IMG/VR virus record: IMGVR_UViG_3300037258_000301
Location: 32,001 to 96,000 of that record
Source: a virus
Reading direction: 5' to 3' (one strand)
DNA: 64,000 bases
A program made the position numbers and the translations under genes. Shown here one piece after another: positions 1-64,000 of this stretch (its first letter is position 1; each line of letters starts with the position of its first letter). The notes below the pieces were generated by a model, which was given only the letters and a program-made list of their open reading frames with translations, did no database searches and had not been told where the DNA came from.

Positions 1-1
1 C

Positions 2-535
2 GATCTGGCGGTGGCCGGGGGTGGCCGGATTCTCCTGCCGGACATGACCTACGGTTGGTCCAAACTTACCGGCGAGTACCTTGCTCACCACCTTCGCCAA
101 GCAGGTGTTGACGTGCACGTCTTCAGACCGTTCTCGGGGTATGGCAGCGATCAGGGAGCCGAATATCCGTTCGGGGCGTTCATCGACCGGGCCCAACGAC
201 ACGCCGACCCCTTCGAGATCTGGGGTACCGGCGACCAGTGCCGGGATTGGGTACACATCGACGACGTGGTGCGGGGCACCTGGGAGATCACCCTGACCGC
301 GCCGCCCGACGTGTACAACATCTGCACTGGCAAGCCAACGAGCTTCACCACTTTGGCTCGGCTCGTGACGACGGCCGCTGGATATAGTCCCGAAGAGTTC
401 CGTTTCCTGAAGGAAAAGCCGAGTGGCGTGCAGTATCGTGTGGGCGACCCAACTACGATGTTGCGTTACTTCAAACCAAAAATCACTTTGGCCAATGGCA
501 TCGCCATGGCACTGGATGAAAGAGGTCATGGGTGA
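2..535 (+). CDS. NAD-dependent sugar epimerase/dehydratase (5' truncated by window)
   Basis: SDR YxxxK motif (YGWSK), RPFSGYG, G.G.Q.RDWVHIDD and YNICTG motifs of extended SDRs; frame is open from position 2. Confidence 0.85.
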   Translation, partial: DLAVAGGGRILLPDMTYGWSKLTGEYLAHHLRQAGVDVHVFRPFSGYGSDQGAEYPFGAFIDRAQRHADPFEIWGTGDQCRDWVHIDDVVRGTWEITLTAPPDVYNICTGKPTSFTTLARLVTTAAGYSPEEFRFLKEKPSGVQYRVGDPTTMLRYFKPKITLANGIAMALDERGHG

Positions 536-1245
536 GTCGAGAATGGCTGACCATGTTGGTGCCCACTCGGGGGCGCCCACAGAACGCGGCAGAGCTACTG
601 GCTGCCTGCGACAAGACGAATACCGACGCACGTACCACGATCATTTTCGGGGTCGATGCCGATGACGAGTCCTTCGATGACTACGACGAGGTGGTGCGGG
701 CAGACACGGCTACGCCCGCCATGGTGCTGACCGTCCAGCCGGGCGATCGACGAGGCATGGTCGGTGCGCTCAACCAGATGGTGGCCGCGCTGCCCACTAG
801 CCCGCACATGGTCAGGTCGGCGGTGGGATTCATGGGGGACGACCATCGACCCCGTACCCAGAACTGGGACCGTAAACTGCTCGCCGCGTTAGGTGAGGGC
901 TGCTTCGCGGTGGCTTACGGCGACGACCTGATCCAAGGCCCGAACCTGGCCACGGCCGTGGTGATGACCGACGACATCCCGAAAACTTTGGGCTACATGG
1001 CACCGCCGGTCCTGACGCATCTGTTCGTCGACAACGTCTGGCTGGACTGGGGTGTCGCCACCAAGTTGACCTACCTGCCCGAGGTGATCATCGAGCACGT
1101 GCACCCGGTCACCGGCAAGATCCCCTTCGACGAGGGATACACGGCGGTGAACAACGGTGCGCTCTACGACGCCGATCACGCCGCCTACCTGGAGTACTGC
1201 ATCAACCAGCTCGTTTCGGACGTCGAGAAGCTGACGTCCATATGA
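532..1245 (+). CDS. GT-A fold (GT2-like) glycosyltransferase
   Basis: LVPTRGR N-terminal strand, GFMGDDH (DxD-like), IEHVHP. Confidence 0.7.
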   Translation: MSREWLTMLVPTRGRPQNAAELLAACDKTNTDARTTIIFGVDADDESFDDYDEVVRADTATPAMVLTVQPGDRRGMVGALNQMVAALPTSPHMVRSAVGFMGDDHRPRTQNWDRKLLAALGEGCFAVAYGDDLIQGPNLATAVVMTDDIPKTLGYMAPPVLTHLFVDNVWLDWGVATKLTYLPEVIIEHVHPVTGKIPFDEGYTAVNNGALYDADHAAYLEYCINQLVSDVEKLTSI

Positions 1246-1862
1246 CCGAGTGGCAGCTGTTCCCCGACGGGACGGTGCCGTACTTCACGACACCGGAGTT
1301 TTTCGAGGCCCATCCGTGGATCTCGCCCGTGCATCAGCTCGGTCACGCCGAGCGCACCGCGATGGTGGCGAACCTGATCCGCACCTTCGTCGCCGATTAC
1401 GACATCAGCAGCCTTGTCGATCTCGGTTGTGGTGATGGCAGCCTGCTCGGCCAGCTCAAGGACATCCCCATCTCAATGTGGGGATACGACGCCGGCACGC
1501 AGAACCGGCAGCGCGCGATTGACGAGGGGCTCGACGTTCGTCAGGCCGACCTGCTCACCACGACGCTGGAGTACGGCGAACTGATCGTGGCGACCGAGGT
1601 CGTCGAACACCTGGTCGATCCTCGGAAGTTCATCGCTGGGCTTCCTGGTGATCGGCTCGTCCTCTCGTCCCCCTCGGCAGAGACGGGGGACTGGCATTAC
1701 GAGCACCACTCCTTTGCCTGGGACATGCCCGGCTATGCCGCGATGATCAGTGACTGCGGCTGGTGCATCATCGACCACGTCGAATGCGTGGCCCCCGACA
1801 ACATCCACGGGGGCGTGCAACGTCCCCAGCGCTTCCAGGCCGTCGCCGCGATCAAGGGATGA
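1242..1862 (+). CDS. Class I SAM-dependent methyltransferase
   Basis: LVDLGCGDG motif I and TEVVEHL motif. Confidence 0.85.
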   Translation: MTEWQLFPDGTVPYFTTPEFFEAHPWISPVHQLGHAERTAMVANLIRTFVADYDISSLVDLGCGDGSLLGQLKDIPISMWGYDAGTQNRQRAIDEGLDVRQADLLTTTLEYGELIVATEVVEHLVDPRKFIAGLPGDRLVLSSPSAETGDWHYEHHSFAWDMPGYAAMISDCGWCIIDHVECVAPDNIHGGVQRPQRFQAVAAIKG

Positions 1863-1865
1863 CGC

Positions 1866-2450
1866 ATGACCGAATGGCAACTGTTCGAACCCGGTACGGT
1901 GCCCGAGTGCACAACCGCTTCCTGGTATGCCGATCGACCCCGAGGACCACACCTCGATGAGGGCATCCACCAGGGGCGCCTGAGGCTCGCCAGTGAGATG
2001 GCGACCGACGCGGCCAATCGACATGGCTGTGCCGCCATCGTGGATCTGGGGGCCGGGGACGGAGGTCTGCTCTCCACCGTCAAAGGCATCCCCGCGTGGG
2101 GCTACGACCTCCAGTCCTCGAACGTCGATCCGGCCCGTGCCGAGCGGGGCGTGGATGTCCGCTATGGCGACGTGGTGGCCGGCGAGGTGGAATGGGCCGA
2201 TCTGGCCATCTGTACCGAGATGCTGGAGCACCTGCTCGACCCGCATGCCTTCGTTCGCCGGATCGCCGAGCATTCCCGGGTGTTGGTGGCCAGCTCGCCC
2301 TACACCGAGACCGATGAGTCCCATTACGCCTTTCATGTCTGGGCGTGGGACCAGGACGGTTACCGGGTGCTCCTGGAGCAGGCCGGTTACCGGATCGAGC
2401 GACATGAGACCGTGGATCTGTTCCAGGTCATCCAGGGGGTGCTGGCATGA
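1866..2450 (+). CDS. Class I SAM-dependent methyltransferase (paralog of upstream gene)
   Basis: IVDLGAGDG and TEMLEHL; shares the MTEWQLF..GTVP start with 1242..1862. Confidence 0.85.
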   Translation: MTEWQLFEPGTVPECTTASWYADRPRGPHLDEGIHQGRLRLASEMATDAANRHGCAAIVDLGAGDGGLLSTVKGIPAWGYDLQSSNVDPARAERGVDVRYGDVVAGEVEWADLAICTEMLEHLLDPHAFVRRIAEHSRVLVASSPYTETDESHYAFHVWAWDQDGYRVLLEQAGYRIERHETVDLFQVIQGVLA

Positions 2451-3073
2451 CCAGCGGCATCAGCGTCGTGATTCCCTCGATTACCCCACGCGCGGACATG
2501 CTCGTCCGCGCGGTGGAGTCGGTGGCCCATCAGCTGCTGCCGGCCGACGCGATCATCGTGGAGGTCGACAACGGTCGCACCGGTGCTCCGGACACTCGAC
2601 AGCGGGGCCTGGAGAAGGTCACCACCGAGTGGGTCGCCTTCCTCGACGACGACGATCTGATGGATCCCCACCATCTGGCCACCCTGCTGGCCACGGCCAA
2701 GGAGTACGGCGCCGATTACGTCTGGTCGCGGTTTCGGATCGGCTACCCCGACGGCACCGTCGTGGATGGCCCGAGCCCGCTGAGCCAGGCCACCTTCGAG
2801 CAGTTCGATCCGGACAACCCGGCCCAGACCACGGTGACCACCTTGGTGCGTACCCGACTCGCCCTGGAGGTCGGGGGGTTTGCCGCGTTCGAGGACTCCC
2901 AACGGCATATCGACGGGCAACGCATCGGCGAGGACTTCGACTTCACCATGCGTATGCACAAGGCCGGCGCCGTCTTCCGGCACGCGCCGGTGGTGACTTG
3001 GACGTGGAGTCACTGGGGGGTAGGCGGTCCAGGAGTACCCGGAAACACAAGCGGAAGTGCCAGTAGATGGTAA
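2447..3073 (+). CDS. GT2 family glycosyltransferase
   Basis: ISVVIPS, AFLDDDD and GEDFDF motifs. Confidence 0.85.
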   Translation: MTSGISVVIPSITPRADMLVRAVESVAHQLLPADAIIVEVDNGRTGAPDTRQRGLEKVTTEWVAFLDDDDLMDPHHLATLLATAKEYGADYVWSRFRIGYPDGTVVDGPSPLSQATFEQFDPDNPAQTTVTTLVRTRLALEVGGFAAFEDSQRHIDGQRIGEDFDFTMRMHKAGAVFRHAPVVTWTWSHWGVGGPGVPGNTSGSASRW

Positions 3074-3165
3074 GGCCCTCTCTACCAGCCTCTCGTTGAC
3101 CTCATGTCCTGAGGCGCCTGACACCTTGAAATAGGTGAAGGACGCCTCAGGAAGGGGTCAACGAG

Positions 3166-4119
3166 ATGACCTTCATGTTGGACTGCTCGCACTATCAGGG
3201 CACCATCAACTGGCCGCAGGTCAAGGCCGCCGGTTGCGTGGGCGTCATGGTGAAGACCACTGACGGTGCCACCGGGGTCGACGCGAACTGGCAGATCAAC
3301 CATGCCGGCGCTCAGAGCGTGGGTCTCCCGGTATCCCCCTATCACTTCTCTGAAGACGGTAACCCCGCCACCGAGGCCGCGCACTTCGCTTCGATCTGGT
3401 CGGCGGGATGGGACTTTCGACCGTGGCTGGATGAGGAGAAGACGACCGCCAACGCGGCATTCATCCGGACATTCCGCAGTACCTGGCGAGGGATCACGAA
3501 CTACCCCCTGTTCGGGGTATACAGCTCCGAGAACCTCCTCACCGGCCGGCTGGCCCCCTCTGGCTGGATCGACCCGCAGACCGGTATCTGGGCCGCGCGT
3601 TACGCCCCCTCGCTTGGCTGGGACGAGGACCAGCTGCTCATCTGGCAGTTCTCCTCGGCCGCGACCATCCCCGGGGTTCTGGGGCATGTGGACGAGTCCG
3701 AGTTCATGCACGGGTGGGCACCCGGTACTGACGGTGCTCTTCTGGCCCCGACCACCAGCACGGAGGAAGACATGATCCAGACCTTCAGTTTCGATCCCAC
3801 CTACGCCGCCGGTGCCACCCCGACCAGCGCCCGGCACGTCTTCGGCACCGAGACCAACTCCATGTCGCAGGTCGCCAACCAGTCCTGGATCTGGGTGAAG
3901 TCCGGCTGGGGCTCGATGGACGCGGTGCACATCATCGCCATCGGGGACGCGCCGGCCGGTAGTGCTACCGCGCGGTATCTGGCTGATCAGACCTGGACCT
4001 CGATCGCTGGGGACGCCGGTCGCTGCTTGATGGTCGCGCCGGATGGCACCGACCAGTACTCTGTCGAGGTCACCTCCAGTGCTCCCTACACCGTCACGAT
4101 CGCGGTCAAGAGCAAGTAA
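3166..4119 (+). CDS. Endolysin, GH25 muramidase domain plus C-terminal domain
   Basis: LDCSHYQG..NW, KTTDG, YHF, WLDEE and IWQFS motifs of GH25. Confidence 0.85.
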   Translation: MTFMLDCSHYQGTINWPQVKAAGCVGVMVKTTDGATGVDANWQINHAGAQSVGLPVSPYHFSEDGNPATEAAHFASIWSAGWDFRPWLDEEKTTANAAFIRTFRSTWRGITNYPLFGVYSSENLLTGRLAPSGWIDPQTGIWAARYAPSLGWDEDQLLIWQFSSAATIPGVLGHVDESEFMHGWAPGTDGALLAPTTSTEEDMIQTFSFDPTYAAGATPTSARHVFGTETNSMSQVANQSWIWVKSGWGSMDAVHIIAIGDAPAGSATARYLADQTWTSIAGDAGRCLMVAPDGTDQYSVEVTSSAPYTVTIAVKSK

Positions 4120-4138
4120 CCCTGGCCCCATCTTTGGC

Positions 4139-4171
4139 TGAGGACCCCGTGGCATCGCTGCGGGGTCCTCA
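4139..4171 (+). terminator. GC-rich hairpin after the endolysin, probable intrinsic terminator
   Basis: tgaggaccccg / cggggtcctca 11-bp stem; weak U-tract. Confidence 0.6.
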
Positions 4172-4189
4172 TCGTTCGAAAGGTGCCCC

Positions 4190-4396
4190 ATGCTCTCCAT
4201 CTTCACCGACCGAGCCGCGCCGCCGTTCGGTCGACCACTCGTCCTGGAAAACGACCGACATGAACGAGTCCTGTGGACCGGCAAGCGCTGGTACGACCCA
4301 TCGGCCAGCAATGGCGACCTCCAGTCACAGGAGGCATGGCCGCCCGATCCCTACGTCTATGGTTCGGGCCCCTGGCATGCGGTGATCTCTCGATGA
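4190..4396 (+). CDS. Hypothetical protein
   Basis: AAAGG RBS; ATGA overlap with next ORF. Confidence 0.5.
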   Translation: MLSIFTDRAAPPFGRPLVLENDRHERVLWTGKRWYDPSASNGDLQSQEAWPPDPYVYGSGPWHAVISR

Positions 4397-4554
4397 CCGA
4401 GCAGCTGGAGCCCGAGAACGTCGAGCTGCTAGCCAGGCTGACTCAGTTGATCGGCGAGTACGACAGCCCTACCGAGGCGGCCCAAGCCCTCGTTGACCGT
4501 GGTCGGCAGGCTCCCGAGCCTCCTGACGAGGATTGTGACGATGACGGCCGGTAG
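4393..4554 (+). CDS. Hypothetical protein
   Basis: Coupled start (ATGA); acidic small protein. Confidence 0.5.
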   Translation: MTEQLEPENVELLARLTQLIGEYDSPTEAAQALVDRGRQAPEPPDEDCDDDGR

Positions 4555-4828
4555 CGAGGACGTCTTTCGCGCGCTCGATGTGATCAAGCGTCGGGATGTG
4601 GCGGAGATCCTCAACCACTTTTCCCTGTTGGGGTGGCGCTTGTCTCATCCCGAGACGGGCGCGGTGATGGATCCCGCAGTCCTGGCCCGACACATCCTGG
4701 AACATCGCTCCTCCCCCTTGGTGCCATCCGGGGAGGGAGGTACTGTTGAGCCGTCACCAACCTCGACCTCTCCCGAAGGAGGTACCCCCGATGGGAACTA
4801 CGACGATCCAGACGAAGCCCTGTCCTGA
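4541..4828 (+). CDS. Hypothetical protein
   Basis: GAGG RBS; continues the + strand gene chain. Confidence 0.5.
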   Translation: MTAGSEDVFRALDVIKRRDVAEILNHFSLLGWRLSHPETGAVMDPAVLARHILEHRSSPLVPSGEGGTVEPSPTSTSPEGGTPDGNYDDPDEALS

Positions 4829-5024
4829 GTGCGGTCGAGCAGCTCAAGAGCTGTCCGTGCCTGACGACGCCGCGTTGCGGTACTACAACGGCGCGACGAT
4901 CCAGAGTGCCTTTCCGATGCTCTCGGCCGACGAGCGCGAGCTACTCATCAGCGGCCTACACAGCGAGTGCTGGGAGAGGCTGATGGCGCTCTATGACGAA
5001 GAGCTGGTCGGGGAGGAGACATGA
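4791..5024 (+). CDS. Small Cys/His-containing hypothetical protein
   Basis: AGGAGG RBS; CPEC...HSECW. Confidence 0.65.
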   Translation: MGTTTIQTKPCPECGRAAQELSVPDDAALRYYNGATIQSAFPMLSADERELLISGLHSECWERLMALYDEELVGEET

Positions 5025-5146
5025 GTCGCACCCACAGCGTCCCCTTCACCATCAACAACGAACGCGTCGGCACCGCAGTGGTCGTGGAGCGGGATGACTT
5101 GCCGAGAACCATTCCTATCCCACCGGAGTCGCCCTTGATCCAGTAG
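5021..5146 (+). CDS. Small hypothetical protein (41 aa)
   Basis: GGAGG RBS, ATGA overlap; below the ORF-track length cutoff. Confidence 0.45.
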   Translation: MSRTHSVPFTINNERVGTAVVVERDDLPRTIPIPPESPLIQ

Positions 5147-5149
5147 GAT
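5144..5149 (+). promoter_or_regulatory. Putative -10 element (TAGGAT) for the tRNA-like RNA
   Basis: TANNNT 6 nt before a hairpin at 5156-5177 (acgggttc/gaacccgt); no clear -35. Confidence 0.35.
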
Positions 5150-5181
5150 GTACTCACGGGTTCACGTCAGAACCCGTTCAA

Positions 5182-5322
5182 CCCCCAGGGGCTCCAGGGG
5201 CCCGCCCGGCAAAGTCTGCTTCTTAGGACGATCACGCGTAGAGCCCAACGGCTCCGCCTGATTCGTCCGGGAGTTGGTGACGCGACAAGGCAGATGATGA
5301 GGTTCAAATCCTCACTGGGGGA
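5182..5322 (+). ncRNA. Atypical tRNA-like RNA (acceptor stem plus T-arm, oversized interior)
   Basis: CCCCCAG (5182-88) pairs with CTGGGGG (5315-21), directly preceded by a perfect T-arm TGAGG-TTCAAAT-CCTCA (5298-5314); no encoded CCA; followed by a terminator. Confidence 0.7.
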
Positions 5323-5327
5323 CGAGC

Positions 5328-5369
5328 ACAGCCCCGGTACGAATCCCGTACCGGGGCTGTTTGCTGTTT
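5328..5369 (+). terminator. Intrinsic terminator
   Basis: 14-bp perfect stem acagccccggtacg/cgtaccggggctgt followed by ttgctgttt. Confidence 0.85.
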
Positions 5370-5615
5370 GGCGGACGTCGAGTGCGCCGCTCACCCGGTG
5401 CGATCGACCACCGAGCGTATCGATACCCCAGCCTTGTCAGTAACGCGCGACACTGGAAGTACGCGGTGCGCCGGCCGGAGTGTCGACCCTCACCTCCGGC
5501 CGGAGCCCGCAATCAAGGTATGAGAGATGAGATCAGCTTGCGCGATCCAGGGGATCATGCGTTACTGTCCTCTCCGTCACCAACCCCCAGTCACCGGGCC
5601 GCACCCGGAGGAGCG

Positions 5616-5816
5616 ATGAGCTTCCAGATCCTTGACGATGATGAGGTCCCTTCGGAGACCGTCGAGTTCACCGTGCGGATTACTGGCTCGACCGACGACA
5701 TCGGTCGTCTGCTGGATTTTCTGTCCGCATCTACCCACCCGCGTGTCGAGTTCGATCCTCCGGGTTGGACCAAGACCTTCTACGGATTCGAGCTGGACGT
5801 ATGGAACCTGACATAG
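5616..5816 (+). CDS. Hypothetical protein
   Basis: GGAGG RBS before ATG 5616. Confidence 0.6.
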   Translation: MSFQILDDDEVPSETVEFTVRITGSTDDIGRLLDFLSASTHPRVEFDPPGWTKTFYGFELDVWNLT

Positions 5817-6091
5817 AAGACGATGGCCTCGACCCGAGACACAAGCGGGTCATGATTTCCGTCAAGGGCAACCGTCATCAAGAGATGATCGACGCCGCCA
5901 TCCTGGAGGCAGCGGCCTTCCTGGGCATGATGCCCAGAGAGCTGACCGTCCTGTCCTGCGGGATGGCCACCCCCGTCGAGTACACCCGCTTCCCGACCGA
6001 CCTCAACCACGACATCATGCCGGAACTGTGGGCCATGGAGGTCTTGGTCGGCGTCTTCATTCCTCCCAAGAACCCGGAGAAGGACTCATGA
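5801..6091 (+). CDS. Hypothetical protein
   Basis: Part of overlapping + strand chain; start uncertain. Confidence 0.55.
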   Translation: MEPDIEDDGLDPRHKRVMISVKGNRHQEMIDAAILEAAAFLGMMPRELTVLSCGMATPVEYTRFPTDLNHDIMPELWAMEVLVGVFIPPKNPEKDS

Positions 6092-6318
6092 CCGACACTG
6101 TCGAATTTGACACCCCCGAGTACGCCGCGCAGCACGAGCAGATCGATGAGATGGCCACCTTGGCCACGCTGGAGCAGTTGCTGGCCGAGGCCAACGAGGT
6201 GCTCATCGACTTCGAGGTGCCTGAGCCGTTGCCTGAGGACGCCTATCCCACCGTGGCCCAGATCGAGGCCGACCTGGATGCCGAGGTCGATGAGGAGCCA
6301 GAGGAGGTCAAGGAGTGA
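6088..6318 (+). CDS. Highly acidic hypothetical protein
   Basis: AAGGA RBS; very D/E-rich. Confidence 0.6.
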   Translation: MTDTVEFDTPEYAAQHEQIDEMATLATLEQLLAEANEVLIDFEVPEPLPEDAYPTVAQIEADLDAEVDEEPEEVKE

Positions 6319-6686
6319 CCACTCCGGAGACTCCGCAACGCATCCGCATCCCGGATCCCACTGGAGATGCCTTCGTGGACTACCTGGAGATCCGTATCGC
6401 GCAGGTTTTGTGCCGTCAACCGGCGGGTGGGCATCGGGAGGACGAGGGTCGCCAGTTCGCTTTCGCGATGGGGCTGGCGACGGCTCGGTGGGTCTATCTC
6501 CTCCAGCACGACATCGTCAACGAGATCGTCGGCCCTGTCGAGTTCGTCGCCGCACTCAAGGGACGGCTGGCCACCCTGTCCGCACAAGAGACCGGCGTAC
6601 TCATCTCAATCGCCCTGGACTCAGCCAACTATGCCGAAGTTCGTCACGGTCGACGTCAACTACGCGATCTGCTACTGATCGACTAA
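6315..6686 (+). CDS. Hypothetical protein
   Basis: GTGA overlap, GGAGG RBS. Confidence 0.6.
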   Translation: MTTPETPQRIRIPDPTGDAFVDYLEIRIAQVLCRQPAGGHREDEGRQFAFAMGLATARWVYLLQHDIVNEIVGPVEFVAALKGRLATLSAQETGVLISIALDSANYAEVRHGRRQLRDLLLID

Positions 6687-6700
6687 AGGAGGTACACGAC

Positions 6701-7237
6701 ATGGCTGGTTGCGGTAGCCGCTATCACGCCAATCAGCTGATCAGCTGCGAGAATCCGGCACCCAACCATGTCGTGTGCACCGCGTTCGACCCCGAGCAGT
6801 GGACGCACCTGCACTGGGACAACCCCACCTATGAGCCGCCACCCGAGCCGGAGAGCAAAGCCGGTGGCCGCGAGAAGGCCCGCAAGGTAGCTGCCAGGAC
6901 TGAACCGCCCTGGACCATGATGGATACCGTCAGGAAGACCGCCACGGGGTTAGATAGCTCCTCCACGCGGTGGACCGACGAGCAGCGAGCCCAGGTCACC
7001 GAGACGATCATCCGGTTGGCCTACTCTCGTCGAGCGATCACCGCCGACGACATCTGGGCCGCCTGCCCCGAGGTACCACCTGGTCCCGGCGTACACGCGC
7101 TCCTCACTCGCGCCGTCCAAGAGAAGCTCCTGACCAAGGGTGACTTCGCGGACAGTCAGCGCAATGACCGCGCCGATCACGACCGTGGCCGGCGGTTACG
7201 GGTGTGGCGTTCGCTGGTTTACGGCACGTCCACCTGA
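6701..7237 (+). CDS. Hypothetical protein, possible C-terminal winged-helix
   Basis: AAGGAGG RBS; ITADDIW...RLRVWRS pattern. Confidence 0.6.
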   Translation: MAGCGSRYHANQLISCENPAPNHVVCTAFDPEQWTHLHWDNPTYEPPPEPESKAGGREKARKVAARTEPPWTMMDTVRKTATGLDSSSTRWTDEQRAQVTETIIRLAYSRRAITADDIWAACPEVPPGPGVHALLTRAVQEKLLTKGDFADSQRNDRADHDRGRRLRVWRSLVYGTST

Positions 7238-7251
7238 GGCCAATCTCGCAA

Positions 7252-7287
7252 CTGTGCCCGATCAGGAGTCGCCGAGCTAACTGGTGA
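7252..7287 (+). promoter_or_regulatory. Putative late promoter motif CTGT-N22-TAA-N3-GTGA
   Basis: Same bipartite motif and spacing recur before about 9 structural gene starts. Confidence 0.6.
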
Positions 7288-7316
7288 CCCAGCTTTTGAT
7301 CGGGAGGCCGATATTC

Positions 7317-8951
7317 ATGCCGACGGACCGCGACGCGCAACAACTGCTCCATGAGGCCGCGAACGCGCCCAGCCTGGCCGAGGCCCGCCGTTTGGTCGGC
7401 GAGGCCGAGCTGGTGAAGACCGCGCTCGTCCACAAGGCCACTCAGGATCGCGAGGTGGATCTGGCTCAGGCGATCGTGCGCGATCATCTGACGCCGGTCT
7501 CCGTGTTCGAGCATCACACCGCAGCGACCGACTGGCTCGGCGAGATCGATACGACACCGCCGGAGGACATGGATCATCAGATCCTCGCCCAGGCCAGCCT
7601 CTGGTACGGCAACGTGCATCCCGAGGTGAAGTCCTTCCCTTCCGAGTTCGCCGAACAGGCACGGGGGAAGGCCCACAAACTCGCCGGCGCCTACGGACCC
7701 TCGGCGGACGCGGCCGAGGAACTGTTCCTGGGACATGTCGCTGCCTGTCATGCGCGCGAGGTCAAGGCCGGTGTCGTCAAGCTCGCCGTTGAGGCTCCCA
7801 CCGCGCCGGACACTTCCCCGATGCCCTCGGGCTCGGCGTATGAGGGTCTGCCCGAGAACATCACCACTTCTGAGCGTGCCCCCGCCATCCAGGCCCTGGA
7901 GCAGAACAACGGCGCCGGTGGCGCGACCGACGTGGTGCCCATCAACGATCCCGGCCTGGGCGCGGCCGATACCCAGGTGGACCGCACCAACAACGACCTC
8001 GGTGACCAGTCCGTCGCCGATCTCACCAGTCAGGTGGACCGCACCTCGACGGCGAGCCGGCATGTCGCAACGAAGGGAATCCCCACCATGCAGCACGCGC
8101 AGTGCCCGACGTGCGGAGGCCACGGCCGGGTTGCCGTGCGCGTGGCCCCGCAGCCAACCATCGTCGACATCGTTCGGATGGGCGTTTCGGGTCTGGACCA
8201 GGTCGATCAGATCGTCGACCCACACGACAACGGCCCCGACACCAACCCGGCTCCGGGACAGGCCGAGACCTACCCCACCGACGTGGCGTTCCCGTGGACG
8301 ATGAGCCCGGCCAACGTCCAGCAGACCATCAGTGAGAACCAGCAGCAGCTCGCCGAGCGGGAGCAGCGCAAGGGCGCCTCCCTGGAACGCACCGCACGCA
8401 AGGAGGGCAACGCCGCCTACCGCGCGTTCGTCGAGCACAACATGAAGCGGCTGGACCCTGGCAAGAACTTCGACCCGCAGCACCGGCACGTCACGCTGCA
8501 CCAGGCCGCGACCCAGTTCGCGTTGAAGGCGTATGCCGTCGTCAAGCGGGCCGGCACCGACGACTCCGGTTGGATCGGTGACATGGGTGCCGGCGGCTAC
8601 TCCACCGGCGAGCAGGACTGGAACGAGTCCGCCATGTCCGGCGCGAACAACCTTCAGACCCCGGACCCGGTCTATGGCTGGGGCGGTGACAACCCCTCAC
8701 AGCCACTCAAGCCCTACGGCGCTGATGAGGCCGACGACGCCACCAACAACCCGGATGAGTGGGCGCCGGGGCAGCCGACCCAGATGGACATGGGTGGGCG
8801 TGGCCAGGCCACCAATGGTGCCCCGGCGCCCGGCTTCCCGAACGCACCAATGAGCCATGGTGCTTCCGTGGACAGCGATCCGAAGCTTCAGGAGCTGCTG
8901 GCCCTGGCTCGTCGGCGTCGAGCGTTCCTGGAGAGCAAGCAGAACGCCTGA
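7317..8951 (+). CDS. Head-associated/internal virion protein (putative processed polyprotein)
   Basis: GGGAGG RBS; low-complexity P/D/G segments separated by KLA, HVA, RTA, KRA and HGA motifs; CPTCGG. Confidence 0.6.
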   Translation: MPTDRDAQQLLHEAANAPSLAEARRLVGEAELVKTALVHKATQDREVDLAQAIVRDHLTPVSVFEHHTAATDWLGEIDTTPPEDMDHQILAQASLWYGNVHPEVKSFPSEFAEQARGKAHKLAGAYGPSADAAEELFLGHVAACHAREVKAGVVKLAVEAPTAPDTSPMPSGSAYEGLPENITTSERAPAIQALEQNNGAGGATDVVPINDPGLGAADTQVDRTNNDLGDQSVADLTSQVDRTSTASRHVATKGIPTMQHAQCPTCGGHGRVAVRVAPQPTIVDIVRMGVSGLDQVDQIVDPHDNGPDTNPAPGQAETYPTDVAFPWTMSPANVQQTISENQQQLAEREQRKGASLERTARKEGNAAYRAFVEHNMKRLDPGKNFDPQHRHVTLHQAATQFALKAYAVVKRAGTDDSGWIGDMGAGGYSTGEQDWNESAMSGANNLQTPDPVYGWGGDNPSQPLKPYGADEADDATNNPDEWAPGQPTQMDMGGRGQATNGAPAPGFPNAPMSHGASVDSDPKLQELLALARRRRAFLESKQNA

Positions 8952-8979
8952 GCGGCCAGAGCGGGAAGGGGCACACCCC

Positions 8980-9339
8980 ATGGACTTCCGTGCGGCACAT
9001 CGGAAGATCGCTGATGGCCTGTCTTCGGACATGGCGATGGACAGTTCAATGGAGGACGCCAGTCTTCCGGCGACTCGCCAGACCTTCCAGCCTCCTCCGG
9101 CGACGGACGGCTTGGACCCTGCCGCCTCGGGTGGCGCAGCCCCGATGAATGCGGTCGAGCCCTTCGGTAAGCCCGTGGTCAGTGACCCGCTGCTGCCAGG
9201 CCCGGCCGGCCACGAATCCGACCGAGGACCGGTGCCCTACACCGGTCCGGGACCCGATGTTGACGTGACGACACTGCACGGGGCAAGCCTGGGGCTGCGT
9301 GCGGAGACCTACCAACGAAAGACGACGAGGTTCCGATGA
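8980..9339 (+). CDS. Hypothetical head-region protein
   Basis: AAGGGG RBS; KIA and HGA motifs. Confidence 0.6.
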   Translation: MDFRAAHRKIADGLSSDMAMDSSMEDASLPATRQTFQPPPATDGLDPAASGGAAPMNAVEPFGKPVVSDPLLPGPAGHESDRGPVPYTGPGPDVDVTTLHGASLGLRAETYQRKTTRFR

Positions 9340-11222
9340 CCACGGATCTGCTCTGGACAGAGGCGAGTCGGGATCTGGAAGCGGAGCACGCTCAGCTGCG
9401 CCTGTTCGAGGCCCAGCAACGCACGGCGGATCTCTGGCCGTTCGTGGCTCTGGCGCGCTCCCAGGAGGAGCTGGGGCATCGGCTGGCCCTGATCCAGGAC
9501 ACCCTCACCGAGCGAGTCCCAGACCTGAGCCTGCACGGCGCCCTGATTGAGGGTTTGACGGCCAACCTGCTGCTCCAGGGCTACTCCACCGACCCGAACC
9601 AGGACAGTGGCGAGGACGAGGCCCCCAATGCCTCCACCTCGGGTCTGATCGGCAACGGGTCGAGCCTCCAGGACCAGGACGGCACTCCCGATCTCACCGC
9701 GTCCCGCAAGCCCGTCCAGATCTGGCATGAGGGCAAGCGTCAGTGGATCACCGTCACCGCTGATGCTCCCGGCAACCCGGCCTACTTCTCCGGCGGACCG
9801 GAAGCGGGCCCGAACACCGGTCAGACCGGGAGTTTCCCGGTTGAGCCCGGTGGCCCTGACCCGGTGGACCCCATCAACGGCAACGTGCCGCTCTCTCCCA
9901 CCAATGTGCTCGAACCAGCCAATCGGTTCCCGGCCCAGCCGCAGCCTTGGACCGTCCCGGCCGACAAAGGCTGGGTTGAGTATCCGATGACCTTGGGGAC
10001 CACCACGGCCACCCTGCACACCCATCCTGGTTTCGGTCCTGGCGTGGTCATGCAGGGCAGCCAAGGGAAACTGGGTGAATGGAACACTCTGCACTCGGCC
10101 AGCAACTTCGTTCCTGAACAGGCCAACCCGAACTATTTCGACCAGGGTCAGGTCGGCCTGGAGTCGCCGGAGGGTGCCGGGTTTCCGGTAGATGAGGCTC
10201 TCCCGGAACCCAATGAGCGAGTGGATCTCTACCAGAACGCCATGCCTGCCGGTGCGGGTGGAGCGGGGGTCAGTGCCCCTGGTGCGTACGGTGGCCCCGC
10301 CGTCAACTTCACCAACCCGCCGCAGTATGTGACCAGCGCGATCCGGAACAACGTCGGCACCTGCGCGGCCGATGGGTGCGGCCGGCCCGTCTATCGGCAG
10401 GGTGCCAAGTGGCATCATCTGGACGCCCATCTCAAGGGTGACCACAACGTCATGCTCGACGCCGATCACCCGTGGGTACAGGAGATGGCGCACTCCTCGG
10501 CGAAGATCCGTAAGGTGCGCGGTGGCTACGCGGTCTTCGACGGTAACGGTGAACGCCAGACCAAGGCGATGCTTTACTCGGCGGCACTGAAGGCCAAGCA
10601 GGCCAACCAGTACATCCGCAAGGATGGGGATCAGTGGGTCATCACCCAAAAGGGCACCGGCAAAGTTCTGTCACATCACGACAGTGAAGAAGAGGCCGAG
10701 AAGTCTTTCTCCGCCATGGAGATGCACAAGCATGAGGGGCGTTTCGTACGGCTAGCCGACGGTACCGACCCCAGTGCCGCAGCCGCTTTCAGCTTGCCCG
10801 AGACCGGTGGCAGTCCGATGAATACTCCCGCTCCCGCCGCGCCTCCGTCCATGGCACAGGGCGGTGCTGGCGCCGAGGCCATGCCACCGATGCAGAAGCC
10901 CAGTGGCGGCTCAACCGCGAACGTCCCCACTCCAGGAGTCACGGGGTCGCGGGACCCTCACGTGGTCGCCCTGTTCCATGTCGGTGAAGACATGGTGCGT
11001 GGACGACCGACCTCGGAGAGTCCCACCGGGGTGCCGGACGAGTTCACGGCCAACACCTGGGAAGGCCCGCTGAAGACTCATCCGCGTCAGTCCCCCGAGC
11101 AACGCGGCATCAACACCCCGCAGACCCCGAGCACCCCGATTCCGCAGATCAGCTCTTCGGACAACCCGGGCCAGAACGAACGGTCGGCAGAGCAGGACGA
11201 AGACGACGAGGACGAGGATTGA
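9336..11222 (+). CDS. Head-associated multi-segment protein
   Basis: Pro-rich segments, small IRKDGDQWVI..KGTGKVLSHHDS module, acidic C-tail. Confidence 0.6.
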   Translation: MTTDLLWTEASRDLEAEHAQLRLFEAQQRTADLWPFVALARSQEELGHRLALIQDTLTERVPDLSLHGALIEGLTANLLLQGYSTDPNQDSGEDEAPNASTSGLIGNGSSLQDQDGTPDLTASRKPVQIWHEGKRQWITVTADAPGNPAYFSGGPEAGPNTGQTGSFPVEPGGPDPVDPINGNVPLSPTNVLEPANRFPAQPQPWTVPADKGWVEYPMTLGTTTATLHTHPGFGPGVVMQGSQGKLGEWNTLHSASNFVPEQANPNYFDQGQVGLESPEGAGFPVDEALPEPNERVDLYQNAMPAGAGGAGVSAPGAYGGPAVNFTNPPQYVTSAIRNNVGTCAADGCGRPVYRQGAKWHHLDAHLKGDHNVMLDADHPWVQEMAHSSAKIRKVRGGYAVFDGNGERQTKAMLYSAALKAKQANQYIRKDGDQWVITQKGTGKVLSHHDSEEEAEKSFSAMEMHKHEGRFVRLADGTDPSAAAAFSLPETGGSPMNTPAPAAPPSMAQGGAGAEAMPPMQKPSGGSTANVPTPGVTGSRDPHVVALFHVGEDMVRGRPTSESPTGVPDEFTANTWEGPLKTHPRQSPEQRGINTPQTPSTPIPQISSSDNPGQNERSAEQDEDDEDED

Positions 11223-11223
11223 T

Positions 11224-12225
11224 ATGACTGAGCAGCGTCCCGTGCCGGTGATCTGCCTGGGGTGCGGACACCGCGAGGTGCTGCCCCTGCGTGAGATCAC
11301 CGCAGCCTTGATGTGTACCTGTGGTTCGGACGATCTTGATGTGTTCGACGAGCACACGGCCGCCGGCCCGCACGAGTACGGCTCCACCTCGGTACCCACC
11401 CATCAGGCACCGTCGACGATTGACGGGTGGAACGAGTATCAGGGTCCGATGCCGGGACCCAACGAGCAGAGCAACGGCATTCCGACTCCGATCACCTGTC
11501 CGATCTGCCACGGCTCCGGTTTCGACCCACAGGACAGCGAGGGTGGCGGCTTCGGTGGCACGTGCCGTACCTGCCGTGGCTCCGGCATCTACACGCCGAT
11601 GACCGAAGCGACACCCCCCATGGTCGCCCGCCATCCGTACCCGAGCAACCAGACCAAGGTGCCATTCATGGGTAGCCCCGGCGTGACGGCGGCCGTCGAC
11701 ACTACTGAGCCCCCGACCAATGAGTACCAGCTTCGACACACCACCCCGGAGTACACCTCGCAGGGACCTCGGGGACCGGCCAAGCCCAATCGGTCCTACG
11801 ACTCCGGTGACGCCGAGACGTACTACCCCAAGGCACAGAACCGCTCTCCTGCGGTGCACCATCGCAAACCACACGACTACTCCAGCGAGACGGCCAAGCC
11901 ATTCTCGATGCCGGGGTCCTCCTGTCCGAACTGTGGGGATGGCCCACTGAGTTTGCGCAAGGACGCCGACGAGAACGCGTGGGCATCGTGCCCGAACTGT
12001 GGCCCGTTGGTGAACATCGATCGGCATCCCGAGTACGACCCGTACAACCTGCGATGGGGAACCGAGCTACCCAAGCAGAAGTTCAAGGAGGGTCGTCGGC
12101 TGGTGGGGAACACCAAGAAGACGGGCCGATTGCTGTCCATCATTTCCAGTGTTCAACAGTCCAATCCGGGCCTGAGCATGCGCGAAGCGGTCACGCTGGC
12201 TCGGCAGACGGTGGCGAGGTACTGA
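11224..12225 (+). CDS. Multi-zinc-finger protein (DnaJ-like CxxCxGxG plus zinc ribbons)
   Basis: CLGC, CPICHGSG, CRTCRGSG, CPNCG x2. Confidence 0.65.
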   Translation: MTEQRPVPVICLGCGHREVLPLREITAALMCTCGSDDLDVFDEHTAAGPHEYGSTSVPTHQAPSTIDGWNEYQGPMPGPNEQSNGIPTPITCPICHGSGFDPQDSEGGGFGGTCRTCRGSGIYTPMTEATPPMVARHPYPSNQTKVPFMGSPGVTAAVDTTEPPTNEYQLRHTTPEYTSQGPRGPAKPNRSYDSGDAETYYPKAQNRSPAVHHRKPHDYSSETAKPFSMPGSSCPNCGDGPLSLRKDADENAWASCPNCGPLVNIDRHPEYDPYNLRWGTELPKQKFKEGRRLVGNTKKTGRLLSIISSVQQSNPGLSMREAVTLARQTVARY

Positions 12226-12229
12226 CCCG

Positions 12230-12736
12230 ATGGCATTCCTGCGCGAAGGGTTCACGATCACCTTCATCGGCTCGCATGACGCCGATGGGGTGACCTTGGG
12301 CGACAAGGGTCGTCTCCTGGCCTTCGCCAGCGATCATGCCGCCCATGTCCAGTGGTTGACCGGGATCCGCGAAGGTCAAGTGACTCTCACGGACATCGAG
12401 GACATCGACAACGCCTCGCAGAAGTACGCCATGGCGCACCACGATGACCTTGCCGACTCGTTGGAGATGGGATCACTCCAGACGGTAGGGGCCCGTTCGG
12501 TTTACGACATCGCTGGCCCGGAAGGAACCCTGGTGCACATGGCCTCCCAGGGCCAGCTCGGCGGGCTCGCACCCATCGCCGATGGGGTACTGGGTTGGGT
12601 CTGTACCAAGATCCGAACTGAGAGTGCCTTCATGTCGGCACTCGCTGGGCTAGACCCGGATGAGCAAGAAGAGATCATTCAGATGGCTGCGTGCACGGTG
12701 CTTCGAGACACGTTCGGAGGCACCGATGACGATTGA
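12230..12736 (+). CDS. Hypothetical protein
   Basis: GAGG RBS; fits the operon. Confidence 0.65.
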   Translation: MAFLREGFTITFIGSHDADGVTLGDKGRLLAFASDHAAHVQWLTGIREGQVTLTDIEDIDNASQKYAMAHHDDLADSLEMGSLQTVGARSVYDIAGPEGTLVHMASQGQLGGLAPIADGVLGWVCTKIRTESAFMSALAGLDPDEQEEIIQMAACTVLRDTFGGTDDD

Positions 12737-14936
12737 GCAGCATCCACATGAGGCATGGCAAAGCGCTGTATTCGGTTGCGCCCACATCAGTCAGCATCGC
12801 ACCCTTGCGCATCACCACGTTGCCACCCAGCACCTGGCAGATTTGCTTCGACCGATCTCTCGGGATGAGCAGGTGGCGCGCCTACGCACCATGGATGCCG
12901 GATTCGCTCATGACATGCAGGAGCGTCATCGCCCCTTCGATCCAGTAGCGGATGTGGTGCGTGGTGCTCGTACTTACAATCGTTCCCACGGCCTCGACGA
13001 TCCGCATTCGCTGCCCTACCACCAAGTGCGTACGACTTCCAACACCATCGACCGGGTGGGGAGCGCTTATGGTGCACTACCGGACTTTGACAAGCGTGCT
13101 ATCCCACATTTCCATGCTATGGGTGAAGAAGTAGGGCGTCAGTTCGACCACCTCACGCGTCCTCGCCATCAGGGGGGCATGGGCGTCAACGTCGAATCTG
13201 TTGATCACGATCCCTACGCCAACGTGCACGAGATGGTGCATGATCTGCGGAACAACAACCGTCTCCAGGTCATGGGCACTCACGTTACCGGCGGTCACCC
13301 GTACTTCTCCAACGATCAGAATGATCGATTCCGGGCAGTGCATGATGCTTTCGGCCATGCGGCGACCGGGCGTGGCTTTGATGCCAGCGGTGAGGAGGGT
13401 GCCTATCTCGCGCATTCTCGGATGTTCACCCACCATGCGCTACCGGCCATGCAGAGCGAAACGCGTGGCCAAAACGGCTTCGTACACCTCAACAATGACT
13501 TCGGACCGCAGAAGGTCGCGCTGCTACCCGAACATATCCGCAATATTCCCGTCATCGGCGCCACTCCGACCCAGCGTGTTGCGAAGGCTACCGACTGGGA
13601 CGAGTACCGCCGTATCCAGGATGCCCAGGATCGACGCTATGAGCGTCCTGGCATCGTCGGAGGCCAGGAAGAGCACGACCAGTTCTATGGCCGTGGCGAG
13701 CACGCTGGGGCTGGTACCGAGCACCGCCTGACACCGCAGGAGTGGATGCGGCACTCGCACGAGCCCAGCTTCGATGAACTCCCCCCGCAGGAGCACGAAT
13801 GGCATTGGGGCTATGACCTGGGGGCCCAGCACTCCCAGCACATCGACAACGGCGAGTTCGACCATGCCTACTCCGGTTCGGCACACCCCGACCACTTCTT
13901 CTCCGGCTACACCGAAGGGCTGAGTTCGGTTGCCTCAGCCAATCCACTGTCCACTCCGCAGGGCGTTGTCGCCCACGAGGAAGGTCGACAGAGCGTTCGG
14001 GACATCAACGGCACGCCGCTCTGCGACTGGCACGCCGACCGCGCCAAGGAGCTGATGGGGCTCTCCGACCAGATTGGCCGACAGACCGGCCTGATCGACG
14101 AGACGGAGCCCCACACCCACACCGAGACCCCGACCTACCCTGGCCAGTGCGCTGCCTGTGCGAGCGCTCAGGGGAAGAATGAGGGTCGCCCGTGGGAGGC
14201 TCCGCAGGGTGGTTTCCGGCCGTCCCCCATGAGCGAGCACCAGGTTTCGCAGCGCGCGTGGCCGAACAAGCCAAGAAGGACGGGACCCATGCCGCTGTTG
14301 CCGCAGTCGATGTCCTACCGCGTGGCCGTTCGTCGTGGTCAGGGAGTGCTCCCCCAGCGATCGGACGGTCTTCAACGGATAGCTCACCACATCAGCACGG
14401 ATATGCCCGATATAGTAGTTTTGCATAAATTGGCGCATGATTCCGGAGATGGGCAGACAATTCTGCATTGTCCGTTCTGTGGCTCAGGCCAGGTGATTGC
14501 TACTTCCGACGGCGGGGTGAATTGCGAGTTCTGTAAGGCCAGCTTTACGGTGCAAATTCAACCGCAGTACCCGGCTTTCCCACAGAGCATCGATGGTGCG
14601 CCCGTCAACGTGCCCGGCATGGGTCCGGACTTCTCGCCCTACGGTGGCACTCCACCCGGCGCAGAGGCCCCCATGCCGATGGATGGCGAGGAAGATGACA
14701 CCGACGAGGGCGACCCGATGGGTACCAACGCCGACGAGACCGAGCCGCCACCAGAAGATGATGAGGACGACGAGGACTCGAACAACAACGGGCCGATCAC
14801 CAAAAAGACCTATCGGACCATGACCGGAGTCCGACTTGATCGGGAGGCGTACCTCAGGCATCTCGCGCTGGCCTGTTCCCCTGATACCCAGCAGGTGCTA
14901 CGTCGTGTGCGCGCGGTGAACGGAACCGGCGCATGA
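12726..14936 (+). CDS. Polyvalent head protein: FRAVHDxFGH putative metal-binding domain plus C-terminal zinc ribbon
   Basis: NDRFRAVHDAFGH...GEE...ETRGQN; CPFCGS...CEFC; acidic tail. Confidence 0.6.
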   Translation: MTIEQHPHEAWQSAVFGCAHISQHRTLAHHHVATQHLADLLRPISRDEQVARLRTMDAGFAHDMQERHRPFDPVADVVRGARTYNRSHGLDDPHSLPYHQVRTTSNTIDRVGSAYGALPDFDKRAIPHFHAMGEEVGRQFDHLTRPRHQGGMGVNVESVDHDPYANVHEMVHDLRNNNRLQVMGTHVTGGHPYFSNDQNDRFRAVHDAFGHAATGRGFDASGEEGAYLAHSRMFTHHALPAMQSETRGQNGFVHLNNDFGPQKVALLPEHIRNIPVIGATPTQRVAKATDWDEYRRIQDAQDRRYERPGIVGGQEEHDQFYGRGEHAGAGTEHRLTPQEWMRHSHEPSFDELPPQEHEWHWGYDLGAQHSQHIDNGEFDHAYSGSAHPDHFFSGYTEGLSSVASANPLSTPQGVVAHEEGRQSVRDINGTPLCDWHADRAKELMGLSDQIGRQTGLIDETEPHTHTETPTYPGQCAACASAQGKNEGRPWEAPQGGFRPSPMSEHQVSQRAWPNKPRRTGPMPLLPQSMSYRVAVRRGQGVLPQRSDGLQRIAHHISTDMPDIVVLHKLAHDSGDGQTILHCPFCGSGQVIATSDGGVNCEFCKASFTVQIQPQYPAFPQSIDGAPVNVPGMGPDFSPYGGTPPGAEAPMPMDGEEDDTDEGDPMGTNADETEPPPEDDEDDEDSNNNGPITKKTYRTMTGVRLDREAYLRHLALACSPDTQQVLRRVRAVNGTGA

Positions 14937-17188
14937 GCGAACCGTTTAAGGTCAGTGACCGCCGAGGCCGCATCGTCGTTGGCCAATCCGTTGATGATGC
15001 GAAGAAGATGGCCAGCGACGCCACCGATTTGATGCGTCGCACTTTTGGCGACACCAATCCATACACTCAAGCGTTCTCTCGCAACCAGTCCACCGACCAG
15101 GTGGTCGATGAGATGCGACTGAATCGGCGCGTTGCCTCGATGCAGAAACGCGGCATGGGTGTCGGTGGCGTCAACGGTGCGTTCGGAGCCGGGGCCAATG
15201 TCTCCTTTGCGACCGGACGTCCCCGCGATCCGCTGTTCTATTGGCGAGAGAACAATCTCCCGTACGACATCACCAAAGACTCAGAGCTCAAAAAGATCAG
15301 AGCATTTTGTTCACTCCTGTATCTGACCCACCCGATCATCGCGTCCTGTATCGACATCTTCACAAAGTTCCCCTTGCAGGGTATGGAGATTCGGTGCTCG
15401 AAGGATGAGCAGATCGAGGAGTTCTACAACAACCTGTTCTTCGATGAGTTGGGGTACCGCAACTATCTCGTCGATGTGAGCCACCAGCGCTGGCTGCTCG
15501 GCGAGGCATGGCCGTTGGGGTCATTCAACGAGACCTTGGGTGTGTGGGAGGGCGAGGAGCTGCTCAATCCCGATGACGTCGAGGTAGAGCGTTCTGCCCT
15601 GGTCAAGGATCCCCGCTTCCTCATCCGGCTGCCTGAGACCCTGCGGAAGGTGCTTCAGGAGCGTTCGCCGCGCTGGGAGTACAACTCGCTGATCAAGAAC
15701 TATCCAGAGTTGCAGTCCTACGCGGCCGAAGACTCCCTGATGCCGGTCTCGAACATGCTGCTCAAGCAGATCCGGTTCAAGGCAGACACGTTCCACAAGC
15801 GTGGCATTCCGATCCTCATGCGGGCCTTCCGCTCCGTGGTGCAGGAGGAGATGCTCAACGCTGCTCTGGATGCCATTGCCGACCGGCTCTACACCCCGCT
15901 GATCCTGGTACGTCTTGGCGCGTCGGCTTCAGATCTGGGAACTGAAGTTCCGTGGATCCCCACCCAGGGTGATCTGGAGACCTTCGAAGAGGCCATGGAC
16001 GCCGCCTTGGCTGGCGACTTCCGAGTACTGGTCAACCACTTCGCCACCGACATCACCTCGGTGTTCGGACGAGAGAACATGCCCGACCTCTCCGGCGACT
16101 TCGACCGCATCACCGATCGGCTTCTCCAGGTGTTTGGTATCAGTCAAACCATGCTCAACGGTGCAGAATCGGGCGAAACGTACGCGGCTGATGCTCTGAA
16201 TCGCGACATGATGGCCACCCTGCTCACCGATCACCAACTTCAACTTCAGAACTTCTTCGATGATCGCGCTCGGATCGTGGCGGAGGCACAGGAGCACTAC
16301 GACTTCGAGGTCCGGGGCGGTATCCGGTACGTCAAGATGGAGGAAGTCCTCAAGGTCGATGAGGAGACCGGCGAGGAGACCATCGTCGAGCAGCCCAAAC
16401 TGCTGGTCCCCGAACTGTGCTTCGCCACCATGACCCTCTCCGACAAGCAGACCGAACGAGCCTTCCGCGAGGAACTCGTCCAGGGCGGTGTGCCGCTGAC
16501 CATCAAGTCCCGCATCGTCGGCATGGGCATCGACTTCGATCAGATGCTGGAGGAGAAGCAGAACGAGCAGGTTCGACTGGCCGTTGCCGAGCAGGAAACC
16601 CGGCGAGAGACGTTCAAAGCCCTACGGGATCAGCGTCTGCCGATCCCCGTTGATCTCCAGTCCGACTTCCAGCCCGTGGCCAAGCAGCCCGGCCAGCCAC
16701 TCAATCCGGCTCAGGATGCCGCACTGCCACTATTGGGGGCGCAACCCCAGGATCTGCCGGCGTTGGCCCCGACGATGGACGATCAGACGATGGAAGACCA
16801 GCAGGATGCCCCCGGTCCGCAAGACCAGGATGGTCCGAGCCCGATGATGCTGATGCCGATGAACGCGGTACCCCAGGATGGGGATCAACGACCGCCAGAA
16901 TCTGACGAGCAGAGGCAAGGCATGCCTAAGCCGGCACGCAAATACCTCTCACAGAAGATCTCGAAGACGGCCCAGGCCGACTATGACCGGCAGATACGTG
17001 GCCAGATCCATGAGGCCACCCTCAAGCACTATGAGGCACCGGACAACTCCGAGGAAGACCAGGATCGTCCCGAGCATTGGCAGCCGACCGGTAAGTTCGC
17101 CGGGCCGGCACATCTCGGGATGCGTCAGCATGTCCAGATCCCCGAGTCGATGATCTGGCGCGACGAGGATGATGGCGAGACCACGTAA
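14933..17188 (+). CDS. Portal protein
   Basis: Size and position; HPIIASCIDI, W.LGEAW, RGIPILMRA, DLSGDFDRI...FGI pattern typical of portal core (recalled resemblance to cluster C portals). Confidence 0.8.
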   Translation: MSEPFKVSDRRGRIVVGQSVDDAKKMASDATDLMRRTFGDTNPYTQAFSRNQSTDQVVDEMRLNRRVASMQKRGMGVGGVNGAFGAGANVSFATGRPRDPLFYWRENNLPYDITKDSELKKIRAFCSLLYLTHPIIASCIDIFTKFPLQGMEIRCSKDEQIEEFYNNLFFDELGYRNYLVDVSHQRWLLGEAWPLGSFNETLGVWEGEELLNPDDVEVERSALVKDPRFLIRLPETLRKVLQERSPRWEYNSLIKNYPELQSYAAEDSLMPVSNMLLKQIRFKADTFHKRGIPILMRAFRSVVQEEMLNAALDAIADRLYTPLILVRLGASASDLGTEVPWIPTQGDLETFEEAMDAALAGDFRVLVNHFATDITSVFGRENMPDLSGDFDRITDRLLQVFGISQTMLNGAESGETYAADALNRDMMATLLTDHQLQLQNFFDDRARIVAEAQEHYDFEVRGGIRYVKMEEVLKVDEETGEETIVEQPKLLVPELCFATMTLSDKQTERAFREELVQGGVPLTIKSRIVGMGIDFDQMLEEKQNEQVRLAVAEQETRRETFKALRDQRLPIPVDLQSDFQPVAKQPGQPLNPAQDAALPLLGAQPQDLPALAPTMDDQTMEDQQDAPGPQDQDGPSPMMLMPMNAVPQDGDQRPPESDEQRQGMPKPARKYLSQKISKTAQADYDRQIRGQIHEATLKHYEAPDNSEEDQDRPEHWQPTGKFAGPAHLGMRQHVQIPESMIWRDEDDGETT

Positions 17189-17191
17189 CTA

Positions 17192-17227
17192 CTGGTGGCC
17201 TTCTCTCGGGGACCCCGTAATCAGTGA
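17192..17227 (+). promoter_or_regulatory. Putative late promoter motif (CTGG-N22-TAA-N3-GTGA)
   Basis: Matches the recurring motif and spacing. Confidence 0.55.
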
Positions 17228-17238
17228 GGAGGCCCATC

Positions 17239-17571
17239 ATGAGCCTGGGAGCGCGTACGGCCCGACACGACACCGTAGGGAGCCGGCACGAGGCCGTCCA
17301 TCCCGAGGACTATGCCGACTTCGCCGTGCAACAGCACGTGCGCACCCTCGACGGGCTGCTGGGCGTCGTCACGGCGGTCAATGACGGGCCTGTCGAGGGG
17401 TATGAGGATTACACCGTCACTCTGGACAAAGGCATGGGTGTCGGTACCTACACCAGTTCTCAGCTCAGTGCCGTCGGTGAGCCTGGTGAGGTCGGGCATA
17501 CTGCCGTGTCGGATTATCCTGAACTTGGCACGATCCTGACCGATCGGCCCGACCCCGCCAAGGAGAGCTGA
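17239..17571 (+). CDS. Small SH3/Tudor-like beta-barrel protein (putative)
   Basis: F.V.QHVRT.DG..GVVTAV...Y.V.LD pattern flanked by HEA and HTA motifs. Confidence 0.5.
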   Translation: MSLGARTARHDTVGSRHEAVHPEDYADFAVQQHVRTLDGLLGVVTAVNDGPVEGYEDYTVTLDKGMGVGTYTSSQLSAVGEPGEVGHTAVSDYPELGTILTDRPDPAKES

Positions 17572-17754
17572 ATGGATCCTTTGGTGCGGGTGGCCTACGA
17601 GGGGTACGGCGAGCACACCCATTGGCTGACCTTCGACGGCCGACCTATGCCCTCCTGGGCCGCGCTGACCCCTCGTACGAGGGATGCCTGGGCGGCTGCC
17701 ATTGAGGCCGTACTGAAAGCACAGGGCGGAGAGACGGATGTGGCACCCCTCTGA
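17572..17754 (+). CDS. Small hypothetical protein
   Basis: AAGGAG RBS; AYEGY...MPSW..L....W pattern. Confidence 0.6.
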   Translation: MDPLVRVAYEGYGEHTHWLTFDGRPMPSWAALTPRTRDAWAAAIEAVLKAQGGETDVAPL

Positions 17755-20700
17755 TCGGCTGTTCGCGCACTACGCGGCCGAGCAACCACAGGAGAGTGAG
17801 CCCGTCGCGGACGTCTCCGACCTGCCGCACACGTGCTCCTACTGTGGCTCCCAGGAGTTCGAGCAGCCCGAAGACACCGGGCGCGGTCTGCGGGCCATCT
17901 GCTCGGCCTGTGGGGGCGCCATGCTGCGCACCGAGGATGGTCAGTGGAGTCCGGCCGGTCTGAACGCCACCCACAACCACCCGCGCCCGGATGGTGACCC
18001 CGCTTCCGGTGGTGTCGGGGGCGCCGCGAACGTCGGTGTGGACCCGGACCGGATGAACGACGCTTCGGCCCGGCATGGATCACTCGACGTGATAGCGGCG
18101 CGCGCGTACCAGGACGATCCCTACGTCATGGCGAAGCCGGGCGACAAGGTACCGTGCCCGACCTGTGACGGCCACGGATCCTACGAGGAAGACGAACCCA
18201 AATCGGACGGGCAGGTCGCGCGCGAAGGTATCCCCGACGACGCCCCCGAGGGGGACTTCTACAACACCGTCACCAAGCCGTGCGAAGACTGCGATGAGCG
18301 TGGCTACCACGTACGCCAGACCGACCGGGAAGAGTTGGATACGGCCCGCGCCGAGGGCAACACTCAGTACGTCAAGGACTTCACCGAGAAGCACGAGGAC
18401 GAACCACACCCGGACCGCGTCAAGATGCCCTCCTGCCCGCCGGAGTGCCGCTTCCCGACAGCCCGCCGGGTTCACACACCCAAGCTGAGCGCGCTGAACG
18501 ACGAAGTTCCGTGGTGCGCACACCTCTACCACGGCAACTGCACCTACCCGGGCGACAAGCTGCCCAACGGCACCGTCCTCGGCATCCCGCAGGACCGGGG
18601 CCCGTGCCCGTGGAAGCACAACGCCTTCCAGCAGGCCGCGTGCCCGATCTCCGCGCCGGGCCCGATGGCCGTCATGCAGGTTAGTGCGGCACTGCACGAG
18701 GCGATGCCGTCACGTAAGCATCCGGCACCTGAGGACTTGTCCTACGACACCTATCACCCGAAGCCGGGCGAGCAGTACTTCGACGAGGCCGAAGAGAGCA
18801 ATCCCGGCTGGTCCCACCATCTGCTTCGGGCTCACCGCTCCAGCGTGGATGTTGGCGGGTCGCAACCGCACATGGTTGGCAGCGTCTACTACAGCCACCA
18901 GCCCGACGGTCCCGTGCCGATGGTCAAGGTGCACAAAATGCTCGTCGGCCACCAGTATCGCAGTCAGGGCGTGGCCAGCGCGATGCAGGACGAGTTGCAT
19001 CGCCAGTATCCGGGTCACTTCATCGACCACGGGGATCGGACGGCGGACGGCCACGGCTGGGCCTCCCAGTACGAGGCGCCCTCAGATCACATCATGTCGC
19101 AGGTAACCGGGATGATGAAGATTGTGGCGTTCTCCTGGGACGAGATCGGTGATCGTCACCCGCACATCTACGGTGACTCCGAGATTCACGGAGAAGCCGC
19201 CGATGGGGCCGACGGTCCCGGTATCGGTGACGCGGCGAACTACCTCGCGCACGAACGTCCCGACGATCCTGACGCCGAGCACCACTCGGTGTACGACATG
19301 GACTTTCATGAGGAGCACGTCGACCCGCGACACATCGACTACTCCCCTTCCGGCCGTGACGACTACCGGGTCAGTCATGCGATGGAGGGATACCGTGAAC
19401 ATCCCGACACAATGCCGCCGCTGGTGCTGGTCAAACGCCACCACGTCTACCAGGTCGCCGACGGCCACCACCGGGCCGAAGCCGCCGACGCGGTAGGGGC
19501 TCACGTGCGTGCCTATGTGGCTCACTCGCCCTATCCCGACGAGCCTTTCCGGGACGGCGAGAAGGGGCCTTTCCATCGCGCGGAACCGATCGATGAGGCT
19601 CTGCACCACGAGGCCGCCTGGGCCGACGTACGGAACAAGGCCAAGAGGATCAGGCGTGAAGGCGGCGTTACCATCGTCGTCGCCTCGACCGACGGGGTGG
19701 CCGGCGAGGTCCGGGGCGACACGCACGTCTACGAGACCGCGATCACCTGGGTGCCCGGCACCACCCGCACCGCCTACTGGACCTGTGGGTGCATGTACGG
19801 CGCTTACGCGCACGGTCCCCGCTGGGATGATCGGCCGTGTAGCCACGTGCTGGCCATGCGCTTCGAGGCCCAGTCCCGTTCGGCCCACGGTCGAGAGATC
19901 GAAGTCGACCAGAAACGCCCGGAGTGGCTCAAGCCGCAGACTTCAGTCATGGTGCAGTACGAACGGCCGAGCGAGGATCATCCGCAGGGTCGTGACCTGA
20001 CTCGTCGGGCCGTGCCGCCGGGCAATATGCGATCCACCTGGGATTCCCGATCCCGCACGAGGAGGTCTTCCTTGGAACGCACAGCGGCCATCGCGCAGGC
20101 CCAGGCCATGTTCGCCGAGGACCAGGACCCGGCCGAGGTCATCGAGCAGCTCGTGGCTACGGGTGCGACGCGCCTGGAGGCCCAGGTCGTCGTATTGGCC
20201 GCACGTGGTCGCATGGCCATCGTGCACACCGGCAAGCGATGCCCCGAATGCGGCGCTGAGCTGGACTCCACGGCTGGCCAGTGTGATGAGTGCGGTGCGG
20301 TGCTCGCGGACCGCAGCATCACGCACAGGGCCTCTTGGGGTGATGACGAGCAGCGGTGCCCGCACTGTGGTGGCTACATCGGTCCGTCGGCGTTCAAGGT
20401 CGGGAAATGCCCGCACTGCGGTCACGCGCTGGCCCACAAGACTGGTGCCGCTGACCATGGAGTGTGGTACCACGGTGCCCCTCCTGAGCGCGCAGAACAA
20501 GTACGACGAGAGGGTCTACCGAAATCCTACGGTGGCGAGTACGACCTGCGCCTGACCAGCTCTCCGCAACAGGCCAAGATCTATGGCGACATGCCTGGAC
20601 ATGGGGCGAACGCCACCGTCTTCGAGTTCCACATTCCGCACAACCATCCGGCCCTGCATCCGGTCTACGAGCACAACCTGTTCGATGAGCGCGCCCATGG

Positions 20701-22687
20701 CGTTGCCCTGAAGCAACCGCTGGGCCCTGAATACATCGCCGCCGAGCACAAGGGCACCGATCACATCGCAGCAGCCATTCCGCCCGGCTACGAGGGCGCG
20801 CAGGGGCCGTTCGAGGACGAGTACAGCGAACCACACGTCTACGCGCGTGACATCCACAGCGGCGCCGGCAACTGTGTGTGCGGGGGTGGGCTCGGTGACT
20901 CCATCCACCTCCAGGCCGCGCCCGGCGTCGATGTGCCCGAGCACCAGAGGACCGCTTCCAGCGATCTCGACTACCGCCCACACCGCACTCAGGATGCCCG
21001 CTCAGACGCGCCCATCTTCGGCAAGGGGGTCGACGACTGGGGCCTGACCCTGGTTGACTGCCCGCAATGCGGTGGACAGTCCGGTTGCGGCCACTGCGGG
21101 GGGACCGGGCAAGTGATCTCCACCGGCGACACCACGGCCAACCCGACCCCCGACCAGAACCCGGTGGCCGGCGACACCATCCGCGAGGATGGCATCTCCG
21201 ACACCAGCGCACTGCATCATGAGGCGATGAATGACTACGCCGATCCGATCAGGGGCAAAGTAGGTCCGAAAGTAAATCGGGTCAAGGGTTCGCAGGTACA
21301 ACCGGGGCACGTCATTCCCATGCGGCCCGATCCGTACAACGTAGGCGATTCGTATGCATGGCAGGAAGTTGCTCATAAGGAGCGTTGGCCAGAGGGCAAT
21401 AACTACAAGATCACGAACTCCTCTGGCTCGCACTACACCGTGGTGAGTCCTCACGAGTACGTGCAAGTTCATTCCGATACAGGGCCTGAGCACACGGCGG
21501 CCAAGACGCAATCGGGCCCTTCGGTTGCTGGAGTTGCTCTCAAGGCCGCTGACACGGGCCGCATCCTGATGCTCCAACGCGGCCTGGAGGACGAGAAGGA
21601 CCCGGCACGCGGTCTATGGGAGCATCCCGGTGGCCACATCGAGCCCGGCGACAAGACCACCCTCCATGCTGGACTCAGGGAGTGGGAAGAAGAGGTTGGT
21701 CAGCCCTTCCCCGAGGGTGGCGTTGTTACTCACGCCTGGACGAGTCCGAACGGTGTCTATCAGGGCCATGTGGTGGTGATTCCCCGCGAGCGCGACCTGG
21801 TCATGCATGACGGTCGGGTAGTGCCGAACCCGGATGACCCCAAGGGGGACAAGGCGGAACAAGCGGCCTGGTGGCATCCTGATCATGCCCGGAAGAACCC
21901 AGCCCTGCGGCCCGAGGTCAAGGCCACTCCCTGGAACAAGATCAAGGAGGCTGGAGTCGACGCCGGCCTGAAGGTCGCCGCATTGCTCTCACGTGAAGGC
22001 GCCGCGTGGGACAGCCTGTACTCATTGGAGGAGAGCCAGCCGGTCACACCGCCGCCGCACTCGAACAGCGAGAACCCGGCCAGTACCGGCTTCCTCACCA
22101 ACCAGGATCCCGCTTCCTGGTCCGAGGTCACCAAGAAGCCGCATCACTTGCTGCCGGCCGACTCGCTGGACTCACCGCTGGCCACACTGCACTCCGTACC
22201 CGAGGGCGCACTCCCGTTCACTGACGGAGACGCCGAGGACTCCACGTCGGGCACCGAGGACCCCTACAACAGCCAGACCGATACCGAATCGCTCGACGGG
22301 GACACCGACACCATCCCGGATGCGGAGATGGAAGGCTCTCCCATGGAGAATCTGGGCGGGACAGCCAAGCGTTCGGTCGCGGAGATCGTCGAGCAGTTCC
22401 AGCGCACGGCGGGGGCGGTAGCACTTCAGTCCGGTAGCGAAGGAGGTAGTGACGTGGGATTCTCCGACGGTGAGATCGCGGCCAAGGCCAAAGAGCGGCT
22501 GGCCGGCATGAGCAAGACCGCACTCAAGAACTTCAGCTTCGCCGAGCAGCAGGAACTGATCGGAGAGGGGCAGGGTTCCCGGGCCAGGAATTTTGGGGAC
22601 CTATCCCTCTCCGGAACGCACTATGAGGCGCTCCAACAGGCATTGGACACTGCCGGAGTGAACGATGACGACATTCTGATCCTGTGA
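17738..22687 (+). CDS. 1649-aa polyvalent protein: zinc fingers, GNAT, ParB/Srx, SWIM, ART-like and Nudix domains
   Basis: QYRSQGVA (GNAT motif A), PPLVL...VADGHHR (ParB/Srx), CGC...PCSHV (SWIM), WYHG...GL...LTSS...A..YG (ART/Tpt1-like), GGHIEPGD...LREWEEEVG (Nudix box). Confidence 0.8.
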   Translation: MWHPSDRLFAHYAAEQPQESEPVADVSDLPHTCSYCGSQEFEQPEDTGRGLRAICSACGGAMLRTEDGQWSPAGLNATHNHPRPDGDPASGGVGGAANVGVDPDRMNDASARHGSLDVIAARAYQDDPYVMAKPGDKVPCPTCDGHGSYEEDEPKSDGQVAREGIPDDAPEGDFYNTVTKPCEDCDERGYHVRQTDREELDTARAEGNTQYVKDFTEKHEDEPHPDRVKMPSCPPECRFPTARRVHTPKLSALNDEVPWCAHLYHGNCTYPGDKLPNGTVLGIPQDRGPCPWKHNAFQQAACPISAPGPMAVMQVSAALHEAMPSRKHPAPEDLSYDTYHPKPGEQYFDEAEESNPGWSHHLLRAHRSSVDVGGSQPHMVGSVYYSHQPDGPVPMVKVHKMLVGHQYRSQGVASAMQDELHRQYPGHFIDHGDRTADGHGWASQYEAPSDHIMSQVTGMMKIVAFSWDEIGDRHPHIYGDSEIHGEAADGADGPGIGDAANYLAHERPDDPDAEHHSVYDMDFHEEHVDPRHIDYSPSGRDDYRVSHAMEGYREHPDTMPPLVLVKRHHVYQVADGHHRAEAADAVGAHVRAYVAHSPYPDEPFRDGEKGPFHRAEPIDEALHHEAAWADVRNKAKRIRREGGVTIVVASTDGVAGEVRGDTHVYETAITWVPGTTRTAYWTCGCMYGAYAHGPRWDDRPCSHVLAMRFEAQSRSAHGREIEVDQKRPEWLKPQTSVMVQYERPSEDHPQGRDLTRRAVPPGNMRSTWDSRSRTRRSSLERTAAIAQAQAMFAEDQDPAEVIEQLVATGATRLEAQVVVLAARGRMAIVHTGKRCPECGAELDSTAGQCDECGAVLADRSITHRASWGDDEQRCPHCGGYIGPSAFKVGKCPHCGHALAHKTGAADHGVWYHGAPPERAEQVRREGLPKSYGGEYDLRLTSSPQQAKIYGDMPGHGANATVFEFHIPHNHPALHPVYEHNLFDERAHGVALKQPLGPEYIAAEHKGTDHIAAAIPPGYEGAQGPFEDEYSEPHVYARDIHSGAGNCVCGGGLGDSIHLQAAPGVDVPEHQRTASSDLDYRPHRTQDARSDAPIFGKGVDDWGLTLVDCPQCGGQSGCGHCGGTGQVISTGDTTANPTPDQNPVAGDTIREDGISDTSALHHEAMNDYADPIRGKVGPKVNRVKGSQVQPGHVIPMRPDPYNVGDSYAWQEVAHKERWPEGNNYKITNSSGSHYTVVSPHEYVQVHSDTGPEHTAAKTQSGPSVAGVALKAADTGRILMLQRGLEDEKDPARGLWEHPGGHIEPGDKTTLHAGLREWEEEVGQPFPEGGVVTHAWTSPNGVYQGHVVVIPRERDLVMHDGRVVPNPDDPKGDKAEQAAWWHPDHARKNPALRPEVKATPWNKIKEAGVDAGLKVAALLSREGAAWDSLYSLEESQPVTPPPHSNSENPASTGFLTNQDPASWSEVTKKPHHLLPADSLDSPLATLHSVPEGALPFTDGDAEDSTSGTEDPYNSQTDTESLDGDTDTIPDAEMEGSPMENLGGTAKRSVAEIVEQFQRTAGAVALQSGSEGGSDVGFSDGEIAAKAKERLAGMSKTALKNFSFAEQQELIGEGQGSRARNFGDLSLSGTHYEALQQALDTAGVNDDDILIL

Positions 22688-22694
22688 GGGGTAC

Positions 22695-22847
22695 GTGACC
22701 GGGAAACACCGCAAGGACAAGTCCAGGAGTTCTCGGATCTCGTCCCGTGAAGAGCAGGACCAAGTTGCCAAGATGACAGAGGAGGAACTCAAGGCTGAAG
22801 AGGACAAGCTTCTCTTCCCACCGAAGGATGGCACGCTCGACCAATAG
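22695..22847 (+). CDS. Small charged hypothetical protein
   Basis: GAGGGG RBS, GTG start, 50 aa. Confidence 0.4.
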   Translation: MTGKHRKDKSRSSRISSREEQDQVAKMTEEELKAEEDKLLFPPKDGTLDQ

Positions 22848-22867
22848 TTCGTCGAATAGGACATTTC

Positions 22868-23869
22868 ATGCCCACTCCCAATGCCCCCACCGGAGTCGTT
22901 GCGACGGCGGGGGCTGGTCAGGCCACCCTGACCTTCACCGCGTCGAGCAATGCCGTCGCCGCCGGGGTGACGGGCTATACGGCCACGTCCATCGACAGCA
23001 CTACGCCGGCCAACGGCGGTCAGACCGCTACCAGCGCCGGCAGCCCGATGACCGTCATGAGTTTGACCAATGGTGACAGTTACACGTTCACGATCGTCGC
23101 CAACGCTTCGGGCGGTCCTTCCTCTGCCTCGACGGCCTCTAATGCGATCACGCCAGTAGCAGTGCCTGGAGTGCCGTTGAATGTCGCGGCGATCGCTGGC
23201 AACACTTCGGCCACGGTCAGCTTTACCGCGCCGACCAGCAACGGCGGCAACGCGATCACGAGTTACACCGTGACGGCGGCTGACACTACGGTGCCGACCA
23301 ACGGTGGGCAGACGGTCAGTGGCTCTTCCAGTCCACTGTCCCTGAGTGGGCTGACCAACGGGGACGGCTACACGTTCACGGTGACCGCCACGAACAACGT
23401 TGGCCGCTCTGCCTCTTCGGCCGCATCCAACCTCATCATTCCCGCGTCACCGGCCACCACGGGTACGCCTCCCGCGCCCTACCCCAACGCACTGAGTTTT
23501 GCCGTCACCAAGGCGATCAATCTTGATCAGCTCGATGATGAGTTGGCTGCCGCGCTGGGTCAGAGTGTGATGATCGCTATCACCGGAGTGAACTACGTAC
23601 CGCCACCGAGCAGCATCTCTCCCACGAACCCGGCGACGGTATGGGTAGTCCCGAACACCGTCAACTCCACCGTTGCCCAGACCGTCATCACCAACCATGT
23701 CGCCAACGCGGACTACAACCTGCCGGCTCAGACCCAGGCATTCCTCGCCGTAATCGCGGCTGTTCAGGCCAACAATTCGATCACCTTGACCTCTCCCCAA
23801 CTCAACACCGCCGTTGTGGGACTACTGCTCCAGGTGGAGACGTTGCTCGCGGATGGTGGCGTTCCGTAA
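22868..23869 (+). CDS. Fibronectin type III domain virion protein
   Basis: Two FN3 repeats (P.AP..V.A.AG...A...F..P..NGG..IT.Y...LTNG..YTFTV.A.N). Confidence 0.85.
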   Translation: MPTPNAPTGVVATAGAGQATLTFTASSNAVAAGVTGYTATSIDSTTPANGGQTATSAGSPMTVMSLTNGDSYTFTIVANASGGPSSASTASNAITPVAVPGVPLNVAAIAGNTSATVSFTAPTSNGGNAITSYTVTAADTTVPTNGGQTVSGSSSPLSLSGLTNGDGYTFTVTATNNVGRSASSAASNLIIPASPATTGTPPAPYPNALSFAVTKAINLDQLDDELAAALGQSVMIAITGVNYVPPPSSISPTNPATVWVVPNTVNSTVAQTVITNHVANADYNLPAQTQAFLAVIAAVQANNSITLTSPQLNTAVVGLLLQVETLLADGGVP

Positions 23870-23981
23870 GCCCCTGACAGATCATTCGTCTCGCTGTGCA
23901 GGGACCTCTTCTCACGCAAGAAATTGTTGAGAGTAGACCGGCGAACGATGATGGGCTGGGAATCCAGGAGGTCCCTCCACG

Positions 23982-24431
23982 ATGAAGACGCTTGGAGCGT
24001 GGCTGAAGACCACGATCAAGACGTGGATCAAGTTCGATGATTCTCAGTCGCGCCTGATCGTGATGACCATCGTGTTCTTCTGCCTGGGTATCACCCTGTG
24101 GCTGCAACCCAGCAGGTTCCACAACACGCCCTCCTACGCCAATCTTTTGGCGTTGATCCCTACGGAGGGGTGGGGATCCATCTATCTGACTACGGCAGCA
24201 CTCTGTACTAGTTGCATCGTGAGCTATCCCCTCCGGTGGCTGACTACCGTTACGCATACGGTAGGAATCACATTGCTCGGGGTGTGGTGGTTGGCTTTTT
24301 GGATTCGGTGGCTAACGGATGGGGGGACGACAATCGTCAACGTACTGTCGTGGGGGGTGTTTCTTTACCTCATGGTCCGATCGGCCATGAAGCTGGATGA
24401 CCAGGTGAGTACTCCAGGAGGGACCCCTTGA
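23982..24431 (+). CDS. Multi-pass membrane protein (holin candidate)
   Basis: About 4 hydrophobic segments. Confidence 0.55.
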   Translation: MKTLGAWLKTTIKTWIKFDDSQSRLIVMTIVFFCLGITLWLQPSRFHNTPSYANLLALIPTEGWGSIYLTTAALCTSCIVSYPLRWLTTVTHTVGITLLGVWWLAFWIRWLTDGGTTIVNVLSWGVFLYLMVRSAMKLDDQVSTPGGTP

Positions 24432-24811
24432 TAGATGCCTCCACTCTCACCAACATCGTCGCCGTAGCGGCAGCAGTTGCCGGGACGATCGGCATCCCGC
24501 TTTGGAATAGGCATCGGGCGAAGACGAAAGAGCAGGACATGACTGACGTGGTGTCCTGGAAGGAGATCGTCAAGGCATTGCAGACAGAAGTCGCTCGACT
24601 GAGAACTCAGCTGCGTGACTCGGAGCATGATTATCAGAAGCAACTGGACGATATGGGTAGCAAGCACCGAGAGCAGATCAAGACGTTGGACTCCGATTGG
24701 GAAACCCGGATGGCCACGGCTCAGACTCGGATGGCCTCGATGGAAAGTCAGATCACGGTCCTGAACCAGCAGTTGACTAGTGCTCTACGTGGCGGAGGAA
24801 GCTTGTCGTGA
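24428..24811 (+). CDS. Membrane-anchored coiled-coil protein (lysis cassette type)
   Basis: N-terminal TM followed by a heptad-rich region. Confidence 0.55.
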   Translation: MIDASTLTNIVAVAAAVAGTIGIPLWNRHRAKTKEQDMTDVVSWKEIVKALQTEVARLRTQLRDSEHDYQKQLDDMGSKHREQIKTLDSDWETRMATAQTRMASMESQITVLNQQLTSALRGGGSLS

Positions 24812-25149
24812 GCGGTCCCGGGTGGGCATTGTCTGCCGTGTACCTCTTCGTCAGCCTGGAGAGCGTCCTCATCCAGGTGCTATCGCTGCTACGCCTACGG
24901 GGAGGCAAGCGGGATCTCACCCATCGCCACCTGGTACGTACCGTCCTGACCCGAGTGATCGTGATGTCGGTGTACGTGGGAGTGGGTGTCACGAACTTGA
25001 TCACTCATACGCTGTTGTCGATTCCGGCACTGGCGATTTTCACGGGGGCGGCTCTGGTGTGGCAGGTCAACAGCTTGCTCGACGTGCGACTTCGGAACAA
25101 GCTCAACGGTCACTCCGACGTCTCATCCACCACCGCGAATTCTCGATGA
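24808..25149 (+). CDS. Three-TM membrane protein (holin candidate)
   Basis: Three hydrophobic segments; coupled to previous gene. Confidence 0.55.
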   Translation: MSGPGWALSAVYLFVSLESVLIQVLSLLRLRGGKRDLTHRHLVRTVLTRVIVMSVYVGVGVTNLITHTLLSIPALAIFTGAALVWQVNSLLDVRLRNKLNGHSDVSSTTANSR

Positions 25150-25355
25150 GCAACCGCTGGGTGATCAAGGTCCTCGATGAGAACCGGGTCGACTTGTTGC
25201 GCTCGGGCCGGCAGGTACGCGCCGAGGTGAGTCCGACCGAGGCCAAGCGCTACCTCAAGGCCCACGCGGCGCCCGGCGATGTGGCGTTCACCGAAGACCA
25301 GACCGGGTATCGCACCCGGCTGTCCCCTCGTCAGCCGCGCCGCCGTAAGCGGTAG
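25146..25355 (+). CDS. Small basic hypothetical protein
   Basis: ATGA overlap with previous gene. Confidence 0.5.
   Translation: MSNRWVIKVLDENRVDLLRSGRQVRAEVSPTEAKRYLKAHAAPGDVAFTEDQTGYRTRLSPRQPRRRKR
25320..25355 (+). promoter_or_regulatory. Putative late promoter motif (CTGT-N22-TAA-N3-GTAG)
   Basis: Matches the recurring motif, upstream of the protease. Confidence 0.6.
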
Positions 25356-25372
25356 AGGAACGAGGAGGCCCC

Positions 25373-28300
25373 GTGCTCAAGTACGCGACGCTGGAGATCC
25401 TGGACGCCCGTATGGGGCATCCCAATGTACGACTACGCACCGCGCACCGGGCCGTGTTCAACTACATCCCCCGCGAGGGCTACCTCTACGTTCGCTCCCG
25501 AGCCATCAGCAGCAGGACCAACGACAACTACGACCACTTCTCGGCTGAGGAGATCAAGGGGAACGGCAGCACTACGGGCTACAAGACCTTCATCGGCAAG
25601 CCCGTCTTCGTCAATCATCACAATGAGGATCATCGCCGGATGCGTGGCGTCATTATTGACGCGGTGTTGCATAAGGACCGCAATCCCGATGGCTCACCGG
25701 ATACCTGGTCCGAAGTGTTGATGGAAGTCGACGCGGTGCGCTTCCCGAAGTTGGCCCAAGCAATTTTGGCTGGCCACATCGATCGCACCTCGATGGGTGT
25801 CGATGTCGAGCGGAGCACCTGTTCAGTGTGTGCCAATGTCGCCCAAACCCCCAGCGACTACTGCCGACACATCCCCGCGATGAAGGGGAAGCGTTACCAG
25901 TCCGTCGATTACAAGACGGGCGCGAAGAAGACCAATCTCGTCTATGAGAAGTGCGCCGGCCTGAAGTTCTTCGAGAACAGCCTTTTGGTCGAGGAACCAG
26001 CCGACCCATCTGCATATTTGCTTGATCATCCAGTATTGGGGCCCGGATTAGAGCACATGCTTCCACGTACGGCCAGCTCTAATGGACGAGATGGTCATGT
26101 CGGACACTCCGAAGCGGTCTCCAATTTCTTTCATGGTCAACTGACCACGCCTGGTTCGACCACGCCCAATCGCCACCCGAGGCAACAACTCCCGCTTGAT
26201 GAGTCGAACATCCTCTTCAGTCAGAGTCGCCCAGGGGTTGCGGGAGCCGGGCAGGCTTCTTCCGCGAATCACCATGTCTCGCGAGTTGTCGGCGTTGGAC
26301 CCCAGCAGCCAGTGGTGGCGGTTATGGCAGAGGGGGACATCGCAGGTATGCCGTACCACGTCGCCAGGCGGAATGGGACCGACCAACGTTTCGTAGCCCC
26401 ACCGATGGGAGCGCACCGAGGATCGCTTGGCGTCGTCCAGGGACAGACGGCCGTACCCGTTGCCGAAAGTCCCGCCAGTCCACAGATGGCAAGCATCAGG
26501 ACCACCGCTGGTGTCGATGCTGGCCAGGTAGCGTTCCAGGACGGTTTTGGTTCGAACGAAAGTGCCATGTCGGGACCTGCTGACCATAGCCTTCATATTA
26601 GCAGAACTGCTATGCACCGCGCCGACGCACTGATCATGCGCAAGACCCGTGCGGCCGACCTCTCCGACGAGGATCTAGTGGACACCGACGAAGAGCTGAA
26701 GCAGAGGGCCCGCATGCTCGGCAAGCCAGGTCAGGTTTCGAAGATCCACAAGACCGTGCAGCAGGAACGCAAACGTCGGGTCGGAGCGGTGGACCCTCGC
26801 ATCTTCGATGTGCCGGCCGACGCCTCTCCCGGATTGCCTCGTTACACCTCGGCCGGGGCATGCCCGGCTTGTCGAGGTACCGACACTATCCGGGTCGAAT
26901 CCGTTCGTGAATGCGGCGAATGTGGACACCTCTGGATGGTCGCGATGGTCGATCCGGACCAGCTGCTCGTCCAGGCCGCTCCACGTCACCAGGACCCGGC
27001 TCAGCACCCCTGGTTCCAGGCCAATCCCGTGTCCCATCAGCATGTCGTCGACATGTGGAACAAGGCCACGCCGGATGAGAAGAACTCTGGTCGTCGCTGG
27101 TACCCGGATGCTCACTTGGTGGCTCAGTCTCTGGGTAAGTTGCACCCTGACCACCCGCTCAACGGTGGTACCAAGACCGAGAAGCATGCCTACGTCGACA
27201 ACCCCGACGAGACTGACCAGAAGCACACTCACATGGCTGCCGGTGTGTTGGCCACCTACTCACCGCAGAGTCCGTGGACAACCAACATGCACAACGCGGC
27301 CCGCGCCCTGCACGAAGGCAAGGGCATCGGCGGCAAGGGCGGCGGCGTGATGGCCTCCCAACAGCAGTCCGACTCCGCCAGTCGGATCATGTCCGGCGAG
27401 AAGTACACCGACGTACTCAAGGGCCCGAAAGTCAGCGACTTCGCTCATTTGATCGAGCACGGCGGCGATGAGCATGCTGACGACCCTCATGTGGTCGTCG
27501 ATCGACATGCCCTCTCGGTGGCCACCGGGAAGCGCATGACCGAAGAGGACTACAACAGCTTCCCCAAGTCCAACCGGCATTACTACGGCCACGTCGTGCA
27601 GGCATACAAGGACGCGGCTGACCAGATCGGCCGCAAGGGCGGCGAACCGATCGCTGGACACCAGGTGCAGGCTGCCACCTGGTTGGCTCAGCAGCGGCAC
27701 AACCAGGCGTCCGAACGGGCTATCCAAGGTCAGGACAGTAATGTCGACCGGCTGAACAAGGGGCGTGAGCGCTCTCGGCAGCGGGCCGAGGAAGGGTGGT
27801 CCCAGTTCAAGCAGGAGCATGGCCTGAGTATTGGCGGTGAACCCGGCACCGGTTACACGGCTCGCAAGTTGGCCTACGGCGAACAGAAGGCTCCTGCTGA
27901 TGTGGATACTCTGCGGGACGAATCCTGCCCGATCTGTGGTGAGTCCACGGCTGCCTATGACGGTCGCAACTGCGGTGTCTGTGGTTGGGAGGCCCCGCCG
28001 AAGATGTTCGCCGATCCTGATCTGGAGATGGCCAAGCAAGTCGACCTGCGCAAGGACGTGCTTGACCCATCCGGACAGGACGGCACTGATGTCGGCGACT
28101 TCGCCGACGAGTCCGCTGGTGGCCTGGAGGTCGGTGAGGATCAGCCCGACCTGGTCTGTGACAACTGCGGTACTACGTTCGATGCGGGCCAGCCGCAGAC
28201 CACCAACACCGAGGATCCCGAGGCGGGCGATCGCGGTGACGGTCCGGCCGAGGGGGACGTCTGCCCCGAGTGTGGCGTGGGTGAATTGGTACCTCCGGAC

Positions 28301-28624
28301 GTCCTGGAGGGTGATCAGAATGAAGAAGGGCCTGAGGGATCCCTGGAGGTCGGTCCCACGGATGATGTGGATTCTCAGGGTGGGAATCCCAACGCCGTCG
28401 ATCCGAGCGGATTTGAGCAGAGTTCCGACGTGCAGGACGAAGAAGAGCCCGAGGTCGATGAGGATCAGGACTCCGACAATCCATTCGCCAAGGGAGATGC
28501 CTCTTCCGACGATGAGGACGAAACAGGCGAGGACGAAGACGAGGACGACGTTCCGCCGAAGAAGGCCAAACCCCAAACCAAGCACTCGCTGCGCGATCGC
28601 GTCTTCGGACCTCGGAATAGGTGA
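25373..28624 (+). CDS. Prohead (capsid maturation) protease polyprotein with extra domains
   Basis: N.N.D.F, GKPVFVNH.N, RG.IIDA, TSMG...CSVC...C.H, FFENS.LVE.PADP protease core (about aa 1-225), then antisense-HNH-derived segment, glycosylase-like domain, zinc ribbons, acidic tail. Confidence 0.8.
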   Translation: MLKYATLEILDARMGHPNVRLRTAHRAVFNYIPREGYLYVRSRAISSRTNDNYDHFSAEEIKGNGSTTGYKTFIGKPVFVNHHNEDHRRMRGVIIDAVLHKDRNPDGSPDTWSEVLMEVDAVRFPKLAQAILAGHIDRTSMGVDVERSTCSVCANVAQTPSDYCRHIPAMKGKRYQSVDYKTGAKKTNLVYEKCAGLKFFENSLLVEEPADPSAYLLDHPVLGPGLEHMLPRTASSNGRDGHVGHSEAVSNFFHGQLTTPGSTTPNRHPRQQLPLDESNILFSQSRPGVAGAGQASSANHHVSRVVGVGPQQPVVAVMAEGDIAGMPYHVARRNGTDQRFVAPPMGAHRGSLGVVQGQTAVPVAESPASPQMASIRTTAGVDAGQVAFQDGFGSNESAMSGPADHSLHISRTAMHRADALIMRKTRAADLSDEDLVDTDEELKQRARMLGKPGQVSKIHKTVQQERKRRVGAVDPRIFDVPADASPGLPRYTSAGACPACRGTDTIRVESVRECGECGHLWMVAMVDPDQLLVQAAPRHQDPAQHPWFQANPVSHQHVVDMWNKATPDEKNSGRRWYPDAHLVAQSLGKLHPDHPLNGGTKTEKHAYVDNPDETDQKHTHMAAGVLATYSPQSPWTTNMHNAARALHEGKGIGGKGGGVMASQQQSDSASRIMSGEKYTDVLKGPKVSDFAHLIEHGGDEHADDPHVVVDRHALSVATGKRMTEEDYNSFPKSNRHYYGHVVQAYKDAADQIGRKGGEPIAGHQVQAATWLAQQRHNQASERAIQGQDSNVDRLNKGRERSRQRAEEGWSQFKQEHGLSIGGEPGTGYTARKLAYGEQKAPADVDTLRDESCPICGESTAAYDGRNCGVCGWEAPPKMFADPDLEMAKQVDLRKDVLDPSGQDGTDVGDFADESAGGLEVGEDQPDLVCDNCGTTFDAGQPQTTNTEDPEAGDRGDGPAEGDVCPECGVGELVPPDVLEGDQNEEGPEGSLEVGPTDDVDSQGGNPNAVDPSGFEQSSDVQDEEEPEVDEDQDSDNPFAKGDASSDDEDETGEDEDEDDVPPKKAKPQTKHSLRDRVFGPRNR
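26048..26587 (-). mobile_element. HNH homing endonuclease nested antisense inside the protease ORF
   Basis: C.LWTG...GYG, SHR.GYE...GPIP...VRHTCD.PLC.N..H...G..ADN..DM, then C-terminal HTH ending GRTWKHVL; extended -10 TGCTAATAT 7 nt before ATG 26587 (ORF can extend to 26617). Confidence 0.9.
28589..28624 (+). promoter_or_regulatory. Putative late promoter motif (CTGC-N22-GAA-N3-GTGA)
   Basis: Matches the recurring motif, upstream of the scaffold gene. Confidence 0.5.
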
Positions 28625-28658
28625 CCCACCAGCAATGATCGAAGGAGAAGAGTAGATC

Positions 28659-29576
28659 ATGGCCATGCGTCCCACGCTTCAGGCGCTTGCTGAACAGCAG
28701 CAGGAACTGAATGCTCTCCGCAACACTGTCGGTGCTCAGGCTGCCCAGCTCACTCGGCAGGCCAGCCAACTCGCCGCACAGGGCACCACCATCGAGCGTC
28801 TCGGGCGTGGCCTGTTCTCGCTGGCCTCCATGGCGGGCGGTGACGTGCAGTCCAAGATTGCCTCGGCCATGCTCAAGCGGGCCGACGTGCAGAACCCGGC
28901 CCAGCCGGTACCTGAACCGCCGGCCGGACCGCCCACCGAGTCCACCCAGGAAGCGGAAACTCCGGAAGCGTTCGCCAACGTTCAGGATCCCGGTCTCGTT
29001 CCTGGATCCACCAATGACGTGGCAGCCGATGCCACCACCACCTCCTACACGCCGGGTATGGATATCGCCAGCCAGCCCTTCCACCAGCTCATCGACGTCA
29101 CCCAGCCAGTCGACGGAACACAGAACCCGCGCCCGCTTCAGGAGACCAAGACGCTCACCGATGTGCGCGTGGGGGATCCGATGAACCCGCAGACCGCGTT
29201 CCCGCTCGGAGGCGAGTTCGCCAATGCGCAACGTACCTCCAGCAAAACCGCAGCGGCCGATGCGTCCCGACGCACCATGGCCTCTCTGCGACTGGCTCGG
29301 CTGCGTCTTCAGGCCGGTACCGCCGAGGGCGAGTCGGACTTCGTGGTCGCCGCGATGATCGAAAAGGATGCTCAGGTGTCCACGGCCGCGATCGAGCAGG
29401 AAATCTCCACGCTGGAGAACGTGAAGAAGGCGGCATCCAGTCGTGCAGCCAACGCTCGACTGGTACCGAAGTCGGCCAACCGGCAGCCCCGCCCCTCCCT
29501 ACAGGGAGGCACTTCACACACCGCCAGTGCGGCTCCCGTGAGCACGGAGACTGAAGACGCCGACTTGTTCGATTAA
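28659..29576 (+). CDS. Putative scaffolding protein
   Basis: Between protease and capsid genes; coiled coils; KIA, KRA, KTA and HTA motifs; ends DADLFD. Confidence 0.6.
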   Translation: MAMRPTLQALAEQQQELNALRNTVGAQAAQLTRQASQLAAQGTTIERLGRGLFSLASMAGGDVQSKIASAMLKRADVQNPAQPVPEPPAGPPTESTQEAETPEAFANVQDPGLVPGSTNDVAADATTTSYTPGMDIASQPFHQLIDVTQPVDGTQNPRPLQETKTLTDVRVGDPMNPQTAFPLGGEFANAQRTSSKTAAADASRRTMASLRLARLRLQAGTAEGESDFVVAAMIEKDAQVSTAAIEQEISTLENVKKAASSRAANARLVPKSANRQPRPSLQGGTSHTASAAPVSTETEDADLFD

Positions 29577-29586
29577 AGGTCACGGG

Positions 29587-30009
29587 ATGGCCGATGTGAC
29601 GTCCTCCGAGGAAGTGCAGACGCCTATGTTCGTGTCAGCAGCAGAGTTTCACGACTCCATGTCCCGGACCCACCACCAACTGGCGCAGGTCTGGGACCAT
29701 ATCGGAAGATTGGAAGCACGAATGACTGACTTCACCACGGCGCTGTCGGACTTGGATGCCGCCGACGCCAGCATCATCAGCGAGCTGTCCGCTCTTGTCA
29801 CCCAGGTGCAGACCCTCCAGGGTCAGATCACCAGTGGTGACACTGCTGCCGCTGCGGCGCTGGCTGCTGAGATCGAGACTCGGGTCACCGCCCTCAACAG
29901 CGCGGTACAGAGTGCCCAGTCCACCCTCAATCCGGCCCCGTCCGGTGATGCGAGTACTGCTCCCACCGATCCCACCACTCCGACCGACCCGGCTGCTCCT
30001 GCGGCCTGA
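29587..30009 (+). CDS. Coiled-coil protein with Pro/Thr-rich tail
   Basis: Heptad pattern; PTDPTTPTDP; start uncertain. Confidence 0.55.
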   Translation: MADVTSSEEVQTPMFVSAAEFHDSMSRTHHQLAQVWDHIGRLEARMTDFTTALSDLDAADASIISELSALVTQVQTLQGQITSGDTAAAAALAAEIETRVTALNSAVQSAQSTLNPAPSGDASTAPTDPTTPTDPAAPAA

Positions 30010-30023
30010 CGGTTCCTCGAACG

Positions 30024-30066
30024 GAAACCCCCAACGCTGTGGACCTCGGCGTTGGGGGTTTCTTTT
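30024..30066 (+). terminator. Intrinsic terminator
   Basis: 14-bp stem gaaacccccaacgc/gcgttgggggtttc followed by tttt. Confidence 0.85.
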
Positions 30067-30176
30067 GCCCTCACTGTCGTGTCTTGACCTCTACCGGTGG
30101 GAACGAGCAGAGGAGGGAGTCCTTCCCGGAAGCCCCTTCTGGATTGAATAACTCCAATGAAGGGATGGGAGGGAAA

Positions 30177-30698
30177 ATGATCCGGACACCGCTGAATCTC
30201 AGCTACATCAAGCGTGAGTTGCGCCCGCTGTACGGCTGGTCTCAGGCGACGCCGAAGGCTGCTTTCGTCGATCCTTCGTGGACGTCATCCGTTGACATCT
30301 ATCCCGGCATGGTCATGCAGAAGATGTTGGGCGACAACGTCACTCTGCTCAATGCCTCGGGTACCCCGTATGGTCTCGCATCGTTCCTGATGGCCCCCAA
30401 GCTGGGCATCGACGAGATCACCGAGACAGGCGTCAACGCCTGCGCGGTATGGGTTATGGGTCCCGACGCCGAGTTCGAGATCCTCGCGCCGTCATTCGAC
30501 ACCACGGCGACCTGGACCGACCCCGGCAACGGCACCACCGCCTTGGTCTACGCGTACACCACGGGGGCCTATCAAGGCGTGTTGTGCCCCTCCACTGGTT
30601 CGCAGGGCTCCGTCAGTGCACTTCCGGTCGCCCGGCTGTTGCAGGTGGCCTCGACATCCAAGATCCGTATCGGCGGCCTTCAGGCCCGGACTGCGTGA
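30177..30698 (+). CDS. Capsid decoration/cement protein (putative)
   Basis: Immediately upstream of the MCP; GGGAGG RBS; recalled resemblance to cluster C decoration proteins. Confidence 0.6.
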   Translation: MIRTPLNLSYIKRELRPLYGWSQATPKAAFVDPSWTSSVDIYPGMVMQKMLGDNVTLLNASGTPYGLASFLMAPKLGIDEITETGVNACAVWVMGPDAEFEILAPSFDTTATWTDPGNGTTALVYAYTTGAYQGVLCPSTGSQGSVSALPVARLLQVASTSKIRIGGLQARTA

Positions 30699-30708
30699 GG
30701 GAGTGACG

Positions 30709-31809
30709 ATGACGAACACTTTGGTTCGCACCAGCGCCCTCGGGGGCCGGATCGCGAAGAAGTCTGACGACTACGTGTCGCAGATCCTGGCCCGTCGTGA
30801 GAAGAGCGGTGCGCTCTCCCACGAAGCCAAGGTCGACAAGCTGGCACTGATCCTCTCCGACGAGAGCAACGGCATCAAGCGTCTCGGCGTCGGCATGATC
30901 GGCCCGATTCAGCTCAAGCTGCGGTATCAGGGCATCACCCGCAACGTGCTCATCGAGGACCCGGTCACCCCGGGCACCCCCGTCGAGTACGACGTGTGGG
31001 ACGACCTTGGCCAGGCATACATCATGTCCGGGCACGAGGGCGAAGTCCGCATCACCCCGTTCGAAGGCAAGCGCGTTCCGATCCGGTTCTTCCGTATCGC
31101 CTCGCGCCCCGCGATCCGCAAGGAAGACCTGTTCTACCTGCGGATCAACGCTGTCGAGCAGGCGCAGGACGAGACCAAGCAGGCCATCCTCAAGCAGGAA
31201 GACTCGCGGCTGCTCGTACTGCTCCAGTCCGCCGCGAATGCCTACGCCACGCGGCCGGACCACGTCATCACCCCGAACCACAACGTCACGGAGGCCAGCG
31301 GATACTTCACCCCCGCCGGCCTGTACGAGGCAGTTCGTCAGACCGACATGCACGAGTTGCAGTCGGCCCGCATTCTGGTGAACCCCTACGACTTCCGTGA
31401 CTTCTACCAGTGGGACATCAACACCACTGGCTGGGCCTTCAAGGACAGGGTGGTGGCCGGAGAGACCATCACCACGTTCGGTGAGTTCCAGTTCCAGCGG
31501 TCGATCATGGTCCCCGCCGGCACGATGTACCTCACCCCGGAGCCGAACTTCCTCGGCGTCTTCCCGGTTCTCTACTCGCTCGATGTCGAGGAGAACCACA
31601 ACGTGGAGGCGTTCTGGAAGGGCTGGGTGTTCGACGAGATGGTCAACATGACCATTCTCAACCCGCGTGGCATCGCTACCGTCACGAAGGCGTCGGAAGC
31701 GCTCTACTCCGACCCGACGTCGCTCGGTGGTGCCGCAACCGGCCTCACCTCGCCGCCGGCCACGGAGTCCGCGCTCAACCCGCCAGGCGCCTACACCACC
31801 TGGCCGTGA
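30709..31809 (+). CDS. Major capsid protein
   Basis: Strong codon bias, followed by a terminator; PIQLKLRYQGITRNVL.ED, KQED.RL, GWVFDE...ILNPRG (HK97-fold MCP ending). Confidence 0.9.
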   Translation: MTNTLVRTSALGGRIAKKSDDYVSQILARREKSGALSHEAKVDKLALILSDESNGIKRLGVGMIGPIQLKLRYQGITRNVLIEDPVTPGTPVEYDVWDDLGQAYIMSGHEGEVRITPFEGKRVPIRFFRIASRPAIRKEDLFYLRINAVEQAQDETKQAILKQEDSRLLVLLQSAANAYATRPDHVITPNHNVTEASGYFTPAGLYEAVRQTDMHELQSARILVNPYDFRDFYQWDINTTGWAFKDRVVAGETITTFGEFQFQRSIMVPAGTMYLTPEPNFLGVFPVLYSLDVEENHNVEAFWKGWVFDEMVNMTILNPRGIATVTKASEALYSDPTSLGGAATGLTSPPATESALNPPGAYTTWP

Positions 31810-31825
31810 TCGGTCCGCTCCACGG

Positions 31826-31857
31826 AAGCCCCCACCGTCTCGGCGGTGGGGGCTTTC
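31826..31857 (+). terminator. Intrinsic terminator after MCP
   Basis: 12-bp stem aagcccccaccg/cggtgggggctt followed by t. Confidence 0.8.
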
Positions 31858-31931
31858 CCCTCGATCGCGAAGAAGAACCACTGTAGGGCCCAGTCATGGA
31901 CCGGAATCAATCATTGAGCAAGGAGGTCCCC

Positions 31932-32459
31932 ATGCCCACCATGGTGCGTAATCACCAAGCAGGACCCACCACCTTCAGCGACGACGCGACCGGCCAGAAG
32001 CCCGTCGTGTGGCAAGGCGCGGGTGATGTGAACCGACAGGACGTCCGCCCCATCCCGGATGCCTTCCTGGAGTCGGTGGCGTTCCTACAGGCCGTGGAGA
32101 ACGGCATTTTCTCCATCATCGATAGTGAACGCGACCGTACCGCCATTCAGGATGCGCACCGCCGGCAGTTCCAGGCCGCGCAGGAGCGTCAGCAGAGTGC
32201 CGGTACCGAATACTTCGACTCCAAGCCGAACGAAGACATCATCGTCACCTCCTGCATCGGGCCGGCCGGCAAGACCGGCAAGCTCTGTGGTGAAACGGTC
32301 ACGCTGACCGCCCAGCAGCGCGGCAACACCGTGCCGTTGTGCATCAAGCACAGCTACCTCAAGGTGCAGTTCATCCCGACCGAGACCGGCAAAGTCGTCG
32401 ATGGCAAGCCCGAGGTGACGTGGTCGCGGCCCACGCTCGGCCAGCCTCTCGACCACTGA
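31932..32459 (+). CDS. Hypothetical virion-region protein
   Basis: AAGGAGG RBS; C..C..C..H cluster. Confidence 0.7.
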   Translation: MPTMVRNHQAGPTTFSDDATGQKPVVWQGAGDVNRQDVRPIPDAFLESVAFLQAVENGIFSIIDSERDRTAIQDAHRRQFQAAQERQQSAGTEYFDSKPNEDIIVTSCIGPAGKTGKLCGETVTLTAQQRGNTVPLCIKHSYLKVQFIPTETGKVVDGKPEVTWSRPTLGQPLDH

Positions 32460-32478
32460 TCCCTCAGAGAGGCTTGTC

Positions 32479-32910
32479 ATGACCGAGGAGAAGGCTCGCG
32501 ACTACCGCAACGCCGTCATCGCGGAGGTAGTGCCGGGAGTTGACCCGGTAGTGCACCAGGCTCACGCTGACTGGATGTCCGGCAACGTCGACACCTCCGA
32601 CACGGCCGACCTCATCCAGAATCAGGTCGCGGCCATCTCCCCGGCATTCGCCCTACATCGACGCAACGCCGCTGTCCAGGCCGCCCGCGCACTTGACCCA
32701 CATGACCTGGGTGTCTCTCGACGGGCGGTAGTGCTTCCTCACGATCACGAGGAGGCGCAGAAGGTACGTCAGGGCCTCGTCAGGGCGGCCGACTACGCCG
32801 TGGATCACCCGATCATCCTGGGCGGTCCTGCCGGCGACAACAGCCTTATGGCCGCCGAGATGGTGCGCCTCACCAAGGATGACGGAGCAGCGCCCGAGGA
32901 GGCTCGATGA
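32479..32910 (+). CDS. Hypothetical protein
   Basis: GAGG RBS. Confidence 0.65.
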   Translation: MTEEKARDYRNAVIAEVVPGVDPVVHQAHADWMSGNVDTSDTADLIQNQVAAISPAFALHRRNAAVQAARALDPHDLGVSRRAVVLPHDHEEAQKVRQGLVRAADYAVDHPIILGGPAGDNSLMAAEMVRLTKDDGAAPEEAR

Positions 32911-33569
32911 CGGCCAGCAAGACCCCGAATCTGGGGTTGATGAACCCGGTGGGATCCGATGACTTCGAGGTCGATGACTTCTCCACCACGTTCGGGATCA
33001 TCGACCAGAACCCCGGCAGTCTCACCGTCGCGAACCAGGCATCACGTCCACTGGGGTGGGGGTCGGCTCAGAACGGGCGTCACGTGTGGCAGGCCGACCA
33101 GAACATCGAGTGGGTGTGGTATCAGCCGAATCCCTCCATCGGAGGCGTCTGGCAGCGTACGTTCCCCAAGGGGTGGCTCGGCGGCGTGAGTGGTGGCAAC
33201 GCCTCAACCGGCAGCAACGCGTTGGGGCAAGGACCCGTCGTGCTCTCTCTGACCGTGCTGGTGCCGGGTGGACGTCCCATCTTGCTCATGCATGGTCACG
33301 GCGACGTCAACAACGACACCACGGGCACCACGGCCCTGTCGGTGTGGCAGAACGGTAGCCTGATTCGCTTCGACTACTCCATGGGTCGCCATGCGTCCTC
33401 CCCGCAGACGAACTCGGTCTATGGCATGTCGTACTTTCTGCTCAATCCGGCACCCACCACCCAGCAGTCGGTGAACTACCAACTTCAGCTCAACACGTGG
33501 ATCAACCTCCCATCCAATGCGGGCATCTCCTCTGTCGAGGCTGCCACGATGGACATTTTCGAGATGTGA
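32907..33569 (+). CDS. Short fibre-like/minor structural protein
   Basis: N-terminal TPNLGL..P...D motif typical of fibre anchors; beta-rich C-terminus. Confidence 0.5.
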   Translation: MTASKTPNLGLMNPVGSDDFEVDDFSTTFGIIDQNPGSLTVANQASRPLGWGSAQNGRHVWQADQNIEWVWYQPNPSIGGVWQRTFPKGWLGGVSGGNASTGSNALGQGPVVLSLTVLVPGGRPILLMHGHGDVNNDTTGTTALSVWQNGSLIRFDYSMGRHASSPQTNSVYGMSYFLLNPAPTTQQSVNYQLQLNTWINLPSNAGISSVEAATMDIFEM

Positions 33570-33570
33570 C

Positions 33571-34464
33571 ATGACCACTCCGCTGATCGCCAATATCAAC
33601 GATCCCCAATACATCAACCAGTCGGCAACTGACGTATTGGCATTGCAGATCATTATTGGTGGAGTACCAGCCGATCCGGATGAGCAAGCCGTCAATGTCA
33701 CCATGACCAATCAGTCCACCAGTGCGGTGATCTTCTCTCGGGCGGCTGATCGGGTGGCCAATCAGACCGGCGAATACAACCTGACACTGTTGGTGTCCGA
33801 CACGGCCATCGTGGGCAACTACACCGTGCAGTGGGCGTATTCGATCAATGGCAGCGCGGTCACCTACGACACCTATATCACCGTCGGGCCCTACTCGCCG
33901 ACCTACGCGTCACTGGTGCCGGCGATGCGCGCCATCGTCGAGCAGGTCTGGATGCGCTTCGCCGATGAGTTCGACTCTCCGGCCGGCGGCCCGAACCTTC
34001 AGACCTACTACCAGTCCCGGTTCAACCGAGGCCGGATCGCCGAGCTACTCAAGATCGCTTGTGGGCGGTTGAATACCCAGTCCCAGCCTTACATGACCTA
34101 CACCATCGACGGACAGCAGGGAGCGAGCTTCCCGGTGGCCCAATGGGGTCCCCTGTTGGAGCAAGCCTGCTACGTCGAGACGATCAAGCATCTGCGTCGG
34201 TCCTACCTGGAGCAGCCCGACTTCCAGGGTGGTGGCATCACCCGCGTCGACCGACAGTCCTACTTCGATCGCTGGGGTGAGGTGCTCAAGGAAGAGCAGC
34301 AGAGCCTCAAGGACCAACTCGACGTGTTCAAAATTGCTCAGATGCGCCTCGGGCAACCCCGAGTCCTAGTAGCAGGCGGAGTTTTCGGCAGATATTCTCC
34401 GACCAGGTACAGTGCCGGCATGGCCGCAGCTCGGGGATACTTTCTCTGGTCTGCCGGGTACTAA
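33571..34464 (+). CDS. Head-tail adaptor/neck protein (Ig-like N-domain)
   Basis: Position after capsid genes; beta-rich N-domain and helical C-domain. Confidence 0.6.
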   Translation: MTTPLIANINDPQYINQSATDVLALQIIIGGVPADPDEQAVNVTMTNQSTSAVIFSRAADRVANQTGEYNLTLLVSDTAIVGNYTVQWAYSINGSAVTYDTYITVGPYSPTYASLVPAMRAIVEQVWMRFADEFDSPAGGPNLQTYYQSRFNRGRIAELLKIACGRLNTQSQPYMTYTIDGQQGASFPVAQWGPLLEQACYVETIKHLRRSYLEQPDFQGGGITRVDRQSYFDRWGEVLKEEQQSLKDQLDVFKIAQMRLGQPRVLVAGGVFGRYSPTRYSAGMAAARGYFLWSAGY

Positions 34465-34476
34465 AAGTCCTATTTG

Positions 34477-35241
34477 TTATAGGACCCAACCCCAGGTTAT
34501 TCTCGCTACTACCTTGCGCACCACTTCACGTTTGAGCCCGAGAGAATCGGCTAATCTCTGCTGACTGATGGTCTCCTCGGCATATCGTCGGCGGATGAGA
34601 CGTACCAGATCTTCATTGATCACTGCGTTGTAGTGATCAATACCTCGGGGCGCTCGTTGTCGCTTCTTGAATACCATATCGTCTGAATTGTCCTGATGTG
34701 TGCCCTTGAACCAGTGTGTCGGATTTTGACACGGTGGGTTGTCGCAGGTATGACAGACGATCTCTCCGGCGACTAGCTGATCATCTGGATTGGCAAAATC
34801 CCAGCCGAAGCGATGAGCGCGAGCAGTGACGGTCTTCTCGTCCTCCCGCCAAGACATAAGACCGTAACCGTCCCTGTCCCGAGATTGCTCTTGCCAAGGC
34901 CAGCAGTCATCGGGTCCGAGTACGGTGAACTTGGATCGGTAGAGGTCTGCCGGAGTGCGATCGAGATTGCGGCTCACCAAGACCCAGTGGTCCATGTTCT
35001 GACACGCCTTGAAGCCGCAGGTGTTGGAGAGCTTGTACCCCTCGGGAATGAAGTCGTGAGTCAATTCCCACCCGAATCGATGGGCACCCGTATCGATGTG
35101 TCGTTCACCTACGGTGTAGGTGAACTTGGCATTGCCGTACTTATCGACCTTCGCACTCCACCCGATACACCCCCGACTGCCGTCTGGTCCGAACACGAGC
35201 TTGGCAACGTAGCGCTGCTCAGAAGTCAGTGACGTAGACAT
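34477..35241 (-). mobile_element. Free-standing HNH endonuclease with tandem HNH-like repeats
   Basis: Two C..W...YG...AHRFGW units; the second is intact (VCHTCDNPPCQNP.H...GT..DN..DM); C-terminal HTH; -10 TAAAGT 7 nt before ATG. Confidence 0.9.
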
Positions 35242-35280
35242 GGGCCGTACTTTACCGCGTGCCGAACTTACCGCCCGCTA

Positions 35281-35892
35281 CTAGCTCTCCAGCACATGGA
35301 AGTAGTCGACCTGCACCTGGGCTGAGCCGCTGACCGGACCTTTCGAATTGATCTGGAACGTCGGGTGCATGGGTCCCGACGGGATGTGGTCGGTGTAGGT
35401 GTGCCACGCGATGCCATCCACCGACAAGATGATGGACTTTGCGCTCCAGACCACCCGGTAGGCGTGCCACGCGGTCATGTCCAGCACGCGCTCACCGGCA
35501 TAGTCGGAGGTGTTCACTCCATTCACCGCGTAGTGGTTCCAGGACTGGTAGGACTTCCGGGTGGGGTCGTAGCACTCGACGTAGTCAATCTCACCAGCCA
35601 CCGGCCAGGACGAGTTCAGTTCGGGCCAGAAGAGTAGGACGGGTGCCAGGTTCGCATCCAGAGACGCGGGAAACCGAGCCCGAGTCTCGAACACCCCGTA
35701 GATGAACTGAGTCTTGCCGGCCACTCCGGCGACTCCCGTGGGACTCGCGTTCAGGTTGAGACAGCCGTTCCCCACCACCACCTGGTCGGTAACCCAGTCT
35801 TCTCCCGAGCCGACCCCGTTGTAGGTCCCCCACAGGTTTGTGTCGAGTTCGGCGCCGAGGAAGTCGTCACTTCCGGTGAGCATGGTGGTCAT
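35281..35892 (-). CDS. GH16 glycoside hydrolase
   Basis: DDF.G..LD...W, YG.FE.RA, WP..GEIDYVE catalytic motif, WH.Y.V.W, VDYF. Confidence 0.85.
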   Translation of the reverse strand: MTTMLTGSDDFLGAELDTNLWGTYNGVGSGEDWVTDQVVVGNGCLNLNASPTGVAGVAGKTQFIYGVFETRARFPASLDANLAPVLLFWPELNSSWPVAGEIDYVECYDPTRKSYQSWNHYAVNGVNTSDYAGERVLDMTAWHAYRVVWSAKSIILSVDGIAWHTYTDHIPSGPMHPTFQINSKGPVSGSAQVQVDYFHVLES

Positions 35893-35908
35893 CGCGTCAT
35901 CTCCAGGA

Positions 35909-38900
35909 TCAGTGCCACGCCCCGATGTAGGGCATGGAATAGCTTCCGGTCTGCACCAGAGTCGGTACGGTGCCGGGAAGTGCCGTGAGGGCTGACCCGC
36001 TGCTGTTGGTGAACAAGCGTCCGGTAGGACTCGTGGCGGAGGCGTTGGAGCCGAACTTTTGACCACCAACCAGTGTCAGAGTTCCGCCTCCACCGATGGT
36101 GGTCAGGAAGCAAAGGTAGACGAGCCTGCCCACATTTTGCGCGGCGATGGTGGAGGTGAGGCTGACCTTCAGGATCTCCGAGGTTTGACTAGCCGGTAGC
36201 GAGGCAGAGAAGTCTGCCGTCTGACCCAGCAGATTGCCGGTGGCCACGTCATAGATCCCCAAGAACGTCGTGGTGATGGCCGCGCCTGAGCTGACCGCGT
36301 TTACCTCGATATCCATCGCGCTGATCGAGGTATAGGCCGCGATGTGGGCCAAACAGAAGTACGGGCGGCCGGTGGTGATGCCTGGAACCCCCGGGGCGCT
36401 CATCGGATCCATCGTCGCGGCCACGGCATTGATGGCTTGAGCCGCGAGTTGATCCAGGTAGGTCGGCGCTCCGTAGTTCAGCGACGCGTAGGCGGTGGCA
36501 CCATCGCCTACCTTCAACTGGTGCGTGTCGGTCTCGTAGCCGACTTCGCCAAGTCCGAGGGTGGGGTTGTTGGTCAGCCAGTTCGCAACCGTATCGCCCG
36601 GCAGACTGACCGAGCTACGGGGGCCCACGCTGCGTGATGCTGGTGCGTAGCCGACATTGTTGTCGAGGTAGCACGATGTCAGGGTGCCCAGTTGATTGAC
36701 GGCTCCCGTCAGGTTTCCTCGGAAGTCGTTGTTCGCGATGTGCGCGGTGGTGAGGGTGACTCCGCTGGCAACGTAGAGGCCGTATGCCTGCTTCTGGGTG
36801 CCACCGTCATCCCAGGCGCGACAGTCGGCGATTTGCAGGCCGGTGACGGAGGCGTTGAACATGATGCCGTACTTCGAAGTGCTGCTGGTCTGTCCGTTGG
36901 CGTTGAACTTGCAGTTACTGATCTTGATGTCGTTGGATACCTGCTGCACTTCGAGACCGGCCGCGTTGTTGGAGTACGCCTCGCATCCCAGATAGGTCAT
37001 GCCCGAGACGGGGTGTGAAGCCACCGAGTTGATATTGAAGCCCAGCGATGAGTTGCCGTATGCCTTACAGCCGCTGTAGGTGTGGTTGCCGGCCCCCGCC
37101 ACGCTTGTGGAGTTGGATGCGCTCGGCTGATAGCTGAACCCGTAGCGAGAGTTGCTGATGGCCTCACAGCCCACGTAGAGATCATTGCCACCGGGCTGTG
37201 CCGTCGCCCCGATGGTGCCATTGTCGATGGAGAATCCGTCGCTGTTGTTGGCGTAGGCGATACAGCCGGTCCATACCGCGCCGTTGCCCCCGGCGTCTCC
37301 GTAGCCATGGTTGAAGTTTGCCGTCGAGTAGCAGTTGGTGATGCGCATTCCGTAGGAGGTGGTACCGGTTTGAGATTCCATCATGATGCCGTAGCGGCCA
37401 TTGCCGCTGGCGACGCAATCGGAGACGACCCAGTCTTCGACGGCGTGTTGGCCGACCCCGATACCGATGCCATTGCTGCCTGCCCCCGAGCCACCACCCT
37501 GATTGGTGCGACCGTTGCCGATCGCCCGGCAATTGTGAATCGTGGTGCCGTTGGTCAGGAAGTCGGTGCCGATCCCGGTGGCGATACAGTTTTGAACGAT
37601 CAGATCGTCCAGGGTCATGTGGCTGGTGTACTGGATGAAAATTCCCTTGATCGAAACGCTGTAGGCGCCGGCCTGGCGGGCTCCGTCGATGGTCAGATGT
37701 GCCATGGTGAAGTTGGTCAATGGGTTGCCCGAGGTGGCCTGCAACAGGACTGCTGCCGTCGTTCCGAACGGCCATAGGGTGGTAGTGCCGATCCCGGCGC
37801 CGACCAACGAGACGTTGTTCGCCGGAGTGATCGTCGCGCCAAGCACGTAGCCGCCTGGCGGGAAGTACACCGTGGCCCCGGTGGTGCTTGCGGCCGTGAT
37901 GGCGGCGTTGATGGCGACGGTATCTGAGGTGCCGAACGCATATGTCGCACCCGAAACCGTCGTGCTCGCGTTGGCGTTCAAGGTCACCTGGGTGCCGGAC
38001 TGCACCGACAGGATCGTGGTGGAGAAGTCGATGCCGGCCGCTCCCGCACCCACCACCGTGATGTACTGCCCGACGGATCCCGCGCTGAACGCGCCATGGG
38101 TGGTGTCGGTGAAGATCGCCGTGCCGGTGGTGATCGCACCGGTTGTGCTGGTGGCGTAGTTGGCCAGCGCGCCGTAGTCCTTGACGTTGAGGACCAGCGA
38201 CCCCTTGGCGACACCGCCGAGATTGGTCAACGTGGTCGAGGTGCTCGCCACATCCGAGAGGTTGCTGGCTTTGGCCAGGGCAAGACCTTCAGCCGTCTGG
38301 GCCCGAGACTTTTCGACAGAGACGGCGTTGTCGGCGTAAGCCGTGGTCGCGATGTCCGTGTTGCTCGTGAGGGCAGTTTTGGTAGGGGCGGTGGGAGTGC
38401 CCGTCAGGGCAGCGCTGGCCAGTGGTGCGAGGAGCGCCTCAGCCGTTTCTGCCCGAGTCGTCTCAACCGCGACGGCCGTAGCCACGAAAGCATCCGTGGC
38501 GATCTTGGTGGAGGAGTCTCCCGTCGTCTGGGTGGGGGCCGTAGGGTTCCCGGTCAGGGCCGGGCTGGCCAAGGGAGCCTTGAGAGCCTCTGCGGCCTGC
38601 GCCCGGGCCGTTTCCGTCGATACCGCAGCATCCGCGTAAGCCGTGGTGGCCACCTGGGTGGTGTTGGTCAACGCGCCAGCCGTGGGGGCCAGCGGAGTGC
38701 CAGTGAGAGTGGGGGACGCTAGGGGAGCCAGCAGGGCCTCTGCCGTCTCTGCTCGCGAGATTTCGGCACTCAGCGTGGCAGAGGCAGCCTTGGTGGCCTC
38801 GACCCCCTCAGCACGAGTCGTTTCGGCACTTACCGCGTTGTCGGTGTAGGCGGTCGTGGCAATCGTCGTCGAGTTGCTGAGCGCACTCTGGGTAGGAGCG

Positions 38901-39505
38901 GTCGGGACGCCCGTCAACGAGGGACTGACCAGTCCGGCCTTGGCTGCCAGATCAGCGACAAGGCTGGCAATGTCTTCCTCGGTCAGAGTGACGGCACCAG
39001 TTCGGCCAGCGACCGAGGTGACAGGGCTGCCATCAGAGGTGAGGTCTTCGCCCGCCGGCCAACCGTCGAGGCTGTATGGGCCGTAGAAGACAAGGCTGGT
39101 CGTATCGATGTAGATGGACCCCAGCGGTATCGCGGTGCCGTCAGGGAGCGTGTCAGGGCCACCATCACCCGTCAGGATCGTGGGGAGCAACTTGACCTGC
39201 TCGCTGAACAGGGCATTCATGGGAGAGGTAGCGCCCGAGACACCCGCTACCCGTGCCCAGACCTGAGCGACGTTGCCGACCGGCCCGTAGAACTCCGGCA
39301 AGATCCCGCCGGTGTCAGTCTGGAGGGTGGAACCTGGAAGCGGATTGCCGTAAGGATCAACGATGTCGGCCAGTGTGGTGGCTGCCTGGTCGACGTAGAT
39401 CACGACCTGGGTCACGGGAGGTGTCAGGACCGGCATGTAAGCGCCCTGATAGATGATGAAGGATGTGCGATCTGATGGGAAGAGCAGGCGGTTCGTGGTC
39501 GACAA
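35909..39505 (-). CDS. Tailspike/tail fibre with right-handed beta-helix (pectate-lyase-like depolymerase)
   Basis: APLASPALTGTPTAPT repeats, LAKASNLSDV, NVKDYGA...DT.AI.AAI...VYFPPG.Y, many beta-helix rungs; TTG start after AGGAG. Confidence 0.85.
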   Translation of the reverse strand: MSTTNRLLFPSDRTSFIIYQGAYMPVLTPPVTQVVIYVDQAATTLADIVDPYGNPLPGSTLQTDTGGILPEFYGPVGNVAQVWARVAGVSGATSPMNALFSEQVKLLPTILTGDGGPDTLPDGTAIPLGSIYIDTTSLVFYGPYSLDGWPAGEDLTSDGSPVTSVAGRTGAVTLTEEDIASLVADLAAKAGLVSPSLTGVPTAPTQSALSNSTTIATTAYTDNAVSAETTRAEGVEATKAASATLSAEISRAETAEALLAPLASPTLTGTPLAPTAGALTNTTQVATTAYADAAVSTETARAQAAEALKAPLASPALTGNPTAPTQTTGDSSTKIATDAFVATAVAVETTRAETAEALLAPLASAALTGTPTAPTKTALTSNTDIATTAYADNAVSVEKSRAQTAEGLALAKASNLSDVASTSTTLTNLGGVAKGSLVLNVKDYGALANYATSTTGAITTGTAIFTDTTHGAFSAGSVGQYITVVGAGAAGIDFSTTILSVQSGTQVTLNANASTTVSGATYAFGTSDTVAINAAITAASTTGATVYFPPGGYVLGATITPANNVSLVGAGIGTTTLWPFGTTAAVLLQATSGNPLTNFTMAHLTIDGARQAGAYSVSIKGIFIQYTSHMTLDDLIVQNCIATGIGTDFLTNGTTIHNCRAIGNGRTNQGGGSGAGSNGIGIGVGQHAVEDWVVSDCVASGNGRYGIMMESQTGTTSYGMRITNCYSTANFNHGYGDAGGNGAVWTGCIAYANNSDGFSIDNGTIGATAQPGGNDLYVGCEAISNSRYGFSYQPSASNSTSVAGAGNHTYSGCKAYGNSSLGFNINSVASHPVSGMTYLGCEAYSNNAAGLEVQQVSNDIKISNCKFNANGQTSSTSKYGIMFNASVTGLQIADCRAWDDGGTQKQAYGLYVASGVTLTTAHIANNDFRGNLTGAVNQLGTLTSCYLDNNVGYAPASRSVGPRSSVSLPGDTVANWLTNNPTLGLGEVGYETDTHQLKVGDGATAYASLNYGAPTYLDQLAAQAINAVAATMDPMSAPGVPGITTGRPYFCLAHIAAYTSISAMDIEVNAVSSGAAITTTFLGIYDVATGNLLGQTADFSASLPASQTSEILKVSLTSTIAAQNVGRLVYLCFLTTIGGGGTLTLVGGQKFGSNASATSPTGRLFTNSSGSALTALPGTVPTLVQTGSYSMPYIGAWH

Positions 39506-39537
39506 CGTAATCTCCTGTCTCAACCGGTAGGTGAGTC

Positions 39538-39573
39538 CTGCCGTTTACTGCCGCGCTGAGATGCCCCCTACAG
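39538..39573 (-). promoter_or_regulatory. Putative late promoter motif driving the inverted cassette (CTGT-N22-TAA-N3-GCAG)
   Basis: Motif found on the minus strand with identical spacing. Confidence 0.6.
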
Positions 39574-39588
39574 CTCTACGGAGATGAC

Positions 39589-39861
39589 ATGACCCAGGCG
39601 ACGCACACCGCCAATGGACAGATCCAGATCGGTGCGCAGTACATGATTGACGCGCTCCGAGGAGAGGTCGGCTCTCTGCGAGAGCAATCCCTTCAGCTTC
39701 AGGCGATGTACTTGCAACTTCAGACCGAGGCCCAGCAGGAGATCTCGTCTCTTCGTGCGCAGGTGCAGAAGTACCAGGACGCGGAGGCGACCTCGACACC
39801 AGAGAGTCTCCCGGCCGAAGAGAACGAAGTAACCGACGCCCCCGTTAGTCCCGCACCGTAG
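39589..39861 (+). CDS. Small coiled-coil protein
   Basis: GGAG RBS; heptads. Confidence 0.6.
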   Translation: MTQATHTANGQIQIGAQYMIDALRGEVGSLREQSLQLQAMYLQLQTEAQQEISSLRAQVQKYQDAEATSTPESLPAEENEVTDAPVSPAP

Positions 39862-39879
39862 TAGTGGGGAGAGTAGCCA

Positions 39880-40101
39880 ATGTCATTGCCAGTCGTAGGA
39901 ACCGCAGTCAACTATTATTGGAAGAGTGGACAGGCGTCAACACCTGCACTTGTTCACAACGTCGACGACATCAATGGCGTCATCATGGTCACTTACATTT
40001 CACCGGCCGTGTACTCTCCGAACTTTCCGGGTGCCCCCATCTTCACGAGTCCCTGGTCTTCGCAAGGAACGGGTGTGGGCCAATGGGAACCAATGTCGTG
40101 A
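39880..40101 (+). CDS. Small hypothetical protein
   Basis: GGAG RBS; P.VG..V.Y...PA.V pattern. Confidence 0.6.
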   Translation: MSLPVVGTAVNYYWKSGQASTPALVHNVDDINGVIMVTYISPAVYSPNFPGAPIFTSPWSSQGTGVGQWEPMS

Positions 40102-40118
40102 GTGGGTGATCGGTCGTC

Positions 40119-40931
40119 ATGCCCTTTGTCATTCCCAATCCCAATCCCGAATCGGCTCCCACGCCCAATCAGCCGTTCTACATCAGGCAGACCCAAAATT
40201 GGGCGATTGAGCAAGAGCGCCAAAGGCATGATGAGGCAATTTATTGGGTAGGCGAGTATGCCTTCATCGCGTTGATGTGGCATACCGTCGACTTTGAATT
40301 GGGACTCGTCGGTCGGTGCTACACCTGCTTCAATACCGGCGATACCATCCAGGATCGGGTCACCGCTGTCTACAAGCAGCCAACGAAGTTCTTGTGTCCG
40401 GACTGCTACGGCACCACCTACGAGGGTGGTTACCGAGCGTTGCTCGTGCGTCCCTTCATCTTCGTTGACGCCGACGAGTCGGAGAGGCAGGACCGACGAG
40501 GGTCCGTGCACCCGATGTCGCTGACTGCCGAATCCACCTGGGATTTCCGTAGCTATGAGGGCGACTATCTCTTCCGACGAGACGGGTCGCGTTACCGAGT
40601 GACGATGCAGCCATCGCGCACCATGTTGCGTACCGGCTTCGCACATCCTTCTCAGCAGGCGACGACGTTGGGATATGGCCGGATGACCATCGGATACGAA
40701 GAGGTTGACACGGTCGCCTACACCATCGCGCCCAACGGTGTCGCCGTCTCGAACATCCTCAACGTCAGTAGCCCCGAACAGCCCGCTGACTTCTCCTCGG
40801 TCGAGGTCATCAACGGACCGCTCATCACCGGCGACGGCATCTACAGCACTACCCCGAGCGGGGGTACCAACCCCGGTGATGGCACCTCTCCTGGCACGGT
40901 CACCATGACCGGTAGCGGATGGGGTGATTGA
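40119..40931 (+). CDS. Neck/head-closure protein with zinc finger
   Basis: RCYTC...CPDCYGT...GGY; position before tail genes. Confidence 0.6.
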   Translation: MPFVIPNPNPESAPTPNQPFYIRQTQNWAIEQERQRHDEAIYWVGEYAFIALMWHTVDFELGLVGRCYTCFNTGDTIQDRVTAVYKQPTKFLCPDCYGTTYEGGYRALLVRPFIFVDADESERQDRRGSVHPMSLTAESTWDFRSYEGDYLFRRDGSRYRVTMQPSRTMLRTGFAHPSQQATTLGYGRMTIGYEEVDTVAYTIAPNGVAVSNILNVSSPEQPADFSSVEVINGPLITGDGIYSTTPSGGTNPGDGTSPGTVTMTGSGWGD

Positions 40932-41649
40932 GCTGCCCGACCTGATCGCGCCCCAACTCCAGTACGGATCCGGCACACCGGACCGCATGGTGATGTTCGC
41001 TGACGTATCCGAGCAGGATGCGCACTACCTGGCAATCGACGCCACCGAGCATGCCCGGCTGACCATACCGCGCGTCAGTGGTGCAACGGCCCGCCGACTT
41101 CAACCGATCTGGGCTCGGGGGTACTTCGGGATCTACTTCCCCGACCCGCAGACATGGTTCATGGAACACGGAACCAACCCTCGCACCATGCGATCGCTGG
41201 CTGGCAAGGTCATCCCGATGTGGGTGTCCGACCAGGATGGCTCAATTCGCGCGAAGAGCCCCAAAGCCGAGACGCGACGTACCGAGGATGGCCGCTTGCA
41301 GGTGCTCATCTTCCGGCGTGCCGCACGCATCGGGCAACGCAAGACCGTCCGACGTCCTAACCGCTTCACTGGCGCCATGGAGACCGTATCGGTGCCTGCC
41401 AGTTATCCCGGCGCTCCCGGTCGCATCAGTCGTCGTGTTCCGGCCGGCATAGGCCCTTCTGGGGGTCAGATCGCGGCCGGCAACGTCGGTGTTCGGTGGC
41501 GTCACCCTGGCCTGCGGGCCATGCAGTTCCTCAACGGGGCGCTGGCCTCCACCGCGTTCAGCGCGAGCCTGTTCATCGGTGAGGTGTATGCCACCGACGG
41601 TGCCAGTCTGGAAACGCTGGTCGAGCAGCAACAGCGAAGGGAGGGGTGA
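40924..41649 (+). CDS. Tail completion/neck protein (HK97 gp10-like)
   Basis: P..SG...R.L, FMEHGT, HPG..A..FL motifs. Confidence 0.6.
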   Translation: MIELPDLIAPQLQYGSGTPDRMVMFADVSEQDAHYLAIDATEHARLTIPRVSGATARRLQPIWARGYFGIYFPDPQTWFMEHGTNPRTMRSLAGKVIPMWVSDQDGSIRAKSPKAETRRTEDGRLQVLIFRRAARIGQRKTVRRPNRFTGAMETVSVPASYPGAPGRISRRVPAGIGPSGGQIAAGNVGVRWRHPGLRAMQFLNGALASTAFSASLFIGEVYATDGASLETLVEQQQRREG

Positions 41650-41652
41650 TTC

Positions 41653-42312
41653 TTGTACCTGACCTATCTCAAAGCTGCCGTGGTGGAAGCACTGAGTGCC
41701 ACCTTCACGAGCACCTACCCCAATCCTGACTTCCGTACGGTTTACGCATCCATCGAGTATCCGGCGGACAAGGCCAACTATCCCGGCATTTGGGTCCAAT
41801 ACGAGGATGGCGCCGAACTGTCGGTCGCCGGTATTGGACATATTGAAAGCACCATCGTTCCCGCATCCAGTGGGACGTCCGCCCAATACGAACAATGGAC
41901 TCGTTGGCACTTCTTCGGCACGGTCACATTGACCGTTGTCGCCTTGTCTTCACTGGAGCGTGATCGACTTTACGACGAAGTGGTGCGTACTTTCGCTTTC
42001 GCCAAGCAGAACCGTGAACTGTCACCGTTCCGAACGAAGATCGAAAAGAACGACTTCGTTGCGATGAACGCAAATTTCGACAACTTGCGACCGTTCGGAG
42101 ACAACGCGGGACCTGGGACGCCCTGGAGCACCGACGAGATCCTCTACGAGAAGTCGATCTCCTTCAACCTGCAAGGCGAATTCACTGGCGACGTCAGCGC
42201 GATCGAGTACGTCGAACTGAGCAAGGTCGAGGTCCAGGACTACATCGCAGGCGCCCCCTACCCGACCTGGCCGGATCAGTCTGGGGGCTTCGACCCCACC
42301 CAGTGGCACTGA
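41653..42312 (+). CDS. Tail terminator protein
   Basis: Directly before sheath; YP.I.V...LSSLERDRL.D. Confidence 0.6.
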   Translation: MYLTYLKAAVVEALSATFTSTYPNPDFRTVYASIEYPADKANYPGIWVQYEDGAELSVAGIGHIESTIVPASSGTSAQYEQWTRWHFFGTVTLTVVALSSLERDRLYDEVVRTFAFAKQNRELSPFRTKIEKNDFVAMNANFDNLRPFGDNAGPGTPWSTDEILYEKSISFNLQGEFTGDVSAIEYVELSKVEVQDYIAGAPYPTWPDQSGGFDPTQWH

Positions 42313-42318
42313 GGGGCG

Positions 42319-42355
42319 CTGTCCGCGCCCGAGCATCGACGGGGGTAATTCGTGA
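42319..42355 (+). promoter_or_regulatory. Putative late promoter motif (CTGT-N23-TAA-N3-GTGA)
   Basis: Matches the recurring motif, upstream of sheath. Confidence 0.6.
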
Positions 42356-42379
42356 GTCGATCCGGGTGGAGGAGTAGCG

Positions 42380-43900
42380 ATGACGGGACCTTTCGGGCAG
42401 TATCTGCCGCCGGGTGTCTACGTAGACGCCGGGCCCAACCCGACCGTCGCGCCAGTGGGTGTCAATCCGACCATCGTGTGCCTGATCGGCAACGGCGTCG
42501 GCTATCACACGTTCAGCGAGAGTGACTCGTTCGCCTCGTCAACCTCCGTCACCTTGCAGCAGACCGGCGTCGATCCGACCTCCGTCGTGGTCACCGGCTT
42601 CGTCGCGGATCCGAACGCCAGTGGGAACTCGATCTCGACAACCTTCGTGCAAGGCGCGAGTGGCACGAACGTGGGCGACTACTACGTCACCATCACGACG
42701 CCGCCCTCCGGTGGACCGCAGAACACCATCGCCGCCGTGGTCAAGACCTCCGGATCCGCGATCAGTTCGACCTACCCACAGGTCACGATCAACTACCACT
42801 ACACCGATGCCACGTACTACCAGCTCAACGCCTTCACCGACTTCACCACCTTCCAGGACGTCTACGGGCCGGCACTCGATCCGGCCACGGGAGCCGTTTC
42901 CTCCCCGTTGTCACTGGCCGCGCAGTACGCGATCCAAAACGGCACCAACAAGCTCTATGCCCTGGCCTTGTCGGGGACCGGTTCCGTCCAGCAGCAGTTC
43001 GCCGCCGCGTACGCCACTCTCTCGGGCCTGAACACTGACGCCAACATCGTGGTGCCGCTCTGGAAAGATGTCACTGATCCGGGGCAGTTGGCTGGCATGA
43101 TGGCCACTCTCAACGCGGCACTGACCGCTGATGCGAACGATGGTGTGCTGCGGGTGGGCATCATCGGCCTGAGCAAGAACTACAGCCAGGCCACCTCCGT
43201 CACTCAGGCGCTCGCCACGACGATCGCGTCAGAACGCATCGTGTTGGCGTGGCCCAATCAGCTTGCCCTCTACAACGGCGTCACCAACTCCACGGTCACG
43301 ATCGGCGGCTACTACCTGGCCGCTGCCTATGGTGGACTGCTCTGTGCCCAGGCCCCCAACATGCCGTTGACCAAGAAGCAGCCCCTGGGCTTTGCCGGTC
43401 TGCCGGCTACGGTCGCCATCGCCATGACCACCACGGTCAAAAACGCGCTGTCCTCCTCGGGCATCTCCGTCACCGAGCCCGCTCGTACCGGTGGGCTGAG
43501 CGTTCGACAGGGGTTGACCACCAACTATGCCGGTGGCCAACTCACCCGAGAGATTTCGCTGGTGCGTCAGGCTGACGCGCTCTACGACCTGGTGCAGACC
43601 ACCCTCGACGCGGCGCAGCTCATCGGTCAGCCGATTACCTCGACCACGGCTCTGTCGGTCAAGGCGATCGTCACCAATGCTCTGGAGACGGCTGTCGCCG
43701 GCAACCTGATCATCGGCTATACCGGGCTCGCGGTCCGCGAACAGGCACCTCCCAACGGCGACCCGACGGTGATCGAAGTCCAGTTCGCGTGGCAGCCCAC
43801 CTATCCGCTGAACTATGTCTTGGTCAACTTCACGGTCGACACCACCACCGGCGTGACCACGGTGAACGCGGCCAACATCACCGGCACGACGAGTGCCTGA
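42380..43900 (+). CDS. Tail sheath protein
   Basis: Y.PPGVY N-terminus; VRQGLTT...EIS.VR..D; P.YPLNYV.V.F C-terminus. Confidence 0.9.
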   Translation: MTGPFGQYLPPGVYVDAGPNPTVAPVGVNPTIVCLIGNGVGYHTFSESDSFASSTSVTLQQTGVDPTSVVVTGFVADPNASGNSISTTFVQGASGTNVGDYYVTITTPPSGGPQNTIAAVVKTSGSAISSTYPQVTINYHYTDATYYQLNAFTDFTTFQDVYGPALDPATGAVSSPLSLAAQYAIQNGTNKLYALALSGTGSVQQQFAAAYATLSGLNTDANIVVPLWKDVTDPGQLAGMMATLNAALTADANDGVLRVGIIGLSKNYSQATSVTQALATTIASERIVLAWPNQLALYNGVTNSTVTIGGYYLAAAYGGLLCAQAPNMPLTKKQPLGFAGLPATVAIAMTTTVKNALSSSGISVTEPARTGGLSVRQGLTTNYAGGQLTREISLVRQADALYDLVQTTLDAAQLIGQPITSTTALSVKAIVTNALETAVAGNLIIGYTGLAVREQAPPNGDPTVIEVQFAWQPTYPLNYVLVNFTVDTTTGVTTVNAANITGTTSA

Positions 43901-43943
43901 TGACAGTCACCGCCGAATCCGGACATAAGGAGCAATGAGGTAG

Positions 43944-44432
43944 ATGCCCGATACCCAAGTACGCGTGGTCGGCTCCGGGTTCTCTTCCTTCAGTTATCAG
44001 GGGCAACCCATCGCATTTTTGGAAGGTGTCGACGACTCAGGACAGCGCGCGTTCTCCGACGCGGGCCAGGGCTACCAGTTCATCCACCCGCTCGGTCAGC
44101 GCCATCCCGTCGAGATTGCGACCTCGCGTGTGCTCGCCGGAGGCACGCTGAACCTGACCATTCGCGAGTTGTGGTCGGGCTGGGTCTGGGAGCAGCTTCA
44201 GGGCTTGGCCGGTACCAACAACATCGTGGACGTGTTCGATGTACTGGCGGCAAGCCCGGCCTACGTGACTTGCCAGACGGTGATCCAGCCTCCAGGCAAT
44301 GCAGCCCCCAGGGGTAAGAACTACATGAATTGCACCATTGTGGACATCTCTGACAACGACACCATCACCGTCGGGGCACTGGCCGTGACAAAAGGGATAG
44401 TTGTCGCATATACACACTCAACGGCACTTTGA
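43944..44432 (+). CDS. Tail tube protein
   Basis: Follows sheath; 162 aa, beta-rich. Confidence 0.8.
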   Translation: MPDTQVRVVGSGFSSFSYQGQPIAFLEGVDDSGQRAFSDAGQGYQFIHPLGQRHPVEIATSRVLAGGTLNLTIRELWSGWVWEQLQGLAGTNNIVDVFDVLAASPAYVTCQTVIQPPGNAAPRGKNYMNCTIVDISDNDTITVGALAVTKGIVVAYTHSTAL

Positions 44433-44464
44433 GTTGATCTTGAGCCATTGATTGAGGAGACCTG

Positions 44465-44995
44465 ATGCCCCAGTTCAGCGCCGATGAGGCTCAGGTCGCT
44501 TCGGCCATGGCCGGTGTACGTTCACCCGCGACCCCACAGAGCGCCCCCGAGCCACCCGTAACGCTTCCGGAGCCCGAACCGGTCTTGGACTACCGAGAGT
44601 TCGATCCAAAGCACAGGGAAGCGTTCACGGGCCTGCTCTACGTCGGGCATCTCGATCATGAATTCCAGCTCTACGGCCACACCTTCCGGATCGCCACCCC
44701 GACCCAGACCGAACGGTTGCAGGTTGGGCCGGTGGTCAAGGAGTTCCGAGACACGATCACCAACGAGATCGCTTATCAGGCGGCCGTGGTCGCACTGTAC
44801 CTGGTGTCGATCGACGGTCAAGCATTGCCGCAGCCGATCCTGGCCAACGCCAAGGACGCGGCGGTACGTGACCGGTTCAACTGGGTGACCGAGAACATGC
44901 GCCGACCCGTGATCAACGCGGTGTTCGACCAGTCCATGATCCTGGAGGACGTGGTCGACGAGACCCTGGAGGCCATGGGAAAAGCGTCGGCCTGA
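44465..44995 (+). CDS. Tail assembly chaperone
   Basis: Between tube and TMP; ends with GGGAAAA slippery site. Confidence 0.8.
   Translation: MPQFSADEAQVASAMAGVRSPATPQSAPEPPVTLPEPEPVLDYREFDPKHREAFTGLLYVGHLDHEFQLYGHTFRIATPTQTERLQVGPVVKEFRDTITNEIAYQAAVVALYLVSIDGQALPQPILANAKDAAVRDRFNWVTENMRRPVINAVFDQSMILEDVVDETLEAMGKASA
44977..44983 (+). other. -1 programmed ribosomal frameshift site (G GGA AAA)
   Basis: The -1 frame is open from 44983 into ORF 45013..45465. Confidence 0.85.
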
Positions 44996-45465
44996 CAGGA
45001 GTCGACGACTGGATGTCAGGCGAAATCAGGATGGCTGCCGACATGGGGCTGCTCGTCGGCGTTTACCGTTCGCCCGTGCAGTTCAAGGCGCTGTTCATCA
45101 AGGGCTACCTCGACATCATCCGAGATATCTCGACCAGGCGAGACCAGCGGGTGGAGGCTCTCAAGTTCGCCATGGGGGCCTCGGGACACTGGACGTTCGA
45201 ATCGCTGTTCCCCGAGGCGTTCAAGGGGGTCTCGGCTCAACAGTCCACGTCGGTTGCCGCTGCCCCGGTTGAACAGGTGGTCGATTCCGAATCGTGGTCA
45301 GCTGATCAGAGGTGGGACTACTCGGCCGTCGAGTGGAAGACTCCCACCACGGCCAAGGCGGAGTATGACGAGATCATGCGCAAGCTGGCGGCCAAGAGTA
45401 CCGGCACGATGAACGGCACCCAGATTACGACACCGCAGTGGCCGCACATGGGCAAGTGGCGATAG
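44983..45465 (+). CDS. Tail assembly chaperone, frameshifted C-terminal part
   Basis: In the -1 frame after the slippery heptamer. Confidence 0.75.
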   Translation, partial: SVGLTGVDDWMSGEIRMAADMGLLVGVYRSPVQFKALFIKGYLDIIRDISTRRDQRVEALKFAMGASGHWTFESLFPEAFKGVSAQQSTSVAAAPVEQVVDSESWSADQRWDYSAVEWKTPTTAKAEYDEIMRKLAAKSTGTMNGTQITTPQWPHMGKWR

Positions 45466-45474
45466 GAGGACCGG

Positions 45475-48162
45475 ATGCCTCGTGAAGGACGACATCGCGC
45501 TGAACGCGGGGATCAGGCTGCCCAGGCCCAGCGTGACCGCATGCAGCAGATGGCCGCTGGTCTTCCCAGCAACGGCGGTATCGGGGGCGGTGGTGGCAGT
45601 TACAACACCAAGAACCCGATGCCGGTCAACGTCGTCACCGGCCAGCAGGACTTCTTCGACAAGCTGTCCAAAGCGCTGGGGATCTCCGACGCCGAACATG
45701 GTCTCACCGGCGGGGGTGGTCTTGGCCTGGGCAATCTCAGCAAACAATTCCAGGCCATGGTCACTGAGCAGCGTGCCCAGACGCAGGTGCTGAATCAGTC
45801 TCTGCGCGAACAGCAACTCACCAACCAGATCCTCATCAGCATGCGGAGTGGAGTGGGTGGAGTGGGTGGAGTGGGTGGAGTGGGTGGCACACCTCCCATT
45901 CCTGGGATGCCCCCGATGCCTCGGGGCGGCCCTCGTGGCCCGTATGGTTACACACCCTTCGGCGGCCCTGCTGGATCCTCGACCGGCTCTCCGGCCAGCG
46001 ACCCGTCGTTGCGTCGACAGGTGAACAACCACTACTACAACAACGGGGGCGCTCCCGCTCAGCACTTTCGGTTCGGTGCGGCCGGCGGTCGTGCCCCACA
46101 GAGCATGGGGACGCTGCAACACCGGGCAGCACATGCCATTCACAACCAGTGGGGTGCGGGGCAACAGCCGGTCCTGCACAGGATTCCGGCCTTTGATGCT
46201 GGCGGTAATCCTTACACCAAAGCGATCCGTGAAGATCCCGACGGTACATTCACCGACATCACCACCGACGACGCGCAAGTGGATGCTCTGGCTGGGGGAC
46301 CTAGCGCCGGCAGGATGGCCGCCTCGGGATTTGCCAGCGGGTTCGCTGAAGACGGCGTCATGGGTGGCTTGCGGGCGACGCCGGGTCTCGGTCTTATCGT
46401 GGGTGCCGCCGAGGGAGTCAACAGGGGTGCCGAGTGGCTGACCAACCAACGTGCGGCGAACGCTCAATACCAGTCCATCTACAACCAAGGAAACGTCGGA
46501 AACATCTTCGGCGACATCGGCTCGTTCCTCAACGGAGGCGCGGGAGGATCCACTAGTGGTCTCGGCAACCGGATGGGCGAAGAAGGCTTCGTTCTGTCCA
46601 ACCGCTTCTCCGCAGGAGGGCTGGACTCGCAGAGTGCCCGTCAGCTCTATCAAGGAGTGGCGAGTCTCGGTTTCTCCGGTAGTCAACAGTCGCAGGCACT
46701 CCAGCTCGGCCAGCAAGGCTATGCCTCGATGGGCATGCCGGTGGACCAGTGGCTGCAAGCGGTTTCGCTCTCCGCGCAGAACCTGAACGGTGACCTCTCC
46801 AACCTTTCCCAGCAGATGACTACCGTGTCTCAGGCGGCCGTCTCGACCGGGCAAAACGCCAATACCCTCCGAGAATCCCTGATTGGCAACTACCAAGCCG
46901 TTGGTTCGATGGTGACCGGGGCTGGGCAGTCCTCCCTTGCGGGAGCACTCACCATGGCCAACCTGGGTACCAGCCGTGCCTTCGCGGGCATGAGCGAAGC
47001 CGGGATGATCAATAACCCGGTCACTCTCAATATGGCGGCATCCAGTCAGGGCATGACCGCCAACCAGCTGCTCACCCAGGCCAACAACGGCAACGTCGGT
47101 CCACTGGCCACCGGCATCCAGAGTACTGAGACGTCACTGCTCGGCAACCTGGTCAGCCCTACGATGCGTGCCGCACTCAACCAGTTCGTCTCGGCTCACG
47201 GCGGAGCAGCCAACGTTCTGAATAGTCCCAACACCCTCCAGAACGCCGGCCAGGCGATGATGGCCGCGTCCAACATCCCTCCCGCGATGATTCCCCAGTT
47301 CATGCAGCAGATCGGCATGACGCCAGGCGCAAACATCGAGGACGACTACGCCAAGATCGCGCAGACGATTCTGGGTTCTGGTGTAGGAGGGGCAGCGGCG
47401 GCGAATAGTGGAGTCACTCCACTAGGCAGTTCACAACTGGCCGGAGCGGGCCAGATCAACGCGAACCCCACCGGGTATCAAGCCGTCACCACCGGTGGGA
47501 TCGCTGGCGCCGCACAGGCAGCCAAGGGGGCGAACGGAGGCTGGATCGCCTCCTCGATCGGACAGTCCGGGACAGCGGCCGACAAGGGGCTGGCGAGCTG
47601 GTTCGGCTCGAACACGAACGCCTCCTCAACGGCAGCCATCGCCGCGTACGGGCAGACCGAATCGAAGTACAAGGTCTCCGACCCCGCCATCTCGACGTTG
47701 ATCCAGTCCATCGGCAATGACCCCAACGTCGGTATCGCGGTCACCACGTCCAAGGGGGATGAGGTGGTCTCCCTGGACAACGCCATCCGACTGTTCCCCG
47801 ACCAGATCGCCAACGGGTCCGCCAAGATCGTCGGCGGTCCGAATGATGGCAAGACGGTCGGGCAGGTCGCAGGTCAGGACCAGGGTAAGAACCCGTATGG
47901 CAACAGCACCGGCAAGGCCCCTGCGTCTGGCGGCATCCAGGGGTCGGGCAAGACGACGGCCGAGCAGGCATGGGCCAAGCAACACCCCGACTCTGACACC
48001 CAGACCTCCGGACAGAACGGCTCCGGCTCCTCGGGCACCGTCACCATCGGCCTTACCGATGCTGCCTCACAACTACTGACCATCGCCGGCTCCACCGGCA
48101 ACGTCAACACCGCCAACGCCGCCGGTGGAGTTCCGGTGCCCACCTCGGGGGTGTCGCACTGA
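45475..48162 (+). CDS. Tape measure protein
   Basis: After chaperones; 895 aa, A/G/Q/S-rich helical composition. Confidence 0.8.
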   Translation: MPREGRHRAERGDQAAQAQRDRMQQMAAGLPSNGGIGGGGGSYNTKNPMPVNVVTGQQDFFDKLSKALGISDAEHGLTGGGGLGLGNLSKQFQAMVTEQRAQTQVLNQSLREQQLTNQILISMRSGVGGVGGVGGVGGTPPIPGMPPMPRGGPRGPYGYTPFGGPAGSSTGSPASDPSLRRQVNNHYYNNGGAPAQHFRFGAAGGRAPQSMGTLQHRAAHAIHNQWGAGQQPVLHRIPAFDAGGNPYTKAIREDPDGTFTDITTDDAQVDALAGGPSAGRMAASGFASGFAEDGVMGGLRATPGLGLIVGAAEGVNRGAEWLTNQRAANAQYQSIYNQGNVGNIFGDIGSFLNGGAGGSTSGLGNRMGEEGFVLSNRFSAGGLDSQSARQLYQGVASLGFSGSQQSQALQLGQQGYASMGMPVDQWLQAVSLSAQNLNGDLSNLSQQMTTVSQAAVSTGQNANTLRESLIGNYQAVGSMVTGAGQSSLAGALTMANLGTSRAFAGMSEAGMINNPVTLNMAASSQGMTANQLLTQANNGNVGPLATGIQSTETSLLGNLVSPTMRAALNQFVSAHGGAANVLNSPNTLQNAGQAMMAASNIPPAMIPQFMQQIGMTPGANIEDDYAKIAQTILGSGVGGAAAANSGVTPLGSSQLAGAGQINANPTGYQAVTTGGIAGAAQAAKGANGGWIASSIGQSGTAADKGLASWFGSNTNASSTAAIAAYGQTESKYKVSDPAISTLIQSIGNDPNVGIAVTTSKGDEVVSLDNAIRLFPDQIANGSAKIVGGPNDGKTVGQVAGQDQGKNPYGNSTGKAPASGGIQGSGKTTAEQAWAKQHPDSDTQTSGQNGSGSSGTVTIGLTDAASQLLTIAGSTGNVNTANAAGGVPVPTSGVSH
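45850..45885 (+). repeat. Perfect 9-bp tandem repeat (GGAGTGGGT)x4 encoding GVG
   Basis: Four identical in-frame copies. Confidence 0.9.
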
Positions 48163-48851
48163 TGGCTATCGCCACCATCGGCGGAGTTCCCTTCAGAATC
48201 AACCCGAGCCAGGTGTCCTGGACCTATGACGTGGACACCAACGTCATCCCCACCATCGGTGGGCGAGTGGTGCAGATCCTCGGGATCACCCTCGGCGATA
48301 TGACCATTCAAGGCATGTACGGCGTCGATCGAGCCAACCAGCAGGAGAGCTGGGTACTCGCACAGAACTTCACCGACTCGATCGCCAACCTGGTCGAGAT
48401 CCAGTCCGCACTCCCCTCGGCCGCTCAACTTTCCGGCGTCGACACGACCCCGATGCAGCCCACCCACCGGTTCTTCTTCGACGACACCGCCGACACGCTG
48501 CCGGGCTACCCGAGTCATCACTGGGACTTCCAGGTCTACGTCAAGGGGCTGATCGACCTCGACGAGGATGGCAGCTACGTCATCGGGCATCGCACCGGTA
48601 AGTACAGCTACCGCTACCAGCTCACCCTGTTCATCGTCGAGGACAACACCGGGACCCTGGCCAAGGTCGCCCAGGACGCCTTCCTGGATCGGCTTGCCAC
48701 TGGTGTGGGTTGGAAGCAGAGTGACTATAACGGTCCGATGACCCTCAATGACCTTCAGACCTACCTGACCCAGAACAGTCCAGACTCCACCATCCACGGG
48801 CTCGTGCTTCAGGAGTTCGAGAATGCTTCACAGGGGCCCACTGCGCCCTAA
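48162..48851 (+). CDS. Tail tube initiator/baseplate protein
   Basis: F.INPSQV.W...T.GGRVVQ after TMP. Confidence 0.6.
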   Translation: MAIATIGGVPFRINPSQVSWTYDVDTNVIPTIGGRVVQILGITLGDMTIQGMYGVDRANQQESWVLAQNFTDSIANLVEIQSALPSAAQLSGVDTTPMQPTHRFFFDDTADTLPGYPSHHWDFQVYVKGLIDLDEDGSYVIGHRTGKYSYRYQLTLFIVEDNTGTLAKVAQDAFLDRLATGVGWKQSDYNGPMTLNDLQTYLTQNSPDSTIHGLVLQEFENASQGPTAP

Positions 48852-48870
48852 GGAGAGGAAGGAGGGTGTG

Positions 48871-49065
48871 ATGGCGACCAAGAGCTGGGGCACCGACACC
48901 ATTATCTCGATGCCGGCCCCGTTGCGTCCAGGCCAGACTCCCCTTGTCGATATGGGGATGTTCGCGATGACTGATACCGGTCTCGCCCATAATTTGTCGG
49001 TTACCGACCTGGAGGCGTATCTCAATCCGACCTACCAGCCACCCAAAACTCCGCAGGTGTTCTGA
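48871..49065 (+). CDS. Small hypothetical protein
   Basis: AAGGAGG RBS. Confidence 0.6.
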   Translation: MATKSWGTDTIISMPAPLRPGQTPLVDMGMFAMTDTGLAHNLSVTDLEAYLNPTYQPPKTPQVF

Positions 49066-49772
49066 TGGTCGCATCGGTCGATGGAGTCGCAAACGCCAAC
49101 TGCACCCTGTCCTACACCACCAATACTGACGCCTACTCTTTCGGTACCAAAGTGCGGGGAATATCGTCGGGCTGGACAGTATTGGCCACGGAGTCACATG
49201 CACGGCTACATCGAGCGATGTATCCCATGCAGAAGACCGAGGGTCCATTCCAGCTCACGATGGAACTTAATGGCTATACCGAGTTCCACAAACTGATGAC
49301 GTTTCTGATTAACTATGCTGGTGCGTTGCTGGGTACGGCTGCCAACCCCGCCGGGACACCTCAGACTTCGGCGATGACCGTGCTCGCTGAACAGCCGGAC
49401 GGCTTGGGAAGCTTCTTCCAGATCGGCATCCCCTTCACCGGCATGTACGACGATGATCATGTAGGCAGCATGGTGTTCAACCCCACCGTCGTGTTCATGC
49501 CGGTCCTGGACCCCAGCAGTCCCACCATCTACAACAATGCCACCGGCGCGGGCGGGATCTCCTGGGAGAACTTCGTCAACACCGACAACGGAGATGCCAG
49601 TCAGTTCTACTATCCACGTTCCGTGGGGGAGTCCGATCCGACTGGCGTTTCCCAAAGCTTGTACGACATTCCCCTCACCACCGCGTCCAACTCCCAGACG
49701 CCCACCAGCTCGAACTCCAGCAGCCCCATTCAGGTTCCGTCACTGCCAGGCCCCATTGGCGCTAGCTACTAA
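49065..49772 (+). CDS. Minor tail/baseplate protein
   Basis: Position in the baseplate operon. Confidence 0.6.
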   Translation: MVASVDGVANANCTLSYTTNTDAYSFGTKVRGISSGWTVLATESHARLHRAMYPMQKTEGPFQLTMELNGYTEFHKLMTFLINYAGALLGTAANPAGTPQTSAMTVLAEQPDGLGSFFQIGIPFTGMYDDDHVGSMVFNPTVVFMPVLDPSSPTIYNNATGAGGISWENFVNTDNGDASQFYYPRSVGESDPTGVSQSLYDIPLTTASNSQTPTSSNSSSPIQVPSLPGPIGASY

Positions 49773-49780
49773 GGGGGTCG

Positions 49781-52438
49781 ATTCCAGCGAGCACTCTGGT
49801 ATACAATCCTCGCGTTCAGGCGCACGTCCAAATTACCGACAAACAAGGCAACACTCAGATATTGGATCTCAGCGAAGATCTGGTGCAGGGCAGCCTTGCG
49901 ATCCGGTCCAATGCGCTGCACACATTCCAATTTCAACTTCAGAACACCCAGCGCAAGTACGACGGCCTGCTCCGACCCATGGACAAAATCGTCGTCACGA
50001 TGACTCGTATTGGTGCCCCAGCTCGGGTGTTCAGCGGTTACCTGAACAACGGACCGGTCTTCTCCGTCTGGCCGCGCGTCATCTCCATTTCTGCCACCTG
50101 CACTCTCAAGCGGCTGGCCTACTGGTCCTGGGACTCCACCTCTCCGGCGGCCAGCACCCTGTTGTCCGAGTGGAATACCACCACCAACGCGGCAGCCCCG
50201 AGCGGAACGCCCACTGTTGGTAGTCAGTCTTCCGCTGCCGACGGCGGCCTTCGTGACCTGGTGATCGACCTGCTCACCAAGGTGTGCAACTGGCCCCAGG
50301 GACAGATCCATGTCGGCTCGATCCCGCCGGCTTGGTTCTCTTTCGCTCAGGCCATCGGTGACGAGATCGTCGCGGCGGCTGACGAGTCGAATCTGATCGG
50401 CAACCTCGGCGGTACCGCATCGGTCGGCGGCAACAGCATCGCCTCCGGTGCCCAGCTCCCGGCCGGCAACTACGGCGGCGTCACACTCAGCACCGAGCAG
50501 GCCCAGAACGCTTCGATCATCTATGCGGTCGCGGCGAGCATGAACCTCACCGCACACGACGCGTCGCTGGGCATCGGATGTGCGATGCAGGAAGCCGGCC
50601 TCATCAACCTCACCACCGGTAATGCTGACTCCGTCGGTCTGTTCCAGCAGCGGCCGAGCCAGGGGTGGGGCACTGTGGCCCAATGCGAAGATCCCACGCA
50701 TGCTTCAACCCAGTTCTTTCAGCATCTCACCCGCGTCCCCAGTTATGAGACTCTCCCGTACACCCAGGCCATCCAGGCGGTCCAGCGCTCGGCCTTCCCC
50801 TTCGCGTACGCCAAGTGGCAGCAATTCTCCGACGCGGCAGTGGCCAAACTCCAAACCCTCAACGTCAACAGTTCCAATGCACAAAGTTTGCTCAACACCA
50901 CCAGCAACTCCGGTCTGGGTGCGGCGACTCCATCCGGCGCGACCGGTCGTAACGTTGCCGCCTACGGCTACAACCTGATCACTAGCCACGCCAGCAACCC
51001 GATCCACTACACGCTGGGCGGTGACAGCCCCGACACAACGGCCGCTGCGCAGGTTCAGCAGCTCGACTGCTCATCGTTCGTACAATGGGCCTACTACCAC
51101 GCCAGCAACGTCCACCTGGTGCGTACAGCGGCTCAGCAGCAGGCCGCGTGCAGTCGGCAGCTTCCCGCTTCGGTCGGCCAGTTCATCAAGGGTGCCGTAC
51201 TGTTCTCTGAGCCGGGTCATATCGAGTTGAGTTTGGGCAATGGCTACACCGCCGCCGCACATTCCTCCAGTTTTCCGCTCGGCGAATTCGGTCAGTGCCA
51301 GGTATCGATCGCCTACAACGGCCCCAGCTTCACCACGGCGGGCCTACTGCCCGGGATCGACTACACCGACGCGGCCACCACCCAGGCCGCCGCAGACGCC
51401 CTCACGGCCCTCACCGGTACTCAACACACCGTGTCCAACCCCGCCGAGTTTCCCGGAGATGGCAGCGGCGCCACCACTCCCGGTGCGGCCGGATCAGCGA
51501 GTAGTGGTGGAGATAGCGCGGCCTCGGTTTTCAACGCCTTGATCAACGTCTACACGTGGGGTTACACCCCCTCCGTGGAAGGGCAGGTACTAGCCGGTCC
51601 GCGCGCCCTGATGAACGACGACCCGATCCTGCCCTTCGTCGCCAACCTGATGCAGGCCAGTATGCGATCGTGGTGTTCGGCCCCCAACGGCGACTTCATG
51701 GCCTGGTTCCCGGACTACTTCAACATCTGGAACTACGCCGGCATCATGACCATCCAGCCGATCGAGTTGATGGACTTCACCGTCGACTGGGAAGACACCA
51801 ACATCGTGACCCATCAATACGTGATTGGGTCGATCCCCGGCATGGGCACCGTCGTCGATCAAGGATCCGGCAACCTTACGTCGACCACCAGCATCGGACT
51901 GCTCCAGGAGCTGGACAGTCAGGGCATCGCCACCATGGACTTCCCTCAGATCTTTCGAGCGATCTTCGGGCAGGATGCCACCCAGGACTTCCTCACCGAA
52001 TACCTCAATCGCTTCGGCGCCCGCCCCGACATTCAGCAGGTGCCTTCCATCCAGCAGGGTCGGCCCGAGTTCTTCCTGGCCCTCTACTTGTTCATGCAAC
52101 ACTGGGCCAACCAGTTCACCGCAACGGTGCCGATGACCTTCATGCCCGAGCTGTGGCCCGGCATGATCATGCAGATTCCGGCCTTCTCGTTTCAGTGCTA
52201 CACCGTCAACGTCTATCACAGCTTCGTGTTCGGCCCGAACGGATCATTCACCACCAATGCCGACATCTGCGCTCCGGCCCGCATGGGGGACGCCGACAAG
52301 ATGAGCGTGTTCGGCATGCTTCCCGTCGGCGGCCAGAGCTATCTCGGCACCCAAACCGGGCAGGACCCCTCGGTACCCACCACGGGCGCGCCGGTCACAC
52401 CCACGGGACATGGCCTACTGAGCCCACTGACGGAATGA
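49781..52438 (+). CDS. Baseplate hub with lysozyme-like and NlpC/P60 peptidoglycan hydrolase domains (start uncertain: ATT 49781 or TTG 49862)
   Basis: MQEAGL.NL...DSVGLFQQRPSQGWG; Y.LGG...LDCSSFVQWAY...GHI...H; FMPELWPGM hub motif. Confidence 0.8.
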   Translation: MPASTLVYNPRVQAHVQITDKQGNTQILDLSEDLVQGSLAIRSNALHTFQFQLQNTQRKYDGLLRPMDKIVVTMTRIGAPARVFSGYLNNGPVFSVWPRVISISATCTLKRLAYWSWDSTSPAASTLLSEWNTTTNAAAPSGTPTVGSQSSAADGGLRDLVIDLLTKVCNWPQGQIHVGSIPPAWFSFAQAIGDEIVAAADESNLIGNLGGTASVGGNSIASGAQLPAGNYGGVTLSTEQAQNASIIYAVAASMNLTAHDASLGIGCAMQEAGLINLTTGNADSVGLFQQRPSQGWGTVAQCEDPTHASTQFFQHLTRVPSYETLPYTQAIQAVQRSAFPFAYAKWQQFSDAAVAKLQTLNVNSSNAQSLLNTTSNSGLGAATPSGATGRNVAAYGYNLITSHASNPIHYTLGGDSPDTTAAAQVQQLDCSSFVQWAYYHASNVHLVRTAAQQQAACSRQLPASVGQFIKGAVLFSEPGHIELSLGNGYTAAAHSSSFPLGEFGQCQVSIAYNGPSFTTAGLLPGIDYTDAATTQAAADALTALTGTQHTVSNPAEFPGDGSGATTPGAAGSASSGGDSAASVFNALINVYTWGYTPSVEGQVLAGPRALMNDDPILPFVANLMQASMRSWCSAPNGDFMAWFPDYFNIWNYAGIMTIQPIELMDFTVDWEDTNIVTHQYVIGSIPGMGTVVDQGSGNLTSTTSIGLLQELDSQGIATMDFPQIFRAIFGQDATQDFLTEYLNRFGARPDIQQVPSIQQGRPEFFLALYLFMQHWANQFTATVPMTFMPELWPGMIMQIPAFSFQCYTVNVYHSFVFGPNGSFTTNADICAPARMGDADKMSVFGMLPVGGQSYLGTQTGQDPSVPTTGAPVTPTGHGLLSPLTE

Positions 52439-52445
52439 GGGACGC

Positions 52446-53198
52446 ATGGCCACCGCCGGAGGACCCAACGTCCCAGGCACGACAAGTCGAGGATCGACAC
52501 AGCTCGGGGTGACGGTGATGTCCGTCGATGGCCCAATCGCCGTGGTGCTCGATCAGACAGGACGCCAACTCCAGGTGCGACGCGACTTTCTGCGTGCCAA
52601 GGGGTACCTGCCACAGCCAGGTGAGCAGTGGCTCATCGACAAGGCACTCAACAACACCTGGACCTTCGCGTTGTGCTTGAGCGCGAGCAACAGCGTCGAC
52701 ACGGACGTGCAGGCACTTCAGAAATTTCAGGATGACACCGACAACGCCATCTGCATCCTCACGCTTGTCTCTCCCCAATCGATCATTTCTGATACCGATA
52801 CCTTCGCGACGATCGGATGGCAGGTCGAGTCCGACGCCTTGGGCATGGCCACCCTCAGCACCTCCGGAGGTACCCAGAGCTTCGTCACTACCGCCCGAGA
52901 GGGTCTCTACCGCCTTTCTCTACATGCCACGATTGGCTCGGTCTCAGGGGCGGCGATGGCCGCCTTCATCACCTACCAGACCCCCTCGGGGGCCGCATCG
53001 ATTGCCCGAGACAACCGCGTGTCAGTTCCGGCAGGTAGCGATGGCACCTGGGTGAATCCGGACCGCGAGGTCTACCTGGGGGCAGGAGTGAAGCTGTACT
53101 GGGGCTTCTGGTGCTCGGCCACCTCCACCCTGAACACCTCCGCGCTGAATCAGCCCACCGAGCTGGAGGTGCGCTGCTCGGTGCCGGCCCCGAGCTGA
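52446..53198 (+). CDS. Baseplate spike-like protein (OB-fold-like N-terminus, beta C-domain)
   Basis: LPQPGEQWLI; position between hub and gp25-like gene. Confidence 0.5.
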   Translation: MATAGGPNVPGTTSRGSTQLGVTVMSVDGPIAVVLDQTGRQLQVRRDFLRAKGYLPQPGEQWLIDKALNNTWTFALCLSASNSVDTDVQALQKFQDDTDNAICILTLVSPQSIISDTDTFATIGWQVESDALGMATLSTSGGTQSFVTTAREGLYRLSLHATIGSVSGAAMAAFITYQTPSGAASIARDNRVSVPAGSDGTWVNPDREVYLGAGVKLYWGFWCSATSTLNTSALNQPTELEVRCSVPAPS

Positions 53199-53234
53199 CT
53201 GTCTCGACGATGAAGGGCCAGCAGTAACTCGGAA
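53199..53234 (+). promoter_or_regulatory. Putative late promoter motif (CTGT-N22-TAA-N3-GGAA)
   Basis: Matches the recurring motif. Confidence 0.55.
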
Positions 53235-53249
53235 GGGAGGTGACGGTCC

Positions 53250-53699
53250 ATGATTCAACTCGGCCTCGTTCACGGCGATCTGATGATCGGTACCGACGGT
53301 AGCTATTTGGTCGTTACTGGGGCCCAACGTATCCAGCAAGATCTCACTTTGGCCCTGTCCGATGTTTATGGCACCGATCGCTTCCATCCATCCTGGGGAT
53401 CAATCCTGCCCGAGTACTTGGGCAACATTAACAACTCCACCATGCAGGCTTTGGTCAAGGCCGAAGTCAATCGCGTCCTCCAGAACTATTTGACCATTAC
53501 CCAAAGTGGCGTTATCCAACAGTCGATGACGAACGTGACCAATAACAACAATCCAGGTGCGTCCTACACCACTGCGGACGTTGTGCGTTCCGTCGATGCC
53601 ATTAACGTCTCCATGACCCTGGACACCATTTACGTCTCGGTCCAACTGACCACCCTGGCCGGCCAGAGCATCACCATCGGCCAGAAGGTAGGAAGCTGA
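53250..53699 (+). CDS. Baseplate wedge protein (gp25/gpW-like)
   Basis: GDL...V.G...I.QDL...G.DRFHP.WGS.L. Confidence 0.8.
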   Translation: MIQLGLVHGDLMIGTDGSYLVVTGAQRIQQDLTLALSDVYGTDRFHPSWGSILPEYLGNINNSTMQALVKAEVNRVLQNYLTITQSGVIQQSMTNVTNNNNPGASYTTADVVRSVDAINVSMTLDTIYVSVQLTTLAGQSITIGQKVGS

Positions 53700-53700
53700 C

Positions 53701-55536
53701 ATGCCCACCCAGTCGGACTATGCCGCCAACCTGGTGGCCGCCCTGGCCGCGTCCGAGCCCGACCTGGACACCTCCATCGGTACCCCGATCCGCAAGATCA
53801 TCGACGCCTTCGCCGAGCAACTCGCGGAAACCTCGGTCGACGCCAACCTGGTCACCTACCAGTACGACATCGACTCGAAGTCCGGCGGAGATCTCGACTC
53901 GTTCTGTGCGCTGTTCGGCATCACGAGGATCCCGGCCCAGCGGGCCCAGGGTGTCGTCACCTTCACTCGTCCCGATGACGCCTATGCCGCGACCACGATC
54001 TGCGTCGTCGCCTCAGGTACCCAGGTCGTGGCCTTCACCAACCCCTACATCTACGCCCAGACCACTCTGGCAGCGTCCCTGGGTGTCGGTCAGACGAGCG
54101 TCGACGTTCCGGTACAGGCCGTCATCGCGGGCTCGGCGGGCAACGTCGCGGCCGGCCTGCTCAGCACCATCGCTTCCAGCGTTTCTGGAGTGACCACCTG
54201 CGTCAACAACGACCCCCTCACCAATGGGTCCGATGCCGAGACCGATGCGGCGCTGCGGGCCCGCTTCAAGCAGACCGTCTTCCGATCCTTGGCCGGCACG
54301 AGCGCCATGTATGAGGCCGTAGCCCAGAGTGTGCCCACCGACCCCAGCACTCCCAGCACCTTCGCCGTCAGCGCGGTGAACGTGCTGGGCAGCTCGAAGC
54401 GTTACCGGGAACAGATCCAGGTCATCAGCGGTACCGCAACCTCCACCGTCACCAATGCGGCCTACATTTACGCCGATAACGTCTACTGCGGAACGGATAT
54501 CGACGCTGGCGCATTCCTTCAGCTCAGCACCGACTACACCTTCCAGCCCACCAATCCGTCGAATCGGTCCAACGCCACCGTCGTGATCACCTCAGCCAGC
54601 TCGAACATGCCCGACGGCTTGTACGACCTGGACTTCGAGTATGTACCCCAGTCCTCGCGCAATGATCCGGGCAACACTCGATTCGGCAATGGTGGCATCA
54701 ACAATCGAATCGACGTGTGGTGTGACGGTTCCATCCCCAGTGTGGCCACTCAGTCCGTCGTCTTCGAGAACAGCCTGACCTTCTCCAACCTGACGACGTC
54801 GCCGTACTACACCGGCTATTACACCAGTTCCAACTCCGCGTCGGGCACACCCACCACCGGAGCGATCTTCATTCCGCTGGTGTATGGGCCCATCACCAGC
54901 GTGCCCACCACGCTGAACATCGGCAGTACCGTCTACACCTACGGGACGGACTACTGGATCGTTTCGCGTAACGACTGCTTCGGTGGCGCACCCAACTCCA
55001 CCAGAGGAATCTTGTGGACGACCAATCCCTCCCGCATCCCGTCCAATGGCACCGCCTTCAGCATCCAGTACAACTACAACAGCGTCGCCTACGCGGTGCA
55101 GCAATCTATTCAGCAATGGCGGCTGGTCGGTACCGATGCGTGGATCCATGCCGGCGTGCAGGTTCCGATCAAGTTCAACCTCGCTGTCGTCTACAACCGA
55201 TCTTTCGACCCCACGGCAGTGAACACCTCGATCAACACAGCGCTGGCCACACTCTTGACCGGCTTGGGCTTCGATGCCGAACTGACGGTGTCCTCGGTAC
55301 TCAATGCGGTCTCCAACGTGCCCGGAGTACTGAACGTGCGCTTCTTGACGAGTACTGACGACGGTACGAACTACGCGATGCAGCAGATGTCGGTCTGGAG
55401 TTCAAACACCATCGTGAGCACCTACGCCTCGGCGGGCCGGGCCCAAGACGTCTTCTTCGCCGACAACCAGTACCCCGTCTTCTACGCGGCCAACCTTGTG
55501 CAGCGAGCGCCCAACTCGTTCTTGGTGGGGGCATGA
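53701..55536 (+). CDS. Baseplate J-like protein
   Basis: G.DLD...FGI.R..A..A.G.V.F; AG.AGNV; G.D.ETDA.LR.R. Confidence 0.9.
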   Translation: MPTQSDYAANLVAALAASEPDLDTSIGTPIRKIIDAFAEQLAETSVDANLVTYQYDIDSKSGGDLDSFCALFGITRIPAQRAQGVVTFTRPDDAYAATTICVVASGTQVVAFTNPYIYAQTTLAASLGVGQTSVDVPVQAVIAGSAGNVAAGLLSTIASSVSGVTTCVNNDPLTNGSDAETDAALRARFKQTVFRSLAGTSAMYEAVAQSVPTDPSTPSTFAVSAVNVLGSSKRYREQIQVISGTATSTVTNAAYIYADNVYCGTDIDAGAFLQLSTDYTFQPTNPSNRSNATVVITSASSNMPDGLYDLDFEYVPQSSRNDPGNTRFGNGGINNRIDVWCDGSIPSVATQSVVFENSLTFSNLTTSPYYTGYYTSSNSASGTPTTGAIFIPLVYGPITSVPTTLNIGSTVYTYGTDYWIVSRNDCFGGAPNSTRGILWTTNPSRIPSNGTAFSIQYNYNSVAYAVQQSIQQWRLVGTDAWIHAGVQVPIKFNLAVVYNRSFDPTAVNTSINTALATLLTGLGFDAELTVSSVLNAVSNVPGVLNVRFLTSTDDGTNYAMQQMSVWSSNTIVSTYASAGRAQDVFFADNQYPVFYAANLVQRAPNSFLVGA

Positions 55537-55537
55537 G

Positions 55538-56848
55538 ATGACGACTCCCGCGAGTGGCAGCTCCTCGGTGACGGCGCCGATCCTCCTCGACTCCGATCAG
55601 TCCTCCATCTTCAACGGTCTGCTCACTACCGCATCAACCGACCTCATGACTCTCCAGCTGGAGAGCACTGCGGTCGAGGCGGCCAGTCCTACGCTCATCA
55701 CCACCACCAATCCTCTGCTGCCGGATCGGCTCATCACTTCTCGCTTGTCCCACATGGACCCCGACATCTACGACCTGTCCCCGAGCAGCCACTTGATGAA
55801 GCTACTCAAGGTCTTGATGGGCAACGCGGGTGCCGGAGCGCTGCGCAGGCAGTTCACCCAGAGCCGCATGGCCAACTCCTTCAGCGGCATGCACTTCTTG
55901 GACCTGGATCACTTCTACGGCGCGCTGTTCGGGATCCAACGCACCAATGTTGAGCTTCAGATCGATACCGGCTTCAACCCTTACGTTGATGCCACCGACG
56001 GCGCCACCTGGGACGACATCCACTCTCGGGATGCCTCCTACCGTGACCGCATCCAGAAGTTCGCCAACGCGATCTACCTGGGTGGCTCATACGCGGGCTT
56101 GCGAGCAATGGTGTCGGCGCTCACCGAGGCTGACTGTGAGATCTACGAGAGCTGGGAGTGGATTGACGAACAGGACGCGGGAATCGGTGTCCTGCCTCTC
56201 CAGAACTACACCTACACCTTCCTCCAGACCAACTTGACCTATGGAGCGATGCAGCCTCAAACCTGGGGTTTCTGGGGTGGTGGCAGCAGCAATATCTTCT
56301 CTGGTCGTACCGGACAGAAGAATCGCTCCGAGATCATCATTCAGCCACATCGCATCCTGACCGCCGATGAGACCTACGAGATCGTTCGGGTCATCGACGT
56401 CTTCAAGCCGGCCGGCACCAACTTCACGATCAACTCCAGCGGGATCGGAATCCAGACACCATTGGAGATCCGGGATGTCGCAGCAAGCAGTGAGTATTGG
56501 GACATCACCGTCAGCCTCATCCCCAACCCCGATCTTGCGCTAAGCCCTTATCCGGCGCAAACCTCACCGTGTGTACGACCGGCATTCTCCCAGTACCAAG
56601 GGGGCAGCTGGAATTACAACGCTGACCTGTCCACAGTGAGCAGTTACACGATGGAAAATGGCGTAGTGACGGGATCGCCTGACGACGAGACGATAGTTTT
56701 CACCGATGGCACCTCTCGGGTCTACGGCTCCAGCAACGCGGTGATGACGGCCGCACAGGCAGCTTCGGCCGAACTCGTCTCCGACGGTGTCCTCTCAGCA
56801 AGCCCCTATGCCCCGGCCCGATCGGTTGCGGGAGTGAGCGCTTCATGA
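55538..56848 (+). CDS. Baseplate wedge protein (gpI-like)
   Basis: LD.FYG...R, D.SYR.RI, KPAGT motifs. Confidence 0.7.
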   Translation: MTTPASGSSSVTAPILLDSDQSSIFNGLLTTASTDLMTLQLESTAVEAASPTLITTTNPLLPDRLITSRLSHMDPDIYDLSPSSHLMKLLKVLMGNAGAGALRRQFTQSRMANSFSGMHFLDLDHFYGALFGIQRTNVELQIDTGFNPYVDATDGATWDDIHSRDASYRDRIQKFANAIYLGGSYAGLRAMVSALTEADCEIYESWEWIDEQDAGIGVLPLQNYTYTFLQTNLTYGAMQPQTWGFWGGGSSNIFSGRTGQKNRSEIIIQPHRILTADETYEIVRVIDVFKPAGTNFTINSSGIGIQTPLEIRDVAASSEYWDITVSLIPNPDLALSPYPAQTSPCVRPAFSQYQGGSWNYNADLSTVSSYTMENGVVTGSPDDETIVFTDGTSRVYGSSNAVMTAAQAASAELVSDGVLSASPYAPARSVAGVSAS

Positions 56849-59800
56849 CAAGCCCGAGTACGCTGCCTACGCCCTGGACCGGCTCTGTGCCGCTGAGCAG
56901 CCTTCTCCAGGCCATCAGCGTTGAGCCCAGGCTTGCGCTATCCAATCAGCAGGCAGACGACCCTCAGCGCTTCTGGGCCACCAACAACCGGCCTGCCACC
57001 TCCCAGGTCACCGAAGTCCTCCAGATCACTCTGGGGGTGCAGCGGCTCATCAACCATATCGTCTTCGACGTCAGTCACTTCCCCTGTGACGTCCAGGTTG
57101 AATACTGCGATCCAGAAACCAACATCTGGTTGCCGTGTCTGGATGCCCAAGCCATCGGGCCCACCCCCATCACCGCCGGCCTACGCGACTCCATCCCCTC
57201 GGTGCTACCGCCCATCAGCTCCATCGGCGGACACCTCCACCCGCAACACTCCTTCTCCGGTCACTGGCAGCATCTCGAACTGGCCATTCAGCCCGTCTTC
57301 ACGGCCAACATCAGGCTCCTGCTGATCCGGAACTCCACGGGACAACCCCCCACCGACAACTTCCAGAACCCCGTCGACTACTCGCTTGCGGTACGCCGCC
57401 TGAACCTGCAATACGTCGTGACGTCACTGTTGGACGTCCCCTCCACTCCCGGAGCGTTTGCCTCCACCACCGACCTATTCGGCTCGCCGGTCAGCTACAG
57501 CCTGCGCGTCAATGCGGCAGAAAATGTTCTTCGCAACACCAGCGCGACCGGCGGGACGCAAAGCGGTCAGCAGCTGATCTGGAAGTGCGAACCACAGCCA
57601 GTGCCATGGGCCGTCATCAACTTCTACCTCGATGTACGAAACATCGAGGGCGATGCACAGGTGATTGATCGCGTCTACGTGGACCCGCTCTACACAGGTC
57701 CTGCCATGAATCTCTACTACTCCGTCGACGATCCGAACGGAGTCTTCGTTCCCGGATTCGACCCGCTGCCTGATGGCGTCATCCAGGTCAACGACACCGA
57801 TGCCATCGGTGGCAACATTCTCTACTCCGGACTCGCCGGTGTCGGTGACATCGCTTTCGTCGACATCAACAACGTCGCCGTTGGATACGACCCGACTCAC
57901 TCTTGGTGGTTCGGCGGCCTCATCAATGCCAAGTATCGACACGACGGCACTGAAACGATCGACCATCCGATCATCGACACTGGCGATTGGCAATGCTGTC
58001 TGACCCCCTTCGGGTTCCTCTTCTCTACTTCGGGTGGCGACTACCTGTCGCTGCCGATCGCCAACTTCGATCCCGCTACGCCAGTGAACTTCCTGTTGTC
58101 TTATGACAGTTCCACGAACACCGTTACGGTGTGGATCCAGGTAGGTCCCACTTCCTACACCGGATCGGTGACGCTCACGACTATCCCGGTGGCGGTCACC
58201 AACATCCGGGTGGGCGGATTCCAGACGGAATACCCGGGTACGTCCGACATAGACTTCACCGAACTGCTGCTCAAGGTGGACGACGTTCCCGACACGGCGA
58301 CAGTCCTTGCCTTCCTCGCCAATCCAGACCCCTACGTCCTCAATGATACCTATCTGGGTAGCCAAGATCCTCGCGTGAACAACGCACTATTGCGTTATCA
58401 CATCGAGTTCTTCGACGGGATCAACAACCCGGCCGGCTTCATCGGTGGCCCACCCGACCGATACGCCGACCTGTCTTGGACGCCGATCACTCGGGACTAC
58501 ACCCTACAAAAAGGCTTCTGCAACTTCCTGCCGACGGCGGCCAAGTACATCAAGATGGAGTTCTCCGGTCTCGTCCCGGAAGCCTACGAACTCTACGAAC
58601 CGATCCAACGCACGGTGTTGACCTACCCCACGGCGTTGGGGGGCACTGGCGGCAACTCTCCGGCTCCGGTCGACCAACAACGTCCTGGCACCACCGCGAG
58701 CTGGAAAGTCAACCTGATGCTGTCCGCCAATCAGTACACCGGCGGTGTCAATCCCATCATTGGTACGGGCGGACTGCCAGGCAAGAACTACACGGCGACG
58801 ACCGCTCGGGCCATCACCAATCTCGAACAGCAGGCCCAGCTCGCCCTGAACAACTGGACCTGGCGCTTCTTGCCCAGTTCGTCTCCCACGGTGATGCCGT
58901 CCTTCTCCACGACCGGACCGCACAACTACGAAGAGGTCGACATCACGCCGACCACCAAGGTCGGCTACTTCGTGGGCCTGAAGTCGGTGGGTGCTTACCG
59001 GCTGGATTATTCGACCACGGCCGACACCGATCAGTACATCGACCTGTTTTATGACACCTCGAACTTGGCTCCAGCAACGAACTTCCTGCTTCCCCAACCC
59101 CATGCACTCACCTCCGGCGCCGCAGATTACGCCGAAGCTCAGTCGGTGGTGTTCAACTCTCAACGTGTGGTCTCGGCCATCCAGTTCGCCACCACTCAGT
59201 CCGATCCAACCCAGCTGCTACCCGACGACGGCTTCGACGATCCGACTCACACCTCATGGAACGTGGTGGGGGACGCGTCTTTCGCGCCCGGAGTGGAAGT
59301 CAACCAGATCGTTGGTTCGACCCTCCAGATCAGTCGTAACGCAACTGGAGTCACCTGGTCACAATTGACGTCCACCTATCAGACCTATCAGGAGATCATT
59401 AACCTCTCCACCATCACGTACTCGTCCATCATGCAGGGATTCTCGGTTCCGATGGACTCCGGCGGGGTGTCGAGCGGAGTGATCACATCGCCCCCGGGTG
59501 GTCGTGTGTACGCGGCCGGTCGGGTCGTGGCCGGCACAAACCTTTCTTCTCCGCTCTACGTTCAGATCGTTGACAACGATACGGGTGCCCTCCTGTCCGA
59601 AGAGGCCGTTACGGTACCGGCCAATTCGGTCGTTGAGTGGTACACCGGTTACCACATCGGAGATGGTGTCGATCCGCGTCCGATGCTGTGGAGTGACTTC
59701 TCGACACCCATCACCGCGCTTCCGATGCAGGACAACTTCACTCGTCCCAATGCCACCGTGCTCGGGGCGATGAACACCACCCAGGTCTGGGCCTACGATC

Positions 59801-62097
59801 TGGACAACAACGGGCTGCCGCTGTCCCTTCATATCGTTTCCGACAACGCCGAAGTCACGCTCCAGGGGCAAAAGAACTACGTCAACACCGGAAGTTTGTG
59901 GGGGTCCGTCGAGTTCAGCGTCCCCAACGCGATCAGTAACACCGCCGTCACCGGACCGAACATTTTGGCCAACGGAACCTTCGAGAACGCGACTATCGCC
60001 CCCTGGTCCGTCTCCGGCGGCACTCTATCGGCGTCGGCCTCTGGTACCGCGCATACCGGCTCCTACTCGCTGAAGGTGACGCCTGGTGGGGGAGCGAACG
60101 TCAGCATCGCTGCCGAGCAGTACATCAGCGTCACCGTGGGCGCGTCCTACTCCCTGGGTATGTGGAGCTGGTTTACCAACGCCGTCACGAGCAGCCACTT
60201 CGTCATCGGCATTTTCTGGTTCGACGCCAACCACAACGCGTTGACCAATCCCACCACGTCACTGAATGCCTCCGCTACGACGTGGACCAACAGCACCCTG
60301 ACGGCGGTTGCTCCGTCAGGAGCCGCTTACGCATCCGTCGGCGCCTCTCTTATCGGCACTCCGCCCACATCCGACATCTGGTACCTCGATGACGTCACGT
60401 TCACCACCAACGCCGAGGCGTACCTGATCAAGCTCGGTCCGACCGCGATGGACATGGCGGGCGAGCTGATGATGACTTCCGGTGCCGCTTTCGAGGCCCC
60501 CAACGCCTCGGTGCTCGTTCCCGGCGGCTCCGGTACCCAGTCGGTGGTCGGGGGCGATGACATCCGCATCGACTCGATGCCGACCATCCTGGTGCCGAGT
60601 GCTCAACGGGATGTCACTCAAGCCAGCGTTGATCCAGTAGCCACGCCGTACTCCCTGGTGATCTACCGCAACGGTAGTTGGGTTCGTACCGTCTCCCACG
60701 ACCGAGGCGCCCAGCCACTCGTCGGCATCAAGGGCAACCAGGGCCAGGAGTGGGCCAGTTATGCCTACACCCCCCTGAAATACGGTTCACCCCCCACCGA
60801 GACCATCTCTGGCATCCCCAGCGGCACCAATGGCGGTTGGGCCGCCGGCCAGAGCGGCAACTCTCTCTGGGTCACCAAGAGCGACCAGGACTGGCTCGCC
60901 ACCGGCACCTGGAACACCTCCGCAGCGCCTCGGCTTCCCGGTCGGGATGACTGCGGCTACCCCCTGATCGCCACCAGCAACGAATCAACCTTCGTCACCG
61001 ACGTCGAGTCCTATTACGGGGCGATGACCACCCACGTATCCACGCTGGCCGGTGCCGCCACCGGTACCAGCCCGCACGGCAATGTCCTGGTGCTCGACTA
61101 CGACCACGACATGTACATCGACGTCAACGGCAACATTCTGGTCAACGGCACCAGCTACGGGAACCTGTTTCCCGGCGGTATCCCTACTGGCAAGTCCATC
61201 ACGGTGCAGTGGGCCCAAACCTCCCGGCTGTCTTCGGCCACGCTGGGCGGTATCAGTCCGGCCCAGTTCCCTGACATGCTCATCGGCAAGGTGGCCGGCG
61301 TCATCGTCGGCCGCTTCGCCCACGGCAATCTCTCCATCTGGCGAGGCACTAAACGCGGAGTTGCTGGAGATGCCTACGCCGGCACGCCACCGAGTTGGTA
61401 CGGCCCCATCCAATCCGGCACCTGTTTCCGGGCCTGGGTGTGGGCGCCGGACGCCTCCAACATCGCACTCGACCCGACCATGCCGACCTGGAATACCGTC
61501 ACCCAAGACGGCTCGCTGACCTATGACCAGGTGGAGGGAGAGCAGCAGCTCACCTTCCCCAACCTGCGGGCCCAGTTGGTGCAGTACGGACCCTCACAGG
61601 ACGTGTGGGAGGTCGACGCGCTCTCGATGTTCGTCGATCCGATCGTCTGGAACTTCTCCACTGACGGCGGCTACACCTTCTACCCGGCCTATGAGATCCG
61701 CAACAACCCGCAGGGCGTCCTGGCCTTCCCGACCTCCATCGACGTCACGGAGCTGGGCCAGCTACCCGGCACGGGCCTGGTGTGGAGAGTTGTCAGTTAC
61801 GCTCCTGATTCGGTGATTTCCTCACTGGTGATTCGCCCGTGGTACGCGGGCCTGCTCTCCGGTAACAGTCAGCGGGTAGGGCTGGCCACCCAAGGTCCCA
61901 ATGTGATGCCCTACGATCATTTTGGCGACATCAATGCCGACGCTTCATTCCAGTTGTGGGACAAGCCCATTCCTCGCGAATGGTTCTTCGCGTATCGACC
62001 TTTGGCGACCACGACGACTTTGGGCACAGCGACGGGAGGGACCTTCCCCAGCAGTACGACCTACCCCGGACCCAGCCTCTACCCCGGTAACAGCTAG
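56845..62097 (+). CDS. Large minor tail/baseplate protein with lectin-like and CBM-like domains
   Basis: 1750 aa, beta-rich; NILANGTFE...W...AHTGSYSLKV...WYLDDV (CBM4/9-like). Confidence 0.7.
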   Translation: MTSPSTLPTPWTGSVPLSSLLQAISVEPRLALSNQQADDPQRFWATNNRPATSQVTEVLQITLGVQRLINHIVFDVSHFPCDVQVEYCDPETNIWLPCLDAQAIGPTPITAGLRDSIPSVLPPISSIGGHLHPQHSFSGHWQHLELAIQPVFTANIRLLLIRNSTGQPPTDNFQNPVDYSLAVRRLNLQYVVTSLLDVPSTPGAFASTTDLFGSPVSYSLRVNAAENVLRNTSATGGTQSGQQLIWKCEPQPVPWAVINFYLDVRNIEGDAQVIDRVYVDPLYTGPAMNLYYSVDDPNGVFVPGFDPLPDGVIQVNDTDAIGGNILYSGLAGVGDIAFVDINNVAVGYDPTHSWWFGGLINAKYRHDGTETIDHPIIDTGDWQCCLTPFGFLFSTSGGDYLSLPIANFDPATPVNFLLSYDSSTNTVTVWIQVGPTSYTGSVTLTTIPVAVTNIRVGGFQTEYPGTSDIDFTELLLKVDDVPDTATVLAFLANPDPYVLNDTYLGSQDPRVNNALLRYHIEFFDGINNPAGFIGGPPDRYADLSWTPITRDYTLQKGFCNFLPTAAKYIKMEFSGLVPEAYELYEPIQRTVLTYPTALGGTGGNSPAPVDQQRPGTTASWKVNLMLSANQYTGGVNPIIGTGGLPGKNYTATTARAITNLEQQAQLALNNWTWRFLPSSSPTVMPSFSTTGPHNYEEVDITPTTKVGYFVGLKSVGAYRLDYSTTADTDQYIDLFYDTSNLAPATNFLLPQPHALTSGAADYAEAQSVVFNSQRVVSAIQFATTQSDPTQLLPDDGFDDPTHTSWNVVGDASFAPGVEVNQIVGSTLQISRNATGVTWSQLTSTYQTYQEIINLSTITYSSIMQGFSVPMDSGGVSSGVITSPPGGRVYAAGRVVAGTNLSSPLYVQIVDNDTGALLSEEAVTVPANSVVEWYTGYHIGDGVDPRPMLWSDFSTPITALPMQDNFTRPNATVLGAMNTTQVWAYDLDNNGLPLSLHIVSDNAEVTLQGQKNYVNTGSLWGSVEFSVPNAISNTAVTGPNILANGTFENATIAPWSVSGGTLSASASGTAHTGSYSLKVTPGGGANVSIAAEQYISVTVGASYSLGMWSWFTNAVTSSHFVIGIFWFDANHNALTNPTTSLNASATTWTNSTLTAVAPSGAAYASVGASLIGTPPTSDIWYLDDVTFTTNAEAYLIKLGPTAMDMAGELMMTSGAAFEAPNASVLVPGGSGTQSVVGGDDIRIDSMPTILVPSAQRDVTQASVDPVATPYSLVIYRNGSWVRTVSHDRGAQPLVGIKGNQGQEWASYAYTPLKYGSPPTETISGIPSGTNGGWAAGQSGNSLWVTKSDQDWLATGTWNTSAAPRLPGRDDCGYPLIATSNESTFVTDVESYYGAMTTHVSTLAGAATGTSPHGNVLVLDYDHDMYIDVNGNILVNGTSYGNLFPGGIPTGKSITVQWAQTSRLSSATLGGISPAQFPDMLIGKVAGVIVGRFAHGNLSIWRGTKRGVAGDAYAGTPPSWYGPIQSGTCFRAWVWAPDASNIALDPTMPTWNTVTQDGSLTYDQVEGEQQLTFPNLRAQLVQYGPSQDVWEVDALSMFVDPIVWNFSTDGGYTFYPAYEIRNNPQGVLAFPTSIDVTELGQLPGTGLVWRVVSYAPDSVISSLVIRPWYAGLLSGNSQRVGLATQGPNVMPYDHFGDINADASFQLWDKPIPREWFFAYRPLATTTTLGTATGGTFPSSTTYPGPSLYPGNS

Positions 62098-62196
62098 CCA
62101 TACCGGCGAGAAGGCTTTGCTCCTCCTCAGCGGCACATGCAATAATGCACATGTGCCGGATTTTGTGGTGTCTACCCATCGGGAGATCTCACCATC

Positions 62197-62520
62197 GTGA
62201 GGAAGGAGAGGCCCGTGTTGGAACAGGCCGTCTCTTCCGCTTTGTATCGACTCACCCTCCTGGAAAAGGCCCTTCACTCCACCGAATCGTGGTCCCTGTC
62301 CGTCGGTGCCGAGCGGGTACCGGCCACCCGCATCGTCACCGATGACGGCGTGACCTTTCGGGCCACGCTCTCCTCGCTGTGCGCGGCCGACCTGCCGATC
62401 GTGTCGTTGTGGTGCGGTGACGAACTCAGCGGCACTCGGGCACTCCCCTACGCGGATCACGGCGACGGCCTGGATGTCGAGTGGGGCATCAGCATGGGGA
62501 AAGGCGCGGTAGCGGCATGA
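62197..62520 (+). CDS. Hypothetical protein
   Basis: RBS present; ATGA overlap with helicase; start could be 62215. Confidence 0.55.
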   Translation: MRKERPVLEQAVSSALYRLTLLEKALHSTESWSLSVGAERVPATRIVTDDGVTFRATLSSLCAADLPIVSLWCGDELSGTRALPYADHGDGLDVEWGISMGKGAVAA

Positions 62521-64000
62521 CAACTCTGGAGCAAGCCCCGCCCACGACGGCGGGGCTTTTCCATACTCCCTGGTCGGGACTCCTCGACTTCCAGGCTGAA
62601 GGGGTCGCCCAGTGCTTCTACGGCACCGACCCCGAGAGCGGCGCCGACGGTGGCATGTTCTTGCTATTCGACACCGGCTGCCTCTATGGTGACGCCGAGA
62701 TCATGGTCAATCGAGGTGGGAAGGGGTTCCGGGTAGCGATCCGAGACGTTGTTCGCAAGTTCAACGGCGGCAAGACGCATGGCCCAAAGTGGGATCTGTC
62801 CATCCCCACCTTCGTCACACGAGAAGTTGATGGCGTTGTACGCCTGGGCCGTCTCACGGGCGCCTGGGAGAGCGGCGTCAAAATCACCTACACCGTCACT
62901 ACTGACACGGGTCGGACTATCCGTGCTACCGACGAACACCCCTTCCTGACCGAGCGCGGGTGGCTCCGTCTGGACCAACTCGTCGTGGGTGATGAAGTGC
63001 ATGTCCGAGGCTCTCAAGCAACCGGACACGCACGGAAGCCCAAGCCGCGTTATCGATCAACAGCTGGGCTTGTCCATCACCCTTACGCGACCCACCGCAG
63101 GGCGAAAAACAGTCCTTATCGCGTGGTAGAGCACCGCCTGGTGGCTGAGGCTGCGATGAATCACCTCGCCTATGAGAGGTACGTCGAGCGGCTCCGAATT
63201 GGACAAATTGACGGCCTGTGCTTCCTTGATCCTGACATTTACGCCGTACACCATATTGATCACAATCATCTCAACAACGAGCTGGTCAACCTCAAGATCA
63301 TGACACACTCGGAGCATCAAGCGCTCCATGCTGACGAGGGCAAGACCAACAGCGTCCTATACAAGATCGTGACGGAAAAGATCACTTCTGTGGAGCTCTT
63401 CGGAGAAGAGTCCACTTACGACCTTGCTGTTGAGGATGATCCACACAACTTCCTGGCCAACGGCTTCGTCGTACACAACACCGGTAAGACCGTCTGCTCG
63501 ATCGCGCTGGCCTGTCTCCTCATTGAGGACCAGAAGATCGACCGGGTCATTGTGGCCTGCGAGAAGAGCAAGCTCACCGACTGGGTGAGCGACTTTCAGA
63601 GCTTCTCCGAGTTGAGCGTCCGGAAGTACCACGGATCCAGTCGCAAGACGATGCTGACCAAGCACGACCCCCTGGTGGTGGTCAGCACCTACGAGACGTT
63701 GCGGGCCGACCTGATGGCCTTCCAGAAGAACCCCGGCAAGCGCGGTCGAGGTTCCCGCGTCGACGGGCCGCTGATGGACGATCTGGGGCTGCGATCCAGT
63801 CGCACCCTCTGGATCTTCGATGAGGTCACGAAGCTGAAGGGCCGTGGCAGCCAGATCCATCGGGCGTTCGACTACGCGCTGGGGCAGGCCCGCAAGCACA
63901 CCCATCAGCGCGTGATCGGTCTGACCGCGACGCCGGTCGAGCGGGACTTCGAGGACTTCTACAACCTCGGCCGCCTTGTCGTACCCAGCCGGATGCCTAC
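62517..64000 (+). CDS. SNF2-like SF2 helicase, intein-interrupted, truncated by window end (absent from ORF track)
   Basis: Manual translation: LLDFQAEG (Q motif), FDTG|TGKT (Walker A), STYETLR, IFDE (Walker B), GLTATP (motif III). Confidence 0.88.
   Translation, partial: MTTLEQAPPTTAGLFHTPWSGLLDFQAEGVAQCFYGTDPESGADGGMFLLFDTGCLYGDAEIMVNRGGKGFRVAIRDVVRKFNGGKTHGPKWDLSIPTFVTREVDGVVRLGRLTGAWESGVKITYTVTTDTGRTIRATDEHPFLTERGWLRLDQLVVGDEVHVRGSQATGHARKPKPRYRSTAGLVHHPYATHRRAKNSPYRVVEHRLVAEAAMNHLAYERYVERLRIGQIDGLCFLDPDIYAVHHIDHNHLNNELVNLKIMTHSEHQALHADEGKTNSVLYKIVTEKITSVELFGEESTYDLAVEDDPHNFLANGFVVHNTGKTVCSIALACLLIEDQKIDRVIVACEKSKLTDWVSDFQSFSELSVRKYHGSSRKTMLTKHDPLVVVSTYETLRADLMAFQKNPGKRGRGSRVDGPLMDDLGLRSSRTLWIFDEVTKLKGRGSQIHRAFDYALGQARKHTHQRVIGLTATPVERDFEDFYNLGRLVVPSRMP
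62533..62560 (+). terminator. Terminator-like hairpin inside the helicase 5' end
   Basis: aagccccgcc/ggcggggctt 10-bp stem followed by tt. Confidence 0.6.
62679..63479 (+). mobile_element. Intein (267 aa) with HNH endonuclease in helicase Walker A
   Basis: Starts CLYGD; block B T.EHPFLT..GW; VHHIDHNHLNN...NL...H HNH; ends TYDL.V...HNFLANGFVVHN then Thr+1. Confidence 0.93.

Follow-up and report, generated by a model that had tools for sequence, protein, structure and literature searches.

The closest described counterparts of the system presented here are the herpesvirus assemblins (MEROPS S21), the prohead proteases of phage T4 and of giant phages, and the polyvalent proteins. Herpesvirus cleavage sites have a hydrophobic residue at P3, and the code of the T4 prohead protease is L/I-x-E. 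The bond cleaved by assemblins follows Ala, both at the R-site behind the protease and at the M-site close to the scaffold's C-terminal end; in pseudorabies virus the two are YLQA-T and VQA-S (PMC4498786). A single phage head protease can process head and ejection proteins as well as itself by recognising three residues, A-X-E in the case of SPN3US (PMC10052503), and for polyvalent proteins processing by an internal zincin-like metallopeptidase domain was proposed (PMC5512222).

The window, a stretch of 64,000 nucleotides, is part of the 151.6-kb genome (62% G+C) of an actinophage myovirus from soil, whose relatives are Rhodococcus phage E3 and the cluster C mycobacteriophages. In its head module, to which the signal is restricted, the tripeptide [R/K/H]-T-A is enriched, conserved in position and coincident with predicted linkers, and one of the proteins carrying it, of 1083 aa, has a protease fold. 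We consider it reasonably likely that [R/K/H]-T-A between domains of head proteins is the substrate code of the phage's own prohead protease. A search of the literature on this phage and its relatives yielded neither proteomic nor N-terminal data, and we therefore infer both cleavage and the scissile bond, which would follow Ala (marked ↓ below); the enzyme would be the prohead protease.

As with the assemblins, a protease of this fold is fused upstream of linker or scaffold sequence, one conserved site directly follows the protease domain and another lies close to the scaffold's C-terminal end, and Ala precedes the presumed cut with a small residue after it, cleavage here being putative. Unlike in herpesviruses, P3 is basic, Thr is preferred at P2, and the candidate sites are many more and are spread over cargo-like multi-domain proteins of a bacterial virus. 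The proposal shares with T4 gp21, phiKZ gp175 and SPN3US gp245 the principle of one head protease with many substrates. The analogy to gp21 and gp175 drawn in the earlier note holds for the fold, with T4 gp21 (5jbl) scoring highest among the proteases in the structural comparison (Z 10.0), but fails for the code: the T4 and giant-phage enzymes cut after Glu (A-X-E, S/A/G-X-E, L/I-X-E), whereas here K.A and R.A are enriched and x.E is not. These systems also differ in that no Pfam S77 match was obtained here and that the major capsid protein (MCP) apparently has no conserved site. Specificity for Ala, if true, would be new for phage enzymes of the gp21 fold, whose known members cut after Glu. 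The 1083-aa protein and a 1649-aa protein resemble polyvalent proteins (Iyer et al. 2017, PMC5512222) in being large, mosaic and encoded among late head genes; their families include NUDIX, GNAT-like, zinc-ribbon, ParB, HNH and intein-containing variants, and by analogy they would be expected to be packaged and delivered. In contrast to the processing proposed for polyvalent proteins, no zincin-like domain was found here, and the signal for processing seems to be that of the prohead protease.

Enrichment of the motif in head proteins

The earlier note had read a broader motif, [K/R/H]-x-[A/G/S], as a processing code at domain boundaries of head proteins. Its quoted examples are all present: LHEA↓M 320, HHEA↓AW 624, RTA↓S 1071, HTA↓AK 1252 and KTA↓LK 1593 in the 1649-aa protein, KLA↓HDSG in the product of 12726..14936, KLA↓YGE 832 in the protease, RVA↓S 66 and KTA↓Q 678 in the portal, KRA↓D 73 and KTA↓A 196 in the scaffold-like protein, RIA↓K 16 in the MCP, and the terminal RTA of the cement protein. 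Against expectations from per-protein shuffles, the broad motif nevertheless occurs at chance frequency in head proteins (249 observed vs 231.3 expected, z 1.4), and its density of 3.3 per 100 aa, about one per 30 residues, means that any domain boundary falls near one. Gly or Ser at the last position, combined with any middle residue, gives no statistical signal. The head-versus-tail difference is carried by narrower forms: [K/R/H]-x-A is found 125 times in head proteins vs 90.1 expected (1.39x, z 4.0) and 47 times vs 54 in tail proteins (0.87x), and [K/R/H]-T-A 21 times vs 5.8 in head proteins (3.65x, z 6.5), while it is depleted in tail proteins (1 vs 4.6) and counts 31 vs 22 in the window proteins that are neither. 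RTA ranked first in an unbiased scan of the 8000 tripeptides in the window head proteins, and in a scan along the 151-kb genome the [K/R/H]-T-A excess falls on the head block. The sites are encoded by diverse codons, so the signal lies at the protein level.

Since the window data themselves had guided the choice of the narrow motif, replication in other phages matters. RTA also ranked first of 8000 tripeptides in the head proteins of mycobacteriophage Bxz1 (12 vs 2.2 expected, p 4e-6); RTA was found 6 times vs 1.3 in those of E3, and [RK]TA 9 times each in those of Pupper (2.8 expected) and Phrappuccino (2.6 expected). When these four and the window phage, which differ in host (Streptomyces-associated, Mycobacterium, Rhodococcus, Gordonia), were pooled, head proteins had 66 [RKH]TA vs 19.2 expected (p 6e-17), compared with 26 vs 24 for tail proteins (1.08x), the pooled counts taking in orthologous sites and hence being non-independent. 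The broad [KRH].[AGS] stayed at 1.07x in the pool, and at 0.99x with T and E barred from the middle position. Of all 400 gapped pairs, K.A (z 5.6) and R.A (z 5.4) ranked second and third for over-representation in pooled head proteins, which was not seen in pooled tail proteins, and T4-type x.E pairs showed no enrichment in pooled head proteins (0.89-1.12x). The pooled profile favours R (2.9x), H (2.6x) and K (1.8x) at P3, T (3.4x) at P2 and A only at P1, with G, A or S at P1' in 51 of 80 sites (64%). [RKH][VIL]A is somewhat enriched in tail proteins too (1.46x), as expected from helix composition.

Conservation extends to about 120 homologues of each of two mosaic head proteins, in which sites occupy matching aligned positions; [RKH]TA is enriched 3.35x across 120 homologues of the protease protein, and RTA 3.65x and KTA 4.4x across 119 homologues of the giant protein. 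The letters swap at fixed positions between close relatives (HTA to RTA, KRA to RTA, HEA to RTA), and Pupper VASF-HEA-K and E3 VASL-RTA-D differ in letters at the same position.

Candidate sites in the two mosaic proteins

The 1083-aa protein (25373..28624, + strand, as are all features below) matches phrog_18299, head maturation protease (E 9.5e-26), while no Pfam protease model, S77 included, matched its protease domain at E up to 1. It consists of a protease domain of the assemblin/gp21 fold (~25-232), a disordered insert (233-413, 178 aa), a helical region, DUF7178 (615-777), a zinc ribbon and an acidic/basic tail. Residues 31-207 of the AlphaFold model match T4 gp21 (5jbl_A; Z 10.0, rmsd 2.9, 126 aa) and the domain also resembles the proteases of VZV (1vzv, Z 9.6), HCMV (8j3s, Z 7.4) and KSHV (1fl1, Z 6.2); tblastn matches included Erwinia jumbo-phage genes annotated 'prohead core protein protease', and 96 homologues show no variation at H82 and S140. 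Roughly half of each AlphaFold model (protease and giant protein) is of low confidence, so a linker location is by itself weak evidence for a site.

Three sites, RTA24, RTA234 and RTA413, sit 0-3 residues from order/disorder boundaries of this model. RTA↓H (residues 22-24, 25436..25444) starts the folded protease domain just behind residues 1-21, which have pLDDT < 50, and its aligned columns read K58/R51, T35/S18/N13/A13, A101/G16, then invariant H-R. RTA↓S (residues 232-234, 26066..26074), directly after the protease domain and coinciding with a pLDDT boundary at 232/233, is a candidate for auto-release, comparable with the R-site of herpesviruses; its columns (n=120) read K42/R37, T65, A95, S63/A21, the alignment being gappy beyond. 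The 30 aa after the protease domain contain [RK]TA in 59 of 119 homologues vs 4.7% of background windows, and [RKH].A in 98 of 119 vs 41%, and many homologues have tandem copies there, e.g. ARTA↓SKTA↓S. RTA↓M (residues 411-413, 26603..26611) marks the distal end of the 178-aa insert, exactly where the low-pLDDT segment 233-413 stops; insert-free homologues have a single site at this position (AKTA↓VHRAD, AKIA↓V or SKVA↓V), and the window protein and P0002 have a copy on either side of the insert. Further on, KLA↓YGE (residues 832-834, 27866..27874) lies within a low-pLDDT segment (830-847), with columns K27/R25/H19, L34/V17/T13, A80/G12 and Y86 in 96 homologues. DUF7178 contains motif sites in some homologues. 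In P0062, P0030, P0094 and P0031 the protease protein continues at its C-terminus into the scaffold-like protein, and the motif was not found at this fusion junction.

The 1649-aa protein (17738..22687) contains zinc ribbons (DZR 835-895), a SWIM-like fold, a NUDIX domain (1264-1388, E 2e-13), a weak GNAT match and a conserved C-terminal segment, and has seven [RKH]TA vs 1.2 expected. In its AlphaFold model HEA626, HTA1254 and REG1421 lie 0-4 residues from fold edges. HEA↓A (624-626, 19607..19615) forms the N-terminal edge of the SWIM-like fold, with low pLDDT until 624 and the fold from 625, and the homologue consensus is FH-x-T-A-x-WADVR. Both flanks of the NUDIX domain bear a conserved site. 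HTA↓AK (1252-1254, 21491..21499) precedes the fold, which begins at 1258, by about 4 aa (119 homologues: H62/R8, x, G36/A33, A64/G14, K), and REG↓A (1419-1421, 21992..22000), on an order/disorder boundary at 1419/1420 at the C-terminal edge, is K-T-A↓A in homologues (K54/R14, T52/E13/K12/A10, A71/G10, A41/S22/D15); inside NUDIX just one [RKH]TA occurs across 118 homologues. About 55 aa from the C-terminus, KTA↓LK (1593-1595, 22514..22522; homologue consensus L.KTALK.F.F.EQQ) has counterparts in Bxz1 gp94 (RTA↓GRHYSPSEQA) and E3 gp76 (RTA↓GRNYSFAEQQ) and is kept in Pupper gp93, Phrappuccino gp52 and L006 (KTA↓LKDFTF). Further sites (18695..21226) are HEA 320, RTA 434 and RTA 781, the last some 5 aa away from a boundary, as well as RTA 1071 and HEA 1161 in low-pLDDT linkers, of which HEA 1161 aligns with RTA in L006. 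RTA677 lies in a beta-strand of the modelled SWIM fold and is probably inaccessible to cleavage. The idea that the motif marks domain boundaries is indirectly supported by the conserved inter-domain sites, but many matches fall inside folds (KLA126, KCA193, KHA604 and RHA711 of the protease protein, besides RTA677). A stand-alone 110-aa module (17239..17571, with RTA 6 and HTA 87) constitutes the N-terminus of the giant protein in other phages; where it is fused (P0148, P0160, P0182, P0175), the sequence right after it is motif-like (RFA↓AK, YTA↓ARTA↓AY, HLA↓SR or FNA↓VR).

Portal, scaffold, cement and capsid proteins

The portal protein (751 aa, 14933..17188) matches phrog_2833 over residues 53-580. 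KTA↓Q (678-680) and HEA↓T (693-695) are located in a C-terminal extension outside this conserved core, as RVA↓S at 66 is not, and the Bxz1 portal has RTA↓D at 696. The scaffold-like protein (305 aa, 28659..29576) carries KRA↓D (73-75), KTA↓A (196-198), HTA↓S (287-289) 16 aa from its C-terminus, and KSA↓N about 20 aa upstream of HTA↓S, the last two being candidate analogues of the M-site. At the same positions HTA↓S is RTA↓S in L006 and KRA↓D is RTA↓D in L007, LVP-[RKQ]-[TSA]-A↓[SAGN] is conserved, and KTA↓GG occurs close to the C-terminal end in the fused protease proteins of Bxz1, E3 and Pupper. A 544-aa protein whose function is not known (7317..8951; HEA 12, KTA 34, HTA 67, RTA 358), counted as a head protein by gene position only, has three [RKH]TA vs 0.58 expected and no significant Pfam or PHROG match (one weak Pfam match, E 0.05).

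The cement (minor capsid) protein (30144..30698; Pfam Phage_cement_3, E 3e-38) ends naturally in ...GGLQARTA, as it does in L006, while those of L007, Bxz1, E3, Pupper and Phrappuccino have no terminal RTA. A natural ...RTA C-terminus is present in two proteins. The MCP (368 aa, 30703..31809) has RIA↓K and HEA↓K near its N-terminus and is 56-60% identical to the MCPs of Bxz1, E3, Pupper and Phrappuccino from residue 3-15 on. These have no [RKH]TA or HEA match and show ARE, ATE, AQE or AAE opposite the HEA; RIA↓K, which the earlier note had counted as a site, and HEA↓K are therefore probably not cleaved, the N-terminal arm being conserved yet motif-free in four relatives. No conserved motif site was found in the MCP or in most cement proteins compared. 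A small conserved protein (Bxz1 gp88, E3 gp71, Pupper gp87) has RTA↓GE within a folded domain.

Proposed processing and alternative readings

A motif that is genuine and selected need not be scissile, and could be a docking or capsid-targeting signal (for scaffold, portal or protease), or a structural linker or helix cap shared by this family of head proteins. Some conserved copies lie in or at the first turn of folds (RTA677 in its beta-strand, RTA411-413 immediately before helix 412-422, KEA1403 in the C-terminal region of NUDIX), the C-terminal KTALK.F.F.EQQ block resembles part of a small helical domain, and the two natural ...RTA C-termini might just as well serve as a binding epitope. 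However, if the motif were structural, there would be no reason to expect its absence from tail and replication proteins, tandem copies after the protease domain, duplication around an insert or presence at ORF fusion junctions, and the small residue after Ala together with the R-site- and M-site-like placement suits a protease of the assemblin/gp21 fold, so that we regard a non-scissile role as doubtful. Quite unlikely, in our view, is cleavage by another enzyme, whether from the host or a second one of the phage, at work in the cytoplasm ahead of assembly or following ejection. The motif does differ from the Glu-specific code of characterised phage enzymes of the gp21 fold, and Iyer et al. 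proposed processing of polyvalent proteins by their own zincin-like peptidase domains (PMC5512222); however, a search of the head-block proteins turned up neither a zincin nor any other peptidase domain, the best-conserved site comes directly after the prohead protease domain, and the enrichment tracks the proteins encoded around this protease in five phages with different hosts.

Chance recurrence of a loose tripeptide, in a genome of 62% G+C whose proteins are rich in Ala, Arg and Thr, is the correct account of the broad motif (249 vs 231 in head proteins; 0.99x without T or E at P2), and stands for matches ending in Gly or Ser and for most non-Thr matches. The [RKH][VIL]A excess in tails (1.46x) and the choice of the narrow motif after the data were seen also speak for it, but as an explanation of [R/K/H]-T-A it is very improbable: it is refuted by replication, with RTA ranking first of 8000 in two independent head-protein sets, by pooling (p 6e-17 in head proteins vs 1.08x in tails), and by aligned positions conserved across about 120 homologues with diverse codons.

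Under processing by the prohead protease, the consensus would be [R/K/H] at P3, preferably Thr at P2 (certain sites also allowing Glu, Ser, Ala, Val, Leu or Ile), Ala or rarely Gly at P1, followed by Ser, Gly or Ala, and the enzyme would be the N-terminal domain of the 1083-aa protein, with its T4 gp21/herpesvirus assemblin fold. Inside the procapsid the protease would release itself at the site right after its own domain, as at the herpesvirus R-site; the peptide of the 178-residue insert would then be cut out via its flanking pair of sites, the C-terminal tail of the scaffold-like protein would be clipped as at the M-site, and the 1649-aa protein and other head-module proteins would be cut at exposed inter-domain linkers, so that units like the NUDIX domain would each become a protein of their own, internal or ejected. 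The earlier estimate of about 20 kb of polyprotein genes goes beyond what the data show: apart from the 1649-aa and 1083-aa proteins, and perhaps the product of 7317..8951, none looks like a multi-site substrate. Because a short linker motif would suffice, domains and even an opposite-strand selfish gene could be inserted between sites without destroying the host protein. The notion of plug-in slots for new domains fits the two site-rich proteins, whose homologues are extremely mosaic, ranging from 596 to 1538 aa for the protease protein and, with variable domain content, from 909 to 2849 aa for the giant protein.

Organization of the head block

The window spans bases 32001-96000 of a single contig of 151,624 bp with a G+C content of 62%. 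Its portal, major capsid protein (MCP), cement protein and protease domain display 33-60% identity to those of the actinophage myoviruses E3 (Rhodococcus), Bxz1 and Phrappuccino (Mycobacterium) and Pupper (Gordonia), and phage Myrna gave a further match for the portal and the protease domain. A megablast search of GenBank phages with the head block as query returned 367 bp of the E3 MCP gene as its sole match, and a search of IMG/VR with the protease protein found a single distant 10-kb locus, which was left out of the comparisons.

The head block starts with several ORFs of unknown function (between positions 7317 and 14936), followed by the genes for the portal (14933-17188; phrog_2833, E 2e-136), a 110-aa protein (17239-17571), a giant 1649-aa protein with a NUDIX domain and a double zinc ribbon (17738-22687), an fn3 protein and small coiled-coil ORFs, the 1083-aa protease protein (25373-28624; a protease domain in its first ~215 residues, and DUF7178), a scaffold-like protein of 305 aa (28659-29576), a cement protein (from 30144; Phage_cement_3) and the MCP (30703-31809). 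The location of the protease gene between those of the portal and the MCP, adjoining the scaffold-like gene, is common to E3, Bxz1, Pupper and Phrappuccino. The ORF at 12873-14936, upstream of the portal gene, shares 54% identity over about 200 residues with Bxz1 gp104; since gp104 lies downstream of the MCP gene in Bxz1, this gene has moved within the structural module. The MCPs of the window and of one relative (L006) carry a 38-residue C-terminal extension (residues 331-368, window 31693-31806) ending in NPPGAYTTWP, which is absent from a second relative (L007) and from Bxz1, E3, Pupper and Phrappuccino.

A short motif enriched in head proteins

An earlier note had proposed that [K/R/H]-x-[A/G/S] recurs at the domain boundaries of the head proteins as a prohead protease code. 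All its quoted examples were found in the window. Genes were called with a codon-usage model (199 genes), and each protein was compared with its own shuffles, for the head block (n=17; 7,540 aa), the tail (n=19; 7,982 aa) and other proteins (n=159). The motif as proposed occurs in the head block at chance level (249 observed, 231 expected, z 1.4; tail 127/150; other 781/748), and at 3.3 copies per 100 residues some copy necessarily lies near any boundary. The predicted enrichment of head over tail proteins holds for narrower forms: [KRH].A (head 125/90, z 4.0; tail 47/54; other 370/328) and, more strongly, [KRH]TA (head 21/5.8, z 6.5; tail 1/4.6; other 31/22), whose excess along the genome is confined to the head block. 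In an unbiased scan RTA was the most over-represented tripeptide of the window's head proteins (12 vs 2.6, p 2e-5), a value that taken alone is borderline once corrected for 8000 tests. A DNA-level motif was ruled out, with 24 different 9-mers in 28 sites and diverse codons. HEA is also enriched in the window (7 vs 1.75 expected); as a general variant it was rejected, being at 1.13x across 119 giant-protein homologues, and it seems to replace RTA only at particular sites.

Because the narrow motif was picked after viewing the window, it was tested in other genomes, on the proteins annotated as head or tail in E3, Bxz1, Pupper and Phrappuccino. RTA ranked at the top of all 8000 tripeptides in Bxz1 head proteins (12 vs 2.2, p 4e-6), compared with 3 vs 2.1 expected in the tail proteins of the same phage, and it was found 6 times vs 1.3 in E3 head proteins; the head proteins of Pupper and Phrappuccino each contain 9 copies of [RK]TA, against 2.8 and 2.6 expected. 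With five phages pooled, head proteins contain 66 copies of [RKH]TA where 19.2 are expected (p 6e-17), and tail proteins 26 where 24.0 are expected.

A position-by-position scan of the pooled set gave a specificity profile, numbered P3-P2-P1|P1' around the presumed cut: R 2.9x, H 2.6x and K 1.8x at P3, and T 3.4x at P2, where the remaining elevated residues are elevated in tail proteins also. At P1, within [RKH]-[TE]-X, Ala is the one residue whose enrichment is clearly higher in head than in tail proteins (2.51x vs 1.10x), and 51 of 80 sites have G, A or S at P1'. Among all 400 gapped pairs in the pooled head proteins, K.A and R.A ranked second and third behind C.C, and Glu-ending pairs were flat (L.E 1.06x, I.E 1.12x, A.E 0.97x, S.E 0.94x, G.E 0.89x).

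Two genes located just 3' of the MCP gene and counted as 'tail', those for Pupper gp101 and Bxz1 gp103, encode conserved RTA sites. TPWSQ.DWRTADDYGA is common to both proteins, and Pupper gp101 contains RRSSLERTA|A, comparable to GASLERTA and RSSLERTA in the window. To judge from these sequences, both proteins may be head-associated substrates, in which case the contrast between head and tail is conservative.

Candidate sites in homologues and predicted structures

Two sets of homologues were compared: for the protease protein, the best 120 of 667 (596-1538 aa), and for the giant protein, the best 120 of 180 (909-2849 aa). Many of those listed are encoded on contigs of ~150 kb from soil metagenomes and Streptomyces assemblies. 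They differ greatly in the domains that they carry (GNAT, ParB, PF12120, HNH, Hint/intein, extra zinc ribbons), which, together with their range of lengths, supports the earlier picture of head genes with 'plug-in' slots for new domains. [RKH]TA is enriched 3.35x in the protease-protein set, and RTA and KTA 3.65x and 4.4x in the giant-protein set. Splitting the full-length protease-protein alignment by column occupancy gave 3.8x in core and 4.5x in variable columns, an uninformative comparison since MAFFT aligns the variable parts loosely.

Individual sites are conserved in position. Just past the end of the conserved protease domain (...EPADPTAYFLG....GPGLEHL), successive columns contain K (42) or R (37), T (65), A (95) and S (63) or A (21) of 120 sequences, and the alignment breaks down directly afterwards. 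Within 30 residues after the protease domain, [RK]TA is present in 50% and [RKH].A in 82% of 119 homologues, vs 4.7% and 41% in other windows, and this post-protease site is often present in tandem, for example as ARTA|SKTA|S. The NUDIX domain of the giant protein is bracketed in a similar manner: about 9 residues N-terminal to it the columns read H (62) or R (8), any residue, G (36) or A (33), A (64) or G (14), and K (HTA|A in the window), and about 30 residues past the Pfam match, where the predicted fold reaches its C-terminal end, K (54) or R (14), T (52), E (13), K (12) or A (10), A (71) or G (10), and A (41), S (22) or D (15) (REG|A in the window). Inside the NUDIX domain there is one copy of [RKH]TA in 118 sequences. 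The scaffold C-terminal region conserves LVP-[RKQ]-[TSA]-A-[SAGN]; HTA|S lies 16 aa from the end of the window scaffold and is RTA|S in L006, with HTA|S or RTA|S found 16-34 aa from the end, and Bxz1 gp95 has RTA|G 18 aa before its end. Substitutions at the same position connect the variants: KRA|D to RTA|D, HEA to RTA, and Pupper 'VASF-HEA-K' to E3 'VASL-RTA-D'. The letters tolerated at single sites thus resemble the loose motif first proposed, which is retained only at exposed, position-conserved places. Termination of protease-protein homologues at the motif was ruled out, their ends being acidic-then-basic tails.

The 110-aa protein stands alone in the window; in four relatives it is fused to the giant protein as the N-terminal module, and immediately after this module those proteins read RFA|AK, YTA|ARTA|AY, HLA|SR or FNA|VR. 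In other relatives, as well as in Bxz1, E3 and Pupper, the protease protein and the counterpart of the scaffold-like ORF form one polypeptide, an arrangement matching that of herpesvirus UL26; no motif was found at this fusion junction in the relatives. Three homologues (P0003, P0004, P0007) have a single post-protease site (AKTA|VHRAD, AKIA|V, SKVA|V) and no insert, whereas the window and P0002 carry an insert of ~178 residues exactly at this site, preceded by RTA|S and followed by RTA|M (KIA|A in P0002). This is the most telling case. The insert is predicted by AlphaFold2 to be disordered (pLDDT about 30), and its sense-frame GC3 is 0.58 vs 0.73-0.76 in the flanks. Opposite to it lies a minus-strand ORF (26048-26617, 189 aa) with a full-length, sub-threshold match to HNH_3 (E 1.3e-4) and a sigma70_r4-like HTH. 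Hint/intein domains (PF05203, PF14890, PF14528) are present in some homologues of both the protease and the giant protein (e.g. P0005, P0183), and the intein of P0005 interrupts the protease domain itself.

The AlphaFold2 model of the protease protein (96-sequence alignment) consists of confident domains separated or flanked by segments with pLDDT <50 (residues 1-21, 233-413, 472-486, 830-847, 897-922 and 982-1083). RTA24, RTA234 and RTA413 lie 0-3 residues from order/disorder boundaries, and KLA834 within a low-pLDDT segment; by our estimate, the chance that three of three sites fall within 3 residues of ten boundaries in 1083 residues is roughly 3e-4. In the giant-protein model (residues 450-1649, 50 sequences, mean pLDDT 55) a SWIM-like fold begins at 625, directly after HEA 624-626, the NUDIX fold (1258-1419) is bracketed by HTA 1252-1254 and REG 1419-1421, and RTA1071 and HEA1161 occupy long linkers. 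RTA677 is on a strand inside a fold, and most other [KRH].A matches in the protease protein are deep inside folds. Matches buried inside folds are unlikely to be cleavage sites. The same applies to RIA|K and HEA|K of the MCP, which lie within its conserved N-arm, and to RVA|S of the portal, which lies in the portal core.

The protease and a candidate cleavage code

The profile phrog_18299 ('head maturation protease') is the only one matching the protease domain (E 9.5e-26): a Pfam search with residues 1-234 returned no match at E up to 1, including Peptidase_S77, S78 and S21, and a sequence search against PDB chains returned none. With VIA-align, residues 31-207 of the AlphaFold model (pLDDT mostly >85 across the domain) matched T4 gp21 (5jbl_A; Z 10.0, rmsd 2.9, 126 aa) and the proteases of VZV (1vzv_A; Z 9.6, rmsd 2.5, 114 aa), HCMV (Z 7.4) and KSHV (Z 6.2). 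Foldseek with the whole 1083-aa model, from which VIA-align recovered the protease fold, gave no match at E <0.001. All 96 homologues aligned retain the candidate catalytic residues H82 and S140 (the latter in 'RTSMG'), whose spacing, by residue number, resembles that of H85/S140 in T4. Also invariant inside the domain are C150, C153, C164 and H166 (window 25820-25870), whose conservation suggests that a Cys3His zinc site has been inserted into this assemblin fold; H166, which bears on the identity of the third catalytic residue, belongs to this cluster of possible zinc ligands. The model of the DUF7178 region (window 27029-27700, residues ~553-776) resembles HhH-GPD DNA glycosylases and the queuine-salvage DUF2419 (3n0u, Z 10.5; 1pu6, Z 8.2; 7ugk, Z 7.9), a likeness that is only a lead because the fold is all-helical.

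To our knowledge, head-protease codes are known for few phages only (T4, phiKZ, 201phi2-1 and SPN3US), all cut after Glu. We consider it probable that the narrow motif is the cleavage code of the prohead protease of this clade, with a cut that we infer to fall after Ala. A protease of assemblin/gp21 fold and herpesvirus-like substrate preference would cut itself free, clip the scaffold and process the mosaic 'polyvalent' head proteins at exposed linkers. Herpesvirus assemblins cut after Ala, at an R-site past the protease and an M-site close to the C-terminal end of the scaffold; in pseudorabies virus the sequences are YLQA-T and VQA-S (PMC4498786). The candidate sites resemble this code in their P1 Ala, small P1', and placement after the protease and near the scaffold C-terminus. 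They differ from the x-x-Glu code of T4, phiKZ and SPN3US, whose enzyme is Glu-specific (A-X-E; PMC10052503), in that Glu-ending pairs are flat here. Less probable alternatives are that the motif serves for docking or as a linker element, or that it is cut by an enzyme other than the one encoded beside the scaffold; the herpesvirus-like placement of the sites leads us to favor cleavage by the prohead protease.

The giant and protease proteins are like the polyvalent proteins of Iyer et al. 2017 (PMC5512222) in their many unrelated domains, variable architecture and phage late-gene context. The internal zincin-like metallopeptidase to which self-processing is ascribed in that class had no Pfam match in the head-block proteins, large parts of which lack a detectable family and might contain a divergent domain of this kind. 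More tentatively, and with less confidence than in the code itself, actinobacteriophages of a large clade, made up of cluster C mycobacteriophages, phages like E3 and Pupper, and many Streptomyces-associated phages of ~150 kb, might use a gp21/assemblin-fold protease of herpesvirus-like specificity, cutting after Ala and before Ser, Gly or Ala, with a basic P3 and Thr at P2, as a form of protein-level splicing. Cargo domains, even an opposite-strand homing-endonuclease gene that is read through, would be inserted in essential head genes between duplicated sites and excised after translation. If true, this would explain the extreme mosaicism of the head proteins.

That one head protease cuts many substrates at a short motif has precedents. 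What would be new is the specificity predicted here, the clade concerned, and the connection with the insertion of domains and selfish genes. In mostly non-subscription literature we found no report of head-protein processing, a cleavage motif or virion N-termini for cluster C, E3 or other actinophages. With a code for Bxz1, E3 and the Streptomyces myoviruses, the mature virion proteins and ejected enzymes of hundreds of sequenced actinophages could be predicted from sequence. Such a code would also tie phage to herpesvirus proteases by substrate preference besides fold, and would supply a concrete mechanism for domain gain and loss in polyvalent head proteins. The genes for four close relatives of the protease protein (P0055, P0072, P0080 and P0093) lie in Streptomyces assemblies on contigs of ~150 kb, one of which bears a plasmid label (Streptomyces sp. 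RLB1-9), and phages of this group may persist as extrachromosomal elements.

Follow-up and report, generated by a model that had tools for sequence, protein, structure and literature searches.

The analysed window (64,000 nt, positions 32,001 to 96,000 of virus record IMGVR_UViG_3300037258_000301) comes from a complete 151.6-kb soil phage and carries a protease–cargo polyprotein gene within which an HNH endonuclease gene lies on the opposite strand. The features of the locus, in window coordinates, are:

25373..28624, plus strand: prohead-protease/cargo polyprotein gene, 1083 aa, including a 180-aa read-through segment
25373..26059, plus strand: T4 gp21-like (assemblin-fold) protease domain, as modelled, ending ..P-A-D-P..G-L-E-H-M
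26006..26050, plus strand: last ~15 host codons before the HNH gene, synonymously recoded towards A/T; the final Leu codon TTA is the HNH stop
26048..26587, minus strand: homing-endonuclease gene, HNH with C-terminal HTH, 179 aa, start ATG at 26587 (M-V-S-R...)
26057..26599: segment missing from empty alleles, 540 nt, boundary sliding by 3 nt (protein, codon, and DNA alignments)
26063..26077, plus strand: P-R-T-A-S, opening the junk peptide; candidate upstream protease site, with the cut proposed to follow Ala; antisense of the HNH tail A-G-R-T-W
26595..26600, minus strand: -10-like hexamer TAATAT, 7 nt upstream of the HNH ATG
26600..26614, plus strand: S-R-T-A-M, the native [KR]-[TIV]-A site that follows the protease in the host protein, now at the junk end; aligned with empty alleles
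26615..28624, plus strand: downstream cargo part (Zn ribbons, DUF7178, acidic tail), without a separate start signal

Profile searches with the polyprotein match phrog_2774, phrog_18299 (head maturation protease, 9.5e-26), and DUF7178, the last of these, at residues 615–774, being the sole Pfam match in the 1083-aa product. The gene lies upstream of scaffold-like and cement genes and has 557 homologs, mostly of about 800–1300 aa; the host gene has no megablast match among INPHARED phages, and a PDB sequence profile search yielded nothing useful. The AF2 model of the protease domain (pLDDT 78) matches T4 gp21 (5jbl_B) with Z=10.3 and rmsd 2.6 over 127 aa, and herpesvirus proteases with Z of 6–8 (VIA); the Foldseek match of the model, taken alone, is weak (E=0.02). 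As modelled, the N-terminal domain of the host protein thus has a T4 gp21-like, or assemblin, fold. His82, His87, His100, and Ser140 are invariant in 24 homologs and include the candidate catalytic residues. Across the family, the linker between the protease domain and DUF7178 varies from about 0 to more than 1000 aa and holds many different inserted domains, the gap after the protease domain being hypervariable (1 to over 4000 nt). True inteins are found in the polyproteins of two relatives, inside the protease domain of P0006 and after DUF7178 in P0053.

The product of the minus-strand ORF matches phrog_1872 (3e-25) and other HNH phrogs; the match to Pfam HNH_3 (1.3e-4) is just below the gathering score (22 vs 24.8 bits), and the HTH is matched by Sigma70_r4 (1.6e-4). 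The protein has 1174 tblastn matches in phages, and its nearest relatives are annotated as homing endonucleases of T7-like phages and actinophages. Six nested copies share H80, C82, D83, C87, N89, and H92 without exception, and the His/Asn/His/Cys columns are unchanged across the nested copies. As a preliminary description of this DNA had it, the two genes are codon-in-register, the TAA stop of the HNH gene being read on the plus strand as TTA (Leu) at 26048–26050. The same description had extended the HNH gene to a GTG at 26617; the conserved start is the ATG at 26587, so the gene is shorter at that end. According to codon-position GC, the coding strand across 26048–26587 is the minus strand, and the plus frame is not coding there. 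Between the window and allele L006 the HNH protein is 82% identical and the plus-frame peptide 56%; by this comparison the overlap is not dual-coding, with the HNH frame alone conserved overall. The plus frame is the better conserved of the two only at the Ala-Ser columns discussed below and at one further column, and elsewhere in the overlap selection on it is limited to the absence of stops.

Alignment with relatives, suggested earlier as a way to an empty allele, recovers one that is 540 nt shorter at exactly the insert point. Alleles L007, L008, and L009 precisely lack the HNH gene, and proteins P0003/4/5 are exactly 180 aa shorter between ..G-L-[EDG]-H-L and [AS]-K-x-A. Set against these alleles, the insert runs from about 26057/26060 to 26596/26599, one His codon being ambiguous. 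The HNH ORF covers 537 of the 540 inserted nucleotides and leaves 3 nt outside, hence there is no room for a ribozyme core. A second assembly (Logan) of the source run crosses both junctions with 0 differences. Among the sequencing runs listed as containing this DNA there is no RNA run, which has no bearing on whether either strand is expressed. The claim of an element free of splicing and of intein features agrees with the searches: Rfam reports no intron family in 25300–27300 up to E=10, and Pfam finds no Hint or intein domain in the plus-frame product; with the nuclease antisense, the element does not class as an intein. Lying wholly inside 25373..28624, the HNH gene does not belong to the intergenic, free-standing class either.

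At least 10 occupied alleles are confirmed at the DNA level, with HNH identities to the window's copy of 43–82%, and 7 of the 10 were found regardless of host-frame openness. All ten have the HNH gene antisense and in register within an open host frame: L006, L012, L013, L014, L019, and L090 carry it on the minus strand in register 0, within plus-strand ORFs of 1091 to over 2000 codons, and L170, L171, and L172 are likewise antisense, in register, and open. One more protein, P0072, is nested by its protein signature and stands outside these ten. Gene callers tend to overlook the nested gene; in L006 and L170–L172 only the long ORF is called. The protease tree forces at least 4 gains or losses, and every nested allele has an empty sister. 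The HNH tree is incongruent with it: six of the seven tree-placed nested HNHs form one clade (SH-aLRT 98), and the L090 HNH groups with that of the window although the L090 protease is distant. Patchy occupancy on the protease tree together with a single HNH clade for six of seven copies therefore marks the HNH gene as mobile. Close relatives entirely without the HNH gene keep an intact head module. The HNH gene that precedes the polyprotein gene in L009 was examined as a possible free-standing copy of the element and rejected, since it encodes an unrelated HNH_3 protein.

The plus frame has no stop across the HNH gene; the caution that openness alone is weak evidence is borne out, the chance probability in the window being about 0.2–0.37 under host codon usage. 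Per locus, the chance of an open in-register antisense frame ranges from 0.16 to 1.0 under the same codon usage; in L013 an antisense frame of 1335 codons is open. Plus-strand stops in homologous insertions, which would have spoken against the earlier reading, are absent from all 10 DNA-confirmed alleles. The depletion of TTA, CTA, and TCA codons, also proposed as a check, is seen as well, with zero such codons in 7/7 nested HNH genes vs 9/23 free-standing homologs with comparable GC3 (Fisher p=0.006; 0.02 when 5 lineages are counted; both values overstate independence, because the nested copies are relatives). Synonymous sites between nested copies are near saturation. Judged on these counts, the openness in the window alone is within chance, and across independent alleles it is beyond chance. 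The internal ATGs had been described as lacking an SD, and none is visible; nor is there an SD-like sequence upstream of the cargo part, or one conserved among alleles, or a conserved restart codon for the downstream half in the occupied alleles. The Met at 26612 is found in the window only, other alleles having Val or Ala. A generic scan of 25800–26800 shows no terminator-like site on either strand.

The host codons preceding the HNH gene differ from the rest of the gene in composition. GC3 of the 26006..26050 tract is 0.31 vs 0.79 in the gene body, and a drop is seen in all 7 nested alleles (mean -0.39, vs -0.04 in 57 empty ones; MWU p=3.6e-5). The final Leu codon is CTG in empty alleles, TTA in the window, and CTA in L006; generally, the HNH stop in occupied alleles is a recoded host Leu or Ser codon. 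In a near-identical contig from another soil run, divergence begins at 26008. The recoded flank is an indirect hint that the HNH protein may cleave the empty allele site-specifically. At the other end of the insert, an extended -10 region had been proposed, of which the hexamer stands and the 'TG' extension is not conserved: in 7/7 nested alleles, and also in L171, TANNNT precedes the ATG or GTG by exactly 7 nt. A generic sigma-70 scan of 25800–26800 shows no full -35/-10 promoter. The HNH transcript is probably leaderless, starting from 26587.

The earlier reading placed the plus-strand peptide between two candidate protease sites, R-T-A-S at 26066–26077 and R-T-A-M at 26603–26614. Both are found at these positions, and the bracket holds in part: the upstream element is conserved, in the form P-[RH]-x-A-S, while the downstream R-T-A is the native site of the host and is not universal. 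The upstream site is, as had been pointed out, the reverse complement of the C-terminal HNH codons. Among nested alleles, the junk peptide always starts with P-[RH]-x-A-S, of which Ala-Ser alone is invariant (7/7 on the plus strand); P2 and P3 vary (T/S/R/A/H and R/H, respectively). Opposite Ala-Ser, the HNH protein has G or S and A, R, or T, and the Ser itself is encoded variously by AGC, TCG, and AGT. Three further alleles have PRRAS, PRAAS, and PRTAS at this site. At the equivalent position, A-S is seen in 1/29 free-standing homologs (Fisher p about 1e-6, uncorrected for relatedness). The distance from the end of the protease domain to the junk Ala is 7–9 residues, the same as to the native site in empty alleles. 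These observations support selection on the host strand as the likely cause of the conservation of the upstream site.

Empty alleles have A-K-T-A-V, A-K-I-A-V, or S-K-V-A-V at the downstream site, that is, [AS]-K-[TIV]-A. L006 has K-I-A here, and in L013, L014, and L019 the motif is absent or replaced; several lineages duplicate 7–12 host codons on both sides of the insert. Within 40 aa past the protease domain, [KR]-T-A is present in 23/64 homologs. In the polyprotein tails it occurs 122 times vs 29.5±5.9 in shuffles (~4-fold), in 162 distinct contexts, mostly between domains; part of this excess comes from conserved domains common to homologs, e.g., inside DUF7178. Of the 20 occurrences in the window, 14 fall in the head module (14933–32459). 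The motif is also present in 5/7 junk peptides vs 1/23 antisense translations of free-standing homologs. In this distribution, [KR]-T-A resembles a processing motif that recurs in the polyprotein family and in the head proteins of the window.

Two other candidates were considered at the junctions. G-L-E as a phiKZ-type or T4-type site, cut after Glu, was rejected because the position is E/D/G/Q/A/K across the family. The plus-strand P-A-D-H at the junk end, read as a copy of the host P-A-D-P, was left as unproven, because the DNA similarity is no more than the amino acids require; its conservation is accounted for by the HNH start M-V-S-R. As for Ala-Ser, herpesvirus assemblins cut Ala|Ser; this analogy is loose, since T4 gp21 cuts after Glu.

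The explanation that we favor, and consider somewhat better than an even bet as a whole, is that of a mobile HNH gene inserted antisense and in register in the polyprotein linker, read through by the host, with the junk peptide excised. A mobile free-standing HNH gene would have settled, antisense and codon-in-register, in the short linker that follows the gp21-like protease domain. The HNH protein would be translated from a leaderless transcript of its own and would cleave empty alleles at the unrecoded tract or close to it, and repair would copy the gene in. The late polyprotein mRNA would be translated straight through the antisense gene, adding about 180 junk residues between protease and cargo. 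Since the cargo lacks its own start, selection would keep stops out of the host frame. During head maturation the protease itself would release the junk, cutting after Ala in P-[RH]-x-A|S at its start and, at its end, at the native [KR]-[TIV]-A site or at a duplicated host segment; both cuts would restore near-native ends on protease and cargo. Proteolytic excision as such is plausible, because [KR]-T-A is enriched and P-[RH]-x-A-S is conserved on the host strand; the junk may also be tolerated without excision, because the length of the linker is hypervariable. That the phage's own protease makes the release at these very sites and thereby restores near-native ends is, in our estimate, an evenly balanced proposition.

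The main competitor, which we consider unlikely though it deserves serious weight, keeps the read-through and drops the excision: the 180-aa junk would be tolerated as a disordered spacer in a hypervariable linker, and the resemblance to protease sites would be incidental. A linker that accommodates so wide a range of lengths and of inserted domains fits this reading, as does the lack of conservation of the downstream motif among occupied alleles; moreover, the upstream Pro is forced by a conserved HNH Trp, and the Ala partly by a conserved Gly (GGC). Speaking against an incidental origin are the Ser after Ala, kept through switches of Ser codon family with the HNH residue changing between A, R, and T and rarely matched in free-standing homologs (1/29), and the excess of [KR]-T-A in the junk peptides (5/7 vs 1/23); the host codons duplicated on both sides of the insert in several lineages would be needless for a spacer. 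It appears improbable that the host gene is effectively split and that protease and cargo arise as separate products, whether through an internal start, processed transcripts, or termination, with GC-rich codon usage leaving the frame open as a by-product. Free-standing endonucleases that invade genes are known to split them into two polypeptides (PMC2988022), and an in-register antisense frame is open by chance in 16–100% of cases per locus; against this, the upstream half runs without a stop in 10/10 alleles (controls are stop-free in 9/23), the Met at 26612 is peculiar to the window, no SD-like sequence is conserved, and 25800–26800 holds no terminator-like site on either strand.

Even less probable is a domesticated HNH gene, e.g., one associated with packaging, that overlaps the protease gene by happenstance. 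HNH proteins that assist terminases are known, and the gene does lie in the head and packaging module; close relatives nevertheless do without it, their module intact, the HNH_3 plus C-terminal HTH architecture and the nearest relatives are those of annotated homing endonucleases, and the HNH and host trees are incongruent. Least probable of all, to the point of being nearly negligible, is removal by a classical route, either as an intein or as a group I/II intron in which the endonuclease gene lies antisense. Nuclear group I introns with antisense endonuclease genes do exist (PMC9548176), and relatives' polyproteins carry the true inteins of P0006 and P0053; here, however, permissive Rfam thresholds give no intron in 25300–27300, 537 of the 540 inserted nucleotides are HNH ORF, without space for a ribozyme, and the plus-frame peptide has no Hint or intein domain and the composition of an antisense shadow.

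On the usual view, a homing endonuclease gene can persist within another gene in just three ways: in a self-splicing intron, in an intein, or by splitting its host. The present alleles may illustrate a third way to live in an essential gene, beside introns and inteins: antisense in-frame insertion at a polyprotein junction, with C-terminal HNH codons shaped to spell a protease site on the opposite strand, junk excised by the maturation protease, and no need of ligation. We put this broader proposal slightly below even chances. The alleles themselves (at least 10, HNH identity down to 43%) show a recurrent and evolutionarily stable alternative, in which the nuclease gene is nested antisense and in frame, presumably with translation running through it, in a polyprotein that is probably cleaved in any case. 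Junctions within polyproteins would then offer selfish DNA a safe place. The locus would also be a clean natural example of selection on both strands of a few codons, with a stop that is a Leu codon and a Trp-containing tail that also spells Pro-x-x-Ala-Ser. For the large, uncharacterised actinophage-like family of protease–cargo polyproteins, it would provide a testable cleavage motif ([KR]-T-A, Ala|Ser).

Within the literature covered, which is incomplete and hence no proof of novelty, we found no precedent for an antisense, in-frame endonuclease gene lacking both intron and intein, and, with the same reservation, nothing on DUF7178. Processing by T4 gp21 and herpesvirus assemblins is similar in the protease fold and in a short motif concentrated in head proteins; the motif is [KR]-T-A in the phage of the window vs L/I-x-E, and cleavage here is predicted from sequence. 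Inteins with homing-endonuclease domains likewise interrupt a conserved phage gene in frame and are taken out of its product, as is proposed here; an intein, however, is encoded on the sense strand, splices itself, and re-ligates its flanks, whereas the nuclease of the window is antisense, its sense reading is junk, and ligation would not be needed. Nuclear rDNA L2066 group I introns carry endonuclease genes antisense (PMC9548176), i.e., on the strand opposite to the host gene, as in the window; they are spliced from rRNA by a ribozyme, while the gene of the window lies in a translated ORF and is not accompanied by a ribozyme. In 'fractured genes', split inteins flank a free-standing endonuclease gene (PMC2677866); the endonuclease gene again lies inside a host gene, and the damage is repaired post-translationally, but by trans-splicing of sense-frame split-intein halves, whereas the window has no Hint domain and the proposed agent is cutting by the maturation protease.

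The T-even seg and mob genes are similar in combining an HNH nuclease with a DNA-binding tail, without intron or intein, and in their patchy occurrence among related phages. T-even free-standing genes have their own promoter, which lies partly within an adjacent coding region, and the variant host sequence on their flanks should give self-immunity and travel by co-conversion (PMC2988022); the promoter-like box of the window's HNH gene is also partly embedded in neighbouring coding sequence, and its recoded flank parallels the variant flanks. Unlike seg and mob genes, which lie between genes, the HNH gene of the window is enclosed, antisense and in register, by a host ORF that reads through it. 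Examples of genes split by an inserted endonuclease gene are Aeh1 nrdA with mobE, phage gene 43A/43B, and T4 39/60 with mobA (PMC2988022); there, too, a free-standing endonuclease invades an essential coding region, and the host copes at the protein level. Split genes become two cistrons whose products reassemble, whereas the host gene of the window, with no stop and restart, would give one precursor, the halves of which are to be separated anyway.

The virus record to which the window belongs (151.6 kb, rated complete) has two superimposed reading frames at the locus studied:

25373..28624, plus strand: host polyprotein ORF, 1083 aa
26048..26587, minus strand: HNH endonuclease with a C-terminal HTH, 179 aa, assigned by family matches

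Residues ~25–215 of the host product match "head maturation protease" families (phrog_18299, 9.5e-26; phrog_2774), and residues 615–774 correspond to DUF7178. The N-terminal domain, as modelled by AlphaFold (pLDDT 78), aligns with T4 gp21 (Z = 10.3, rmsd 2.6, 127 aa) and with herpesvirus assemblins (Z 6–8). Similar long fusions of a protease with variable cargo are mycobacteriophage Cali gp93 (1286 aa) and Eggerthella phage LE2-3 gp71 (1037 aa); metagenomic homologs number 557. The cargo 3' of the protease domain is highly variable among relatives, with a GNAT-like motif in locus L019 (~6200–6330), NUDIX and ParB annotations, and many Zn ribbons; this diversity suggests a vehicle, led by the protease, that delivers packaged proteins.

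The nested HNH gene, whose phage homologs (>1000) are annotated as homing endonucleases, shares codon register with the host gene, whose frame runs across it without a stop. Codon-position GC flips exactly over the HNH segment (GC1 > GC3 in the plus frame), and the identity between the window and the related locus L006 is 82% for the HNH protein vs 56% for the plus-frame peptide; therefore, the coding strand here is minus, and the plus reading, a "junk" peptide of ~180 aa, is its shadow. The TANNNT motif, located exactly 7 nt 5' of the HNH start codon in 7/7 nested alleles, suggests a leaderless transcript starting at 26587. Elsewhere in the window, a minus-strand cassette of the neck region (34579–35232) contains two more HNH-like matches, which share 40% and 29% identity with the nested HNH.

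Alignment with relatives yielded both the empty allele and the insertion ends. The homologs P0003, P0004, and P0005 (72–76% identical) are shorter by exactly 180 residues, missing between ..G-L-[EDG]-H-L and [AS]-K-[TIV]-A-V-H-R-A-D; in the DNA, this corresponds to an insert of 540 nt. Occupied alleles were searched for independently of ORF calls, from the protease domain and from the HNH; together with a look-up of P0002, this gave six more: L006, L012 (=L091), L013 (=L092), L014 (=L093), L019 (=L095), and L090. Long proteins among the hits of the protein search led to three others (L170, L171, L172), while P0072, judged nested by protein signature alone, is kept outside the ten DNA-confirmed alleles. 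The arrangement claimed in the preliminary description, an antisense HNH in register within an open protease polyprotein ORF, is thus borne out in the window and nine further alleles: in all 10/10 the HNH adjoins the protease-domain end in register 0, and none carries plus-strand stops. Automatic gene calls of L006, L170, L171, and L172 contain the long host ORF alone, without the HNH inside it, and databases probably under-report elements of this kind.

In L012 (5640–5663 / 6213–6245), L013 (5643–5663 / 6216–6236), L171, and P0072, 7–12 host codons (..L-G-x-x-D-x-R-G-[LM]) are duplicated on both sides of the HNH, resembling a long target duplication; the peptide is kept, and the DNA has diverged. 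The "empty" L040, sister of L019, holds ~100 nt at the place of the L019 HNH, and also a 23-nt stretch near-identical to the L019 sequence immediately before the start of that HNH (~6120–6143); L040 may be what a deletion left of an occupied allele, not a site that never held the element.

On the protease tree, occupied alleles are scattered, each with an empty sister, and well-supported branches force at least four changes. Six of the nested copies group as a single clade on the HNH tree (SH-aLRT 98), the position of L019 being unresolved; the HNH of L090 pairs with that of the window, and their proteases are distant. Such patchy occupancy combined with an HNH clade is, on tree evidence, the signature of a homing element revisiting one site. 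A conserved host Leu codon doubles as the HNH stop (CTG in empty alleles, TTA/CTA in occupied ones), while in L014 and L090 the stop overlaps a TCA (Ser) host codon. The final ~13–16 host codons before the HNH are recoded towards A/T: flank GC3 relative to the gene body is −0.39 in occupied alleles vs −0.04 in 57 empty ones (p = 3.6e-5), as would be expected of a target made immune to cleavage, or of a tract of co-conversion. Another soil sample supplied a 178-nt contig that matches 25852–26007 at 99% identity and departs from the window at 26008, where the recoded tract begins; this is a hint only. Overall, a nested, read-through, mobile HNH can be taken as established, with high confidence.

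The openness of the host frame at a single locus is not beyond chance: given host codon usage, the probability of no TTA, CTA, or TCA in ~180 codons is 0.16–1.0 per locus. In these GC-rich phages an extended antisense ORF is commonplace and no evidence of a gene; L013 (5661–9668, minus strand, in register) has an antisense frame of the host gene that runs for 1335 codons without a stop. Nested copies are near synonymous saturation, identical residues sharing a codon in 35–64%. The depletion of these codons, proposed as a test in the preliminary description, is observed across alleles: 7/7 nested copies are antisense stop-free vs 9/23 free-standing homologs of similar GC3 (Fisher p = 0.006; p = 0.02 if counted as five lineages). 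This moderate evidence makes obligatory read-through likely, which fits with the lack of a restart codon conserved across the alleles; Met at 26612 occurs in the window alone.

Two ways of removing the junk from the product were considered. Classical splicing was rejected: there is no intron family match around the insert and no space for an intron (the HNH ORF takes 537 of the 540 nt), and no Hint or intein domain was found in the plus frame of the host product. True inteins do occur in relatives, within the protease domain and close to its conserved Cys164 region in P0006 (residues ~162–560) and, of LAGLIDADG type, after DUF7178 in P0053 (~576–948); in L009 an unrelated HNH_3 gene (2406–2972, minus strand) lies directly upstream of the empty polyprotein gene on the opposite strand. 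Selfish elements of several kinds converge on the polyprotein gene, which is a hotspot for them.

For proteolytic excision, the proposal that the protease would cut at R-T-A on both flanks gains comparative support on the upstream side, with a broader motif. The junk start of nested alleles reads P-[RH]-x-A-S with invariant Ala-Ser (PRRAS, PRAAS, and PRTAS in the L170/L171/L172 set). In a column-by-column comparison inside the HNH, conservation of the plus frame exceeds that of the HNH frame only here and in one further column; opposite Ala-Ser the HNH has G or S and A, R, or T, respectively, and Ser is encoded variously by AGC, TCG, or AGT. Antisense Ala-Ser is seen in 1/29 free-standing homologs sharing the W-x-H-[VIL] tail. 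The junk-start Ala lies 7–9 residues past the protease domain, native [KR]-T-A of empty alleles being equally spaced, and some of these natively have ..E-H-L-A-R-T-A-S (P0022), nearly the same as ..E-H-M-L-P-R-T-A-S in the window. Taken together, the conservation, controls, spacing, and native likeness make the upstream site well supported as a putative host-strand functional element. Downstream, S-R-T-A↓M of the window is the host's own site (K-I-A in L006), and other occupied lineages either have no such site or carry the duplicated host codons; the downstream R-T-A is native host sequence and not universal. Cutting at both ends would leave near-native ends, the protease ending in ..R-T-A and the cargo starting with M-H-R-A-D.

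In polyprotein tails of 64 homologs [KR]-T-A occurs 122 times vs 29.5 ± 5.9 after shuffling, the count being inflated by some occurrences inside conserved domains. The 162 distinct contexts are mostly variable inter-domain stretches, favouring R/S/Q at P4 and A/S at P1'. In the window, ~9000 aa of tail proteins hold a single occurrence, and 14/20 fall in the head module (14933–32459). The polyvalent head protein of 1649 aa (17738–22687) accounts for six of these; others in the module are:

17224–17571, product with one [KR]-T-A near the N-terminus
28659–29576, scaffold-like product with one [KR]-T-A
30039–30698, product with one [KR]-T-A near the C-terminal end

Junk peptides contain [KR]-T-A in 5/7 cases, and antisense translations of free-standing homologs in 1/23. 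We consider [KR]-T-A a candidate recognition motif of the prohead protease in this phage group, and excision of the junk plausible, at roughly even chances.

No precedent for an antisense, in-frame, read-through endonuclease gene was found in the literature searched, the coverage of which is incomplete. The nearest systems are free-standing seg/mob endonucleases and genes split by them (PMC2988022), and "fractured genes" with split inteins (PMC2677866). It is the antisense, in-frame, read-through layout that distinguishes the present element from seg/mob endonucleases, split genes, and fractured genes alike.
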